Source: Eledone cirrhosa
Taxonomy: Eukaryota
Length of the DNA: 64,000 bases
Direction: 5' to 3'
Assembly: GCA_964016885.1 (NCBI GenBank)
Contig: OZ024744.1
Span: 131,254,001-131,318,000 of the forward strand
How positions within the stretch are numbered: the stretch's first letter is position 1; every line of letters starts with the position of its first letter. The translations under genes were made by a program, and so were the position numbers. The notes beneath the pieces are model-generated. The model made no database searches. It saw only the letters and a list, made by a program, of their open reading frames with translations, and had not been told where the DNA came from. This document shows positions 1 through 64,000 of the stretch, piece after piece.

Positions 1-2830
1 AATTAAGTTGTGGTTGAGTTAAGTTGGGGTTAATTTAAGTTGGGGCTAAGTTAATTTGTGGTTAAGTTAAGTTGGGGTTAAGTTAAGTTGGGGTTAAGTT
101 AAGTCGGGGTAAGTTAAGTCGGGGTTAAGTTAAGTTAGGGTTAAGTTAAGTTGGGGTTAAGTTAAGTTGGGGTTGAGTTAAGTTGGGGTTGAGTTAAATT
201 GGGGTTGAGTTAAGTTGGTGTTGAGTTAAGTTGGTGTTGAGTTAAGTTGGGGTTAAGTTAAGTTGGGGTTAAGTTAAGTTGCGGTTAAGTTAAGTTGAGG
301 TTAAGTTAAGTTGGGGTTAACTTAAGTGTGGGTTAAGTTAAGTTGGGGTTAAGTTAAGTTGGGGTTAAGTTAAGTTGGTGTTAAGTTAAATTGGGGTTGA
401 GTTAAGTTGGGGCTGAGTTAAGTTGGGGCTGAGTTAAGTTGTGGTTCAGTTAAGTTGGGGTTGAGTTAAGTTGCGGTTAAGTTAAGTTGGGGTTAAGTTA
501 AGTTGGGGTTATGTTAAGTTGGGGTTAAGGTAGGTTGGGGTTAAGTTAAGTTGGGGTTGAGTTAAGTTGGGGTTGAGTTAAATTGGGGTTGAGTTAAGTT
601 GGGGTTGAGTTAAGTTGGTGTTGAGTTAAGTTGGGGTTAAGTTAAGTTGGGGTTAAGTTAAGTTGCGGTTAAGTTAAGTTGGGGTTAAGTTAAGTTGGGG
701 TTAAGTTAAGTTGGGGTTAAGTTAAGTTGGGGTTAAGTTAAGTTGGTGTTAAGTTAAGTTGGGGCTGAGTTAAGTTGGGGCTGAGTTAAGTTGGGGCTGA
801 GTTAAGTTGGGGTTCAGTTAAGTTGGGGTTAAGTTAAGTTGGGGTTATGTTAAGTTGGGGTTTAGTTAAGTTGGGGTTCATTTAAGTTGGGGTTAAGTTA
901 AGTTTAGGTTAAGTTGGGGTTAAATTAATTTGGGGTTAAGTTAAGTTGGGGTTAAGTTAAGTTGGGGTTAATTTAAGTTGGGGTTAATTTAAGTTGGGGT
1001 TAAGTTAAGTTGCGGGTAATTTAAGTTGGGGTTAAGTTAAGTTGGGGTTAAGTTAAGTTGGGGTTAAGTTAAGTTGGGGTTAAGTTAAGTTTGGGTTAAG
1101 TTAAGTTGGGGCTAATTTAAGTTGGGGCTGAGTTAAGTTGGGGTTAAGTTAAGTTGGGGTTAAGTTAATTTGGGGTTAAGTTGGGGTTAAGTTAAGTTGG
1201 GGTTTATTTAAGTTGGGGTTAAGTTAAGTTGGGGTTCAGTTAAGTTGGGGTTCAGTTAAGTTGGGGTTAAGTTAAGTTGGGGTTAAGTTAAGTTGGTTAG
1301 TTAAGTTGAGGTTAAGTTAAGTTGGGGTTAAGTTAAGTTGGGGTTAAGTTAAGTTGGGGTTAATTTAAGTTAGGGTTAAGTTAAGTTGGGGTTCAGTTAA
1401 GTTGGGGTTAAGTCAAGTTGGGGTTAAGTTGGGGTTAAATTAAGTTGGGGCTAAGTTAAGTTGGGGCTAAGTTAAGTTGGGGCTAAGTTAAGTTGGGGTT
1501 CAGTTAAGTTGGGGTTAAGTTAAGTTTGGGTTAAGTTGGGGTTAAATTAAGTTGGGGTTAAGTTAAGTTGGGGTTTAGTTAAGTTGGGGTTAATTTAAGT
1601 TGCGGTTAATTTAAGTTGCGGTTAAGTTAAGTTGGGGTTAAGTTAAGTGGTGGTTATGTTAAGTTGGGGTTAAGTTAAGTTGGGGTTAATTTAAATTGGG
1701 GTTAAGTTAACTTTGTGGTTAAGTTAAGTTGGGGTTAAGTTAAGTTGGGGTTAAGTTAAGTTGGGGTTGCGTTAAGTCGGGGTTGAGTGAAGTTGGGGTT
1801 AAGTTAAGTTGGGGTTAATTTAAGTTGGGGTTAAGTTAAGTCGGGCTTAAGTTAAGTTGGGGTTAAGTTAATTTGGGGTTAAGTTAAGTTGGGGTTAAGT
1901 TAAGTTGGGGTTGAGTTAAGTTGGGGTTGAGTTAATTTAGGGTTAAGTTAAGTTGGGGTTAAGTTAAGTTGGGTTTAAGTTAAGTTGGGGTTAAATTAAG
2001 TTGGGGTTAAATTAAGTTGGGGTTAAGTTAAGTTGGGGGTAAGTTAAGTTGGGGGCAAGTTAAGTTGGGGTTAAGTTAAGTTGGGGTTAAATTAAGTTGG
2101 GGTTAAGTTTAGTTGGTGTTAAGTTAAGTTGGGGTTTATTTAAGTTGGGGTTAATTAAGTTGGGGCTGAGTTAAGTTGGGGCTGAATTAAGTTGGGGTTA
2201 AGTTAAGTTGGGGTTGAGTTAAGTTGGGGTTAAGTTAAGTTGGGGTTAAGTTAAGTTGGGGTTCAGTTAAGTTGGGGTTAAGTTGGGGTTAAATTAATTT
2301 GGGGTTAAGTTAAGTTGGGGTTTAGTTTAGTTGGGGTTAAATTAAGTTGGGGTTAATTTAAGTTGGGGTTAAGTTAAGTTGCGGGTAATTTAAGTTGGGG
2401 TTAAGTTAAGTTGGGGTTAAGTTAAGTTGGGGTTAAGTTAAGTTGGGGTTAAGTTAAGTTGGGGGTAAGTTAAGTTGGGGGTAAGTTAAGTTGGGGTTAA
2501 GTTAAGTTGGGGTTAAGTTAAGTTAGGGTTAAGTTAAGTTGGGGTTGAGTTAAGTTGGGGTTAAGTTAAGTTGGGGTTATGTTAAGTTGGGGTTAAGTTA
2601 AGTTGGTTCGTTAAGTTGAGTTTAAGTTAAGTGGGGTTAATTTAAGTTGGGGTTAAGTTAAGTTGGGGTTAAGTTAAGTTGGGGTTAAGTTAAGTTGGGG
2701 TTAAGTTAAGTTGGGGTTCAGTTAAGTTGGGGTTAAGTCAAGTTGGGGTTAAGTTAAGTTGGGGTTATGTTAAGTTGGGGTTAAGTTAAGTTGGGGTTAA
2801 GTTAATTTGTGGTTAAGTTAAGTTGTGGTT

Positions 2831-3223
2831 AACCCCAACTTCACTCAACCCCACCTTAACTCAACCCCAACTTAACTTAAGCCCAACTTCACTCAACCCC
2901 AACTTAACTTAACCCCAACTTCACTCAACCCCAACTTAACTCAACCCCAACTTAACTTAACCCCAACTTAACTTAACCCTAACTTAACTTAACCCCAACT
3001 TAACTTAACTTCGACTTAACTTAACCCCAACTTAACTTAACCCCAACTTAACTTAACCCCAACTTAACTTAACCACAAATTAACTTAACCCCAACTTAAA
3101 TTAACCCCAACTTAAATTAACCCCAACTTAACTTAACCCCAACTTAACTTAACCCCAACTTAAATTAACCCCAACTTGACTTAACCCCAAATTAACTTAA
3201 CCCCAACTTAACTTAACCCCAAA
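2831..3223 (-). repeat. Inverted satellite island type A (393 bp)
   Basis: Switch to AACCCCAACTTAACTT at GTGGTT|AACCCC and back at CCCCAAATTCGGGG. Markers CCCCACCTT, AAGCCC, TTCGAC. Confidence 0.95.
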
Positions 3224-4211
3224 TTCGGGGTTAAGTTAAGTTGGGGTTAAATTAAGTTAGGCTTAACTTAAGTTGGGGTTAAGTTAATTTGGGGTTAAGT
3301 TCGGGTTAAGTTAAGTTAGGGTTAAGTTAAGTTGGGGTTGAGTTAAGTTGGGGTTAAGTTAAGTTGGGGTTAAGTTAAGTTGGGGTCAAGTTAAGTTGGG
3401 GTTAAAATTAAGTTGGGGTTAAATCAAGTTGGGGTTAAGTTAAAGTGGGGTTAATTTAGTTGGGGTTAAGTTAAGTTGGGGCTAAGTTAAGTTGGGGCTA
3501 AGTTAAGTTGGGACTAAGTTAAGTTGGGGTTAAGTTAAGTTGGGGTTAAGTTAAGTTGGGGTTAATTTAAGTTGGGATTGAGTTAAGTTGGGGTTAAGTT
3601 AAGTTGGGGTTATATTAAGTTGAGGTTAAGTTAAGTTGGGGTTAAGTTAAGTTGGGGTTCAGTTAAGTTGCGGTTAAGTTAAGTTGGGGTTAAGTTAAGT
3701 TGGGGTTAAGTTAAGTTGGGGTTAAGTTAAGTTGGGGTCAAGTTAAGTTGGGGTTAAGTTAAGTTGGGGTTAAATTAAGTTGGGGTTAATTTAAGTTGGG
3801 GTTAATTTAAGCTGGGGTTAAGTTAAGTTGGGGATAATTTAAGTTGGGGATAAGTTAAGTTGGGGTTAAGTTAAGTTGGGTTTAAGTTAAGTTGGGGTTA
3901 AGTTAAGTTGCGGTTAAGTTAAGTTGGTTAGTTAAGTTGAGTTTAAGTTAAGTTGGGGTTAATTTAAGTTGGGGTTAAGTTACGTTGGGGTTAAGTTAAG
4001 TTGGGGCTAAGTTAAGTTGGGGTTCAGTTAAGTTGGGGTTAAATCAATTTGGGGTTAAGTTGGGGTTAAATTAATTTGGGGTTAAGTTAAGTTGGGGTTA
4101 AGTTAAGTTGGGGTTAAGTTAAGTTGGGGTTAAGTTAAGTTGGGGTTAAGTTAAGTTGGAGTTAAGTTAAGTTTGGGTTGAGTTAAGTTGGGGTTGAGTT
4201 AAATTGGGGTT

Positions 4212-4700
4212 AACTCCAACTTAAGTTAACCCCAACTTAACTTAACCCCAACTTCACTCAACCCCAACTTAACTTAACCCCAACTTCACTCAACCCCAAC
4301 TTAACTCAACCCCAACCTAACTTAACCCCAACTTCACTCAACCCCAACTTATCTTAACCCCAACTTCACTCAACCCCAACTTAACTCAACCCCAACTTAA
4401 CTTAACCCCAACTTAACTTAACCCTAACTTAACTTAACCCCGACTTAACTTAACCTCGACTTAACTTAACCCCAACTTAATTTAACCCCAACTTAACTTA
4501 ACCCCAACTTAACTTAACCACAAATTAACTTAACCCCAACTTCAATTAACTCCAACTTAACTTAACCCCAACTTAACTTAACCCCAACTTAACTTAACCC
4601 CAACTTAACTCACACCCAACTTACCTTACCCCCAACTTAACTTAACCCCAACTTGACTTAACCCCAACTTAACTTAACCCCAACTTAACTTAACCCCAAA
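4212..4700 (-). repeat. Inverted satellite island type B (489 bp)
   Basis: Starts GGGGTT|AACTCCAACTTAAGTTAACCCC and ends CCCCAAATTCGGGG. Markers CCTAAC, TTATCTT, CCTCGAC, CTCACACCC. Confidence 0.95.
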
Positions 4701-6849
4701 TTCGGGGTTAAGTTATGTTGGGGTTAAGTTAACTTAGGCCTAACTTAAGTTGGAGTTAAGTTAAGTTGGGGGTAAGTTAAGTTGGGGGTAAGTTAAGTTG
4801 GGGTTAAGTTAAGTTGGGGTTAAGTTGGGGTTAAGTTAAGTTAGGGTTAAGTTAAGTTGGGGTTGAGTTAAGTTGGGGTTAAGTTAAGTGGTGGTTATGT
4901 TAAGTTGGGGTGAAGTTAACTGGGGTTAATTTAAATTGGTGTTAAGTTAACTTTGTGGTTAAGTTAAGTTGGGGTTAAGTTAAGTTGGGGTTAAGTTAAG
5001 TTGGGGTTGAGTTAAGTTGGGGTTGAGTGAAGTTGGGGTTAAGTTAAGTTGGGGTTAATTTAAGTTGGGGTTAAGTTAAATCGGAGTTAAGTTAAGTTGG
5101 GGTTGAGTTAAGTTGGCGTTAATTTAAGTTGGGGCTAAGTTAAGTTGGGGTTAAGTTAAGTTGAGGTTAAGTTAAGTTGGGGTTGAGTTAAGTTGGGGTT
5201 GAGTTAATTTGGGGTTAAGTTAAGTTGGGGTTAAGTTAAGTTGGGTTTAAGTTAAGTTGGGGTTAAATTAAGTTGGGGTTAAATTAAGTTGGGGTTAAGT
5301 TAAGTTGGGGGTAAGATAAGTTGGGAGCAAGTTAAGTTGGGGTTAAGTTAAGTTGGGGTTAAATTAAGTTGGGGTTAAGTTAAGTTGGGGTTATATTAAG
5401 TTGGGGTTAAGTTAAGTTGGGGTTAAGTTAAGTTGGGGTTCAGTTAAGTTGCGGTTAAGTTAAGTTGGGGTTAAGTTAAGTTGGGGTTAAGTTAAGTTGG
5501 GGTCAAGTTAAGTTGGGGTTATGTTAAGTTGGGGTTTAGTTAAGTTGGTGTTCATTTAAGTTGGGGTTAAGTTAAGTTTGGGTTAAGTTGGGGTTAAATT
5601 AAGTTGGGGTTAAGTTAAGTTGGGGTTAAGTTAAGTTGGGGTTAAGTTAAGTTGGGGTTAAGTTAAGTTGGGGTTAATTTAAGTTGGGGTTAAGTTAAGT
5701 TGCGGGTAATTTAAGTTGGGGTTAAGTTAAGTTGGGGTTAAGTTAAGTTGGGGTTAAGTTAAGTTGGGGTTAAGGTAAGTTGGGGTTAAGTTAAATTGGG
5801 GCTAAGTTAAGTTGGGGCTGAGTTAAGTTGGGGTTAAGTTAAGTTGGGGTTAAGTTAAGTTGGGGTTAAGTTAAGTTGGGGTTAAGTTAAGTTGGGGTTG
5901 AGTTAAGTTGGGGTTAAGTTAAGTAGGGGTAAGTTAAGTTGGGGTTCAGTTAAGTTGGGGTTAAGTTAAGTTGGGGTTAAGTTAAGTTGGGGTTAAGTTA
6001 AGTCGGGGTTAAGTTAAGTCGGGGTTAAGTTAAGTTAGGGTTAAGTTAAGTTGGAGTTAAGTTAAGTTGGGGTTGAGTTAAGTTGGGGTTGAGTTAAATT
6101 GGGGTTGAGTTAAGTTGGGGTTGAGTTAAGTTGGTGTTGAGTTAAGTTGGGGTTAAATTGAGTTGGGGTTAAATTAAGTTGGGGTTAAGTAAATTTGGGG
6201 GTAAGTTAAGTTGGGGGCAAGTTAAGTTGGGGCTAATTTAAGTTGGGGTTAAATTAAGTTGGGGTTACGTTAAGTTGGTGTTAAGTTAAGTTGGGGTTAA
6301 TTTAAGTTGGGGTTAATTAAGTTAGGGTTAAGTTAAGTTGGGGTTAAGTTAAGTTGGGGTTAATTTAAGTTGGGGTTGAGTTAAGTTAGGGTTAAGTTAA
6401 GTTGGGGTTATATTAAGTTGGGGTTAAGTTAAGTTGGGGTTAAGTTAAGTTGGGGTTCAGTTAAGTTGCGGTTAAGTTAAGTTGGGGTTAAGTTAAGTTG
6501 GGGTTAAGTTAAGTTGGGGTTAAGTTAAGTTGGAGTCAAGTTAAGTTGGGGTTAAGTTAAGTTGGGGTTAAGTTAAGTTGGTTAGTTAAGTTGAGTTTAA
6601 GTTAAGTTGGGGTTAATTTAAGTTGGGGTTAAGTTAAGTTGGGGTTAAGTTAAGTTGGGGTTAAGTTAAGTTGGGGTTAAGTTAAGTTGGGGTTCAGTTA
6701 AGTTGGGGTTAAGTCAAGTTGGGGTTAATTTGGGGTTAAATTAATTTGGGGTTAAGTTAAGTTGGGGTTAAGTTAAGTTGGGGTTATGTTAAGTTGGGGT
6801 TAAGTTAAGTTGGGTTTAAGTTAATTCGTGGTTAAGTTAAGTTGTGGTT

Positions 6850-7210
6850 AACCCCAACTTCACTCAACCCCACCTTAACTCAACCCCAACTTAACTTAAC
6901 CCCAACTTCACTCAACCCCAACTTAACTTAACCCCAACTTCACTCAACCCCAACTTAAATCAACCCCAACTTAACATAACCCCAACTTAACTTAACCCTA
7001 ACTTAACTTAACCCCGACTTAACTTAACTTCGAATTAACTTAACCCCAACTTAACTTAACCCCAACTTAACTTAACCCCAACTTAACTTAACCACAAATT
7101 AACTTAACCCCAACTTAACTCACACCCAACTTAACTTACCCCCAACTTAACTTAACCCCAACTTGACTTAACCCCAAATTAACTTAACCCCAACTTAACT
7201 TAACCCCAAA
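6850..7210 (-). repeat. Inverted satellite island type C (361 bp)
   Basis: GTGGTT|AACCCC to CCCCAAATTCGGGG. Markers AACATAAC, TTCGAATT, CTCACACCC. Confidence 0.95.
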
Positions 7211-7803
7211 TTCGGGGTTAAGTTAAGTTGGGGTTAAGTTAAGTTAGGCTTAACTTAAGTTGGGGTTAAGTTAAGTTGGGGGTAAGTTAAGTTCTGGGTA
7301 AGTTAAGTTGGGGTTAAGTTAAGTTGGGGTTAAGTTGGGGTTAAGTTAAGTTAGGGTTAAGTTAAGTTGGGGTTGAGTTAAGTTGGGGTTAAGTTAAGTT
7401 AGGGTTAATTTAAGTTGGGGCTAAGTTAAGTTGGGGCTGAGTTAAGTTGGGGTTAAGTTAAGTTGGGGTTAAGTTAAGTTGGGGATAAGTTAAGTTGGGG
7501 TTAAGTTAAGTTGGGGTTTATTTAAGTTGGGGTTAATTTAAGTTGGGGTTCAGTTAAGTTGGGGTTAAGTTAAGTTGGGGTTAAGTTAAGTTGGGGTTAA
7601 GTTAAGTTGGTGTTAAGTTAAGTTGGGTTTAAGTTAAGTTGGGGTTAAGTTAAGTTGGGGTCAAGTTAAGTTGGGGTTAAGTTAAGTTGGTTAGTTAAGT
7701 TGAGTTTAAGTTAAGTTGGGGTTAATTTATGTTGGGGTTAAGTTAAGTTGGGGTTAAGTTAAGTTGGGGTTAAGTTAAGTTGGGGTTAAGTTAAGTTGGG
7801 GTT

Positions 7804-8004
7804 AACCCCAACTTAACTTAACCCCAACTTCACTCAACCCCAACGTAACTCAACCCCAACTTAACTTAACCCCAACTTCACTCAACCCCAACTTAACTTA
7901 ACCCCAACTTCACTCAACCCCAACTTAAGTCAACCCCAACTTAACTTAACCCCAACTTGACTTAACCCCAACTTAACTTAGCACCAACTTAACTTAAGCC
8001 CAAA
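7804..8004 (-). repeat. Inverted satellite island type D (201 bp)
   Basis: GGGGTT|AACCCC to GCCCAAAGCCGGGG. Markers AACGTAAC, TAGCACC. Confidence 0.95.
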
Positions 8005-8264
8005 GCCGGGGTTAAGTTAAGTTGGCGTTAAGTTAAGTTAGGCTTAACTTAAGTTGGGGTTCAGTTAAGTTGGGGGTAAGTTAAGTTGGGGGTAAGTTAA
8101 GTTGGGGTTCAGTTAAGTTGGGGTTAAGTCAAGTTGGGGTTAAGTTGGGGTTAAATTAAGTTGGGGTTAAGTTAAGTTGGGGTCAAGTTAAGTTAGGGTT
8201 AAGTTAAGTTGGGGTTAAGTTAAGTTGGGGTTAAGTTAATTTGTGGTTAAGTTAAGTTGGGGTT

Positions 8265-8465
8265 AACCCCAACTTAACTTAACCCCAACTTCACTCAAAC
8301 CCAACTTAACTCAACCCCAACTTAACTTAACCCCAGCTTCACTCAACCCCAACTTAACTTAACCCCAACTTCACTCAACCCCAACTTAACTCCACCGCAA
8401 CTTAACTTAACCCCAACTTGACTTAGCCCCAACTTAACTTAACCCCAACTTAACTTAACCCAAAA
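8265..8465 (-). repeat. Inverted satellite island type E (201 bp, diverged copy)
   Basis: GGGGTT|AACCCC to CCCAAAAGTCGGGG. Markers CAAACCC and CCAGCTTC, plus private CTCCACCGC. Confidence 0.95.
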
Positions 8466-11182
8466 GTCGGGGTTAAGTTAAGTTGGGGGTAAGTTAAGTT
8501 GGGATTAAGTTAAGTTGCGGTTAAGTTGGGGTTAAGTTAAGTTGGGGTTAAGTTAAGTCGGGGTAAGTTAAGTCGGGGTTAAGTTAAGTTAGGGTTAAGT
8601 TAAGTTGGGGTTAAGTTAAAGTTGGGGTTGAGTTAAGTTGCGGTTGAGTTAAATTGGGGTTGAGTTAAGTTGGGGTTGAGTGAAGTTGGTGTTGAGTTAA
8701 GTTGGGGTTAAGTTAAGTTGGGGTTAAGTTATGTTGCGGTTAAGTTAAGTTGAGTTTAAGTTAAGTTGGGGTTAACTTAAGTGTGGGTTAAGTTCAGTTG
8801 GGGTTAAGTTAAGTTGGGGTTGAGTTAAGTTGGGGTTGAGTTAAATTGGGGTTGAGTTAAGTTGGGGTTGAGTTAAGTTGGTGTTGAATTAAGTTGGGGT
8901 TAGGTTAAGTTGGGGTTAAGTTAAGTTGCGGTTAAGTTAAGTTGAGGTTAAGTTAAGTTGGGGTTAACTTAAGTGTGGATTAAGTTAAGTTGGGGTTAAG
9001 TTAAGTTGGGGTTAAGTTAAGTTGGTGTTAAGTTAAGTTGGGGCTGAGTTAAGTTGGGGCTGAGTTAAGTTGGGGCTGAGTTAAGTTGGGGTTCAGTTAA
9101 GTTGGGGTTGAGTTAAGTTGCGGTTAAGTTAAGTTGGGGTTAAGTTAAGTTGGGGTTATGTTAAGTTGGGGTTAAGGTAGGTTGGGGTTAAGTTAATTTG
9201 GGGTTGAGTTAAGTTGGGGTTGAGTTAAATTGGGGTTGAGTTAAGTTGGGGTTGAGTTAAGTTGGTGTTGAGTTAAGTTGGGGTTAAGTTAAGTTGGGGT
9301 TAAGTTAAGTTGCGATTAAGTTAAGTTGAGGTTAAGTTAAGTTGGGGTTAACTTAAGTGTGGGTTAAGTTAAGTTAAGGTTAAGTTAAGTTGGGGTTAAG
9401 TTAAGTTGGGGTTAAGTTAAGTTGGGGTTAAGTTAAGTTGGTGTTAAGTTAAGTTGGGGCTGAGTTAAGTTGGGGCTGAGTTAAGTTGGGGCTGAGTTAA
9501 GTTGGGGTTCAGTTAAGTTGGGGTTGAGTTAAGTTGCGGTTAAGTTAAGTTGGGGTTAAGTTAAGTTGGGGTTATGTTAAGTTGGGGTTTAGTTAAGTTG
9601 GGGTTCATTTAAGTTGGGGTTAAGTTAAGTTTAGGTTAAGTTGGGGTTAAATTAATTTGGGGTTAAGTTAAGTTGGGGTTAAGTTAAGTTGGGGTTAATT
9701 TAAGTTGGGGTTAATTTAAGTTGGGGTTAAGTTAAGTTGCGGGTAATTTAAGTTGGGGTTAAGTTAAGTTGGGGTTAAGTTAAGTTGGGGTTAAGTTAAG
9801 TTGGGGTTAAGTTAAGTTTGGGTTAAGTTAAGTTGGGGCTAATTTAAGTTGGGGCTGAGTTAAGTTGGGGTTAAGTTAAGTTGGGGTTAAGTTAATTTGG
9901 GGTTAAGTTGGGGTTAAGTTAAGTTGCGGTTTATTTAAGTTGGGGTTAAGTTAAGTTGGGGTTCAGTTAAGTTGGGGTTCAGTTAAGTTGGGGTTAAGTT
10001 AAGTTGGGGTTAAGTTAAGTTGGTTAGTTAAGTTGAGGTTAAGTTAAGTTGGGGTTAAGTTAAGTTGGGGTTAAGTTAAGTTGGGGTTAATTTAAGTTGG
10101 GGCTAAGTTAAGTTGGGGCTAAGTTAAGTTGGAGCTAAGTTAAGTTGGGTTTAAGTTAAGGTGGGGTTAAGTTAAGTTGAGGTTAAGTTAAGTTGGGGTT
10201 AAGTTAAGTTGGTGTTAAGTTAAGTTGGGGCTGAGTTAAGTTGGGGCTGAGTTAAGTTGGGGCTGAGTTAAGTTGGGGTTGAGTTAAGTTGGGGTTGAGT
10301 TACGTTGCGGTTAAGTTAAGTTGGGGTTAAGTTAAGTTGGGGTTATGTTAAGTTGGGGTTAAGTTAAGTTGGGGTTGAGTTAAGTTGGGGTTGAGTTAAA
10401 TTGGGGTTGAGTTAAGTTGGGGTTGAGTTAAGTTGGTGTTGAGTTAAGTTGGGATTAAGTTAAGTTGGGGTTAAGTTAAGTTGCGGTTAAGTTAAGGTGA
10501 GGTTAAGTTAAGTTGGGGTTAACTTAAGTTGGGGTTAAGTTAAGTTGGGGTTAAGTTAAGTTGGGGTTAAGTTAAGTTGGTGTTAAGTTAAGTTGGGGCT
10601 GAGTTAAGTTGGGGCTGAGTTAAGTTGGGGCTGAGTTAAGTTGGGGTTCAGTTAAGTTGGGGTTGAGTTAAGTTGCGGTTAATTTAAGTTGGGGTTAAGT
10701 TAAGTTGGAGCTCATTTAAGTTGGGGTTAAGTTAAGTTGGGGTTAAGTTGGGGTTAAATTAATTTGGGGTTAAGTTAAGTTGGGGTTAAGTTAAGTTGGG
10801 GTTAAGTTAAGTTGGGGTTAATTTAAGTTGGGGTTAATTTAAGTTGCGGGTAATTTAAGTTGGGGTTAAGTTAAGTTGGGGTTAAGTTAAGTTGGGGTTA
10901 AGTTAAGTTGGGGTTAAGTTAAGTTGGGTTTAAGTTAAGTTGGGGCTGAGTTAAGTTGGGGTTAATTTAAGTTGGGGTTAAGTTAAGTTGGGGTTAAGTT
11001 AAGTTGGGGTTTATTTAAGTTGGGGTTAAGTTAAGTTGGGGTTCAGTTAAGTTGGGGTTCAGTTAAGTTGGGGTTAAGTTAAGTTGGGGTTAAGATGGGG
11101 TTAAATTAAGTTGGGGTTAAGTTAAGTTGGGGTTAAGTTAAGTTGGGGTTAAGTTAAGTTGGGGTTAAGTTAAGTTGGGGTT

Positions 11183-11326
11183 AACCCCAACTTAACTTAA
11201 CCGCAACTTCACTCAACCCCAACGTAACTCAGCCCCAACTTAACTTAACCCCAACTTCACACAACCCCAACTTCCAACTTGACTTAACCCCAACTTAACT
11301 TAGCCCCAACTTAACTTAAGCCCAAA
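11183..11326 (-). repeat. Inverted satellite island type F (short form, 144 bp)
   Basis: GGGGTT|AACCCC to GCCCAAAGTCGGGG. Markers ACCGCAAC, CTCAGCCCC, CTTCCAAC. Confidence 0.95.
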
Positions 11327-14300
11327 GTCGGGGTTAAGTTAAGTTGGCGTTAAGTTAAGTTAGGCTTAACTTAAGTTGGGGTTCAGTTAAGTTGGGGGTA
11401 AGTTAAGTTGGGGGTAAGTTAAGTTGGGGTTAAGTTAAGTTGCGGTTAAGTTGGGGTTAAGTTAAGTTAGGGTTAAGTTAAGTTGGGGTTGAGTTAAGTT
11501 GGGGTTAATTAAGTGGTGGTTATGTTAAGTTGGGGTTAAGTTAAGTTGGGGTTAATTTAAATTGGGGTTAAGTTAACTTTGTGGTTAAGTTAAGTTGGGG
11601 TTAAGTTAAGTTGGGGTAAAGTTGGGGTTGAGTTAAGTTGGGGTTGAGTGAAGTTGGGGTTAAGTTAAGTTGGGGTTAAGTTAAGTTGGGGTTAAGATAA
11701 GTCGGGGTTAAATTAAGTTGTGGTTGAGTTAAGTTGGGGTTAATTTAAGTTGGGGCTAAGTTAATTTGTGGTTAAGTTAAGTTGGGGTTAAGTTAAGTTG
11801 GGGTTAAGTTAAGTCGGGGTAAGTTAAGTCGGGGTTAAGTTAAGTTAGGGTTAAGTTAAGTTGGGGTTAAGTTAAGTTGGGGTTGAGTTAAGTTGGGGTT
11901 GAGTTAAATTGGGGTTGAGTTAAGTTGGTGTTGAGTTAAGTTGGTGTTGAGTTAAGTTGGGGTTAAGTTAAGTTGGGGTTAAGTTAAGTTGCGGTTAAGT
12001 TAAGTTGAGGTTAAGTTAAGTTGGGGTTAACTTAAGTGTGGGTTAAGTTAAGTTGGGGTTAAGTTAAGTTGGGGTTAAGTTAAGTTGGTGTTAAGTTAAA
12101 TTGGGGTTGAGTTAAGTTGGGGCTGAGTTAAGTTGGGGCTGAGTTAAGTTGTGGTTCAGTTAAGTTGGGGTTGAGTTAAGTTGCGGTTAAGTTAAGTTGG
12201 GGTTAAGTTAAGTTGGGGTTATGTTAAGTTGGGGTTAAGGTAGGTTGGGGTTAAGTTAAGTTGGGGTTGAGTTAAGTTGGGGTTGAGTTAAATTGGGGTT
12301 GAGTTAAGTTGGGGTTGAGTTAAGTTGGTGTTGAGTTAAGTTGGGGTTAAGTTAAGTTGGGGTTAAGTTAAGTTGCGGTTAAGTTAAGTTGGGGTTAAGT
12401 TAAGTTGGGGTTAAGTTAAGTTGGGGTTAAGTTAAGTTGGGGTTAAGTTAAGTTGGTGTTAAGTTAAGTTGGGGCTGAGTTAAGTTGGGGCTGAGTTAAG
12501 TTGGGGCTGAGTTAAGTTGGGGTTCAGTTAAGTTGGGGTTAAGTTAAGTTGGGGTTATGTTAAGTTGGGGTTTAGTTAAGTTGGGGTTCATTTAAGTTGG
12601 GGTTAAGTTAAGTTTAGGTTAAGTTGGGGTTAAATTAATTTGGGGTTAAGTTAAGTTGGGGTTAAGTTAAGTTGGGGTTAATTTAAGTTGGGGTTAATTT
12701 AAGTTGGGGTTAAGTTAAGTTGCGGGTAATTTAAGTTGGGGTTAAGTTAAGTTGGGGTTAAGTTAAGTTGGGGTTAAGTTAAGTTGGGGTTAAGTTAAGT
12801 TTGGGTTAAGTTAAGTTGGGGCTAATTTAAGTTGGGGCTGAGTTAAGTTGGGGTTAAGTTAAGTTGGGGTTAAGTTAATTTGGGGTTAAGTTGGGGTTAA
12901 GTTAAGTTGGGGTTTATTTAAGTTGGGGTTAAGTTAAGTTGGGGTTCAGTTAAGTTGGGGTTCAGTTAAGTTGGGGTTAAGTTAAGTTGGGGTTAAGTTA
13001 AGTTGGTTAGTTAAGTTGAGGTTAAGTTAAGTTGGGGTTAAGTTAAGTTGGGGTTAAGTTAAGTTGGGGTTAATTTAAGTTAGGGTTAAGTTAAGTTGGG
13101 GTTCAGTTAAGTTGGGGTTAAGTCAAGTTGGGGTTAAGTTGGGGTTAAATTAAGTTGGGGCTAAGTTAAGTTGGGGCTAAGTTAAGTTGGGGCTAAGTTA
13201 AGTTGGGGTTCAGTTAAGTTGGGGTTAAGTTAAGTTTGGGTTAAGTTGGGGTTAAATTAAGTTGGGGTTAAGTTAAGTTGGGGTTTAGTTAAGTTGGGGT
13301 TAATTTAAGTTGGGGTTAATTTAAGTTGCGGTTAAGTTAAGTTGGGGTTAAGTTAAGTGGTGGTTATGTTAAGTTGGGGTTAAGTTAAGTTGGGGTTAAT
13401 TTAAATTGGGGTTAAGTTAACTTTGTGGTTAAGTTAAGTTGGGGTTAAGTTAAGTTGGGGTTAAGTTAAGTTGGGGTTGCGTTAAGTCGGGGTTGAGTGA
13501 AGTTGGGGTTAAGTTAAGTTGGGGTTAATTTAAGTTGGGGTTAAGTTAAGTCGGGCTTAAGTTAAGTTGGGGTTAAGTTAATTTGGGGTTAAGTTAAGTT
13601 GGGGTTAAGTTAAGTTGGGGTTGAGTTAAGTTGGGGTTGAGTTAATTTAGGGTTAAGTTAAGTTGGGGTTAAGTTAAGTTGGGTTTAAGTTAAGTTGGGG
13701 TTAAATTAAGTTGGGGTTAAATTAAGTTGGGGTTAAGTTAAGTTGGGGGTAAGTTAAGTTGGGGGCAAGTTAAGTTGGGGTTAAGTTAAGTTGGGGTTAA
13801 ATTAAGTTGGGGTTAAGTTTAGTTGGTGTTAAGTTAAGTTGGGGTTTATTTAAGTTGGGGTTAATTAAGTTGGGGCTGAGTTAAGTTGGGGCTGAATTAA
13901 GTTGGGGTTAAGTTAAGTTGGGGTTGAGTTAAGTTGGGGTTAAGTTAAGTTGGGGTTAAGTTAAGTTGGGGTTCAGTTAAGTTGGGGTTAAGTTGGGGTT
14001 AAATTAATTTGGGGTTAAGTTAAGTTGGGGTTTAGTTTAGTTGGGGTTAAATTAAGTTGGGGTTAATTTAAGTTGGGGTTAAGTTAAGTTGCGGGTAATT
14101 TAAGTTGGGGTTAAGTTAAGTTGGGGTTAAGTTAAGTTGGGGTTAAGTTAAGTTGGGGTTAAGTTAAGTTGGGGGTAAGTTAAGTTGGGGGTAAGTTAAG
14201 TTGGGGTTAAGTTAAGTTGGGGTTAAGTTAAGTTAGGGTTAAGTTAAGTTGGGGTTGAGTTAAGTTGGGGTTAAGTTAAGTTGGGGTTATGTTAAGTTGG

Positions 14301-14540
14301 GGTTAAGTTAAGTTGGTTCGTTAAGTTGAGTTTAAGTTAAGTGGGGTTAATTTAAGTTGGGGTTAAGTTAAGTTGGGGTTAAGTTAAGTTGGGGTTAAGT
14401 TAAGTTGGGGTTAAGTTAAGTTGGGGTTCAGTTAAGTTGGGGTTAAGTCAAGTTGGGGTTAAGTTAAGTTGGGGTTATGTTAAGTTGGGGTTAAGTTAAG
14501 TTGGGGTTAAGTTAATTTGTGGTTAAGTTAAGTTGTGGTT

Positions 14541-14933
14541 AACCCCAACTTCACTCAACCCCACCTTAACTCAACCCCAACTTAACTTAAGCCCAACTTC
14601 ACTCAACCCCAACTTAACTTAACCCCAACTTCACTCAACCCCAACTTAACTCAACCCCAACTTAACTTAACCCCAACTTAACTTAACCCTAACTTAACTT
14701 AACCCCAACTTAACTTAACTTCGACTTAACTTAACCCCAACTTAACTTAACCCCAACTTAACTTAACCCCAACTTAACTTAACCACAAATTAACTTAACC
14801 ACAACTTAAATTAACCCCAACTTAAATTAACCCCAACTTAACTTAACCCCAACTTAACTTAACCCCAACTTAAATTAACCCCAACTTGACTTAACCCCAA
14901 ATTAACTTAACCCCAACTTAACTTAACCCCAAA
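14541..14933 (-). repeat. Inverted satellite island type A
   Basis: Copy of 2831-3223 with the same junctions. Confidence 0.95.
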
Positions 14934-15921
14934 TTCGGGGTTAAGTTAAGTTGGGGTTAAATTAAGTTAGGCTTAACTTAAGTTGGGGTTAAGTTAATTT
15001 GGGGTTAAGTTCGGGTTAAGATAAGTTAGGGTTAAGTTAAGTTGGGGTTGAGTTAAGTTGGGGTTAAGTTAAGTTGGGGTTAAGTTAAGTTGGGGTCAAG
15101 TTAAGTTGGGGTTAAAATTAAGTTGGGGTTAAATCAAGTTGGGGTTAAGTTAAAGTGGGGTTAATTTAGTTGGGGTTAAGTTAAGTTGGGGCTAAGTTAA
15201 GTTGGGGCTAAGTTAAGTTGGGACTAAGTTAAGTTGGGGTTAAGTTAAGTTGGGGTTAAGTTAAGTTGGGGTTAATTTAAGTTGGGATTGAGTTAAGTTG
15301 GGGTTAAGTTAAGTTGGGGTTATATTAAGTTGAGGTTAAGTTAAGTTGGGGTTAAGTTAAGTTGGGGTTCAGTTAAGTTGCGGTTAAGTTAAGTTGGGGT
15401 TAAGTTAAGTTGGGGTTAAGTTAAGTTGGGGTTAAGTTAAGTTGGGGTCAAGTTAAGTTGGGGTTAAGTTAAGTTGGGGTTAAATTAAGTTGGGGTTAAT
15501 TTAAGTTGGGGTTAATTTAAGCTGGGGTTAAGTTAAGTTGGGGATAATTTAAGTTGGGGATAAGTTAAGTTGGGGTTAAGTTAAGTTGGGTTTAAGTTAA
15601 GTTGGGGTTAAGTTAAGTTGCGGTTAAGTTAAGTTGGTTAGTTAAGTTGAGTTTAAGTTAAGTTGGGGTTAATTTAAGTTGGGGTTAAGTTACGTTGGGG
15701 TTAAGTTAAGTTGGGGCTAAGTTAAGTTGGGGTTCAGTTAAGTTGGGGTTAAATCAATTTGGGGTTAAGTTGGGGTTAAATTAATTTGGGGTTAAGTTAA
15801 GTTGGGGTTAAGTTAAGTTGGGGTTAAGTTAAGTTGGGGTTAAGTTAAGTTGGGGTTAAGTTAAGTTGGAGTTAAGTTAAGTTTGGGTTGAGTTAAGTTG
15901 GGGTTGAGTTAAATTGGGGTT

Positions 15922-16410
15922 AACTCCAACTTAAGTTAACCCCAACTTAACTTAACCCCAACTTCACTCAACCCCAACTTAACTTAACCCCAACTTCACT
16001 CAACCCCAACTTAACTCAACCCCAACCTAACTTAACCCCAACTTCACTCAACCCCAACTTATCTTAACCCCAACTTCACTCAACCCCAACTTAACTCAAC
16101 CCCAACTTAACTTAACCCCAACTTAACTTAACCCTAACTTAACTTAACCCCGACTTAACTTAACCTCGACTTAACTTAACCCCAACTTAATTTAACCCCA
16201 ACTTAACTTAACCCCAACTTAACTTAACCACAAATTAACTTAACCCCAACTTCAATTAACTCCAACTTAACTTAACCCCAACTTAACTTAACCCCAACTT
16301 AACTTAACCCCAACTTAACTCACACCCAACTTACCTTACCCCCAACTTAACTTAACCCCAACTTGACTTAACCCCAACTTAACTTAACCCCAACTTAACT
16401 TAACCCCAAA
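15922..16410 (-). repeat. Inverted satellite island type B
   Basis: Copy of 4212-4700 with the same junctions. Confidence 0.95.
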
Positions 16411-18559
16411 TTCGGGGTTAAGTTATGTTGGGGTTAAGTTAAGTTAGGCCTAACTTAAGTTGGAGTTAAGTTAAGTTTGGGGTAAGTTAAGTTGGGGGTA
16501 AGTTAAGTTGGGGTTAAGTTAAGTTGGGGTTAAGTTGGGGTTAAGTTAAGTTAGGGTTAAGTTAAGTTGGGGTTGAGTTAAGTTGGGGTTAAGTTAAGTG
16601 GTGGTTATGTTAAGTTGGGGTGAAGTTAACTGGGGTTAATTTAAATTGGTGTTAAGTTAACTTTGTGGTTAAGTTAAGTTGGGGTTAAGTTAAGTTGGGG
16701 TTAAGTTAAGTTGGGGTTGAGTTAAGTTGGGGTTGAGTGAAGTTGGGGTTAAGTTAAGTTGGGGTTAATTTAAGTTGGGGTTAAGTTAAATCGGAGTTAA
16801 GTTAAGTTGGGGTTGAGTTAAGTTGGCGTTAATTTAAGTTGGGGCTAAGTTAAGTTGGGGTTAAGTTAAGTTGAGGTTAAGTTAAGTTGGGGTTGAGTTA
16901 AGTTGGGGTTGAGTTAATTTGGGGTTAAGTTAAGTTGGGGTTAAGTTAAGTTGGGTTTAAGTTAAGTTGGGGTTAAATTAAGTTGGGGTTAAATTAAGTT
17001 GGGGTTAAGTTAAGTTGGGGGTAAGATAAGTTGGGAGCAAGTTAAGTTGGGGTTAAGTTAAGTTGGGGTTAAATTAAGTTGGGGTTAAGTTAAGTTGGGG
17101 TTATATTAAGTTGGGGTTAAGTTAAGTTGGGGTTAAGTTAAGTTGGGGTTCAGTTAAGTTGCGGTTAAGTTAAGTTGGGGTTAAGTTAAGTTGGGGTTAA
17201 GTTAAGTTGGGGTCAAGTTAAGTTGGGGTTATGTTAAGTTGGGGTTTAGTTAAGTTGGTGTTCATTTAAGTTGGGGTTAAGTTAAGTTTGGGTTAAGTTG
17301 GGGTTAAATTAAGTTGGGGTTAAGTTAAGTTGGGGTTAAGTTAAGTTGGGGTTAAGTTAAGTTGGGGTTAAGTTAAGTTGGGGTTAATTTAAGTTGGGGT
17401 TAAGTTAAGTTGCGGGTAATTTAAGTTGGGGTTAAGTTAAGTTGGGGTTAAGTTAAGTTGGGGTTAAGTTAAGTTGGGGTTAAGGTAAGTTGGGGTTAAG
17501 TTAAATTGGGGCTAAGTTAAGTTGGGGCTGAGTTAAGTTGGGGTTAAGTTAAGTTGGGGTTAAGTTAAGTTGGGGTTAAGTTAAGTTGGGGTTAAGTTAA
17601 GTTGGGGTTGAGTTAAGTTGGGGTTAAGTTAAGTAGGGGTAAGTTAAGTTGGGGTTCAGTTAAGTTGGGGTTAAGTTAAGTTGGGGTTAAGTTAAGTTGG
17701 GGTTAAGTTAAGTCGGGGTTAAGTTAAGTCGGGGTTAAGTTAAGTTAGGGTTAAGTTAAGTTGGAGTTAAGTTAAGTTGGGGTTGAGTTAAGTTGGGGTT
17801 GAGTTAAATTGGGGTTGAGTTAAGTTGGGGTTGAGTTAAGTTGGTGTTGAGTTAAGTTGGGGTTAAATTGAGTTGGGGTTAAATTAAGTTGGGGTTAAGT
17901 AAATTTGGGGGTAAGTTAAGTTGGGGGCAAGTTAAGTTGGGGCTAATTTAAGTTGGGGTTAAATTAAGTTGGGGTTACGTTAAGTTGGTGTTAAGTTAAG
18001 TTGGGGTTAATTTAAGTTGGGGTTAATTAAGTTAGGGTTAAGTTAAGTTGGGGTTAAGTTAAGTTGGGGTTAATTTAAGTTGGGGTTGAGTTAAGTTAGG
18101 GTTAAGTTAAGTTGGGGTTATATTAAGTTGGGGTTAAGTTAAGTTGGGGTTAAGTTAAGTTGGGGTTCAGTTAAGTTGCGGTTAAGTTAAGTTGGGGTTA
18201 AGTTAAGTTGGGGTTAAGTTAAGTTGGGGTTAAGTTAAGTTGGAGTCAAGTTAAGTTGGGGTTAAGTTAAGTTGGGGTTAAGTTAAGTTGGTTAGTTAAG
18301 TTGAGTTTAAGTTAAGTTGGGGTTAATTTAAGTTGGGGTTAAGTTAAGTTGGGGTTAAGTTAAGTTGGGGTTAAGTTAAGTTGGGGTTAAGTTAAGTTGG
18401 GGTTCAGTTAAGTTGGGGTTAAGTCAAGTTGGGGTTAATTTGGGGTTAAATTAATTTGGGGTTAAGTTAAGTTGGGGTTAAGTTAAGTTGGGGTTATGTT
18501 AAGTTGGGGTTAAGTTAAGTTGGGTTTAAGTTAATTCGTGGTTAAGTTAAGTTGTGGTT

Positions 18560-18920
18560 AACCCCAACTTCACTCAACCCCACCTTAACTCAACCCCAAC
18601 TTAACTTAACCCCAACTTCACTCAACCCCAACTTAACTTAACCCCAACTTCACTCAACCCCAACTTAAATCAACCCCAACTTAACATAACCCCAACTTAA
18701 CTTAACCCTAACTTAACTTAACCCCGACTTAACTTAACTTCGAATTAACTTAACCCCAACTTAACTTAACCCCAACTTAACTTAACCCCAACTTAACTTA
18801 ACCACAAATTAACTTAACCCCAACTTAACTCACACCCAACTTAACTTACCCCCAACTTAACTTAACCCCAACTTGACTTAACCCCAAATTAACTTAACCC
18901 CAACTTAACTTAACCCCAAA
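18560..18920 (-). repeat. Inverted satellite island type C
   Basis: Copy of 6850-7210. Confidence 0.95.
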
Positions 18921-19513
18921 TTCGGGGTTAAGTTAAGTTGGGGTTAAGTTAAGTTAGGCTTAACTTAAGTTGGGGTTAAGTTAAGTTGGGGGTAAGTTAA
19001 GTTCTGGGTAAGTTAAGTTGGGGTTAAGTTAAGTTGGGGTTAAGTTGGGGTTAAGTTAAGTTAGGGTTAAGTTAAGTTGGGGTTGAGTTAAGTTGGGGTT
19101 AAGTTAAGTTAGGGTTAATTTAAGTTGGGGCTAAGTTAAGTTGGGGCTGAGTTAAGTTGGGGTTAAGTTAAGTTGGGGTTAAGTTAAGTTGGGGATAAGT
19201 TAAGTTGGGGTTAAGTTAAGTTGGGGTTTATTTAAGTTGGGGTTAATTTAAGTTGGGGTTCAGTTAAGTTGGGGTTAAGTTAAGTTGGGGTTAAGTTAAG
19301 TTGGGGTTAAGTTAAGTTGGTGTTAAGTTAAGTTGGGTTTAAGTTAAGTTGGGGTTAAGTTAAGTTGGGGTCAAGTTAAGTTGGGGTTAAGTTAAGTTGG
19401 TTAGTTAAGTTGAGTTTAAGTTAAGTTGGGGTTAATTTATGTTGGGGTTAAGTTAAGTTGGGGTTAAGTTAAGTTGGGGTTAAGTTAAGTTGGGGTTAAG
19501 TTAAGTTGGGGTT

Positions 19514-19714
19514 AACCCCAACTTAACTTAACCCCAACTTCACTCAACCCCAACGTAACTCAACCCCAACTTAACTTAACCCCAACTTCACTCAACCCCA
19601 ACTTAACTTAACCCCAACTTCACTCAACCCCAACTTAAGTCAACCCCAACTTAACTTAACCCCAACTTGACTTAACCCCAACTTAACTTAGCACCAACTT
19701 AACTTAAGCCCAAA
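19514..19714 (-). repeat. Inverted satellite island type D
   Basis: Copy of 7804-8004. Confidence 0.95.
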
Positions 19715-21411
19715 GCCGGGGTTAAGTTAAGTTGGCGTTAAGTTAAGTTAGGCTTAACTTAAGTTGGGGTTCAGTTAAGTTGGGGGTAAGTTAAGTTGGG
19801 GGTAAGTTAAGTTGGGGTTAAGTTAAGTTGCGTTTAAGTTGGGGTTAAGTTAAGTTAGGGTTAAGTTAAGTTGGGGTTAAGTTAAGTTGGGGTTAATTTA
19901 AATTGGGGTTAAGTTAACTTTGTGGTTAAGTTAAGTTGGGGTTAAGTTAAGTTGGGGTTAAGTTGGGGTTAATTTAAGTTGGGGCTAAGTTAATTTGTGG
20001 TTAAGTTAAGTTGGGGTTAAGTTAAGTTGGGGTTAAGTTAAGTTGGGGTTGAGTTAAGTTGGGGTTGAGTTAATTTGGGGTTAAATTAAGTTGGGGTTAA
20101 GTTAAGTTGGGGGTAAGTTAAGTTGGGGCTAAGTTAAGTTGGGGTTAAATTAAGTTGGGGTTACGTTAAGTTGGTGTTAAGTTAAGTTGGGGTTAATTTA
20201 AGTTGGGGTTAATTAAGTTGGGGTTAAGTTAAGTTGGGGTTAAGTTAAGTTGGGGTTTATTTAAGTTGGGGTTAAGTTAAGTTGGGGTTCAGTTAAGTTG
20301 GGGTTAAGTTAAGTTGGGGTTAAGATGGGGTTAAATTAAGTTGGGGTTAAGTTAAGTTGGGGTTAAGTTAAGTCGGGGTTAAGTTAAGGTAGGGTTCAGT
20401 TAAGTTGGGGTTAAGTTAAGTTGGGGTTGAGTTAAGTTGGGGTTGAGTTAAATTGGTGTTGAGTTAAGTTGGGGTTAAGTTAAGTTGGGGTTAAGTTAAG
20501 TTGCAGTTAAGTTAAGTTGAGGTTAAGTTAAGGTGCGGTTAAGTTAAGCTGGGGCTAAGTTAAGTTGGGGCTAAGTTAAGTTGGGGCTAAGTTACGTTGG
20601 GGTTAGGTTAAGTTGGGGTTAAGTTAAGTCGGGGTTAAGTTAAGTTGGCGTTAAGTTAAGTTGGGGTTAATTTAAGTTGGGGTTAGGTTAAGTTGGGGTT
20701 AATTTAAGTTGGGGTTAAGTTAAGTTGCGGGTAATTTAAGTTGGGGTTAAGTTAAGTTGGGGTTAAGTTAAGTTGGGGTTAAGTTAAGTTGGGGTTGAGT
20801 TAAGTTGGGGTTAAGTTAAGTTGGGGTTAAGTTAAGTTGGGGTTCAGTTAAGTTGGGGTTAAGTTGGGGTTAAATTAATTTGGGGTTAAGTTAAGTTGGG
20901 GTTTAGTTTAGTTGGGGTTAAATTAAGTTGGGGTTAATTTAAGTTGGGGTTAAGTTAAGTTGCGGGTAATTTAAGTTGGGGTTAAGTTAAGTTGGGGTTA
21001 AGTTAAGTTGGGGTTAAGTTAAGTTGGGGTTAAGTTAAGTTGGGGGTAAGTTAAGTTGGGGGTAAGTTAAGTTGGGGTTAAGTTAAGTTGGGGTTAAGTT
21101 AAGTTAGGGTTAAGTTAAGTTGGGGTTGAGTTAAGTTGGGGTTAAGTTAAGTTGGGGTTATGTTAAGTTGGGGTTAAGTTAAGTTGGTTCGTTAAGTTGA
21201 GTTTAAGTTAAGTGGGGTTAATTTAAGTTGGGGTTAAGTTAAGTTGGGGTTAAGTTAAGTTGGGGTTAAGTTAAGTTGGGGTTAAGTTAAGTTGGGGTTC
21301 AGTTAAGTTGGGGTTAAGTCAAGTTGGGGTTAAGTTAAGTTGGGGTTATGTTAAGTTGGGGTTAAGTTAAGTTGGGGTTAAGTTAATTTGTGGTTAAGTT
21401 AAGTTGTGGTT

Positions 21412-21804
21412 AACCCCAACTTCACTCAACCCCACCTTAACTCAACCCCAACTTAACTTAAGCCCAACTTCACTCAACCCCAACTTAACTTAACCCCAAC
21501 TTCACTCAACCCCAACTTAACTCAACCCCAACTTAACTTAACCCCAACTTAACTTAACCCTAACTTAACTTAACCCCAACTTAACTTAACTTCGACTTAA
21601 CTTAACCCCAACTTAACTTAACCCCAACTTAACTTAACCCCAACTTAACTTAACCACAAATTAACTTAACCCCAACTTAAATTAACCCCAACTTAAATTA
21701 ACCCCAACTTAACTTAACCCCAACTTAACTTAACCCCAACTTAAATTAACCCCAACTTGACTTAACCCCAAATTAACTTAACCCCAACTTAACTTAACCC
21801 CAAA
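21412..21804 (-). repeat. Inverted satellite island type A
   Basis: Same markers and junctions as 2831-3223. Confidence 0.95.
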
Positions 21805-22680
21805 TTCGGGGTTAAGTTAAGTTGGGGTTAAATTAAGTTAGGCTTAACTTAAGTTGGGGTTAAGTTAATTTGGGGTTAAGTTCGGGTTAAGTTAAGTTAG
21901 GGTTAAGTTAAGTTGGGGTTGAGTTAAGTTGGGGTTAAGTTAAGTTGGGGTTAAGTTAAGTTGGGGTCAAGTTAAGTTGGGGTTAAAATTAAGTTGGGGT
22001 TAAATCAAGTTGGGGTTAAGTTAAAGTGGGGTTAATTTAGTTGGGGTTAAGTTAAGTTGGGGCTAAGTTAAGTTGGGGCTAAGTTAAGTTGGGACTAAGT
22101 TAAGTTGGGGTTAAGTTAAGTTGGGGTTAAGTTAAGTTGGGGTTAATTTAAGTTGGGGTTAAGTTAAGTTGGGGTTAAGTTAAGTTGGGGTTAAGTTAAG
22201 TTGGGGTCAAGTTAAGTTGGGGTTAAGTTAAGTTGGGGTTAAATTAAGTTGGGGTTAATTTAAGTTGGGGTTAATTTAAGCTGGGGTTAAGTTAAGTTGG
22301 GGATAATTTAAGTTGGGGATAAGTTAAGTTGGGGTTAAGTTAAGTTGGGTTTAAGTTAAGTTGGGGTTAAGTTAAGTTGCGGTTAAGTTAAGTTGGTTAG
22401 TTAAGTTGAGTTTAAGTTAAGTTGGGGTTAATTTAAGTTGGGGTTAAGTTACGTTGGGGTTAAGTTAAGTTGGGGCTAAGTTAAGTTGGGGTTCAGTTAA
22501 GTTGGGGTTAAATCAATTTGGGGTTAAGTTGGGGTTAAATTAATTTGGGGTTAAGTTAAGTTGGGGTTAAGTTAAGTTGGGGTTAAGTTAAGTTGGGGTT
22601 AAGTTAAGTTGGGGTTAAGTTAAGTTGGAGTTAAGTTAAGTTTGGGTTGAGTTAAGTTGGGGTTGAGTTAAATTGGGGTT

Positions 22681-23169
22681 AACTCCAACTTAAGTTAACC
22701 CCAACTTAACTTAACCCCAACTTCACTCAACCCCAACTTAACTTAACCCCAACTTCACTCAATCCCAACTTAACTCAACCCCAACCTAACTTAACCCCAA
22801 CTTCACTCAACCCCAACTTATCTTAACCCCAACTTCACTCAACCCCAACTTAACTCAACCCCAACTTAACTTAACCCCAACTTAACTTAACCCTAACTTA
22901 ACTTAACCCCGACTTAACTTAACCTCGACTTAACTTAACCCCAACTTAATTTAACCCCAACTTAACTTAACCCCAACTTAACTTAACCACAAATTAACTT
23001 AACCCCAACTTCAATTAACCCCAACTTAACTTAACCCCAACTTAACTTAACCCCAACTTAACTTAACCCCAACTTAACTCACACCCAACTTACCTTACCC
23101 CCAACTTAACTTAACCCCAACTTGACTTAACCCCAACTTAACTTAACCCCAACTTAACTTAACCCCAAA
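22681..23169 (-). repeat. Inverted satellite island type B
   Basis: Same markers and junctions as 4212-4700. Confidence 0.95.
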
Positions 23170-25286
23170 TTCGGGGTTAAGTTATGTTGGGGTTAAGTTA
23201 AGTTAGGCCTAACTTAAGTTGGAGTTAAGTTAAGTTGGGGGTAAGTTAAGTTGGGGGTAAGTTAAGTTGGGGTTAAGTTAAGTTGGGGTTAAGTTGGGGT
23301 TAAGTTAAGTTAGGGTTAAGTTAAGTTGGGGTTGAGTTAAGTTGGGGTTAAGTTAAGTGGTGGTTATGTTAAGTTGGGGTGAAGTTAACTGAGGTTAATT
23401 TAAATTGGTGTTAAGTTAACTTTGTGGTTAAGTTAAGTTGGGGTTAAGTTAAGTTGGGGTTAAGTTAAGTTGGGGTTGAGTTAAGTTGGGGTTGAGTGAA
23501 GTTGGGGTTAAGTTAAGTTGGGGTTAATTTAAGTTGGGGTTAAGTTAAATCGGAGTTAAGTTAAGTTGGGGTTGAGTTAAGTTGGCGTTAATTTAAGTTG
23601 GGGCTAAGTTAAGTTGGGGTTAAGTTAAGTTGAGGTTAAGTTAAGTTGGGGTTGAGTTAAGTTGGGGTTGAGTTAATTTGGGGTTAAGTTAAGTTGGGGT
23701 TAAGTTAAGTTGGGTTTAAGTTAAGTTGGGGTTAAATTAAGTTGGGGTTAAATTAAGTTGGGGTTAAGTTAAGTTGGGGGTAAGATAAGTTGGGAGCAAG
23801 TTAAGTTGGGGTTAAGTTAAGTTGGGGTTAAATTAAGTTGGGGTTAAGTTAAGTTGGGGTTATATTAAGTTGGGGTTAAGTTAAGTTGGGGTTAAGTTAA
23901 GTTGGGGTTCAGTTAAGTTGCGGTTAAGTTAAGTTGGGGTTAAGTTAAGTTGGGGTTAAGTTAAGTTGGGGTCAAGTTAAGTTGGGGTTATGTTAAGTTG
24001 GGGTTTAGTTAAGTTGGTGTTCATTTAAGTTGGGGTTAAGTTAAGTTTGGGTTAAGTTGGGGTTAAATTAAGTTGGGGTTAAGTTAAGTTGGGGTTAAGT
24101 TAAGTTGGGGTTAAGTTAAGTTGGGGTTAAGTTAAGTTGGGGTTAATTTAAGTTGGGGTTAAGTTAAGTTGCGGGTAATTTAAGTTGGGGTTAAGTTAAG
24201 TTGGGGTTAAGTTAAGTTGGGGTTAAGTTAAGTTGGGGTTAAGGTAAGTTGGGGTTAAGTTAAATTGGGGCTAAGTTAAGTTGGGGCTGAGTTAAGTTGG
24301 GGTTAAGTTAAGTTGGGGTTAAGTTAAGTTGGGGTTAAGTTAAGTTGGGGTTAAGTTAAGTTGGGGTTGAGTTAAGTTGGGGTTAAGTTAAGTAGGGGTA
24401 AGTTAAGTTGGGGTTCAGTTAAGTTGGGGTTAAGTTAAGTTGGGGTTAAGTTAAGTTGGGGTTAAGTTAAGTCGGGGTTAAGTTAAGTCGGGGTTAAGTT
24501 AAGTTAGGGTTAAGTTAAGTTGGGGTTGAGTTAAATTGGGGTTGAGTTAAGTTGGGGTTGAGTTAAGTTGGTGTTGAGTTAAGTTGGGGTTAAATTGAGT
24601 TGGGGTTAAATTAAGTTGGGGTTAAGTAAATTTGGGGGTAAGTTAAGTTGGGGGCAAGTTAAGTTGGGGCTAATTTAAGTTGGGGTTAAATTAAGTTGGG
24701 GTTACGTTAAGTTGGTGTTAAGTTAAGTTGGGGTTAATTTAAGTTGGGGTTAATTAAGTTAGGGTTAAGTTAAGTTGGGGTTAAGTTAAGTTGGGGTTAA
24801 TTTAAGTTGGGGTTGAGTTAAGTTAGGGTTAAGTTAAGTTGGGGTTATATTAAGTTGGGGTTAAGTTAAGTTGGGGTTAAGTTAAGTTGGGGTTCAGTTA
24901 AGTTGCGGTTAAGTTAAGTTGGGGTTAAGTTAAGTTGGGGTTAAGTTAAGTTGGGGTTAAGTTAAGTTGGAGTCAAGTTAAGTTGGGGTTAAGTTAAGTT
25001 GGGGTTAAGTTAAGTTGGTTAGTTAAGTTGAGTTTAAGTTAAGTTGGGGTTAATTTAAGTTGGGGTTAAGTTAAGTTGGGGTTAAGTTAAGTTGGGGTTA
25101 AGTTAAGTTGGGGTTAAGTTAAGTTGGGGTTCAGTTAAGTTGGGGTTAAGTCAAGTTGGGGTTAATTTGGGGTTAAATTAATTTGGGGTTAAGTTAAGTT
25201 GGGGTTAAGTTAAGTTGGGGTTATGTTAAGTTGGGGTTAAGTTAAGTTGGGTTTAAGTTAATTCGTGGTTAAGTTAAGTTGTGGTT

Positions 25287-25647
25287 AACCCCAACTTCAC
25301 TCAACCCCACCTTAACTCAACCCCAACTTAACTTAACCCCAACTTCACTCAACCCCAACTTAACTTAACCCCAACTTCACTCAACCCCAACTTAAATCAA
25401 CCCCAACTTAACATAACCCCAACTTAACTTAACCCTAACTTAACTTAACCCCGACTTAACTTAACTTCGAATTAACTTAACCCCAACTTAACTTAACCCC
25501 AACTTAACTTAACCCCAACTTAACTTAACCACAAATTAACTTAACCCCAACTTAACTCACACCCAACTTAACTTACCCCCAACTTAACTTAACCCCAACT
25601 TGACTTAACCCCAAATTAACTTAACCCCAACTTAACTTAACCCCAAA
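25287..25647 (-). repeat. Inverted satellite island type C
   Basis: Same markers and junctions as 6850-7210. Confidence 0.95.
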
Positions 25648-26240
25648 TTCGGGGTTAAGTTAAGTTGGGGTTAAGTTAAGTTAGGCTTAACTTAAGTTGG
25701 GGTTAAGTTAAGTTGGGGGTAAGTTAAGTTCTGGGTAAGTTAAGTTGGGGTTAAGTTAAGTTGGGGTTAAGTTGGGGTTAAGTTAAGTTAGGGTTAAGTT
25801 AAGTTGGGGTTGAGTTAAGTTGGGGTTAAGTTAAGTTAGGGTTAATTTAAGTTGGGGCTAAGTTAAGTTGGGGCTGAGTTAAGTTGGGGTTAAGTTAAGT
25901 TGGGGTTAAGTTAAGTTGGGGATAAGTTAAGTTGGGGTTAAGTTAAGTTGGGGTTTATTTAAGTTGGGGTTAATTTAAGTTGGGGTTCAGTTAAGTTGGG
26001 GTTAAGTTAAGTTGGGGTTAAGTTAAGTTGGGGTTAAGTTAAGTTGGTGTTAAGTTAAGTTGGGTTTAAGTTAAGTTGGGGTTAAGTTAAGTTGGGGTCA
26101 AGTTAAGTTGGGGTTAAGTTAAGTTGGTTAGTTAAGTTGAGTTTAAGTTAAGTTGGGGTTAATTTATGTTGGGGTTAAGTTAAGTTGGGGTTAAGTTAAG
26201 TTGGGGTTAAGTTAAGTTGGGGTTAAGTTAAGTTGGGGTT

Positions 26241-26441
26241 AACCCCAACTTAACTTAACCCCAACTTCACTCAACCCCAACGTAACTCAACCCCAACTTA
26301 ACTTAACCCCAACTTCACTCAACCCCAACTTAACTTAACCCCAACTTCACTCAACCCCAACTTAAGTCAACCCCAACTTAACTTAACCCCAACTTGACTT
26401 AACCCCAACTTAACTTAGCACCAACTTAACTTAAGCCCAAA
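26241..26441 (-). repeat. Inverted satellite island type D
   Basis: Same markers and junctions as 7804-8004. Confidence 0.95.
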
Positions 26442-29400
26442 GCCGGGGTTAAGTTAAGTTGGCGTTAAGTTAAGTTAGGCTTAACTTAAGTTGGGGTTCA
26501 GTTAAGTTGGGGGTAAGTTAAGTTGGGGGTAAGTTAAGTTGGGGTTAAGTTAAGTTGCGTTTAAGTTGGGGTTAAGTTAAGTTAGGGTTAAGTTAAGTTG
26601 GGGTTAAGTTAAGTTGGGGTTAATTTAAATTGGGGTTAAGTTAACTTTGTGGTTAAGTTAAGTTGGGGTTAAGTTAAGTTGGGGTTAAGTTGGGGTTAAT
26701 TTAAGTTGGGGCTAAGTTAATTTGTGGTTAAGTTAAGTTGGGGTTAAGTTAAGTTGGGGTTAAGTTAAGTTGGGGTTGAGTTAAGTTGGGGTTGAGTTAA
26801 TTTGGGGTTAAATTAAGTTGGGGTTAAGTTAAGTTGGGGGTAAGTTAAGTTGGGGCTAAGTTAAGTTGGGGTTAAATTAAGTTGGGGTTACGTTAAGTTG
26901 GTGTTAAGTTAAGTTGGGGTTAATTTAAGTTGGGGTTAATTAAGTTGGGGTTAAGTTAAGTTGGGGTTAAGTTAAGTTGGGGTTTATTTAAGTTGGGGTT
27001 AAGTTAAGTTGGGGTTCAGTTAAGTTGGGGTTAAGTTAAGTTGGGGTTAAGATGGGGTTAAATTAAGTTGGGGTTAAGTTAAGTTGGGGTTAAGTTAAGT
27101 CGGGGTTAAGTTAAGGTAGGGTTCAGTTAAGTTGGGGTTAAGTTAAGTTGGGGTTGAGTTAAGTTGGGGTTGAGTTAAATTGGTGTTGAGTTAAGTTGGG
27201 GTTAAGTTAAGTTGGGGTTAAGTTAAGTTGCAGTTAAGTTAAGTTGAGGTTAAGTTAAGGTGCGGTTAAGTTAAGTTGGGGCTAAGTTAAGTTGGGGCTA
27301 AGTTAAGTTGGGGCTAAGTTACGTTGGGGTTAGGTTAAGTTGGGGTTAAGTTAAGTCGGGGTTAAGTTAAGTTGGCGTTAATTTAAGTTGGGGTTAATTT
27401 AAGTTGGGGTTAGGTTAAGTTGGGGTTAATTTAAGTTGGGGTTAAGTTAAGTTGCGGGTAATTTAAGTTGGGGTTAAGTTAAGTTGGGGTTAAGTTAAGT
27501 TGGGGTTAAGTTAAGTTGGGGTTAAGTTAAGTTGGGGATAAGTTAAGTTGGGGTTAAGTTAAGTTGGGGTTTATTTAAGTTGGGGTTAATTTAAGTTGGG
27601 GTTCAGTTAAGTTGGGGTTCAGTTAAGTTGGGGTTAAGTTAAGTTGGGGTTATTTAAGTTGGGGTTAATTTAAGTCGGGGTTAAGTTAAGTCGGGGTTAA
27701 GTTAAGATAGGGTTAAGTTAAGTTGGGGTTAAGTTAAGTTGGGGTTGTGTTAAGTTGGGGTTGAGTTAAATTGGGGTTGAGTTAAGTTGGGGTTGAGTTA
27801 AGTTGGTGTTGAGTTAAGTTGGGGTTAAGTTAAGTTGGGGTTAATTTAAGTTGCAGTTAAGTTAAGTTGAGGTTAAGTTAAGGTGGGGTTAAGTTAAGTT
27901 GGGGTTAATTTAAGTTGGGGCTAAGCTAAGTTGGGGCTAATTTAAGTTGGGGCTAAGTTAAGTTGGGGTTAAGTTAGGTTGGGGTATATTAAGTTGGGGT
28001 TAAGTTAAGTTGGGGTTAAGTTAAGTTGGGGTTAAATTAAGTTGGTGTTAAGTTAAGTTGGGGCTGAGTTAAGTTGGGGCTGAGTTAAGTTGGGGCTGAG
28101 TTAAGTTGGGGTTAAGATAAGTTGGGGTTGAGTTAAGTTGGGGTTAAGTTAAGTTGGGGTTAAGTTAAGTTGGGGTTAAGTTGGGGTTAAGTTAAGTTAG
28201 GTTTAAGTTAAGTTGGGTTTAAGTTAAGTTGGGGTTAAGTTAAGTTGGGGTTAAGTTAAGTTGGGTTTAAGTTAAGTTGGGGTTAAGTTAAGTTGGGGTT
28301 AAGTTAAGTCGGGGTTAAGTTAAGTTGGGTTTAAGTTAAGTTGGGGTTAAGTTAAGTTGGGGTTAAGTTAAGTTGGGGTTAAGTTAAGTTGGTTAGTTAA
28401 GTTGAGTTTAAGTTAAGTTGGGGTTAATTTAAGTCGGGGTTAAGTTAAGTTAGGGTTAAGTTAAGTTGGGGTTGAGTTAAGTTGGGGTTGAGTTAAATTG
28501 GGGTTGAGTTAAGTTGGGGTTGAGTTAAGTTGGTGTTGAGTTAAGTTGGGGTTAAGTTAAGTTGGGGTTAAGTTAAGTGGTGGTTAAGTTAAGTTGAGGT
28601 TAAGTTAAGTTGGGGTTAAGTTAAGTTGGGGTTAATTTAAGTTGGGGCTAAGTTAAGTTGGGGCTAAGTTAAGTTGGGGTTAAGTTAAGTTGGGGTCAAC
28701 TTAAGTTGGGGTTAAGTTAAGTTGGCGTTAAGTTAAGTTGGGGTTAAGTTAAGTTGGGGTTAAGTTAAGTTGGTGTTAAGTTAAGTTGGGGCTGAGTTAA
28801 GTTGGGGCTGAGTTAAGTTGGGGCTGAGTTAAGTTGGGGTTCAGTCAAGTTGGGGTTGAGTTAAGTTGCGGTTAAGTTAAGTTGGGGTTAAGTTAAGTTG
28901 GGGTTATTTTAAGTTGGGGTTTAGTTAAGTTGGGGTTCATTTAAGTTGGGGTTCAGTTAAGTTTGGGTTAAGTTGGGGTTAAATTAATTTGGGGTTAAAT
29001 GAAGTTGGGGTTAAGTTAAGTTGGGGTTAAGTTAAGTTGGGGTTAATTTAAGTTGGGGTTAAGTTAACTTGCGGGTAATTTAAGTTGGGGTTAAGTTAAG
29101 TTGGCGTTAAGTTAAGTTGGGGTTAAGTTAAGTTTGGGTTAAGTTAAGTTGGGGTTGAGTTAATTTGGGGTTAAGTTAAGTTGGGGTTAAGTTAAGTTGG
29201 GGTTTATTTAAGTTGGGGTTAAGTTAAGTTGGGGTTCAGTTAAGTTGGGGTTCAGTTAAGTTGGGGTTAAGTTAAGTTGGGGTTAAGATGGGGTTAAATT
29301 AAGTTGGGGTTAAGTTAAGTTGGTTAGTTAAGTTGAGGTTAAGTTAAGTTGGGCTTAAGTTAAGTTGGGGTTAATTTAAGTTGGGGTTAAGTTAAGTTGG

Positions 29401-29559
29401 GGTTCAGTTAAGTTGGGGTTAAGTCAAGTTGGGGTTAAGTTGGGGTTAAATTAAGTTGGGGTTAAGTTAAGTTGGGGTCAAGTTAAGTTAGGGTTAAGTT
29501 AAGTTGGGGTTAAGTTAAGTTGGGATTAAGTTAATTTGTGGTTAAGTTAAGTTGGGGTT

Positions 29560-29760
29560 AACCCCAACTTAACTTAACCCCAACTTCACTCAAACCCAAC
29601 TTAACTCAACCCCAACTTAACTTAACCCCAGCTTCACTCAACCCCAACTTAACTTAACCCCAACTTCACTCAACCCCAACTTAACTCAACCCCAACTTAA
29701 CTTAACCCCAACTTGACTTAACCCCAACTTAACTTAACCCCAACTTAACTTAACCCCAAA
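29560..29760 (-). repeat. Inverted satellite island type E
   Basis: GGGGTT|AACCCC to CCCCAAAGTCGGGG. Markers CAAACCC, CCAGCTTC. Confidence 0.95.
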
Positions 29761-32700
29761 GTCGGGGTTAAGTTAAGTTGGGGGTAAGTTAAGTTGGGAT
29801 TAAGTTAAGTTGCGGTTAAGTTGGGGTTAAGTTAAGTTGGGGTTAAGTTAAGTCGGGGTAAGTTAAGTCGGGGTTAAGTTAAGTTAGGGTTAAGTTAAGT
29901 TGGGGTTAAGTTAAAGTTGGGGTTGAGTTAAGTTGCGGTTGAGTTAAATTGGGGTTGAGTTAAGTTGGGGTTGAGTGAAGTTGGTGTTGAGTTAAGTTGG
30001 GGTTAAGTTAAGTTGGGGTTAAGTTATGTTGCGGTTAAGTTAAGTTGAGGTTAAGTTAAGTTGGGGTTAACTTAAGTGTGGGTTAAGTTAAGTTGGGGTT
30101 AAGTTAAGTTGGGGTTGAGTTAAGTTGGGGTAGAGTTAAATTGGGGTTGAGTTAAGTTGGGGTTGAGTTAAGTTGGGGCTGAGTTAAGTTGGGGCTGAGT
30201 TAAGTTGGGGCTGAGTTAAGTTGGGGTTCAGTTAAGTTGGGGTTGAGTTAAGTTGCGCTTAAGTTAAGTTGGGGTTAAGTTAAGTTGGGGTTATGTTAAG
30301 TTGGGGTTTAGTTAAGTTGGGGTTCATTTAAGTTGGGGTTAAGTTAAGATTAGGTTAAGTTGGGGTTAAATTAATTTGGGGTTAAGTTAAGTTGGGGTTA
30401 AGTTAAGTTGGGGTTAATTTAAGTTGGGGTTAATTTAAGTTGGGGTTAAGTTAAGTTGCGGGTAATTTAAGTTGGGGTTAAGTTAAGTTGGTGTTAAGTT
30501 AAGTTGGGGTTAAGTTAAGTTGGGGTTAAGTTAAGTTTGGGTTAAGTTAAGTTGGGGCTAATTTAAGTTGGGGCTGAGTTAAGTTGGGGTTAAGTTAAGT
30601 TGGGGTTAAGTTAATTTGGGGTTAAGTTGGGGTTAAGTTAAGTTGGGGTTTATTTAAGTTGGGGTTAAGTTAAGTTGGGGTTCAGTTAAGTTGGGGTTCA
30701 GTTAAGTTGGGGTTAAGTTAAGTTGGGGTTAAGTTAAGTTGGTTAGTTAAGTTGAGGTTAAGTTAAGTTGGGGTTAAGTTAAGTTGGGGTTAAGTTAAGT
30801 TGGGGTTAATTAAAGTTAGGGTTAAGTTAAGTTGGGGTTAAGTTAAGTTGGGGTTATGTTAAGTTGGGGTTAAGTTAGGTTGGGGTTAAGTTAAGTTGTG
30901 GCTAAGTTAAGTTGGGGCTGAGTTAAGTTGGGGTTAAGTTAAGTTGGGGTTAAGTTAAGTTGGGGATAAGTTAAGTTGGGGTTAAGTTAAGTTGTGGTTT
31001 ATTTAAGTTGGGGTTAATTTAAGTTGGGGTTCAGTTAAGTTGGGGTTCAGTTAAGTTGGGGTTAAGTTAAGTTGGGGTTTATTTAAGTTGGGGTTAATTT
31101 AAGTCGGGGTTAAGTTAAGTCGGGGTTAAGTTAAGTTAGGGTTAAGTTAAGTTGGGGTTAAGTTAAGTTGGGGTTGTGTTAAGTTGGGGTTGAGTTAAAT
31201 TGGGGTTGAGTTAAGTTGGGGTTGAGTTAAGTTGGTGTTGAGTTAAGTTGGGGTTAAGTTAAGTTGGGGTTAATTTAAGTTGCAGTTAAGTTAAGTTGAG
31301 GTTAAGTTAAGGTGGGGTTAAGTTAAGTTGGGGTTAAGTTAAGTTGGGGTATATTAAGTTGGGGTTAAGTTAAGTTGGGGTTAAGTTAAGTTGGGGTTAA
31401 GTTAAGTTGGTGTTAAGTTAAGTTGGGGCTGAGTTAAGTTGGGGCTGAGTTAAGTTGGGGCTGAGTTAAGTTGGGGTTAAGATAAGTTGGGGTTGAGTTA
31501 AGTTGGGGTTAAGTTAAGTTGGGGTTAAGTTAAGTTGGGGTTAAGTTGGGGTTAAGTTAAGTTAGGTTTAAGTTAAGTTGGGTTTAAGTTAAGTTGGGGT
31601 TAAGTTAAGTTGGGGTTAAGTTAAGTTGGGTTTAAGTTAAGTTGGGGTTAAGTTAAGTTGGGGTTAAGTTAAGTCGGGGTTAAGTTAAGTTGGGGTTAAG
31701 TTAAGTTGGGGTTAAGTTAAGTTGGGGTTAAGTTAAGTTGGGGTTAAGTTAAGTTGGTGTTAAGTTAAGTTGAGGTTAAGTTAAGTTGGGGTTAAATTAA
31801 GTTGGGGTTAAGTTAAGTTGGGGTTAAGTTAAGTTGGGGTTAAGTTAAGTTGGGGATATGTTAAGTTGGGGATGAGTTAAGTTGGGGTTAAGTTAAGTTG
31901 GGTTTAAGTTAAGTTGGGGTTAAGTTAAGTTGGGGTTAAGTTAAGTTGGGGTTAAGTTAAGTTGGTTAGTTAAGTTGAGTTTAAGTTAAGTTGGGGTTAA
32001 TTTAAGTCGGGTTTAAGTTAAGTTAGGGTTAAGTTGGGGTTGAGTTAAGTTGGGGTTGAGTTAAATTGGGGTTGAGTTAAGTTGGGGTTGAGTTAAGTTG
32101 GTGTTGAGTTAAGTTGGGGTTAAGTTAAGTTGGGGTTAAGTTAAGTTGTGGTTAAGTTAAGTTGAGGTTAAGTTAAGTTGGGGTTAAGTTAAGTTGGGGT
32201 TAATTTAAGTTGGGGCTAAGTTAAGTTGGGGCTAAGTTAAGTTGGGGTTAAGTTAAGTTGGGGTCAACTTAAGTTGGGGTTAAGTTAAGTTGGCGTTAAG
32301 TTAAGTTGGGGTTAAGCTAAGTTGGGGTTAAGTTAAGTTGGTGTTAAGTTAAGTTGGGGCTGAGTTAAGTTGGGGCTGAGTTAAGTTGGGGCTGAGTTAA
32401 GTTGGGGTTCAGTCAAGTTGGGGTTGAGTTAAGTTGCGGTTAAGTTAAGTTGGGGTTAAGTTAAGTTGGGGTTATTTTAAGTTGGGGTTTAGTTAAGTTG
32501 GGGTTCATTTAAGTTGGGGTTAAGTTAAGTTTGGGTTAAGTTGGGGTTAAATTAATTTGGGGTTAAATGAAGTTGGGGTTAAGTTAAGTTGCGGGTAATT
32601 TAAGTTGGGGTTAAGTTAAGTTGGGGTTAAGTTAAGTTGGGGTTAATTTAAGTTTGGGTTAAGTTAAGTTGGGGTTAAGTTAATTTGGGGTTAAGATAAG

Positions 32701-33079
32701 TTGGGGTTAAGTTAAGTTGGGGTTTATTTAAGTTGGGGTTAAGTTAAGTTGGGGTTCAGTTAAGTTGGGTTTCAGTTAAGTTGGGGTTAAGTTAAGTTGG
32801 GGTTAAGATGGGGTTAAATTAAGTTGGGGTTAAGTTAAGTTGGTTAGTTAAGTTGAGGTTAAGTTAAGTTGGGGTTAATTTAAGTTGGGGTTAAGTTAAG
32901 TTGGGCTTAAGTTAAGTTGGGGTTAATTTAAGTTGGGGTTAAGTTAAGTTGGGGTTCAGTTAAGTTGGGGTTAAGTCAAGTTGGGGTTAAGTTGGGGTTA
33001 AATTAAGTTGGGGTTAAGTTAAGTTGGGGTCAAGTTAAGTTAGGGTTAAGTTAAGTTGGGGTTAAGTTAAGTTGGGGTT

Positions 33080-33280
33080 AACCCCAACTTAACTTAACCC
33101 CAACTTCACTCAAACCCAACTTAACTCAACCCCAACTTAACTTAACCCCAGCTTCACTCAACCCCAACTTAACTTAACCCAAACTTCACTCAACCCCAAC
33201 TTAACTCAACCCCAACTTAACTTAACCCCAACTTGACTTAACCCCAACTTAACTTAACCCCAACTTAACTTAACCCCAAA
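33080..33280 (-). repeat. Inverted satellite island type E
   Basis: As above, plus a CCCAAACTTC variant. Confidence 0.95.
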
Positions 33281-35997
33281 GTCGGGGTTAAGTTAAGTTG
33301 GGGGTAAGTTAAGTTGGGATTAAGTTAAGTTGCGGTTAAGTTGGGGTTAAGTTAAGTTGGGGTTAAGTTAAGTCGGGGTAATTTAAGTCGGGGTTAAGTT
33401 AAGTTAGGGTTAAGTTAAGTTGGGGTTAAGTTAAAGTTGGGGTTGAGTTAAGTTGCGGTTGAGTTAAATTGGGGTTGAGTTAAGTTGGGGTTGAGTGAAG
33501 TTGGTGTTGAGTTAAGTTGGGGTTGAGTTAAGTTGGTGTTGAGTTAAGTTGGGGTTAAGTTAAGTTGGGGTTAAGTTATGTTGCGGTTAATTTAAGTTGA
33601 GGTTAAGTTAAGTTGGGGTTAACTTAAGTGTGGGTTAAGTTCAGTTGGGGTTAAGTTAAGTTGGGGTTGAGTTAAGTTGGGGTTGAGTTAAATTGGGGTT
33701 GAGTTAAGTTGGGGTTGAGTTAAGTTGGTGTTGAGTTAAGTTGGGGTTAAGTTAAGTTGGGGTTAAGTTAAGTTGCGGTTAAGTTAAGTTGAGGTTAAGT
33801 TAAGTTGGGGTTAACTTAAGTGTGGGTTAAGTTAAGTTGGGGTTAAGTTAAGTTGGGGTTAAGTTAAGTTGGTGTTAAGTTAAGTTGGGGCTGAGTTAAG
33901 TTGGGGCTGAGTTAAGTTGGGGCTGAGTTAAGTTGGGGTTCAGTTAAGTTGGGGTTGAGTTAAGTTGCGGTTAAGTTAAGTTGGGGTTAAGTTAAGTTGG
34001 GGTTATGTTAAGTTGGGGTTAAGGTAGGTTGGGGTTAAGTTAAGTTGGGGTTGAGTTAAGTTGGGGTTGAGTTAAATTGGGGTTGAGTTAAGTTGGGGTT
34101 GAGTTAAGTTGGTGTTGAGTTAAGTTGGGGTTAAGTTAAGTTGGGGTTAAGTTAAGTTGGGGTTAACTTAAGTGTGGGTTAAGTTAAGTTAAGGTTAAGT
34201 TAAGTTGGGGTTAAGTTAAGTTGGGGTTAAGTTAAGTTGGGGTTAAGTTAAGTTGGTGTTAAGTTAAGTTGGGGCTGAGTTAAGTTGGGGCTGAGTTAAG
34301 TTGGGGCTGAGTTAAGTTGGGGTTCAGTTAAGTTGGGGTTGAGTTAAGTTGCGGTTAAGTTAAGTTGGGGTTAAGTTAAGTTGGGGTTATGTTAAGTTGG
34401 GGTTTAGTTAAGTTGGGGTTCATTTAAGTTGGGGTTAAGTTAAGTTTAGGTTAAGTTGGGGTTAAATTAATTTGGGGTTAAGTTAAGTTGGGGTTAAGTT
34501 AAGTTGGGGTTAATTTAAGTTGGGGTTAATTTAAGTTGGGGTTAAGTTAAGTTGCGGGTAATTTAAGTTGGGGTTAAGTTAAGTTGGGGTTAAGTTAAGT
34601 TGGGGTTAAGTTAAGTTGGGGTTAAGTTAAGTTTGGGTTAAGTTAAGTTGGGGCTAATTTAAGTTGGGGCTGAGTTAAGTTGGGGTTAAGTTAAGTTGGG
34701 GTTAAGTTAATTTGGGGTTAAGTTGGGGTTAAGTTAAGTTGGGGTTTATTTAAGTTGGGGTTAAGTTAAGTTGGGGTTCAGTTAAGTTGGGGTTCAGTTA
34801 AGTTGGGGTTAAGTTAAGTTGGGGTTAAGTTAAGTTGGTTAGTTAAGTTGAGGTTAAGTTAAGTTGGGGTTAAGTTAAGTTGGGGTTAAGTTAAGTTGGG
34901 GTTAATTTAAGTTGGGGCTAAGTTAAGTTGGGGCTAAGTTAAGTTGGAGCTAAGTTAAGTTGGGTTTAAGTTAAGGTGGGGTTAAGTTAAGTTGAGGTTA
35001 AGTTAAGTTGGGGTTAAGTTAAGTTGGTGTTAAGTTAAGTTGGGGCTGAGTTAAGTTGGGGCTGAGTTAAGTTGGGGCTGATTTAAGTTGGGGTTGAGTT
35101 AAGTTGGGGTTGAGTTAAGTTGCGGTTAAGTTAAGTTGGGGTTAAGTTAAGTTGGGGTTATGTTAAGTTGGGGTTAAGTTAAGTTGGGGTTAAGTTACGT
35201 TGGGGTTGAGTTAAGTTGGGGTTGAGTTAAATTGGGGTTGAGTTAAGTTGGGGTTGAGTTAAGTTGGTGTTGAGTTAAGTTGGGATTAAGTTAAGTTGGG
35301 GTTAAGTTAAGTTGCGGTTAAGTTAAGGTGAGGTTAAGTTAAGTTGGGGTTAACTTAAGTTGGGGTTAAGTTAAGTTGGGGTTAAGTTAAGTTGGGGTTA
35401 AGTTAAGTTGGTGTTAAGTTAAGTTGGGGCTGAGTTAAGTTGGGGCTGAGTTAAGTTGGGGCTGAGTTAAGTTGGGGTTCAGTTAAGTTGGGGTTGAGTT
35501 AAGTTGCGGTTAATTTAAGTTGGGGTTAAGTTAAGTTGGGGTTCATTTAAGTTGGGGTTAAGTTAAGTTTGGGTTAAGTTGGGGTTAAATTAATTTGGGG
35601 TTAAGTTAAGTTGGGGTTAAGTTAAGTTGGGGTTAAGTTAAGTTGGGGTTAATTTAAGTTGGGGTTAATTTAAGTTGCGGGTAATTTAAGTTGGGGTTAA
35701 GTTAAGTTGGGGTTAAGTTAAGTTGGGGTTAAGTTAAGTTGGGGTTAAGTTAAGTTGGGGTTAAGTTAAGTTGGGGCTGAGTTAAGTTGGGGTTAATTTA
35801 AGTTGGGGTTAAGTTAAGTTGGGGTTAAGTTAAGTTGGGGTTTATTTAAGTTGGGGTTAAGTTAAGTTGGGGTTCAGTTAAGTTGGGGTTCAGTTAAGTT
35901 GGGGTTAAGTTAAGTTGGGGTTAAGATGGGGTTAAATTAAGTTGGGGTTAAGTTAAGTTGGGGTTAAGTTAAGTTGGGGTTAAGTTAAGTTGGGGTT

Positions 35998-36173
35998 AAC
36001 CCCAACTTAACTTAACCGCAACTTCACTCAACCCCAACGTAACTCAGCCCCAACTTAACTTAACCCCAACTTCAATCAACCCCAACTTAACTTAACCCCA
36101 ACTTCACTCAACCCCAACTTCCAACTTGACTTAACCCCAACTTAACTTAGCCCCAACTTAACTTAAGCCCAAA
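35998..36173 (-). repeat. Inverted satellite island type F (176 bp)
   Basis: Markers ACCGCAAC, TTCAATC, CTTCCAAC. Right junction GCCCAAAGTCGGGG. Confidence 0.95.
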
Positions 36174-39100
36174 GTCGGGGTTAAGTTAAGTTGGCGTTAA
36201 GTTAAGTTAGGCTTAACTTAAGTTGGGGTTCAGTTAAGTTGGGGGTAAGTTAAGTTGGGGGTAAGTTAAGTTGGGGTTAAGTTAAGTTGCGGTTAAGTTG
36301 GGGTTAAGTTAAGTTAGGGTTAAGTTAAGTTGGGGTTGAGTTAAGTTGGGGTTAATTAAGTGGTGGTTATGTTAAGTTGGGGTTAAGTTAAGTTGGGGTT
36401 AATTTAAATTGGGGTTAAGTTAACTTTGTGGTTAAGTTAAGTTGGGGTTAAGTTAAGTTGGGGTAAAGTTGGGGTTGAGTGAAGTTGGGGTTAAGTTAAG
36501 TTGGGGTTAAGTTAAGTTGGGGTTAAGATAAGTCGGGGTTAAATTAAGTTGTGGTTGAGTTAAGTTGGGGTTAATTTAAGTTGGGGCTAAGTTAATTTGT
36601 GGTTAAGTTAAGTTGGGGTTAAGTTAAGTTGGGGTTAAGTTAAGTCGGGGTAAGTTAAGTCGGGGTTAAGTTAAGTTAGGGTTAAGTTAAGTTGGGGTTA
36701 AGTTAAGTTGTGGTTGAGTTAAGTTGGGGTTGAGTTAAATTGGGGTTGAGTTAAGTTGGGGTTGAGTGAAGTTGGTGTTGAGTTAAGTTGGGGTTAAGTT
36801 AAGTTGGGGTTAAGTTATGTTGCGGTTAAGTTAAGTTGAGGTTAAGTTAAGTTGGGGTTAACTTAAGTGTGGGTTAAGTTAAGTTGGGGTTAAGTTAAGT
36901 TGGGGGTAAGTTAAGTTGGGATTAAGTTAAGTTGCGGTTAAGTTGGGGTTAAGTTAAGTTGGGGTTAAGTTAAGTCGGGGTAAGTTAAGTCGGGGTTAAG
37001 TTAAGTTAGGGTTAAGTTAAGTTGGGGTTAAGTTAAAGTTGGGGTTGAGTTAAGTTGCGGTTGAGTTAAATTGGGGTTGAGTTAAGTTGGGGTTGAGTGA
37101 AGTTGGTGTTGAGTTAAGTTGGGGTTAAGTTAAGTTGGGGTTAAGTTATGTTGCGGTTAAGTTAAGTTGAGGTTAAGTTAAGTTGGGGTTAACTTAAGTG
37201 TGGGTTAAGTTAAGTTGGGGTTAAGTTAAGTTGGGGTTGAGTTAAGTTGGGGTAGAGTTAAATTGGGGTTGAGTTAAGTTGGGGTTGAGTTAAGTTGGGG
37301 CTGAGTTAAGTTGGGGCTGAGTTAAGTTGGGGCTGAGTTAAGTTGGGGTTCAGTTAAGTTGGGGTTGAGTTAAGTTGCGCTTAAGTTAAGTTGGGGTTAA
37401 GTTAAGTTGGGGTTATGTTAAGTTGGGGTTTAGTTAAGTTGGGGTTCATTTAAGTTGGGGTTAAGTTAAGATTAGGTTAAGTTGGGGTTAAATTAATTTG
37501 GGGTTAAGTTAAGTTGGGGTTAAGTTAAGTTGGGGTTAATTTAAGTTGGGGTTAATTTAAGTTGGGGTTAAGTTAAGTTGCGGGTAATTTAAGTTGGGGT
37601 TAAATTAAGTTGGTGTTAAGTTAAGTTGGGGTTAAGTTAAGTTGGGGTTAAGTTAAGTTTGGGTTAAGTTAAGTTGGGGCTAATTTAAGTTGGGGCTGAG
37701 TTAAGTTGGGGTTAAGTTAAGTTGGGGTTAAGTTAATTTGGGGTTAAGTTGGGGTTAAGTTAAGTTGGGGTTTATTTAAGTTGGGGTTAAGTTAAGTTGG
37801 GGTTCAGTTAAGTTGGGGTTCAGTTAAGTTGGGGTTAAGTTAAGTTGGGGTTAAGTTAAGTTGGTTAGTTAAGTTGAGGTTAAGTTAAGTTGGGGTTAAG
37901 TTAAGTTGGGGTTAAGTTAAGTTGGGGTTAATTAAAGTTAGGGTTAAGTTAAGTTGGGGTTAAGTTAAGTTGGGGTTATGTTAAGTTGGGGTTAAGTTAG
38001 GTTGGGGTTAAGTTAAGTTGTGGCTAAGTTAAGTTGGAGCTGAGTTAAGTTGGGGTTAAGTTAAGTTGGGGTTAAGTTAAGTTGGGGATAAGTTAAGTTG
38101 GGGTTAAGTTAAGTTGTGGTTTATTTAAGTTGGGGTTAATTTAAGTTGGGGTTCAGTTAAGTTGGGGTTCAGTTAAGTTGGGGTTAAGTTAAGTTGGGGT
38201 TTATTTAAGTTGGGGTTAATTTAAGTCGGGGTTAAGTTAAGTCGGGGTTAAGTTAAGTTAGGGTTAAGTTAAGTTGGGGTTAAGTTAAGTTGGGGTTGTG
38301 TTAAGTTGGGGTTGAGTTAAATTGGGGTTGAGTTAAGTTGGGGTTGAGTTAAGTTGGTGTTGAGTTAAGTTGGGGTTAAGTTAAGTTGGGGTTAATTTAA
38401 GTTGCAGTTAAGTTAAGTTGAGGTTAAGTTAAGGTGGGGTTAAGTTAAGTTGGGGTTAAGTTAAGTTGGGGTATATTAAGTTGGGGTTAAGTTAAGTTGG
38501 GGTTAAGTTAAGTTGGGGTTAAGTTAAGTTGGTGTTAAGTTAAGTTGGGGCTGAGTTAAGTTGGGGCTGAGTTAAGTTGGGGCTGAGTTAAGTTGGGGTT
38601 AAGATAAGTTGGGGTTGAGTTAAGTTGGGGTTAAGTTAAGTTGGGGTTAAGTTAAGTTGGGGTTAAGTTGGGGTTAAGTTAAGTTAGGTTTAAGTTAAGT
38701 TGGGTTTAAGTTAAGTTGGGGTTAAGTTAAGTTGGGGTTAAGTTAAGTTGGGTTTAAGTTAAGTTGGGGTTAAGTTAAGTTGGGGTTAAGTTAAGTCGGG
38801 GTTAAGTTAAGTTGGGGTTAAGTTAAGTTGGGGTTAAGTTAAGTTGGGGTTAAGTTAAGTTGGGGTTAAGTTAAGTTGGTGTTAAGTTAAGTTGAGGTTA
38901 AGTTAAGTTGGGGTTAAATTAAGTTGGGGTTAAGTTAAGTTGGGGTTAAGTTAAGTTGGGGTTAAGTTAAGTTGGGGATATGTTAAGTTGGGGATGAGTT
39001 AAGTTGGGGTTAAGTTAAGTTGGGTTTAAGTTAAGTTGGGGTTAAGTTAAGTTGGGGTTAAGTTAAGTTGGGGTTAAGTTAAGTTGGTTAGTTAAGTTGA

Positions 39101-40201
39101 GTTTAAGTTAAGTTGGGGTTAATTTAAGTCGGGTTTAAGTTAAGTTAGGGTTAAGTTGGGGTTGAGTTAAGTTGGGGTTGAGTTAAATTGGGGTTGAGTT
39201 AAGTTGGGGTTGAGTTAAGTTGGTGTTGAGTTAAGTTGGGGTTAAGTTAAGTTGGGGTTAAGTTAAGTTGTGGTTAAGTTAAGTTGAGGTTAAGTTAAGT
39301 TGGGGTTAAGTTAAGTTGGGGTTAATTTAAGTTGGGGCTAAGTTAAGTTGGGGCTAAGTTAAGTTGGGGTTAAGTTAAGTTGGGGTCAACTTAAGTTGGG
39401 GTTAAGTTAAGTTGGCGTTAAGTTAAGTTGGGGTTAAGCTAAGTTGGGGTTAAGTTAAGTTGGTGTTAAGTTAAGTTGGGGCTGAGTTAAGTTGGGGCTG
39501 AGTTAAGTTGGGGCTGAGTTAAGTTGGGGTTCAGTCAAGTTGGGGTTGAGTTAAGTTGCGGTTAAGTTAAGTTGGGGTTAAGTTAAGTTGGGGTTATTTT
39601 AAGTTGGGGTTTAGTTAAGTTGGGGTTCATTTAAGTTGGGGTTAAGTTAAGTTTGGGTTAAGTTGGGGTTAAATTAATTTGGGGTTAAATGAAGTTGGGG
39701 TTAAGTTAAGTTGCGGGTAATTTAAGTTGGGGTTAAGTTAAGTTGGGGTTAAGTTAAGTTGGGGTTAATTTAAGTTTGGGTTAAGTTAAGTTGGGGTTAA
39801 GTTAATTTGGGGTTAAGATAAGTTGGGGTTAAGTTAAGTTGGGGTTTATTTAAGTTGGGGTTAAGTTAAGTTGGGGTTCAGTTAAGTTGGGTTTCAGTTA
39901 AGTTGGGGTTAAGTTAAGTTGGGGTTAAGATGGGGTTAAATTAAGTTGGGGTTAAGTTAAGTTGGTTAGTTAAGTTGAGGTTAAGTTAAGTTGGGGTTAA
40001 TTTAAGTTGGGGTTAAGTTAAGTTGGGCTTAAGTTAAGTTGGGGTTAATTTAAGTTGGGGTTAAGTTAAGTTGGGGTTCAGTTAAGTTGGGGTTAAGTCA
40101 AGTTGGGGTTAAGTTGGGGTTAAATTAAGTTGGGGTTAAGTTAAGTTGGGGTCAAGTTAAGTTAGGGTTAAGTTAAGTTGGGGTTAAGTTAAGTTGGGGT
40201 T

Positions 40202-40402
40202 AACCCCAACTTAACTTAACCCCAACTTCACTCAAACCCAACTTAACTCAACCCCAACTTAACTTAACCCCAGCTTCACTCAACCCCAACTTAACTTAAC
40301 CCAAACTTCACTCAACCCCAACTTAACTCAACCCCAACTTAACTTAACCCCAACTTGACTTAACCCCAACTTAACTTAACCCCAACTTAACTTAACCCCA
40401 AA
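40202..40402 (-). repeat. Inverted satellite island type E
   Basis: Copy of 33080-33280. Confidence 0.95.
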
Positions 40403-43119
40403 GTCGGGGTTAAGTTAAGTTGGGGGTAAGTTAAGTTGGGATTAAGTTAAGTTGCGGTTAAGTTGGGGTTAAGTTAAGTTGGGGTTAAGTTAAGTCGGGG
40501 TAATTTAAGTCGGGGTTAAGTTAAGTTAGGGTTAAGTTAAGTTGGGGTTAAGTTAAAGTTGGGGTTGAGTTAAGTTGCGGTTGAGTTAAATTGGGGTTGA
40601 GTTAAGTTGGGGTTGAGTGAAGTTGGTGTTGAGTTAAGTTGGGGTTGAGTTAAGTTGGTGTTGAGTTAAGTTGGGGTTAAGTTAAGTTGGGGTTAAGTTA
40701 TGTTGCGGTTAATTTAAGTTGAGGTTAAGTTAAGTTGGGGTTAACTTAAGTGTGGGTTAAGTTCAGTTGGGGTTAAGTTAAGTTGGGGTTGAGTTAAGTT
40801 GGGGTTGAGTTAAATTGGGGTTGAGTTAAGTTGGGGTTGAGTTAAGTTGGTGTTGAGTTAAGTTGGGGTTAAGTTAAGTTGGGGTTAAGTTAAGTTGCGG
40901 TTAAGTTAAGTTGAGGTTAAGTTAAGTTGGGGTTAACTTAAGTGTGGGTTAAGTTAAGTTGGGGTTAAGTTAAGTTGGGGTTAAGTTAAGTTGGTGTTAA
41001 GTTAAGTTGGGGCTGAGTTAAGTTGGGGCTGAGTTAAGTTGGGGCTGAGTTAAGTTGGGGTTCAGTTAAGTTGGGGTTGAGTTAAGTTGCGGTTAAGTTA
41101 AGTTGGGGTTAAGTTAAGTTGGGGTTATGTTAAGTTGGGGTTAAGGTAGGTTGGGGTTAAGTTAAGTTGGGGTTGAGTTAAGTTGGGGTTGAGTTAAATT
41201 GGGGTTGAGTTAAGTTGGGGTTGAGTTAAGTTGGTGTTGAGTTAAGTTGGGGTTAAGTTAAGTTGGGGTTAAGTTAAGTTGGGGTTAACTTAAGTGTGGG
41301 TTAAGTTAAGTTAAGGTTAAGTTAAGTTGGGGTTAAGTTAAGTTGGGGTTAAGTTAAGTTGGGGTTAAGTTAAGTTGGTGTTAAGTTAAGTTGGGGCTGA
41401 GTTAAGTTGGGGCTGAGTTAAGTTGGGGCTGAGTTAAGTTGGGGTTCAGTTAAGTTGGGGTTGAGTTAAGTTGCGGTTAAGTTAAGTTGGGGTTAAGTTA
41501 AGTTGGGGTTATGTTAAGTTGGGGTTTAGTTAAGTTGGGGTTCATTTAAGTTGGGGTTAAGTTAAGTTTAGGTTAAGTTGGGGTTAAATTAATTTGGGGT
41601 TAAGTTAAGTTGGGGTTAAGTTAAGTTGGGGTTAATTTAAGTTGGGGTTAATTTAAGTTGGGGTTAAGTTAAGTTGCGGGTAATTTAAGTTGGGGTTAAG
41701 TTAAGTTGGGGTTAAGTTAAGTTGGGGTTAAGTTAAGTTGGGGTTAAGTTAAGTTTGGGTTAAGTTAAGTTGGGGCTAATTTAAGTTGGGGCTGAGTTAA
41801 GTTGGGGTTAAGTTAAGTTGGGGTTAAGTTAATTTGGGGTTAAGTTGGGGTTAAGTTAAGTTGGGGTTTATTTAAGTTGGGGTTAAGTTAAGTTGGGGTT
41901 CAGTTAAGTTGGGGTTCAGTTAAGTTGGGGTTAAGTTAAGTTGGGGTTAAGTTAAGTTGGTTAGTTAAGTTGAGGTTAAGTTAAGTTGGGGTTAAGTTAA
42001 GTTGGGGTTAAGTTAAGTTGGGGTTAATTTAAGTTGGGGCTAAGTTAAGTTGGGGCTAAGTTAAGTTGGAGCTAAGTTAAGTTGGGTTTAAGTTAAGGTG
42101 GGGTTAAGTTAAGTTGAGGTTAAGTTAAGTTGGGGTTAAGTTAAGTTGGTGTTAAGTTAAGTTGGGGCTGAGTTAAGTTGGGGCTGAGTTAAGTTGGGGC
42201 TGATTTAAGTTGGGGTTGAGTTAAGTTGGGGTTGAGTTAAGTTGCGGTTAAGTTAAGTTGGGGTTAAGTTAAGTTGGGGTTATGTTAAGTTGGGGTTAAG
42301 TTAAGTTGGGGTTAAGTTACGTTGGGGTTGAGTTAAGTTGGGGTTGAGTTAAATTGGGGTTGAGTTAAGTTGGGGTTGAGTTAAGTTGGTGCTGAGTTAA
42401 GTTGGGATTAAGTTAAGTTGGGGTTAAGTTAAGTTGCGGTTAAGTTAAGGTGAGGTTAAGTTAAGTTGGGGTTAACTTAAGTTGGGGTTAAGTTAAGTTG
42501 GGGTTAAGTTAAGTTGGGGTTAAGTTAAGTTGGTGTTAAGTTAAGTTGGGGCTGAGTTAAGTTGGGGCTGAGTTAAGTTGGGGCTGAGTTAAGTTGGGGT
42601 TCAGTTAAGTTGGGGTTGAGTTAAGTTGCGGTTAATTTAAGTTGGGGTTAAGTTAAGTTGGGGTTCATTTAAGTTGGGGTTAAGTTAAGTTTGGGTTAAG
42701 TTGGGGTTAAATTAATTTGGGGTTAAGTTAAGTTGGGGTTAAGTTAAGTTGGGGTTAAGTTAAGTTGGGGTTAATTTAAGTTGGGGTTAATTTAAGTTGC
42801 GGGTAATTTAAGTTGGGGTTAAGTTAAGTTGGGGTTAAGTTAAGTTGGGGTTAAGTTAAGTTGGGGTTAAGTTAAGTTGGGGTTAAGTTAAGTTGGGGCT
42901 GAGTTAAGTTGGGGTTAATTTAAGTTGGGGTTAAGTTAAGTTGGGGTTAAGTTAAGTTGGGGTTTATTTAAGTTGGGGTTAAGTTAAGTTGGGGTTCAGT
43001 TAAGTTGGGGTTCAGTTAAGTTGGGGTTAAGTTAAGTTGGGGTTAAGATGGGGTTAAATTAAGTTGGGGTTAAGTTAAGTTGGGGTTAAGTTAAGTTGGG
43101 GTTAAGTTAAGTTGGGGTT

Positions 43120-43295
43120 AACCCCAACTTAACTTAACCGCAACTTCACTCAACCCCAACGTAACTCAGCCCCAACTTAACTTAACCCCAACTTCAATCA
43201 ACCCCAACTTAACTTAACCCCAACTTCACTCAACCCCAACTTCCAACTTGACTTAACCCCAACTTAACTTAGCCCCAACTTAACTTAAGCCCAAA
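43120..43295 (-). repeat. Inverted satellite island type F
   Basis: Copy of 35998-36173. Confidence 0.95.
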
Positions 43296-44949
43296 GTCGG
43301 GGTTAAGTTAAGTTGGCGTTAAGTTAAGTTAGGCTTAACTTAAGTTGGGGTTCAGTTAAGTTGGGGGTAAGTTAAGTTGGGGGTAAGTTAAGTTGGGGTT
43401 AAGTTAAGTTGCGGTTAAGTTGGGGTTAAGTTAAGTTAGGGTTAAGTTAAGTTGGGGTTGAGTTAAGTTGGGGTTAATTAAGTGGTGGTTATGTTAAGTT
43501 GGGGTTAAGTTAAGTTGGGGTTAATTTAAATTGGGGTTAAGTTAACTTTGTGGTTAAGTTAAGTTGGGGTTAAGTTAAGTTGGGGTAAAGTTGGGGTTGA
43601 GTTAAGTTGGGGTTGAGTGAAGTTGGGGTTAAGTTAAGTTGGGGTTAAGTTAAGTTGGGGTTAAGATAAGTCGGGGTTAAATTAAGTTGTGGTTGAGTTA
43701 AGTTGGGGTTAATTTAAGTTGGGGCTAAGTTAATTTGTGGTTAAGTTAAGTTGGGGTTAAGTTAAGTTGGGGTTAAGTTAAGTCGGGGTAAGTTAAGTCG
43801 GGGTTAAGTTAAGTTAGGGTTAAGTTAAGTTGGGGTTAAGTTAAGTTGTGGTTGAGTTAAGTTGGGGTTGAGTTAAATTGGGGTTGAGTTAAGTTGGGGT
43901 TGAGTTAAGTTGGTGTTGAGTTAAGTTGGGGTTATGTTAAGTTGGGGTTGAGTTAAGTTGGGGTTAAGTTAAGTTGGGGTTAAGTTAAGTTGGGGTTAAG
44001 TTGGGGTTAAGTTAAGTTAGGTTTAAGTTAAGTTGGGTTTAAGTTAAGTTGGGGTTAAGTTAAGTTGGGGTTAAGTTAAGTTGGGTTTAAGTTAAGTTGG
44101 GGTTAAGTTAAGTTGGGGTTAAGTTAAGTCGGGGTTAAGTTAAGTTGGGGTTAAGTTAAGTTGGGGTTAAGTTAAGTTGGGGTTAAGTTAAGTTGGGGTT
44201 AAGTTAAGTTGGTGTTAAGTTAAGTTGAGGTTAAGTTAAGTTGGGGTTAAATTAAGTTGGGGTTAAGTTAAGTTGGGTTTAAGTTAAGTTGGGGTTAAGT
44301 TAAGTTGGGGATATGTTAAGTTGGGGATGAGTTAAGTTGGGGTTAAGTTAAGTTGGGTTTAAGTTAAGTTGGGGTTAATTTAAGTTGGGGTTAAGTTAAG
44401 TTGGGGTTAAGTTAAGTTGGTTAGTTAAGTTGAGTTTAAGTTAAGTTGGGGTTAATTTAAGTCGGGTTTAAGTTAAGTTAGGGTTAAGTTGGGGTTGAGT
44501 TAAGTTGGGGTTGAGTTAAATTGGGGTTGAGTTAAGTTGGGGTTGAGTTAAGTTGGTGTTGAGTTAAGTTGGGGTTAAGTTAAGTTGGGGTTAAGTTAAG
44601 TTGTGGTTAAGTTAAGTTGAGGTTAAGTTAAGTTGGGGTTAAGTTAAGTTGGGGTTAATTTAAGTTGGGGCTAAGTTAAGTTGGGGCTAAGTTAAGTTGG
44701 GGTTAAGTTAAGTTGGGGTCAACTTAAGTTGGGGTTAAGTTAAGTTGGCGTTAAGTTAAGTTGGGGTTAAGCTAAGTTGGGGTTAAGTTAAGTTGGTGTT
44801 AAGTTAAGTTGGGGCTGAGTTAAGTTGGGGCTGAGTTAAGTTGGGGCTGAGTTAAGTTGGGGTTCAGTCAAGTTGGGGTTGAGTTAAGTTGCGGTTAAGT
44901 TAAGTTGGGGTTAAGTTAAGTTGGGGTTATTTTAAGTTGGGGTTTAGTT

Positions 44950-47315
44950 AAGTTGGGGTTCATTTAAGTTGGGGTTAAGTTAAGTTTGGGTTAAGTTGGG
45001 GTTAAATTAATTTGGGGTTAAGTTAAGTTGGGGTTAAGTTAAGTTGGGGTTAAGTTAAGTTGGGGTTAATTTAAGTTGGGGTTAATTTAAGTTGCGGGTA
45101 ATTTAAGTTGGGGTTAAGTTAAGTTGGGGTTAAGTTAAGTTGGGGTTAAGTTAAGTTGGGGTTAAGTTAAGTTGGGGTTAAGTTAAGTTGGGGCTGAGTT
45201 AAGTTGGGGTTAATTTAAGTTGGGGTTAAGTTAAGTTGGGGTTAAGTTAAGTTGGGGTTTATTTAAGTTGGGGTTAAGTTAAGTTGGGGTTCAGTTAAGT
45301 TGGGGTTCAGTTAAGTTGGGGTTAAGTTAAGTTGGGGTTAAGATGGGGTTAAATTAAGTTGGGGTTAAGTTAAGTTGGGGTTAAGTTAAGTTGGGGTTAA
45401 GTTAAGTTGGGGTTAACCCCAACTTAACTTAACCGCAACTTCACTCAACCCCAACGTAACTCAGCCCCAACTTAACTTAACCCCAACTTCAATCAACCCC
45501 AACTTAACTTAACCCCAACTTCACTCAACCCCAACTTCCAACTTGACTTAACCCCAACTTAACTTAGCCCCAACTTAACTTAAGCCCAAAGTCGGGGTTA
45601 AGTTAAGTTGGCGTTAAGTTAAGTTAGGCTTAACTTAAGTTGGGGTTCAGTTAAGTTGGGGGTAAGTTAAGTTGGGGGTAAGTTAAGTTGGGGTTAAGTT
45701 AAGTTGCGGTTAAGTTGGGGTTAAGTTAAGTTAGGGTTAAGTTAAGTTGGGGTTGAGTTAAGTTGGGGTTAATTAAGTGGTGGTTATGTTAAGTTGGGGT
45801 TAAGTTAAGTTGGGGTTAATTTAAATTGGGGTTAAGTTAACTTTGTGGTTAAGTTAAGTTGGGGTTAAGTTAAGTTGGGGTAAAGTTGGGGTTGAGTTAA
45901 GTTGGGGTTGAGTGAAGTTGGGGTTAAGTTAAGTTGGGGTTAAGTTAAGTTGGGGTTAAGATAAGTCGGGGTTAAATTAAGTTGTGGTTGAGTTAAGTTG
46001 GGGTTAATTTAAGTTGGGGCTAAGTTAATTTGTGGTTAAGTTAAGTTGGGGTTAAGTTAAGTTGGGGTTAAGTTAAGTCGGGGTAAGTTAAGTCGGGGTT
46101 AAGTTAAGTTAGGGTTAAGTTAAGTTGGGGTTAAGTTAAGTTGTGGTTGAGTTAAGTTGGGGTTGAGTTAAATTGGGGTTGAGTTAAGTTGGGGTTGAGT
46201 TAAGTTGGTGTTGAGTTAAGTTGGGGTTATGTTAAGTTGGGGTTGAGTTAAGTTGGGGTTAAGTTAAGTTGGGGTTAAGTTAAGTTGGGGTTAAGTTGGG
46301 GTTAAGTTAAGTTAGGTTTAAGTTAAGTTGGGTTTAAGTTAAGTTGGGGTTAAGTTAAGTTGGGGTTAAGTTAAGTTGGGTTTAAGTTAAGTTGGGGTTA
46401 AGTTAAGTTGGGGTTAAGTTAAGTCGGGGTTAAGTTAAGTTGGGGTTAAGTTAAGTTGGGGTTAAGTTAAGTTGGGGTTAAGTTAAGTTGGGGTTAAGTT
46501 AAGTTGGTGTTAAGTTAAGTTGAGGTTAAGTTAAGTTGGGGTTAAATTAAGTTGGGGTTAAGTTAAGTTGGGTTTAAGTTAAGTTGGGGTTAAGTTAAGT
46601 TGGGGATATGTTAAGTTGGGGATGAGTTAAGTTGGGGTTAAGTTAAGTTGGGTTTAAGTTAAGTTGGGGTTAAGTTAAGTTGGGGTTAAGTTAAGTTGGG
46701 GTTAAGTTAAGTTGGTTAGTTAAGTTGAGTTTAAGTTAAGTTGGGGTTAATTTAAGTCGGGTTTAAGTTAAGTTAGGGTTAAGTTGGGGTTGAGTTAAGT
46801 TGGGGTTGAGTTAAATTGGGGTTGAGTTAAGTTGGGGTTGAGTTAAGTTGGTGTTGAGTTAAGTTGGGGTTAAGTTAAGTTGGGGTTAAGTTAAGTTGTG
46901 GTTAAGTTAAGTTGAGGTTAAGTTAAGTTGGGGTTAAGTTAAGTTGGGGTTAATTTAAGTTGGGGCTAAGTTAAGTTGGGGCTAAGTTAAGTTGGGGTTA
47001 AGTTAAGTTGGGGTCAACTTAAGTTGGGGTTAAGTTAAGTTGGCGTTAAGTTAAGTTGGGGTTAAGCTAAGTTGGGGTTAAGTTAAGTTGGTGTTAAGTT
47101 AAGTTGGGGCTGAGTTAAGTTGGGGCTGAGTTAAGTTGGGGCTGAGTTAAGTTGGGGTTCAGTCAAGTTGGGGTTGAGTTAAGTTGCGGTTAAGTTAAGT
47201 TGGGGTTAAGTTAAGTTGGGGTTATTTTAAGTTGGGGTTTAGTTAAGTTGGGGTTCATTTAAGTTGGGGTTAAGTTAAGTTTGGGTTAAGTTGGGGTTAA
47301 ATTAATTTGGGGTTA
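44950..47315 (+). repeat. Tandem duplicate of about 42,655-45,020 (period 2,295 bp)
   Basis: Island F at 43120 and 45415. Markers GGGATATG and GGTCAAC recur at +2,295. Confidence 0.88.
45415..45590 (-). repeat. Inverted satellite island type F
   Basis: Copy of 43120-43295. Confidence 0.95.
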
Positions 47316-47829
47316 AATGAAGTTGGGGTTAAGTTAAGTTGCGGGTAATTTAAGTTGGGGTTAAGTTAAGTTGGGGTTAAGTTAAGTTGGGGTTAATTTA
47401 AGTTTGGGTTAAGTTAAGTTGGGGTTAAGTTAATTTGGGGTTAAGTTAAGTTGGGGTTAAGTTAAGTTGGGGTTTATTTAAGTTGGGGTTAAGTTAAGTT
47501 GGGGTTCAGTTAAGTTGGGTTTCAGTTAAGTTGGGGTTAAGTTAAGTTGGGGTTAAGATGGGGTTAAATTAAGTTGGGGTTAAGTTAAGTTGGTTAGTTA
47601 AGTTGAGGTTAAGTTAAGTTGGGGTTAATTTAAGTTGGGGTTAAGTTAAGTTGGGCTTAAGTTAAGTTGGGGTTAATTTAAGTTGGGGTTAAGTTAAGTT
47701 GGGGTTCAGTTAAGTTGGGGTTAAGTCAAGTTGGGGTTAAGTTGGGGTTAAATTAAGTTGGGGTTAAGTTAAGTTGGGGTCAAGTTAAGTTAGGGTTAAG
47801 TTAAGTTGGGGTTAAGTTAAGTTGGGGTT

Positions 47830-48030
47830 AACCCCAACTTAACTTAACCCCAACTTCACTCAAACCCAACTTAACTCAACCCCAACTTAACTTAACCCCA
47901 GCTTCACTCAACCCCAACTTAACTTAACCCAAACTTCACTCAACCCCAACTTAACTCAACCCCAACTTAACTTAACCCCAACTTGACTTAACCCCAACTT
48001 AACTTAACCCCAACTTAACTTAACCCCAAA
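47830..48030 (-). repeat. Inverted satellite island type E
   Basis: Copy of 40202-40402 (+7,628). Confidence 0.95.
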
Positions 48031-50715
48031 GTCGGGGTTAAGTTAAGTTGGGGGTAAGTTAAGTTGGGATTAAGTTAAGTTGCGGTTAAGTTGGGGTTAA
48101 GTTAAGTTGGGGTTAAGTTAAGTCGGGGTAATTTAAGTCGGGGTTAAGTTAAGTTAGGGTTAAGTTAAGTTGGGGTTAAGTTAAAGTTGGGGTTGAGTTA
48201 AGTTGCGGTTGAGTTAAATTGGGGTTGAGTTAAGTTGGGGTTGAGTGAAGTTGGTGTTGAGTTAAGTTGGGGTTGAGTTAAGTTGGTGTTGAGTTAAGTT
48301 GGGGTTAAGTTAAGTTGGGGTTAAGTTATGTTGCGGTTAATTTAAGTTGAGGTTAAGTTAAGTTGGGGTTAACTTAAGTGTGGGTTAAGTTCAGTTGGGG
48401 TTAAGTTAAGTTGGGGTTGAGTTAAGTTGGGGTTGAGTTAAATTGGGGTTGAGTTAAGTTGGGGTTGAGTTAAGTTGGTGTTGAGTTAAGTTGGGGTTAA
48501 GTTAAGTTGGGGTTAAGTTAAGTTGCGGTTAAGTTAAGTTGAGGTTAAGTTAAGTTGGGGTTAACTTAAGTGTGGGTTAAGTTAAGTTGGGGTTAAGTTA
48601 AGTTGGGGTTAAGTTAAGTTGGTGTTAAGTTAAGTTGGGGCTGAGTTAAGTTGGGGCTGAGTTAAGTTGGGGCTGAGTTAAGTTGGGGTTCAGTTAAGTT
48701 GGGGTTGAGTTAAGTTGCGGTTAAGTTAAGTTGGGGTTAAGTTAAGTTGGGGTTATGTTAAGTTGGGGTTAAGGTAGGTTGGGGTTAAGTTAAGTTGGGG
48801 TTGAGTTAAGTTGGGGTTGAGTTAAATTGGGGTTGAGTTAAGTTGGGGTTGAGTTAAGTTGGTGTTGAGTTAAGTTGGGGTTAAGTTAAGTTGGGGTTAA
48901 GTTAAGTTGGGGTTAACTTAAGTGTGGGTTAAGTTAAGTTAAGGTTAAGTTAAGTTGGGGTTAAGTTAAGTTGGGGTTAAGTTAAGTTGGGGTTAAGTTA
49001 AGTTGGTGTTAAGTTAAGTTGGGGCTGAGTTAAGTTGGGGCTGAGTTAAGTTGGGGCTGAGTTAAGTTGGGGTTCAGTTAAGTTGAGGTTGAGTTAAGTT
49101 GCGGTTAAGTTAAGTTGGGGTTAAGTTAAGTTGGGGTTATGTTAAGTTGGGGTTTAGTTAAGTTGGGGTTCATTTAAGTTGGGGTTAAGTTAAGTTTAGG
49201 TTAAGTTGGGGTTAAATTAATTTGGGGTTAAGTTAAGTTGGGGTTAAGTTAAGTTGGGGTTAATTTAAGTTGGGGTTAATTTAAGTTGGGGTTAAGTTAA
49301 GTTGCGGGTAATTTAAGTTGGGGTTAAGTTAAGTTGGGGTTAAGTTAAGTTGGGGTTAAGTTAAGTTGGGGTTAAGTTAAGTTTGGGTTAAGTTAAGTTG
49401 GGGCTAATTTAAGTTGGGGCTGAGTTAAGTTGGGGTTAAGTTAAGTTGGGGTTAAGTTAATTTGGGGTTAAGTTGGGGTTTAATTAAGTTGGGGTTTATT
49501 TAAGTTGGGGTTAAGTTAAGTTGGGGTTCAGTTAAGTTGGGGTTCAGTTAAGTTGGGGTTAAGTTAAGTTGGGGTTAAGTTAAGTTGGTTAGTTAAGTTG
49601 AGGTTAAGTTAAGTTGGGGTTAAGTTAAGTTGGGGTTAAGTTAAGTTGGGGTTAATTTAAGTTGGGGCTAAGTTAAGTTGGGGCTAAGTTAAGTTGGAGC
49701 TAAGTTAAGTTGGGTTTAAGTTAAGGTGGGGTTAAGTTAAGTTGAGGTTAAGTTAAGTTGGGGTTAAGTTAAGTTGGTGTTAAGTTAAGTTGGGGCTGAG
49801 TTAAGTTGGGGCTGAGTTAAGTTGGGGCTGATTTAAGTTGGGGTTGAGTTAAGTTGGGGTTGAGTTAAGTTGCGGTTAAGTTAAGTTGGGGTTAAGTTAA
49901 GTTGGGGTTATGTTAAGTTGGGGTTAAGTTAAGTTGGGGTTAAGTTAAGTTGGGGTTGAGTTAAGTTGGGGTTGAGTTAAATTGGGGTTGAGTTAAGTTG
50001 GGGTTGAGTTAAGTTGGTGTTGAGTTAAGTTGGGATTAAGTTAAGTTGGGGTTAAGTTAAGTTGCGGTTAAGTTAAGGTGAGGTTAAGTTAAGTTGGGGT
50101 TAACTTAAGTTGGGGTTAAGTTAAGTTGGGGTTAAGTTAAGTTGGGGTTAAGTTAAGTTGGTGTTAAGTTAAGTTGGGGCTGAGTTAAGTTGGGGTTCAG
50201 TTAAGTTGGGGTTGAGTTAAGTTGCGGTTAATTTAAGTTGGGGTTAAGTTAAGTTGGGGTTCATTTAAGTTGGGGTTAAGTTAAGTTTGGGTTAAGTTGG
50301 GGTTAAATTAATTTGGGGTTAAGTTAAGTTGGGGTTAAGTTAAGTTGGGGTTAAGTTAAGTTGGGGTTAATTTAAGTTGGGGTTAATTTAAGTTGCGGGT
50401 AATTTAAGTTGGGGTTAAGTTAAGTTGGGGTTAAGTTAAGTTGGGGTTAATTTAAGTTGGGGTTAAGTTAAGTTGGGGTTAAGTTAAGTTGGGGCTGAGT
50501 TAAGTTGGGGTTAATTTAAGTTGGGGTTAAGTTAAGTTGGGGTTAAGTTAAGTTGGGGTTTATTTAAGTTGGGGTTAAGTTAAGTTGGGGTTCAGTTAAG
50601 TTGGGGTTCAGTTAAGTTGGGGTTAAGTTAAGTTGGGGTTAAGATGGGGTTAAATTAAGTTGGGGTTAAGTTAAGTTGGGGTTAAGTTAAGTTGGGGTTA
50701 AGTTAAGTTGGGGTT

Positions 50716-50891
50716 AACCCCAACTTAACTTAACCGCAACTTCACTCAACCCCAACGTAACTCAGCCCCAACTTAACTTAACCCCAACTTCAATCAACCC
50801 CAACTTAACTTAACCCCAACTTCACTCAACCCCAACTTCCAACTTGACTTAACCCCAACTTAACTTAGCCCCAACTTAACTTAAGCCCAAA
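50716..50891 (-). repeat. Inverted satellite island type F
   Basis: Copy of 43120-43295 (+7,596). Confidence 0.95.
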
Positions 50892-53800
50892 GTCGGGGTT
50901 AAGTTAAGTTGGCGTTAAGTTAAGTTAGGCTTAACTTAAGTTGGGGTTCAGTTAAGTTGGGGGTAAGTTAAGTTGGGGGTAAGTTAAGTTGGGGTTAAGT
51001 TAAGTTGCGGTTAAGTTGGGGTTAAGTTAAGTTAGGGTTAAGTTAAGTTGGGGTTGAGTTAAGTTGGGGTTAATTAAGTGGTGGTTATGTTAAGTTGGGG
51101 TTAAGTTAAGTTGGGGTTAATTTAAATTGGGGTTAAGTTAACTTTGTGGTTAAGTTAAGTTGGGGTTAAGTTAAGTTGGGGTAAAGTTGGGGTTGAGTTA
51201 AGTTGGGGTTGAGTGAAGTTGGGGTTAAGTTAAGTTGGGGCTAAGTTAATTTGTGGTTAAGTTAAGTTGGGGTTAAGATAAGTCGGGGTTAAATTAAGTT
51301 GTGGTTGAGTTAAGTTGGGGTTAATTTAAGTTGGGGCTAAGTTAATTTGTGGTTAAGTTAAGTTGGGGTTAAGTTAAGTTGGGGTTAAGTTAAGTCGGGG
51401 TAAGTTAAGTCGGGGTTAAGTTAAGTTAGGGTTAAGTTAAGTTGGGGTTAAGTTAAGTTGTGGTTGAGTTAAGTTGGGGTTGAGTTAAATTGGGGTTGAG
51501 TTAAGTTGGGGTTGAGTTAAGTTGGTGTTGAGTTAAGTTGGGGTTAAGTTAAGTTGGGGTTAAGTTAAGTTGCGGTTAAGTTAAGTTGAGGTTAAGTTAA
51601 GTTGGGGTTAACTTAAGTGTGGGTTAAGTTAAGTTGGGGTTAAGTTAAGTTGGGGTTAAGTTAAGTTGGTGTTAAGTTAAATTGGGGTTGAGTTAAGTTG
51701 GGGCTGAGTTAAGTTGGGGCTGAGTTAAGTTGTGGTTCAGTTAAGTTGGGGTTGAGTTAAGTTGCGGTTAAGTTAAGTTGGGGTTAAGTTAAGTTGGGGT
51801 TATGTTAAGTTGGGGTTAAGGTAGGTTGGGGTTAAGTTAAGTTGGGGTTGAGTTAAGTTGGGGTTGAGTTAAATTGGGGTTGAGTTAAGTTGGGGTTGAG
51901 TTAAGTTGGTGTTGAGTTAAGTTGGGGTTAAGTTAAGTTGGGGTTAAGTTAAGTTGCGGTTAAGTTAAGTTGGGGTTAAGTTAAGTTGGGGTTAAGTTAA
52001 GTTGGGGTTAAGTTAAGTTGGGGTTAAGTTAAGTTGGTGTTAAGTTAAGTTGGGGCTGAGTTAAGTTGGGGCTGAGTTAAGTTGGGGCTGAGTTAAGTTG
52101 GGGTTCAGTTAAGTTGGGGTTAAGTTAAGTTGGGGTTATGTTAAGTTGGGGTTTAGTTAAGTTGCGGTTCATTTAAGTTGGGGTTAAGTTAAGTTTAGGT
52201 TAAGTTGGGGTTAAATTAATTTGGGGTTAAGTTAAGTTGGGGTTAAGTTAAGTTGGGGTTAATTTAAGTTGGGGTTAATTTAAGTTGGGGTTAAGTTAAG
52301 TTGCGGGTAATTTAAGTTGGGGTTAAGTTAAGTTGGGGTTAAGTTAAGTTGGGGTTAAGTTAAGTTGGGGTTAAGTTAAGTTTGGGTTAAGTTAAGTTGG
52401 GGCTAATTTAAGTTGGGGCTGAGTTAAGTTGGGGTTAAGTTAAGTTGGGGTTAAGTTAATTTGGGGTTAAGTTGGGGTTAAGTTAAGTTGGGGTTTATTT
52501 AAGTTGGGGTTAAGTTAAGTTGGGGTTCAGTTAAGTTGGGGTTCAGTTAAGTTGGTTAGTTAAGTTGAGGTTAAGTTAAGTTGGGGTTAAGTTAAGTTGG
52601 GGTTAAGTTAAGTTGGGGTTAATTTAAGTTAGGGTTAAGTTAAGTTGGGGTTCAGTTAAGTTGGGGTTAAGTCAAGTTGGGGTTAAGTTGGGGTTAAATT
52701 AAGTTGGGGTTAAGTTAAGTTGGGGTCAAGTTAAGTTGGGGTTAAGTTAAGTTGGGGTTAAGTTAAGTTGGGGTTAAGTTAAGTTGGGGTTCAGTTAAGT
52801 TGGGGTTAAGTCAAGTTGGGGTTAAGTTGGGGTTAAATTAAGTTTGGGCTAAGTTAAGTTGGGGCTAAGTTAAGTTGGGGCTAAGTTAAGTTGGGGTTCA
52901 GTTAAGTTGGGGTTAAGTTAAGTTTGGGTTAAGTTGGGGTTAAATTAAGTTGGGGTTAAGTTAAGTTGGGGTTTAGTTAAGTTGGGGTTAATTTAAGTTG
53001 GGGTTAATTTAAGTTGCGGTTAAGTTAAGTTGGGGTTAAGTTAAGTGGTGGTTATGTTAAGTTGGGGTTAAGTTAAGTTGGGGTTAATTTAAATTGGGGT
53101 TAAGTTAACTTTGTGGTTAAGTTAAGTTGGGGTTAAGTTAAGTTGGGGTTAAGTTAAGTTGGGGTTGCGTTAAGTCGGGGTTGAGTGAAGTTGGGGTTAA
53201 GTTAAGTTGGGGTTAATTTAAGTTGGGGTTAAGTTAAGTCGGGCTTAAGTTAAGTTGGGGTTAAGTTAATTTGGGGTTAAGTTAAGTTGGGGTTAAGTTA
53301 AGTTGGGGTTGAGTTAAGTTGGGGTTGAGTTAATTTAGGGTTAAGTTAAGTTGGGGTTAAGTTAAGTTGGGTTTAAGTTAAGTTGGGGTTAAATTAAGTT
53401 GGGGTTAAATTAAGTTAGGGTTAAGTTAAGTTGGGGGTAAGTTAAGTTGGGGGCAAGTTAAGTTGGGGTTAAATTAAGTTGGGGTTAAGTTTAGTTGGTG
53501 TTAAGTTAAGTTGGGGTTTATTTAAGTTGGGGTTAATTAAGTTGGGGCTGAGTTAAGTTGGGGCTGAATTAAGTTGGGGTTAAGTTAAGTTGGGGTTGAG
53601 TTAAGTTGGGGTTAAGTTAAGTTGGGGTTAAGTTAAGTTGGGGTTCAGTTAAGTTGGGGTTAAGTTGGGGTTAAATTAATTTGGGGTTAAGTTAAGTTGG
53701 GGTTTAGTTTAGTTGGGGTTAAATTAAGTTGGGGTTAATTTAAGTTGGGGTTAAGTTAAGTTGCGGGTAATTTAAGTTGGGGTTAAGTTAAGTTGGGGTT

Positions 53801-54239
53801 AAGTTAAGTTGGGGTTAAGTTAAGTTGGGGGTAAGTTAAGTTGGGGGTAAGTTAAGTTGGGGTTAAGTTAAGTTGGGGTTAAGTTAAGTTAGGGTTAAGT
53901 CAAGTTGGGGTTGAGTTAAGTTGGGGTTAAGTTAAGTTGGGGTTATGTTAAGTTGGGGTTAAGTTAAGTTGGTTCGTTAAGTTGAGTTTAAGTTAAGTGG
54001 GGTTAATTTAAGTTGGGGTTAAGTTAAGTTGGGGTTAAGTTAAGTTGGGGTTAAGTTAAGTTGGGGTTAAGTTAAGTTGGGGTTCAGTTAAGTTGGGGTT
54101 CAGTGAAGTTGGGGTTAAGTTGGGGTTAAATTAATTTGGGGTTAAGTTAAGTTGGGGTTAAGTTAAGTTGGGGTTATGTTAAGTTGGGGTTAAGTTAAGT
54201 TGGGGTTAAGTTAATTTGTGGTTAAGTTAAGTTGTGGTT

Positions 54240-54632
54240 AACCCCAACTTCACTCAACCCCACCTTAACTCAACCCCAACTTAACTTAAGCCCAACTTCA
54301 CTCAACCCCAACTTAACTTAACCCCAACTTCACTCAACCCCAACTTAACTCAACCCCAACTTAACTTAACCCCAACTTAACTTAACCCTAACTTAACTTA
54401 ACCCCAACTTAACTTAACTTCGACTTAACTTAACCCCAACTTAACTTAACCCCAACTTAACTTAACCCCAACTTAACTTAACCACAAATTAACTTAACCC
54501 CAACTTAAATTAACCCCAACTTAAATTAACCCCAACTTAACTTAACCCCAACTTAACTTAACCCCAACTTAAATTAACCCCAACTTGACTTAACCCCAAA
54601 TTAACTTAACCCCAACTTAACTTAACCCCAAA
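54240..54632 (-). repeat. Inverted satellite island type A
   Basis: Same markers and junctions as 2831-3223. Confidence 0.95.
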
Positions 54633-55620
54633 TTCGGGGTTAAGTTAAGTTGGGGTTAAATTAAGTTAGGCTTAACTTAAGTTGGGGTTAAGTTAATTTG
54701 GGGTTAAGTTGGGGTTAAGTTAAGTTAGGGTTAAGTTAAGTTGGGGTTGAGTTAAGTTGGGGTTAAGTTAAGTTGGGGTTAAGTTAAGTTGGGGTCAAGT
54801 TAAGTTGGGGTTAAAATTAAGTTAGGGTTAAATCAAGTTGGGGTTAAGTTAAAGTGGGGTTAATTTAGTTGGGGTTAAGTTAAGTTGGGGCTAAGTTAAG
54901 TTGGGGCTAAGTTAAGTTGGGACTAAGTTAAGTTGGGGTTAAGTTAAGTTGGGGTTAAGTTAAGTTGGGGTTAATTTAAGTTGGGATTGAGTTAAGTTGG
55001 GGTTAAGTTAAGTTGGGGTTATATTAAGTTGAGGTTAAGTTAAGTTGGGGTTAAGTTAAGTTGGGGTTCAGTTAAGTTGCGGTTAAGTTAAGTTGGGGTT
55101 AAGTTAAGTTGGGGTTAAGTTAAGTTGGGGTTAAGTTAAGTTGGGGTCAAGTTAAGTTGGGGTTAAGTTAAGTTGGGGTTAAATTAAGTTGGGGTTAATT
55201 TAAGTTGGGGTTAATTTAAGCTGGGGTTAAGTTAAGTTGGGGATAATTTAAGTTGGGGATAAGTTAAGTTGGGGTTAAGTTAAGTTGGGTTTAAGTTAAG
55301 TTGGGGTTAAGTTAAGTTGCGGTTAAGTTAAGTTGGTTAGTTAAGTTGAGTTTAAGTTAAGTTGGGGTTAATTTAAGTTGGGGTTAAGTTACGTTGGGGT
55401 TAAGTTAAGTTGGGGCTAAGTTAAGTTGGGGTTCAGTTAAGTTGGGGTTAAATCAATTTGGGGTTAAGTTGGGGTTAAATTAATTTGGGGTTAAGTTAAG
55501 TTGGGGTTAAGTTAAGTTGGGGTTAAGTTAAGTTGGGGTTAAGTTAAGTTGGGGTTAAGTTAAGTTGGAGTTAAGTTAAGTTTGGGTTGAGTTAAGTTGG
55601 GGTTGAGTTAAATTGGGGTT

Positions 55621-56109
55621 AACTCCAACTTAAGTTAACCCCAACTTAACTTAACCCCAACTTCACTCAACCCCAACTTAACTTAACCCCAACTTCACTC
55701 AACCCCAACTTAACTCAACCCCAACCTAACTTAACCCCAACTTCACTCAACCCCAACTTATCTTAACCCCAACTTCACTCAACCCCAACTTAACTCAACC
55801 CCAACTTAACTTAACCCCAACTTAACTTAACCCTAACTTAACTTAACCCCGACTTAACTTAACCTCGACTTAACTTAACCCCAACTTAATTTAACCCCAA
55901 CTTAACTTAACCCCAACTTAACTTAACCACAAATTAACTTAACCCGAACTTCAATTAACCCCAACTTAACTTAACCCCAACTTAACTTAACCCCAACTTA
56001 ACTTAACCCCAACTTAACTCACACCCAACTTACCTTACCCCCAATTTAACTTAACCCCAACTTGACTTAACCCCAACTTAACTTAACCCCAACTTAACTT
56101 AACCCCAAA
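55621..56109 (-). repeat. Inverted satellite island type B
   Basis: Same markers and junctions as 4212-4700. Confidence 0.95.
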
Positions 56110-59100
56110 TTCGGGGTTAAGTTATGTTGGGGTTAAGTTAAGTTAGGCCTAACTTAAGTTGGAGTTAAGTTAAGTTGGGGGTAAGTTAAGTTGGGGGTAA
56201 GTTAAGTTAAGTTGGGGTTAAGTTGGGGTTAAGTTAAGTTGGGGTTAAGTTAAGTTGGGGTTAAGTTAAGTTGGGGTTAATTTAAGTTGGGGTTAAGTTA
56301 AGTTGCGGGTAATTTAAGTTGGGGTTAAGTTAAGTTGGGGTTAAGTTAAGTTGGGGTTAAGTTAAGTTGGGGTTAAGGTAAGTTGGGGTTAAGTTAAATT
56401 GGGGCTAAGTTAAGTTGGGGCTGAGTTAAGTTGGGGTTAAGTTAAGTTGGGGTTAAGTTAAGTTGGGGTTAAGTTAAGTTGGGGTTAAGTTAAGTTGGCG
56501 TTGAGTTAAGTTGGGGTTAAGTTAAGTAGGGGTAAGTTAAGTTGGGGTTCAGTTAAGTTGGGGTTAAGTTAAGTTGGGGTTAAGTTAAGTTGGGGTTAAG
56601 TTAAGTCGGGGTTAAGTTAAGTTAGGGTTAAGTTAAGTTGGAGTTAAGTTAAGTTGGGGTTGAGTTAAGTTGGGGTTGAGTTAAATTGGGGTTGAGTTAA
56701 GTTGGGGTTGAGTTAAGTTGGTGTTGAGTTAAGTTGGGGTTAAATTGAGTTGGGGTTAAATTAAGTTGGGGTTAAGTAAATTTGGGGGTAAGTTAAGTTG
56801 GGGGCAAGTTAAGTTGGGGCTAATTTAAGTTGGGGTTAAATTAAGTTGGGGTTACGTTAAGTTGGTGTTAAGTTAAGTTGGGGTTAATTTAAGTTGGGGT
56901 TAATTAAGTTAGGGTTAAGTTAAGTTGGGGTTAAGTTAATTTGGGGTTAATTTAAGTTGGGGTTGAGTTAAGTTAGGGTTAAGTTAAGTTGGGGTTATAT
57001 TAAGTTGGGGTTAAGTTAAGTTGGGGTTGAGTTAAGTTAGGGTTAAGTTAAGTTGGGGTTATATTAAGTTGGGGTTAAGTTATGTTGGGGTTAAGTTAAG
57101 TTAGGCCTAACTTAAGTTGGAGTTAAGTTAAGTTGGGGGTAAGTTAAGTTGGGGGTAAGTTAAGTTGGGGTTAAGTTAAGTTGGGGTTAAGTTGGGGTTA
57201 AGTTAAGTTAGGGTTAAGTTAAGTTGGGGTTGAGTTAAGTTGGGGTTAAGTTAAGTGGTGGTTATGTTAAGTTGGGGTGAAGTTAACTGGGGTTAATTTA
57301 AATTGGTGTTAAGTTAACTTTGTGGTTAAGTTAAGTTGGGGTTAAGTTAAGTTGGGGTTAAGTTAAGTTGGGGTTGAGTTAAGTTGGGGTTGAGTGAAGT
57401 TGGGGTTAAGTTAAGTTGGGGTTAATTTAAGTTGGGGTTAAGTTAAATCGGAGTTAAGTTAAGTTGGGGTTGAGTTAAGTTGGCGTTAATTTAAGTTGGG
57501 GCTAAGTTAAGTTGGGGTTAAGTTAAGTTGAGGTTAAGTTAAGTTGGGGTTGAGTTAAGTTGGGGTTGAGTTAATTTGGGGTTAAGTTAAGTTGGGGTTA
57601 AGTTAAGTTGGGTTTAAGTTAAGTTGGGGTTAAATTAAGTTGGGGTTAAATTAAGTTGGGGTTAAGTTAAGTTGGGGGTAAGATAAGTTGGGAGCAAGTT
57701 AAGTTGGGGTTAAGTTAAGTTGGGGTTAAATTAAGTTGGGGTTAAGTTAAGTTGGGGTTATATTAAGTTGGGGTTAAGTTAAGTTGGGGTTAAGTTAAGT
57801 TGGGGTTCAGTTAAGTTGCGGTTAAGTTAAGTTGGGGTTAAGTTAAGTTGGGGTTAAGTTAAGTTGGGGTCAAGTTAAGTTGGGGTTAAGTTAAGTTTGG
57901 GTTAAGTTAAGTTGGGGCTAATTTAAGTTGGGGCTGAGTTAAGTTGGGGTTAAGTTAAGTTGGGGTTAAGTTAATTTGGGGTTAAGTTGGGGTTAAGTTA
58001 AGTTGGGGTTTATTTAAATTGGGGTTAAGTTAAGTTGGGGTTCAGTTAAGTTGGGGTTCAGTTAAGTTGGGGTTAAGTTAAGTTGGGGTTAAGTTAAGTT
58101 GGTTAGTTAAGTTGAGGTTAAGTTAAGTTGGGGTTAAGTTAAGTTGGGGTTAAGTTAAGTTGGGGTTAATTTAAGTTAGGGTTAAGTTAAGTTGGGGTTC
58201 AGTTAAGTTGGGGTTAAGTCAAGTTGGGGTTAAGTTGGGGTTAAATTAAGTTGGGGTTAAGTTAAGTTGGGGTCAAGTTAAGTTGGGGTTAAGTTAAGTT
58301 GGGGTTAAGTTAAGTTGGGGTTAAGTTAAGTTGGGGTTCAGTTAAGTTGGGGTTAATTCAAGTTGGGGTTAAGTTGGGGTTAAATTAAGTTGGGGCTAAG
58401 TTAAGTTGGGGCTAAGTTAAGTTGGGGCTAAGTTAAGTTGGGGTTCAGTTAAGTTGGGGTTAAGTTAAGTTTGGGTTAAGTTGGGGTTAAATTAAGTTGG
58501 GGTTAAGTTAAGTTGGGGTTTAGTTAAGTTGGGGTTAATTTAAGTTGGGGTTAATTTAAGTTGCGGTTAAGTTAAGTTGGGGTTAAGTTAAGTGGTGGTT
58601 ATGTTAAGTTGGGGTTAAGTTAAGTTGGGGTTAATTTAAATTGGGGTTAAGTTAACTTTGTGGTTAAGTTAAGTTGGGGTTAAGTTAAGTTGGGGTTAAG
58701 TGAAGTTGGGGTTGCGTTAAGTCGGGGTTGAGTGAAGTTGGGGTTAAGTTAAGTTGGGGTTAATTTAAGTTGGGGTTAAGTTAAGTCGGGCTTAAGTTAA
58801 GTTGGGGTTAAGTTAATTTGGGGTTAAGTTAAGTTGGGGTTAAGTTAAGTTGGGGTTGAGTTAAGTTGGGGTTGAGTTAATTTAGGGTTAAGTTAAGTTG
58901 GGGTTAAGTTAAGTTGGGTTTAAGTTAAGTTGGGGTTAAATTAAGTTGGGGTTAAATTAAGTTGGGGTTAAGTTAAGTTGGGGGTAAGTTAAGTTGGGGT
59001 TCAGTTAAGTTGCGGTTAAGTTAAGTTGGGGTCAAGTTAAGTTGGGGTTATGTTAAGTTGGGGTTTAGTTAAGTTGGTGTTCATTTAAGTTGGGGTTAAG

Positions 59101-59149
59101 TTAAGTTTGGGTTAAGTTGGGGTTAAATTAAGTTGGGGTTAAGTTAAGT

Positions 59150-61850
59150 TGGGGTTAAGTTAAGTTGGGGTTAAGTTAAGTTGGGGTTAAGTTAAGTTGG
59201 GGTTAATTTAAGTTGGGGTTAAGTTAAGTTGCGGGTAATTTAAGTTGGGGTTAAGTTAAGTTGGGGTTAAGTTAAGTTGGGGTTAAGTTAAGTTGGGGTT
59301 AAGGTAAGTTGGGGTTAAGTTAAATTGGGGCTAAGTTAAGTTGGGGCTGAGTTAAGTTGGGGTTAAGTTAAGTTGGGGTTAAGTTAAGTTGGGGTTAAGT
59401 TAAGTTGGGGTTAAGTTAAGTTGGGGTTGAGTTAAGTTGGGGTTAAGTTAAGTAGGGGTAAGTTAAGTTGGGGTTCAGTTAAGTTGGGGTTAAGTTAAGT
59501 TGGGGTTAAGTTAAGTTGGGGTTAAGTTAAGTCGGGGTTAAGTTAAGTCGGGGTTAAGTTAAGTTAGGGTTAAGTTAAGTTGGAGTTAAGTTAAGTTGGG
59601 GTTGAGTTAAGTTGGGGTTGAGTTAAATTGGGGTTGAGTTAAGTTGGGGTTGAGTTAAGTTGGTGTTGAGTTAAGTTGGGGTTAAATTGAGTTGGGGTTA
59701 AATTAAGTTGGGGTTAAGTAAATTTGGGGGTAAGTTAAGTTGGGGGCAAGTTAAGTTGGGGCTAATTTAAGTTGGGGTTAAATTAAGTTGGGGTTACGTT
59801 AAGTTGGTGTTAAGTTAAGTTGGGGTTAATTTAAGTTGGGGTTAATTAAGTTAGGGTTAAGTTAAGTTGGGGTTAAGTTAAGTTGGGGTTAATTTAAGTT
59901 GGGGTTGAGTTAAGTTAGGGTTAAGTTAAGTTGGGGTTATATTAAGTTGGGGTTAAGTTAAGTTGGGGTTGAGTTAAGTTAGGGTTAAGTTAAGTTGGGG
60001 TTATATTAAGTTGGGGTTAAGTTATGTTGGGGTTAAGTTAAGTTAGGCCTAACTTAAGTTGGAGTTAAGTTAAGTTGGGGGTAAGTTAAGTTGGGGGTAA
60101 GTTAAGTTGGGGTTAAGTTAAGTTGGGGTTAAGTTGGGGTTAAGTTAAGTTAGGGTTAAGTTAAGTTGGGGTTGAGTTAAGTTAGGGTTAAGTTAAGTGG
60201 TGGTTATGTTAAGTTGGGGTGAAGTTAACTGGGGTTAATTTAAATTGGTGTTAAGTTAACTTTGTGGTTAAGTTAAGTTGGGGTTAAGTTAAGTTGGGGT
60301 TAAGTTAAGTTGGGGTTGAGTTAAGTTGGGGTTGAGTGAAGTTGGGGTTAAGTTAAGTTGGGGTTAATTTAAGTTGGGGTTAAGTTAAATCGGAGTTAAG
60401 TTAAGTTGGGGTTGAGTTAAGTTGGCGTTAATTTAAGTTGGGGCTAAGTTAAGTTGGGGTTAAGTTAAGTTGAGGTTAAGTTAAGTTGGGGTTGAGTTAA
60501 GTTGGGGTTGAGTTAATTTGGGGTTAAGTTAAGTTGGGGTTAAGTTAAGTTGGGTTTAAGTTAAGTTGGGGTTAAATTAAGTTGGGGTTAAATTAAGTTG
60601 GGGTTAAGTTAAGTTGGGGGTAAGATAAGTTGGGAGCAAGTTAAGTTGGGGTTAAGTTAAGTTGGGGTTCAGTTAAGTTGCGGTTAAGTTAAGTTGGGGT
60701 TAAGTTAAGTTGGGGTTAAGTTAAGTTGGGGTCAAGTTAAGTTGGGGTTAAGTTAAGTTTGGGTTAAGTTAAGTTGGGGCTAATTTAAGTTGGGGCTGAG
60801 TTAAGTTGGGGTTAAGTTAAGTTGGGGTTAAGTTAATTTGGGGTTAAGTTGGGGTTAAGTTAAGTTGGGGTTTATTTAAATTGGGGTTAAGTTAAGTTGG
60901 GGTTCAGTTAAGTTGGGGTTCAGTTAAGTTGGGGTTAAGTTAAGTTGGGGTTAAGTTAAGTTGGTTAGTTAAGTTGAGGTTAAGTTAAGTTGGGGTTAAG
61001 TTAAGTTGGGGTTAAGTTAAGTTGGGGTTAATTTAAGTTAGGGTTAAGTTAAGTTGGGGTTCAGTTAAGTTGGGGTTAAGTCAAGTTGGGGTTAAGTTGG
61101 GGTTAAATTAAGTTGGGGTTAAGTTAAGTTGGGGTCAAGTTAAGTTGGGGTTAAGTTAAGTTGGGGTTAAGTTAAGTTGGGGTTCAGTTAAGTTGGGGTT
61201 AATTCAAGTTGGGGTTAAGTTGGGGTTAAATTAAGTTGGGGCTAAGTTAAGTTGGGGCTAAGTTAAGTTGGGGCTAAGTTAAGTTGGGGTTCAGTTAAGT
61301 TGGGGTTAAGTTAAGTTTGGGTTAAGTTGGGGTTAAATTAAGTTGGGGTTAAGTTAAGTTGGGGTTTAGTTAAGTTGGGGTTAATTTAAGTTGGGGTTAA
61401 TTTAAGTTGCGGTTAAGTTAAGTTGGGGTTAAGTTAAGTGGTGGTTATGTTAAGTTGGGGTTAAGTTAAGTTGGGGTTAATTTAAATTGGGGTTAAGTTA
61501 ACTTTGTGGTTAAGTTAAGTTGGGGTTAAGTTAAGTTGGGGTTAAGTTAAGTTGGGGTTGCGTTAAGTCGGGGTTGAGTGAAGTTGGGGTTAAGTTAAGT
61601 TGGGGTTAATTTAAGTTGGGGTTAAGTTAAGTCGGGCTTAAGTTAAGTTGGGGTTAAGTTAATTTGGGGTTAAGTTAAGTTGGGGTTAAGTTAAGTTGGG
61701 GTTGAGTTAAGTTGGGGTTGAGTTAATTTAGGGTTAAGTTAAGTTGGGGTTAAGTTAAGTTGGGTTTAAGTTAAGTTGGGGTTAAATTAAGTTGGGGTTA
61801 AATTAAGTTGGGGTTAAGTTAAGTTGGGGGTAAGTTAAGTTGGGGGCAAG
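59150..61850 (+). repeat. Near-tandem duplicate of about 56,220-58,990 (offset about 2.86-2.94 kb), containing no island
   Basis: Markers AGTAGGGG (56525/59451), AGGCCT (57103/60045) and TATTTAAATT (58011/60873). Confidence 0.85.
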
Positions 61851-62648
61851 TTAAGTTGGGGTTAAGTTAAGTTGGGGTTAAATTAAGTTGGGGTTAAGTT
61901 TAGTTGGTGTTAAGTTAAGTTGGGGTTTATTTAAGTTGGGGTTAATTAAGTTGGGGCTGAGTTAAGTTGGGGCTGAATTAAGTTGGGGTTAAGTTAAGTT
62001 GGGGTTGAGTTAAGTTGGGGTTAAGTTAAGTTGGGGTTAAGTTAAGTTGGGGTTCAGTTAAGTTGGGGTTAAGTTGGGGTTAAATTAATTTGGGGTTAAG
62101 TTAAGTTGGGGTTTAGTTTAGTTGGGGTTAAATTAAGTTGGGGTTAATTTAAGTTGGGGTTAAGTTAAGTTGCGGGTAATTTAAGTTGGGGTTAAGTTAA
62201 GTTGGGGTTAAGTTAAGTTGGGGTTAAGTTAAGTTGGGGGTAAGTTAAGTTGGGGGTAAGTTAAGTTGGGGTTAAGTTAAGTTGGGGTTAAGTTAAGTTA
62301 GGGTTAAGTTAAGTTGGGGTTGAGTTAAGTTGGGGTTAAGTTAAGTTGGGGTTATGTTAAGTTGGGGTTAAGTTAAGTTGGTTCGTTAAGTTGAGTTTAA
62401 GTTAAGTGGGGTTAATTTAAGTTGGGGTTAAGTTAAGTTGGGGTTAAGTTAAGTTGGGGTTAAGTTAAGTTGGGGTTAAGTTAAGTTGGGGTTCAGTTAA
62501 GTTGGGGTTAAGTCAAGTTGGGGTTAAGTTGGGGTTAAATTAATTTGGGGTTAAGTTAAGTTGGGGTTAAGTTAAGTTGGGGTTATGTTAAGTTGGGGTT
62601 AAGTTAAGTTGGGGTTAAGTTAATTTGTGGTTAAGTTAAGTTGTGGTT

Positions 62649-63041
62649 AACCCCAACTTCACTCAACCCCACCTTAACTCAACCCCAACTTAACTTAAGC
62701 CCAACTTCACTCAACCCCAACTTAACTTAACCCCAACTTCAGTCAACCCCAACTTAACTCAACCCCAACTTAACTTAACCCCAACTTAACTTAACCCTAA
62801 CTTAACTTAACCCCAACTTAACTTAACTTCGACTTAACTTAACCCCAACTTAACTTAACCCCAACTTAACTTAACCCCAACTTAACTTAACCACAAATTA
62901 ACTTAACCCCAACTTAAATTAACCCCAACTTGAATTAACCCCAACTTAACTTAACCCCAACTTAACTTAACCCCAACTTAAATTAACCCCAACTTGACTT
63001 AACCCCAAATTAACTTAACCCCAACTTAACTTAACCCCAAA
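62649..63041 (-). repeat. Inverted satellite island type A
   Basis: Same junctions as 2831-3223, with private variants TTCAGTC and TTGAATT. Confidence 0.95.
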
Positions 63042-64000
63042 TTCGGGGTTAAGTTAAGTTGGGGTTAAATTAAGTTAGGCTTAACTTAAGTTGGGGTTAA
63101 GTTAATTTGGGGTTAAGTTGGGGTTAAGTTAAGTTAGGGTTAAGTTAAGTTGGGGTTGAGTTAAGTTGGGGTTAAGTTAAGTTGGGGTTAAGTTAAGTTG
63201 GAGTCAAGTTAAGTTGGGGTTAAAATTAAGTTGGGGTTAAATCAAGTTGGGGTTAAGTTAAAGTGGGGTTAATTTAGATGGGGTTAAGTTAAGTTGGGGC
63301 TAAGTTAAGTTGGGGCTAAGTTAAGTTGGGACTAAGTTAAGTTGGGGTTAAGTTAAGTTGGGGTTAAGTTAAGTTGGGGTTAATTTAAGTTGGGATTGAG
63401 TTAAGTTGGGGTTAAGTTAAGTTGGGGTTATATTAAGTTGAGGTTAAGTTAAGTTGGGGTTAAGTTAAGTTGGGGTTCAGTTAAGTTGCGGTTAAGTTAA
63501 GTTGGGGTTAAGTTAAGTTGGGGTTAAGTTAAGTTGGGGTTAAGTTAAGTTGGGGTCAAGTTAAGTTGGGGTTAAGTTAAGTTGGTTAGTTAAGTTGAGG
63601 TTAAGTTAAGTTGGGGTTAAGTTAAGTTGGGGTTAAGTTAAGTTGGGGTTAATTTAAGTTAGGGTTAAGTTAAGTTGGGGTTCAGTTAAGTTGGGGTTAA
63701 GTCAAGTTGGGGTTAAGTTGGGGTTAAATTAAGTTGGGGTTAAGTTAAGTTGGGGTCAAGTTAAGTTGGGGTTAAGTTAAGTTGGGGTTCAGTTAAGTTG
63801 GGGTTAATTCAAGTTGGGGTTAAGTTGGGGTTAAATTAAGTTGGGGCTAAGTTAAGTTGGGGCTAAGTTAAGTTGGGGCTAAGTTAAGTTGGGGTTCAGT
63901 TAAGTTGGGGTTAAGTTAAGTTTGGGTTAAGTTGGGGTTAAATTAAGTTGGGGTTAAGTTAAGTTGGGGTTTAGTTAAGTTGGGGTTAATTTAAGTTGGG

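Follow-up and report, generated by a model that had tools for sequence, protein, structure and literature searches.

One small inversion is the likely source of the inverted islands in a 16-bp satellite of Eledone cirrhosa

Amplified and conserved inversion junctions in satellite DNA have already been described in Tribolium. In the available passages of the two studies, the macro-dyads of the Tribolium madens satellites TmSat1 and TmSat2 (PMC13081366) and the Tribolium freemani satellite TfSat01 (PMC12581902) have conserved, amplified inversion sites for which a function was proposed, and conserved junctions of this kind have been taken as a sign of function. Abundant strand switches are also known from human HSat3 and beta satellite. 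The part of one study that describes them gives more than 200 strand-switch breakpoints in HSat3B5 on chromosome 9 and in beta satellite (10.1101/2021.07.12.452052). In the corresponding part of another, the number of switches scales with array length (r = 0.90), their spread is random, and the authors read them as by-products of expansion (10.64898/2026.07.22.740206). A third relevant system is the four-point short-range template switch of Loytynoja and Goldman, in which, in the sections available, two switches that involve little or no homology insert a reverse-complement copy of nearby sequence and create a new inverted repeat (PMC5453318).

The locus considered here is a window of 64,000 nucleotides, by which we mean the whole stretch of DNA analysed, from the 3.0-Gb genome of Eledone cirrhosa (OZ024744.1, contig C28, 131,254,001-131,318,000, forward strand). 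The entire window (1..64000) is a single satellite of period 16, with the monomer GGGG TTAAG TTAAG TT on the forward strand in about 4040 copies that diverge from consensus by ~5%. Read as TTAAG-TTAAG-TTGGGG, the monomer is one that we take to be like degenerate telomere-type repeats. Its run of four G in each 16 bp gives a strong strand skew, which the islands described below reverse. The window lies within a main array of 8.38 Mb (C28:126,967,457-135,348,130), interrupted by two 200-N gaps and by a stretch interleaved with an AT-rich satellite. This array sits 1-10 Mb from the end of the 136.5-Mb contig, with other satellites around it. Unrelated tandem satellites with periods of roughly 40-80 bp, judged by eye, occur at C28 122.0, 124.0, 126.68 and 135.5 Mb, making this end of the contig a satellite-rich domain.

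A two-strand periodic Viterbi scan recovered exactly 25 reverse-oriented segments in the window, the number given by the original prediction, and their sequence types follow the proposed order ABCDEF-ABCD-ABCD-EEFEFFEF-AB-A. Their lengths, counted from the AAC of the opening up to the last base ahead of the closing GGGG, are 147-492 bp; the earlier values of 144-489 bp and 16n+9 describe the same islands cut three bases earlier. All lie on the minus strand. Type A comprises islands 1 (2831..3226, 396 bp), 7 (14541..14936), 11 (21412..21807), 23 (54240..54635) and 25 (62649..63044), and type B islands 2 (4212..4703, 492 bp), 8 (15922..16413), 12 (22681..23172) and 24 (55621..56112). Type C is represented by islands 3 (6850..7213, 364 bp), 9 (18560..18923) and 13 (25287..25650), and type D by islands 4 (7804..8007, 204 bp), 10 (19514..19717) and 14 (26241..26444). 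Islands 5 (8265..8468, 204 bp), 15 (29560..29763), 16 (33080..33283), 18 (40202..40405) and 21 (47830..48033) belong to type E. Type F, which has a 9-bp deletion, includes a short form, island 6 (11183..11329, 147 bp), together with islands 17 (35998..36176, 179 bp), 19 (43120..43298), 20 (45415..45593) and 22 (50716..50894). Copies of the same type and equal length differ at 0-5 bases. The gaps between islands range from 264 to 6543 bp; the proposed figure of about one island per 2.5 kb thus holds as a mean and fails as a period.

The order of the islands in the window reflects recent duplications. Positions 1..19840 contain a forward duplication at an offset of 11,710 bp, in which 1-8130, with the first islands A-D, recurs at 99.89% identity. 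A second (29757..43650, forward, offset 7,122 bp, 99.85%) carries islands E and F, and a third (42619..47345, forward, offset 2,295 bp, 99.67%) carries one F island. Across the window, offsets of 11,710, 7,122, 14,750, 7,628, 6,727 and 2,295 bp were found at 99.6-99.9% identity, corresponding to units of 2.3-14.75 kb with one to six islands each.

Every island in the window opens at GGTT|AAC, as predicted, 21 with GGTTAACC and four, all of type B, with GGTTAACT. The expected closing pattern CCCAA-A(T/G)(T/C)C-GGGG is exact in 24 of the 25, and departs by one substitution in island 5. Both internal features noted earlier are confined to islands: all 72 occurrences of TTCACTC in the window fall inside them, and CTTGACTT is found 25 times, each island having one copy that lies three monomers ahead of its close. 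Of the HpaI site GTTAAC, suggested as an experimental handle, 75 copies occur in the window, and only 29 of them lie at islands. Chance is excluded for the junction patterns, since reversed-pattern controls gave 0 matches against 185, 392 and 849 for the real patterns.

The islands are real. A 68-bp contig from sequencing run X1, at depth 1464, covers the type-F closing junction with 33 identical bases on either side and spans the close of island 17, and a 53-bp X1 contig, with only 23 bases on one side, crosses the type-E junction at depth 110. The assembly holds 237 exact type-F and 29 type-E junctions, which corresponds to a read depth of about 6 and 4 per copy; run X1 may itself be the source of the assembly, and the type-E raw-read depth was set aside, as ordinary satellite reads align there as two split pieces. 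The junction sequences are thus present in the reads of X1; three RAD-seq runs from other samples gave only 2 reads each at the type-F junction. Of three sampled words, one sequencing run contained 2, which is no evidence by itself. Sequencing or assembly artefact, through fold-back chimeric reads or mis-joined repeats, could be entertained given the scaffold gaps at 131.987 and 132.794 Mb, the noisy sequence beside one of them and the lack of clear confirmation in raw reads from other samples. Counter to this, a chimera would be an exact mirror of its flank and would turn up at random sites, while the islands carry nested, heritable variants, and the read-derived contigs cross two junction types. 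We regard an artefact as extremely improbable.

At C28:132,793,543-132,795,077, a 200-N gap precedes 1.3 kb of noisy C/A-rich sequence, likely the low-quality end of a read, that passes gradually into satellite. The contig that lies between the 131.987- and 132.794-Mb gaps may be misplaced or misoriented.

Across the genome, 849 sites match the degenerate closing pattern; for the opening pattern there are 844 matches on the forward strand and 779 on the reverse, and each control gives 0. The opening pattern is near-palindromic, and its sites are counted on both strands. Among the matches listed, all junctions are on C28 and none on the contigs before it. Sub-types cluster locally, as with type E, whose 29 exact junctions all fall within 130.94-131.30 Mb of C28. 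Again among the matches listed, a small reversed array with junctions occupies C28:124.60-124.69 Mb, no match falls between 124.69 and 130.247 Mb, and matches are dense from 130.247 Mb onwards. The first 3.28 Mb of the main array, a single block that makes up 39% of it, has neither junction pattern among these matches, and ~140 kb sampled from it had no switches of any kind. Islands are also missing from a tract of 154.6 kb that starts at 133.355 Mb, one of 51 kb that starts at 131.819 Mb and one of 47.8 kb ahead of the array's right end. A true repeating unit of 'forward tract plus island', as first suggested, is not supported, given the 3.28-Mb block without junction matches and the recent duplication units that carry one to six islands.

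Strand switches were called in 1.71 Mb of C28 sequence, picked partly for island richness. After removal of two of the 579 calls, which bounded one false 12-bp segment, and with one indel-bearing closing variant counted as canonical, 577 real switches remain, of which 576 match the opening or the closing junction or are point variants of one of them. The one independent switch is at C28:131,964,571. We recovered 254 islands, of which 239 were complete with full flanks; the left side of the other 15 was another satellite or a gap, and these were dropped. Islands of the C28 family measure 103-487 bp, make up about 3-17% of local sequence and are spaced about 0.2 to 33 kb apart.

To judge origin we counted shared markers rather than building a formal tree, because the alignment of 16-bp repeats is ambiguous. 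A GAGTGAA-type marker is present in 237 of the 239 islands compared with 0.8% of forward-tract monomers, and a CTTGA(C/T) marker in 225. A two-substitution marker lies in the right flank, at most five monomers from the close, of 210 islands, with examples in each of the eight sub-regions between 124.6 and 135.0 Mb. At 129.0 and 129.8 Mb the same flank motif stands alone, with no island next to it, and there represents either the pre-inversion state or a loss. Left flanks are much more varied than right flanks among the 239 islands, so that the opening junction may have been re-formed repeatedly. Taken together, the recurrence of the same two junctions and of the flank marker supports a single ancestral inversion that was amplified with the array, and the local clustering supports its subsequent divergence into sub-types, both as originally proposed. 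It is thus likely, from the sequence evidence, that about 850 islands on one chromosome descend from one small inversion. Alternatively, the same two positions could be a hotspot for many independent inversions. TTAA-centred switches did recur independently, at C28:131,964,571 and on contig C18, but those events use the other TTAA of the monomer and the closing junction is not palindromic. Moreover, islands megabases apart have internal and flank variants in common, including the derived flank markers of the 210 islands. A hotspot is very hard to reconcile with these patterns, and we give it almost no weight.

As in Tribolium, orientation changes inside an uninterrupted array, foreign sequence is absent from the switch points, and junction types are few and conserved (thousands of near-identical copies there, two junctions for nearly all switches here). 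The inverted sub-arrays of Tribolium, as far as its published passages describe them, are several to tens of kb long, roughly symmetric and found on many chromosomes; those of C28 are 0.1-0.5 kb within ~2.5 kb and, among the matches listed, are confined to one contig. The monomer differs as well, the two junctions travel here as a pair, and the C28 array has neither a monomer containing an inverted repeat, of the TmSat2 type, nor a fixed unit of spacing. The human arrays resemble this one in having hundreds of switches in a short-period satellite with random-like spread (here a coefficient of variation, CV, of 1.02). In their available passages the switches are not attributed to a single pair of junctions or to microhomology, both of which are seen here. 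Judged against those passages, the islands work like the human passenger switches, and their junction conservation is that of the Tribolium macro-dyads, with unlike size and symmetry. The 16-bp monomer was found in no paper in our literature search, and sub-kilobase paired-junction islands were not reported in the literature searched, which covers subscription papers thinly.

Island density and spacing resemble those of ordinary point-variant markers. The median spacing is 2343 bp, with a CV of 1.02 and 3.1 islands per non-empty 10-kb bin. For comparison we took every multi-substitution monomer marker that reaches 100-500 copies in the same 120 bins, 29 in all; these two-substitution markers have median spacings of 765-2987 bp, CVs of 0.99-2.47 and 2.2-5.6 copies per bin. 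The island CV is the fourth lowest of the 30 and equals the value for random placement, in a sample that included island-rich regions on purpose. In a toy neutral model that runs from 10 kb to 8.4 Mb, with duplications and deletions drawn log-uniformly, events of 1-30 kb gave 5-95% ranges of 1.8-4.2 kb for spacing, 0.93-1.4 for CV, 1.9-3.6 for copies per bin and 0.4-5.8 Mb for the largest empty stretch. The observed values fall inside the simulated ranges in two settings, for markers of similar copy number. Neutral simulation, named in advance as a check, therefore does reproduce island spacing. It does so in two of eight settings, short events being too clumped and long events too even, which demonstrates sufficiency and nothing more.

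We consider it probable that the islands are inverted segments from one old inversion, which ordinary multi-kilobase tandem duplications would have multiplied as neutral passengers. Counting against this reading are the predicted folds of the junctions: as single strands, 96-base junction windows fold at -21 to -43 kcal/mol, compared with -4 to -8 in forward tracts, and unwound DNA could therefore form hairpins. Such folds, the presence of about 850 copies across more than 5 Mb, and the similarity to the proposal made in the available passages on Tribolium macro-dyads (PMC13081366, PMC12581902) would be expected if regularly placed islands extruded hairpins or cruciforms, or flipped the G-rich strand, and were selected for centromeric or heterochromatic chromatin. 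Arguing against such a functional architecture, spacing is exponential-like, and islands are missing from 39% of the array in one block (among the matches listed). Stem-breaking substitutions beside both junctions are fixed, uncompensated, in large sub-lineages (GGAG in 47; GCCC types), and the closing arm is at most 3 bp in 155 of 239 islands. Islands are likewise absent from the sampled array on contig C2 (none in six 10-kb samples), and C18 has a different, rare island. The architecture proposed at the outset is thus not supported, and selection for it seems improbable. We are equally doubtful of the narrower idea that the island-rich layer at 130.25-131.8 Mb is a working sub-domain, in which hairpins would recruit centromeric or heterochromatic proteins and so drive expansion, and islands would invert blocks of a kilobase to half a megabase.

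The original prediction set the islands against the instability of long spacer-less inverted repeats. The premise that they are long and perfect repeats of that kind does not hold. Perfect arms at the opening are 3-43 bp and average 12.1 bp in 47 distinct contexts, where random pairs of tracts give 11.5, and at the close they average 6.5 over 53 contexts against 6.8 by chance; arm lengths that match chance give no sign of polishing or purging. Monomers being ~5% from consensus, the arms are about 90% alike. In yeast, identities of 94% and 86% lower inverted-repeat rearrangements about 15- and 58-fold (PMC10164571), and the general principle is treated in the part of a further paper that concerns it (PMC7999016). 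With perfect arms of at most 43 bp the stability paradox is removed, and the islands would persist as weakly fragile structures.

The phases of the two junctions constrain how the founding island arose. The opening is centred on the first TTAA of the monomer, a 4-bp palindrome common to both strands, whereas the close always falls at the same phase, which is not palindromic and has an overlap of about one base. They lie at monomer positions 4-7 and at positions 14-15 to 11-12, respectively, and are not reciprocal, so the event was not a clean cut-and-flip and a clean in-place inversion was rejected. We suggest instead two template switches during replication or repair: the first, at the TTAA microhomology, would have moved copying to the opposite strand, and the second would have returned it about 10-30 monomers later. 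The copies have since diverged by point changes and by whole-monomer gains and losses. When islands were aligned at the monomer level to 29 long forward tracts, three of six types beat all 12 shuffles, one of them barely; some of these tracts adjoin islands, so that flank matches are not independent. No exact mirror of the immediate flanks was found in the eight window islands examined, and spacer-less C-to-G junctions centred on either TTAA had 0 exact matches.

A younger, independent and more readable case is provided by C18, where a second pure 16-mer array with its own variant set lies at 10.11-10.20 Mb and a cluster of GTTAAC-type monomers recurs every 0.5-3 kb. A search for switches at the second TTAA returned four sites, C28:131,964,571 and three on C18. 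The C18 island, 144 bp long and present in three copies, has both ends at the second TTAA. Read as its reverse complement, it shows the same variants as the flank to its left, with four variant monomers in two of the copies and two in the third. In forward form, its marker occurs three times in 90 kb, always beside the island. Calls of 21-36 bp in reverse orientation on C18, like the 12-bp call on C28, were variant clusters and were dropped. The C18 island indicates that fold-back copying at TTAA, followed by duplication, is a process that happens in this satellite, and fold-back template switching is its likely mechanism. As the donor of the C28 family is unplaced, local template switching is argued there from the C18 analogue, and it would account for the birth of the C28 islands. 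Set beside the available description of the four-point switch, the C18 island fits directly, as a copy of nearby sequence, and the C28 microhomology, with the 4-bp TTAA where islands open and about 1 bp where they close, is comparable. That description concerns short fragments in single-copy DNA with repeats filtered out; here the product was amplified hundreds of times.

A different birth could be imagined for the same passenger history, in which the island body is a relic of the ancestral end of the array. A C-rich 16-mer tract continuous with an older, related 32-bp satellite would have folded back at TTAA and founded the G-rich array; the ancestral end would then have been copied into this array by one later switch, now seen as the closing junction. 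Consistent with this, the right end of the array (135.348 Mb) consists of an opening junction, an island body and 25 kb of the 32-bp satellite, with no closing junction; the satellite has similar ACTTA and ACCCCA blocks in island orientation, and the island body aligns poorly with present forward tracts. Against it, the mirror end at 124.599 Mb joins a local island type to a point 5 kb inside the 32-bp satellite (97.8% identity to the 135.35-Mb copy), which implies that joins of this sort may arise secondarily. At C28:132.5-132.8 Mb, similarly, islands have lost their opening half to an AT-rich satellite, always from a fixed point, and the right-flank motif without an island at two sites also argues against a relic. 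We find this origin unlikely, if somewhat less so than selection for function, and prefer birth by local template switching.

The 32-bp (26+6) satellite is diverged, with ACTTA- and ACCCCA-like blocks, and appears related to the 16-mer. It adjoins both array ends, at C28:135.348-135.373 and 124.57-124.60 Mb.

Islands may also have taken part in later rearrangements. Just right of the window, at C28:131,323,651-131,326,136, is a single-copy inversion bounded by island junctions. It begins with an opening junction and the start of a type-B island, continues as reversed forward tracts that enclose a whole flipped island, and finishes with a reversed closing junction and an island end that enters a forward tract at a shared marker. 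This is the pattern expected of exchange between an island and a forward tract, which we infer from sequence. A second case is a block of 560 kb or more in reversed orientation, which terminates at 133,355,365 with a single reversed closing junction, two to three monomers into a local island type. Gaps obscure the left end of this block; the predicted opening junction was not found there, and the candidates for that end are one scaffold gap and one independent junction. From these two cases, islands would occasionally serve as ready-made inverted homology for later inversions.

Why do these patterns matter? The array is an internal control, in which one junction pair, in about 850 copies, behaves like a neighbouring point mutation, and the island-free half beside the island-rich part adds to this control. 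Identical junctions, on the evidence of this array, need no selection. With a palindromic TTAA in the monomer and the C18 island, it offers a readable example of inversion birth, and it suggests that small inversions seed larger ones. Were chromatin mapping to tie function to the island-rich layer, the array would become an unusually clean natural test of the dyad-symmetry centromere idea.

Other occurrences of the satellite vary in their setting. At C28:132.0-132.79 Mb the AT-rich satellite alternates with 2-6 kb stretches of the 16-mer, and one block shows its own fold-back. On C2 (209.196-209.76 Mb) the 16-mer forms a ~244-bp tract within a ~520-bp composite repeat that extends over at least 560 kb and includes a 276-bp non-satellite part. 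Single 225-bp tracts of the 16-mer at C28:126.008 and 124.693 Mb have flanks related to those of the C2 repeat. Given these tracts on C2 and C28, the satellite may have originated from an internal repeat of a dispersed element.

Follow-up and report, generated by a model that had tools for sequence, protein, structure and literature searches.

Three described systems come close to the case considered here. In the Arabidopsis CEN178 arrays, sequence variants are spread by periodicity-preserving duplication together with non-allelic gene conversion (bioRxiv 10.1101/2025.06.02.657473). Quasi-palindrome correction, or short-range template switching, for which the Ripley model and the four-point model are available (PMC5453318, PMC5941160), yields perfect inverted repeats from imperfect ones; the human-chimp scan in PMC5453318 excluded repeat-masked sequence, reported that inverted matches of 12-13 bp frequently occur by chance and applied a cut-off of 14 bp. 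Finally, the satellite arrays of Tribolium madens show conserved inversion sites and macro-dyad symmetries (PMC13081366). In the literature that we searched, no title dealt with palindrome correction inside a satellite array, and a search with the motif studied here returned no title on this satellite; the motif match in one paper proved to be a match to a primer only.

The locus in question is a perfect 20-bp palindrome within a satellite array of Eledone cirrhosa. As in the CEN178 arrays, duplications and deletions of whole units copy variants along with their flanks, giving clustered differences without a special mutagen; the differences are that the monomer here is 16 bp long and half self-complementary, and that its history is read from one assembly and not from mutation-accumulation lines. 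As in quasi-palindrome correction, an imperfect inverted repeat has ended up as a perfect one, and two G>C changes are compatible with a single short stretch copied in reverse complement, whereas the intermediates are abundant and of very different age, and the four changes do not form one tract. As in T. madens, one junction sequence recurs at many orientation switches, the units next to it are diverged and hairpins of about -30 kcal/mol are predicted; unlike there, the inverted pieces are islands of 0.1-0.5 kb, the common junction is explained by descent from one inversion, and nothing points to function. The palindrome is a real but probably ordinary feature, namely one amplified satellite haplotype that ends a stepwise series most likely produced by ordinary substitution or conversion.

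The window, i.e. the whole stretch of 64,000 nucleotides analysed here (131.25-131.32 Mb of contig C28, itself 136.5 Mb long in an assembly of 3.0 Gb), is pure satellite: positions 3..64000 of the + strand comprise about 4,040 copies of period 16 with 87% matches, and 25 short islands within it are reverse-oriented. Judging from sampling, the C28 array spans about 127.0 to 135.3 Mb, i.e. roughly 8 Mb, while smaller arrays of the 16-bp satellite lie at 124.6 Mb on C28, mostly reversed in the samples, and on contig C18. We parsed 1.81 Mb of satellite, about a fifth of the array, and obtained the mutation spectrum from 1.53 Mb of that. The array is broken by non-satellite insertions of up to a few kb (near 128.56-128.63, 132.1-132.7 and 124.63-124.65 Mb), a block of at least 0.5 Mb in sampled extent (C28, about 132.8-133.3 Mb) is in the opposite orientation, islands included, and the island haplotypes at 132.1-132.7 Mb match those of the 124.6-Mb array.

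The palindrome occupies positions 16439..16458, and the first-pass annotation correctly reported it also at 23198, 56138, 57096 and 60038; a sixth copy in the window, at 4729, carries one later G>C. The annotation spoke of the monomer becoming a 20-bp palindrome, whereas the true monomer has 16 bp (numbered here T1 T2 A3 A4 G5 T6 T7 A8 A9 G10 T11 T12 G13 G14 G15 G16) and the 20-mer crosses the monomer boundary. The differences from the consensus are 16446 G>A, 16449 G>C, 16450 T>C and 16454 G>C or, in monomer numbering, G13>A, G16>C, T1'>C and G5'>C. That each of them repairs one mismatch is true on paper, about the axis 16448|16449 (hereafter the annotated axis), but in a hairpin on this axis the central four bases form the loop, so that two of the four "repaired" pairs are unable to pair within the strand. 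A better hairpin is centred on G13: there, with both G>C changes in place, arms of 10 bp become fully paired around a 5-nt loop, as in an example of the three-change parent, the AGGCTT form, at 7234..7258, while G13>A sits in the loop and T1'>C damages the stem. The predicted energy of the best hairpin is -2.3 kcal/mol for the consensus, -6.6 for the AGGCTT form and -4.0 for the palindrome (AGGCCT form); hence, hairpin stabilisation by the last change is ruled out. The 51-mers of the AGGCTT and AGGCCT forms are predicted to fold equally (-5.3 kcal/mol, + strand).

The genomic distribution of the palindrome is that of a single lineage. The exact palindrome is present in 22 copies genome-wide, all inside 0.43 Mb of C28. 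In 464 kb around the window, which contain 178 islands, 20 islands are associated with AGGCCT, 125 with AGGCTT and 33 with neither (4, 16 and 5, respectively, of the 25 islands in the window), and all 20 island-linked AGGCCT copies have three markers in common, namely an identical left end plus two flanking variants private to them, exemplified at 16423..16469 by A>T at 16426 and G>A at 16464. Such clustering of copies with private markers within one stretch indicates one event; independent recurrence of the palindrome is ruled out, the copies being one haplotype, and so is assembly error, given 23 copies in 5-6 diverged contexts. The palindrome follows B islands at 16439, 23198 and 56138, as annotated, but the copies at 57096 and 60038 follow no island, the nearest one ending at 56107; they retain the flanking markers of the haplotype, so that the island must have been lost just upstream. 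The E-type islands without the motif (8270-8472, 29565, 33085, 40207 and 47835) have apparently lost several right-flank monomers by deletion, with the downstream markers retained.

The older states are wider spread. The AGGCTT form is found in 1,050 genomic copies, some of them far from any island, and, whether island-linked or island-free, these have one common right flank; of 300 sampled copies of the lineage, 225 lie within 60 bp of a junction and 75 away from it. The form with the two G>C changes only (GTTAAG to CTTAAC, 16449..16454), the oldest core by lineage comparison, accounts for 373 copies on two contigs, in stretches without islands (68 on C18 among the 100 matches listed). The variants are thus nested, from the two G>C through the addition of G>A (1,050 copies) to that of T>C (22 copies), with a single origin for the AGGCTT form and another for the AGGCCT form, T>C at 16450 being the youngest change and the only difference between the two. 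The sequence "AGGCTT then AGGCCT", which the annotation had offered as a possibility, is therefore borne out; we infer that the first three changes in the AGGCTT lineage also came in the nested order, although no one- or two-change sister was found in that lineage's own flanks. A form with G>A and the second G>C (71 copies) was considered as the missing intermediate and rejected because of its different flanks. Elsewhere, the steps can be followed directly. In one lineage with identical flanks, G16>C stands alone in 6 copies and both G>C are present in 5; in a second one, again with identical flanks, both G>C were followed by the symmetry-breaking G15>C and only then by G13>A, which, alone, is a common variant of the array (2.5-3.4% of C28 monomers). 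On C18, G5>C is common to neighbouring monomers, so that G16>C probably came second there. A second perfect 20-bp palindrome, with an AAGCTT centre, arose from the same AGGCTT lineage via G14>A (3 copies, C28 132.83-132.92 Mb).

Other public runs provide a relative age. At 92% likeness, both the junction and AGGCTT are present in them; position 16450 is T in all X2 contigs and in 5 of 5 X5 reads, and at most 1 of 23 reads of run X6 shows neither T nor G there. The AGGCCT form itself appears in no public run examined; the read comparison at 90% likeness matched mostly ordinary monomers and is uninformative on this form. In run X1 (0.15 of words in common) the satellite was matched but nothing across 16414-16462, which is too weak for dating the junction. 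Since the other runs have T or G at 16450 together with the junction and AGGCTT, T>C is young and the rest old.

Does the array in general drift towards symmetry? In two phases, the consensus and its reverse complement agree at 8 of 16 positions, and therefore about one in six substitutions (0.165) "repairs" a pair on the annotated axis by chance. With a young substitution defined as the minority allele among at least 3 copies with identical, informative 50-bp flanks, the 1.53 Mb gave 811 such events, of which 147 were repairs on the annotated axis (145.0 expected) and 152 on the other good axis, that of G13 (171.8 expected), while 20 ended in a perfect arm of at least 8 bp (22.3 expected). 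The first 0.93 Mb yielded 49 young multi-site changes; apart from 3 reversions, the remaining 46 gave no match of more than 3 bases to a reverse-complement template. A recurrent excess of symmetry repair is thus absent from both the 811 substitutions and the 46 multi-site events. At variant sites, 130 of 151 changes returned to the consensus, polarity being assigned by majority and hence uncertain. In this spectrum, G sites are about three times as mutable as A/T sites, and G5>T, at the G between two TTAA, is a hotspot (81 young events; 21 per 10,000 versus 5-9 for G>T at other G positions). In an old amplified lineage, T2>C and G5>C together produce a perfect palindrome of 12 bp on the equivalent axis (174 sampled copies, for the most part of one family, in stretches including the 124.6-Mb array).

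At two and three changes, the 20-bp windows show no repair bias either. Of 82,678 windows on the annotated axis, 5.3% carry three changes and 0.4% four, so that, at 5.7% together, such windows are common. Variant types in which all changes are repairs number 12 of 673 at two changes (13.9 expected), 2 of 513 at three (0.96 expected) and 1 of 107 at four (0.01 expected), the last being the present palindrome. The quadruple would accordingly be rare as four independent hits; AGGCTT is, however, the second most abundant three-change type, and as one extra hit on this type the palindrome is within expectation. In the 300 sampled copies of the AGGCTT lineage, 15 of 60 possible later changes were seen, 13 of which break the symmetry and 2, deliberately sought, perfect it. 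Such perfecting changes account for 4.4% of the mutation rate across all 20 sites, and genome-wide 2 were seen versus roughly 0.8-2 expected, as scaled from the 300-copy sample or from genome-wide counts at three sites. The only changes at the last mismatched pair genome-wide are the perfecting T>C (22 copies) and G14>A (3 copies), with a joint chance of both of 0.30 x 0.40 = 0.12, which counts against the reading favoured here. Because all copies derive from one block and new mutations show no drift towards symmetry, ordinary stepwise mutation plus duplication is the most likely origin. It would have started from a repeat whose consensus was already half self-complementary; the earlier changes most likely accumulated singly, too, by ordinary substitution or conversion; block duplication would have multiplied each state, making the three-change form numerous enough to receive a fourth hit; the last step was a single T>C on this older variant.

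Which part of the cluster could nevertheless have been templated? If any switch took place, it would be one copy of 6-10 bp that made both G>C changes, G>A and T>C being separate point changes: a nascent strand primed on the 4-bp TTAA would have used the arm five bases away as template for 6-10 bases. The annotation's statement that more than one switch is needed relied on the wrong axis, on which the changes fall on both arms; only the two G>C (16449..16454) fit a single contiguous tract, on the G13 axis, so that at most one switch is required. A switch of this kind is possible but unlikely. Both G>C lie on one arm, keep the 16-bp phase and complete the perfect 10-bp stem with a predicted gain from -2.3 to -6.6 kcal/mol, and neither the AGGCTT lineage nor that at 127-128 Mb has a single-change sister; yet the same pair was built stepwise in one lineage and probably also on C18, each G>C is common alone, repairs on the G13 axis are not enriched, none of the 46 young multi-site changes is an event of this sort, the inner end lacks microhomology, and the tract falls below the 14-bp cut-off, in a range shorter than the 12-13 bp that are frequent by chance according to PMC5453318. 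The pair is modestly over-represented, in 8 lineage clusters versus 2.8 expected (rank 37 of 1,003 pair types), and the seven switch-compatible pair types make up 32 clusters versus 14.1 in matched sets (p=0.03), a comparison that is not decisive since lineage counting over-splits old lineages; 16 of the 32 clusters fall into one pair type, in which a single old family predominates, 36 pair types outrank the two-G>C pair, and most of the top 25 are not switch-compatible. The single-switch products on the annotated axis, with a fully copied right arm, have 0 genomic copies in both cases, a search outcome that falls short of proving their absence.

The neighbourhood of the junction offers further material for templated scenarios. 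The B-type island at 15926..16408 (- strand, about 30 monomers by orientation parse) ends in the right junction at 16404..16417, which belongs to the one junction family of all islands and, over 16380-16470, is predicted to form a hairpin of about -29 kcal/mol, far stronger than the palindrome hairpins; the common internal markers and the single right-junction family indicate descent of all islands from one inversion. Over 19 bp and with two shared variants, the left end of the island (15920..15939, - strand) repeats 16451-16469, the monomer directly following the palindrome, as its reverse complement. Of 178 islands, 21 have this inverted match (also at 4210, 22679 and 55619), AGGCCT accompanying it in 20 cases; its chance is estimated at below 1%, uncorrected for post-hoc choice, and on C18, too, the two-variant monomer is common, with 42 copies. 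The left end may represent an inverted templated insertion of 16 bp, set between two TTAA microhomologies that lie about 0.5 kb from each other. The right-junction centre underwent two symmetry-gaining single changes, about 1 being expected among about 11 changes in all, and, in 3 AGGCCT-haplotype copies, the junction is now a perfect 24-bp palindrome (C28 131385417, 131397381 and 131483257). This centre consists of a pentamer, resembling an arthropod telomere unit, and its reverse complement; a head-to-head fusion of telomere repeats was considered and rejected, the 8-copy array giving 2 overlapping matches versus 3 control matches. Finally, monomers 5-6 to either side of the right junction carry a T1>G doublet in mirrored arrangement (background frequency 2.2%), which suggests that the island originated by fold-back copying of its right flank. 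We regard the left-end match, the symmetry gains of the centre and the mirrored doublet as leads and not as results.

These leads could be accommodated by a weak local palindrome correction that ratchets junction neighbourhoods towards symmetry one base at a time, by inter-strand switching or inverted gene conversion inside long junction hairpins. The strong predicted hairpins and the occurrence of both perfecting changes at the last pair fit such a process, but the pooled symmetry gains are 4 versus about 2-3 expected, all four lie in hairpin loops, most changes at these sites break the symmetry, and the matches were spotted post hoc; we consider this correction highly improbable. Somewhat less so, and still doubtful, is the broader proposal that the inverted islands turn their surroundings into a zone of inverted copying within a short-period satellite, where the two G>C, both perfecting changes, the palindromic junction centre and the 19-bp patch at the B end would all go back to short switches or inverted conversions. 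Least probable of all is the strong form of the annotation's proposal, that the cluster was written beside the junction by serial template switching during the inversion itself. It could draw on the 225 of 300 copies next to a junction and on the lack of an uninverted donor of the island in 1.53 Mb, and island-free copies do not prove an earlier origin of the motif, since copies can lose the island and keep the motif, as at 57096 and 60038. Against it, T>C is far younger than the junction, being confined to one sub-haplotype and unseen in the runs that have the junction and AGGCTT; the two-change form arises in arrays without islands; and the island mirrors its right flank at the doublet yet carries no motif at the mirrored place, so that the motif would postdate the inversion. 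Even the milder version, a hairpin-templated cluster beside the junction, is not supported, for both outcomes that the annotation had named as refuting it were observed: windows with three or four changes are common and repair bias is lacking, at two and three changes as in young mutations, and the motif is frequent in island-free array (52 copies in 210 kb without any junction). The link between motif and junction is one of common descent in a duplicated block, and no function is proposed for it.

If local correction were at work, short-range template switching would extend into satellite DNA, which was masked out in the scan of PMC5453318, and dyad symmetry at satellite inversion sites could be accounted for by mutation without selection. 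If the islands were indeed zones of inverted copying, satellite inversion junctions would ratchet towards perfect palindromes, and one long-read assembly would suffice to count such steps. For the stepwise origin favoured here, the absence of symmetry-repair bias among young mutations in 1.5 Mb of quasi-palindromic satellite is a useful negative; otherwise, the palindrome matters little except as an illustration of how, through duplication, one lucky haplotype comes to mimic a recurrent mutational signature in a self-complementary repeat.
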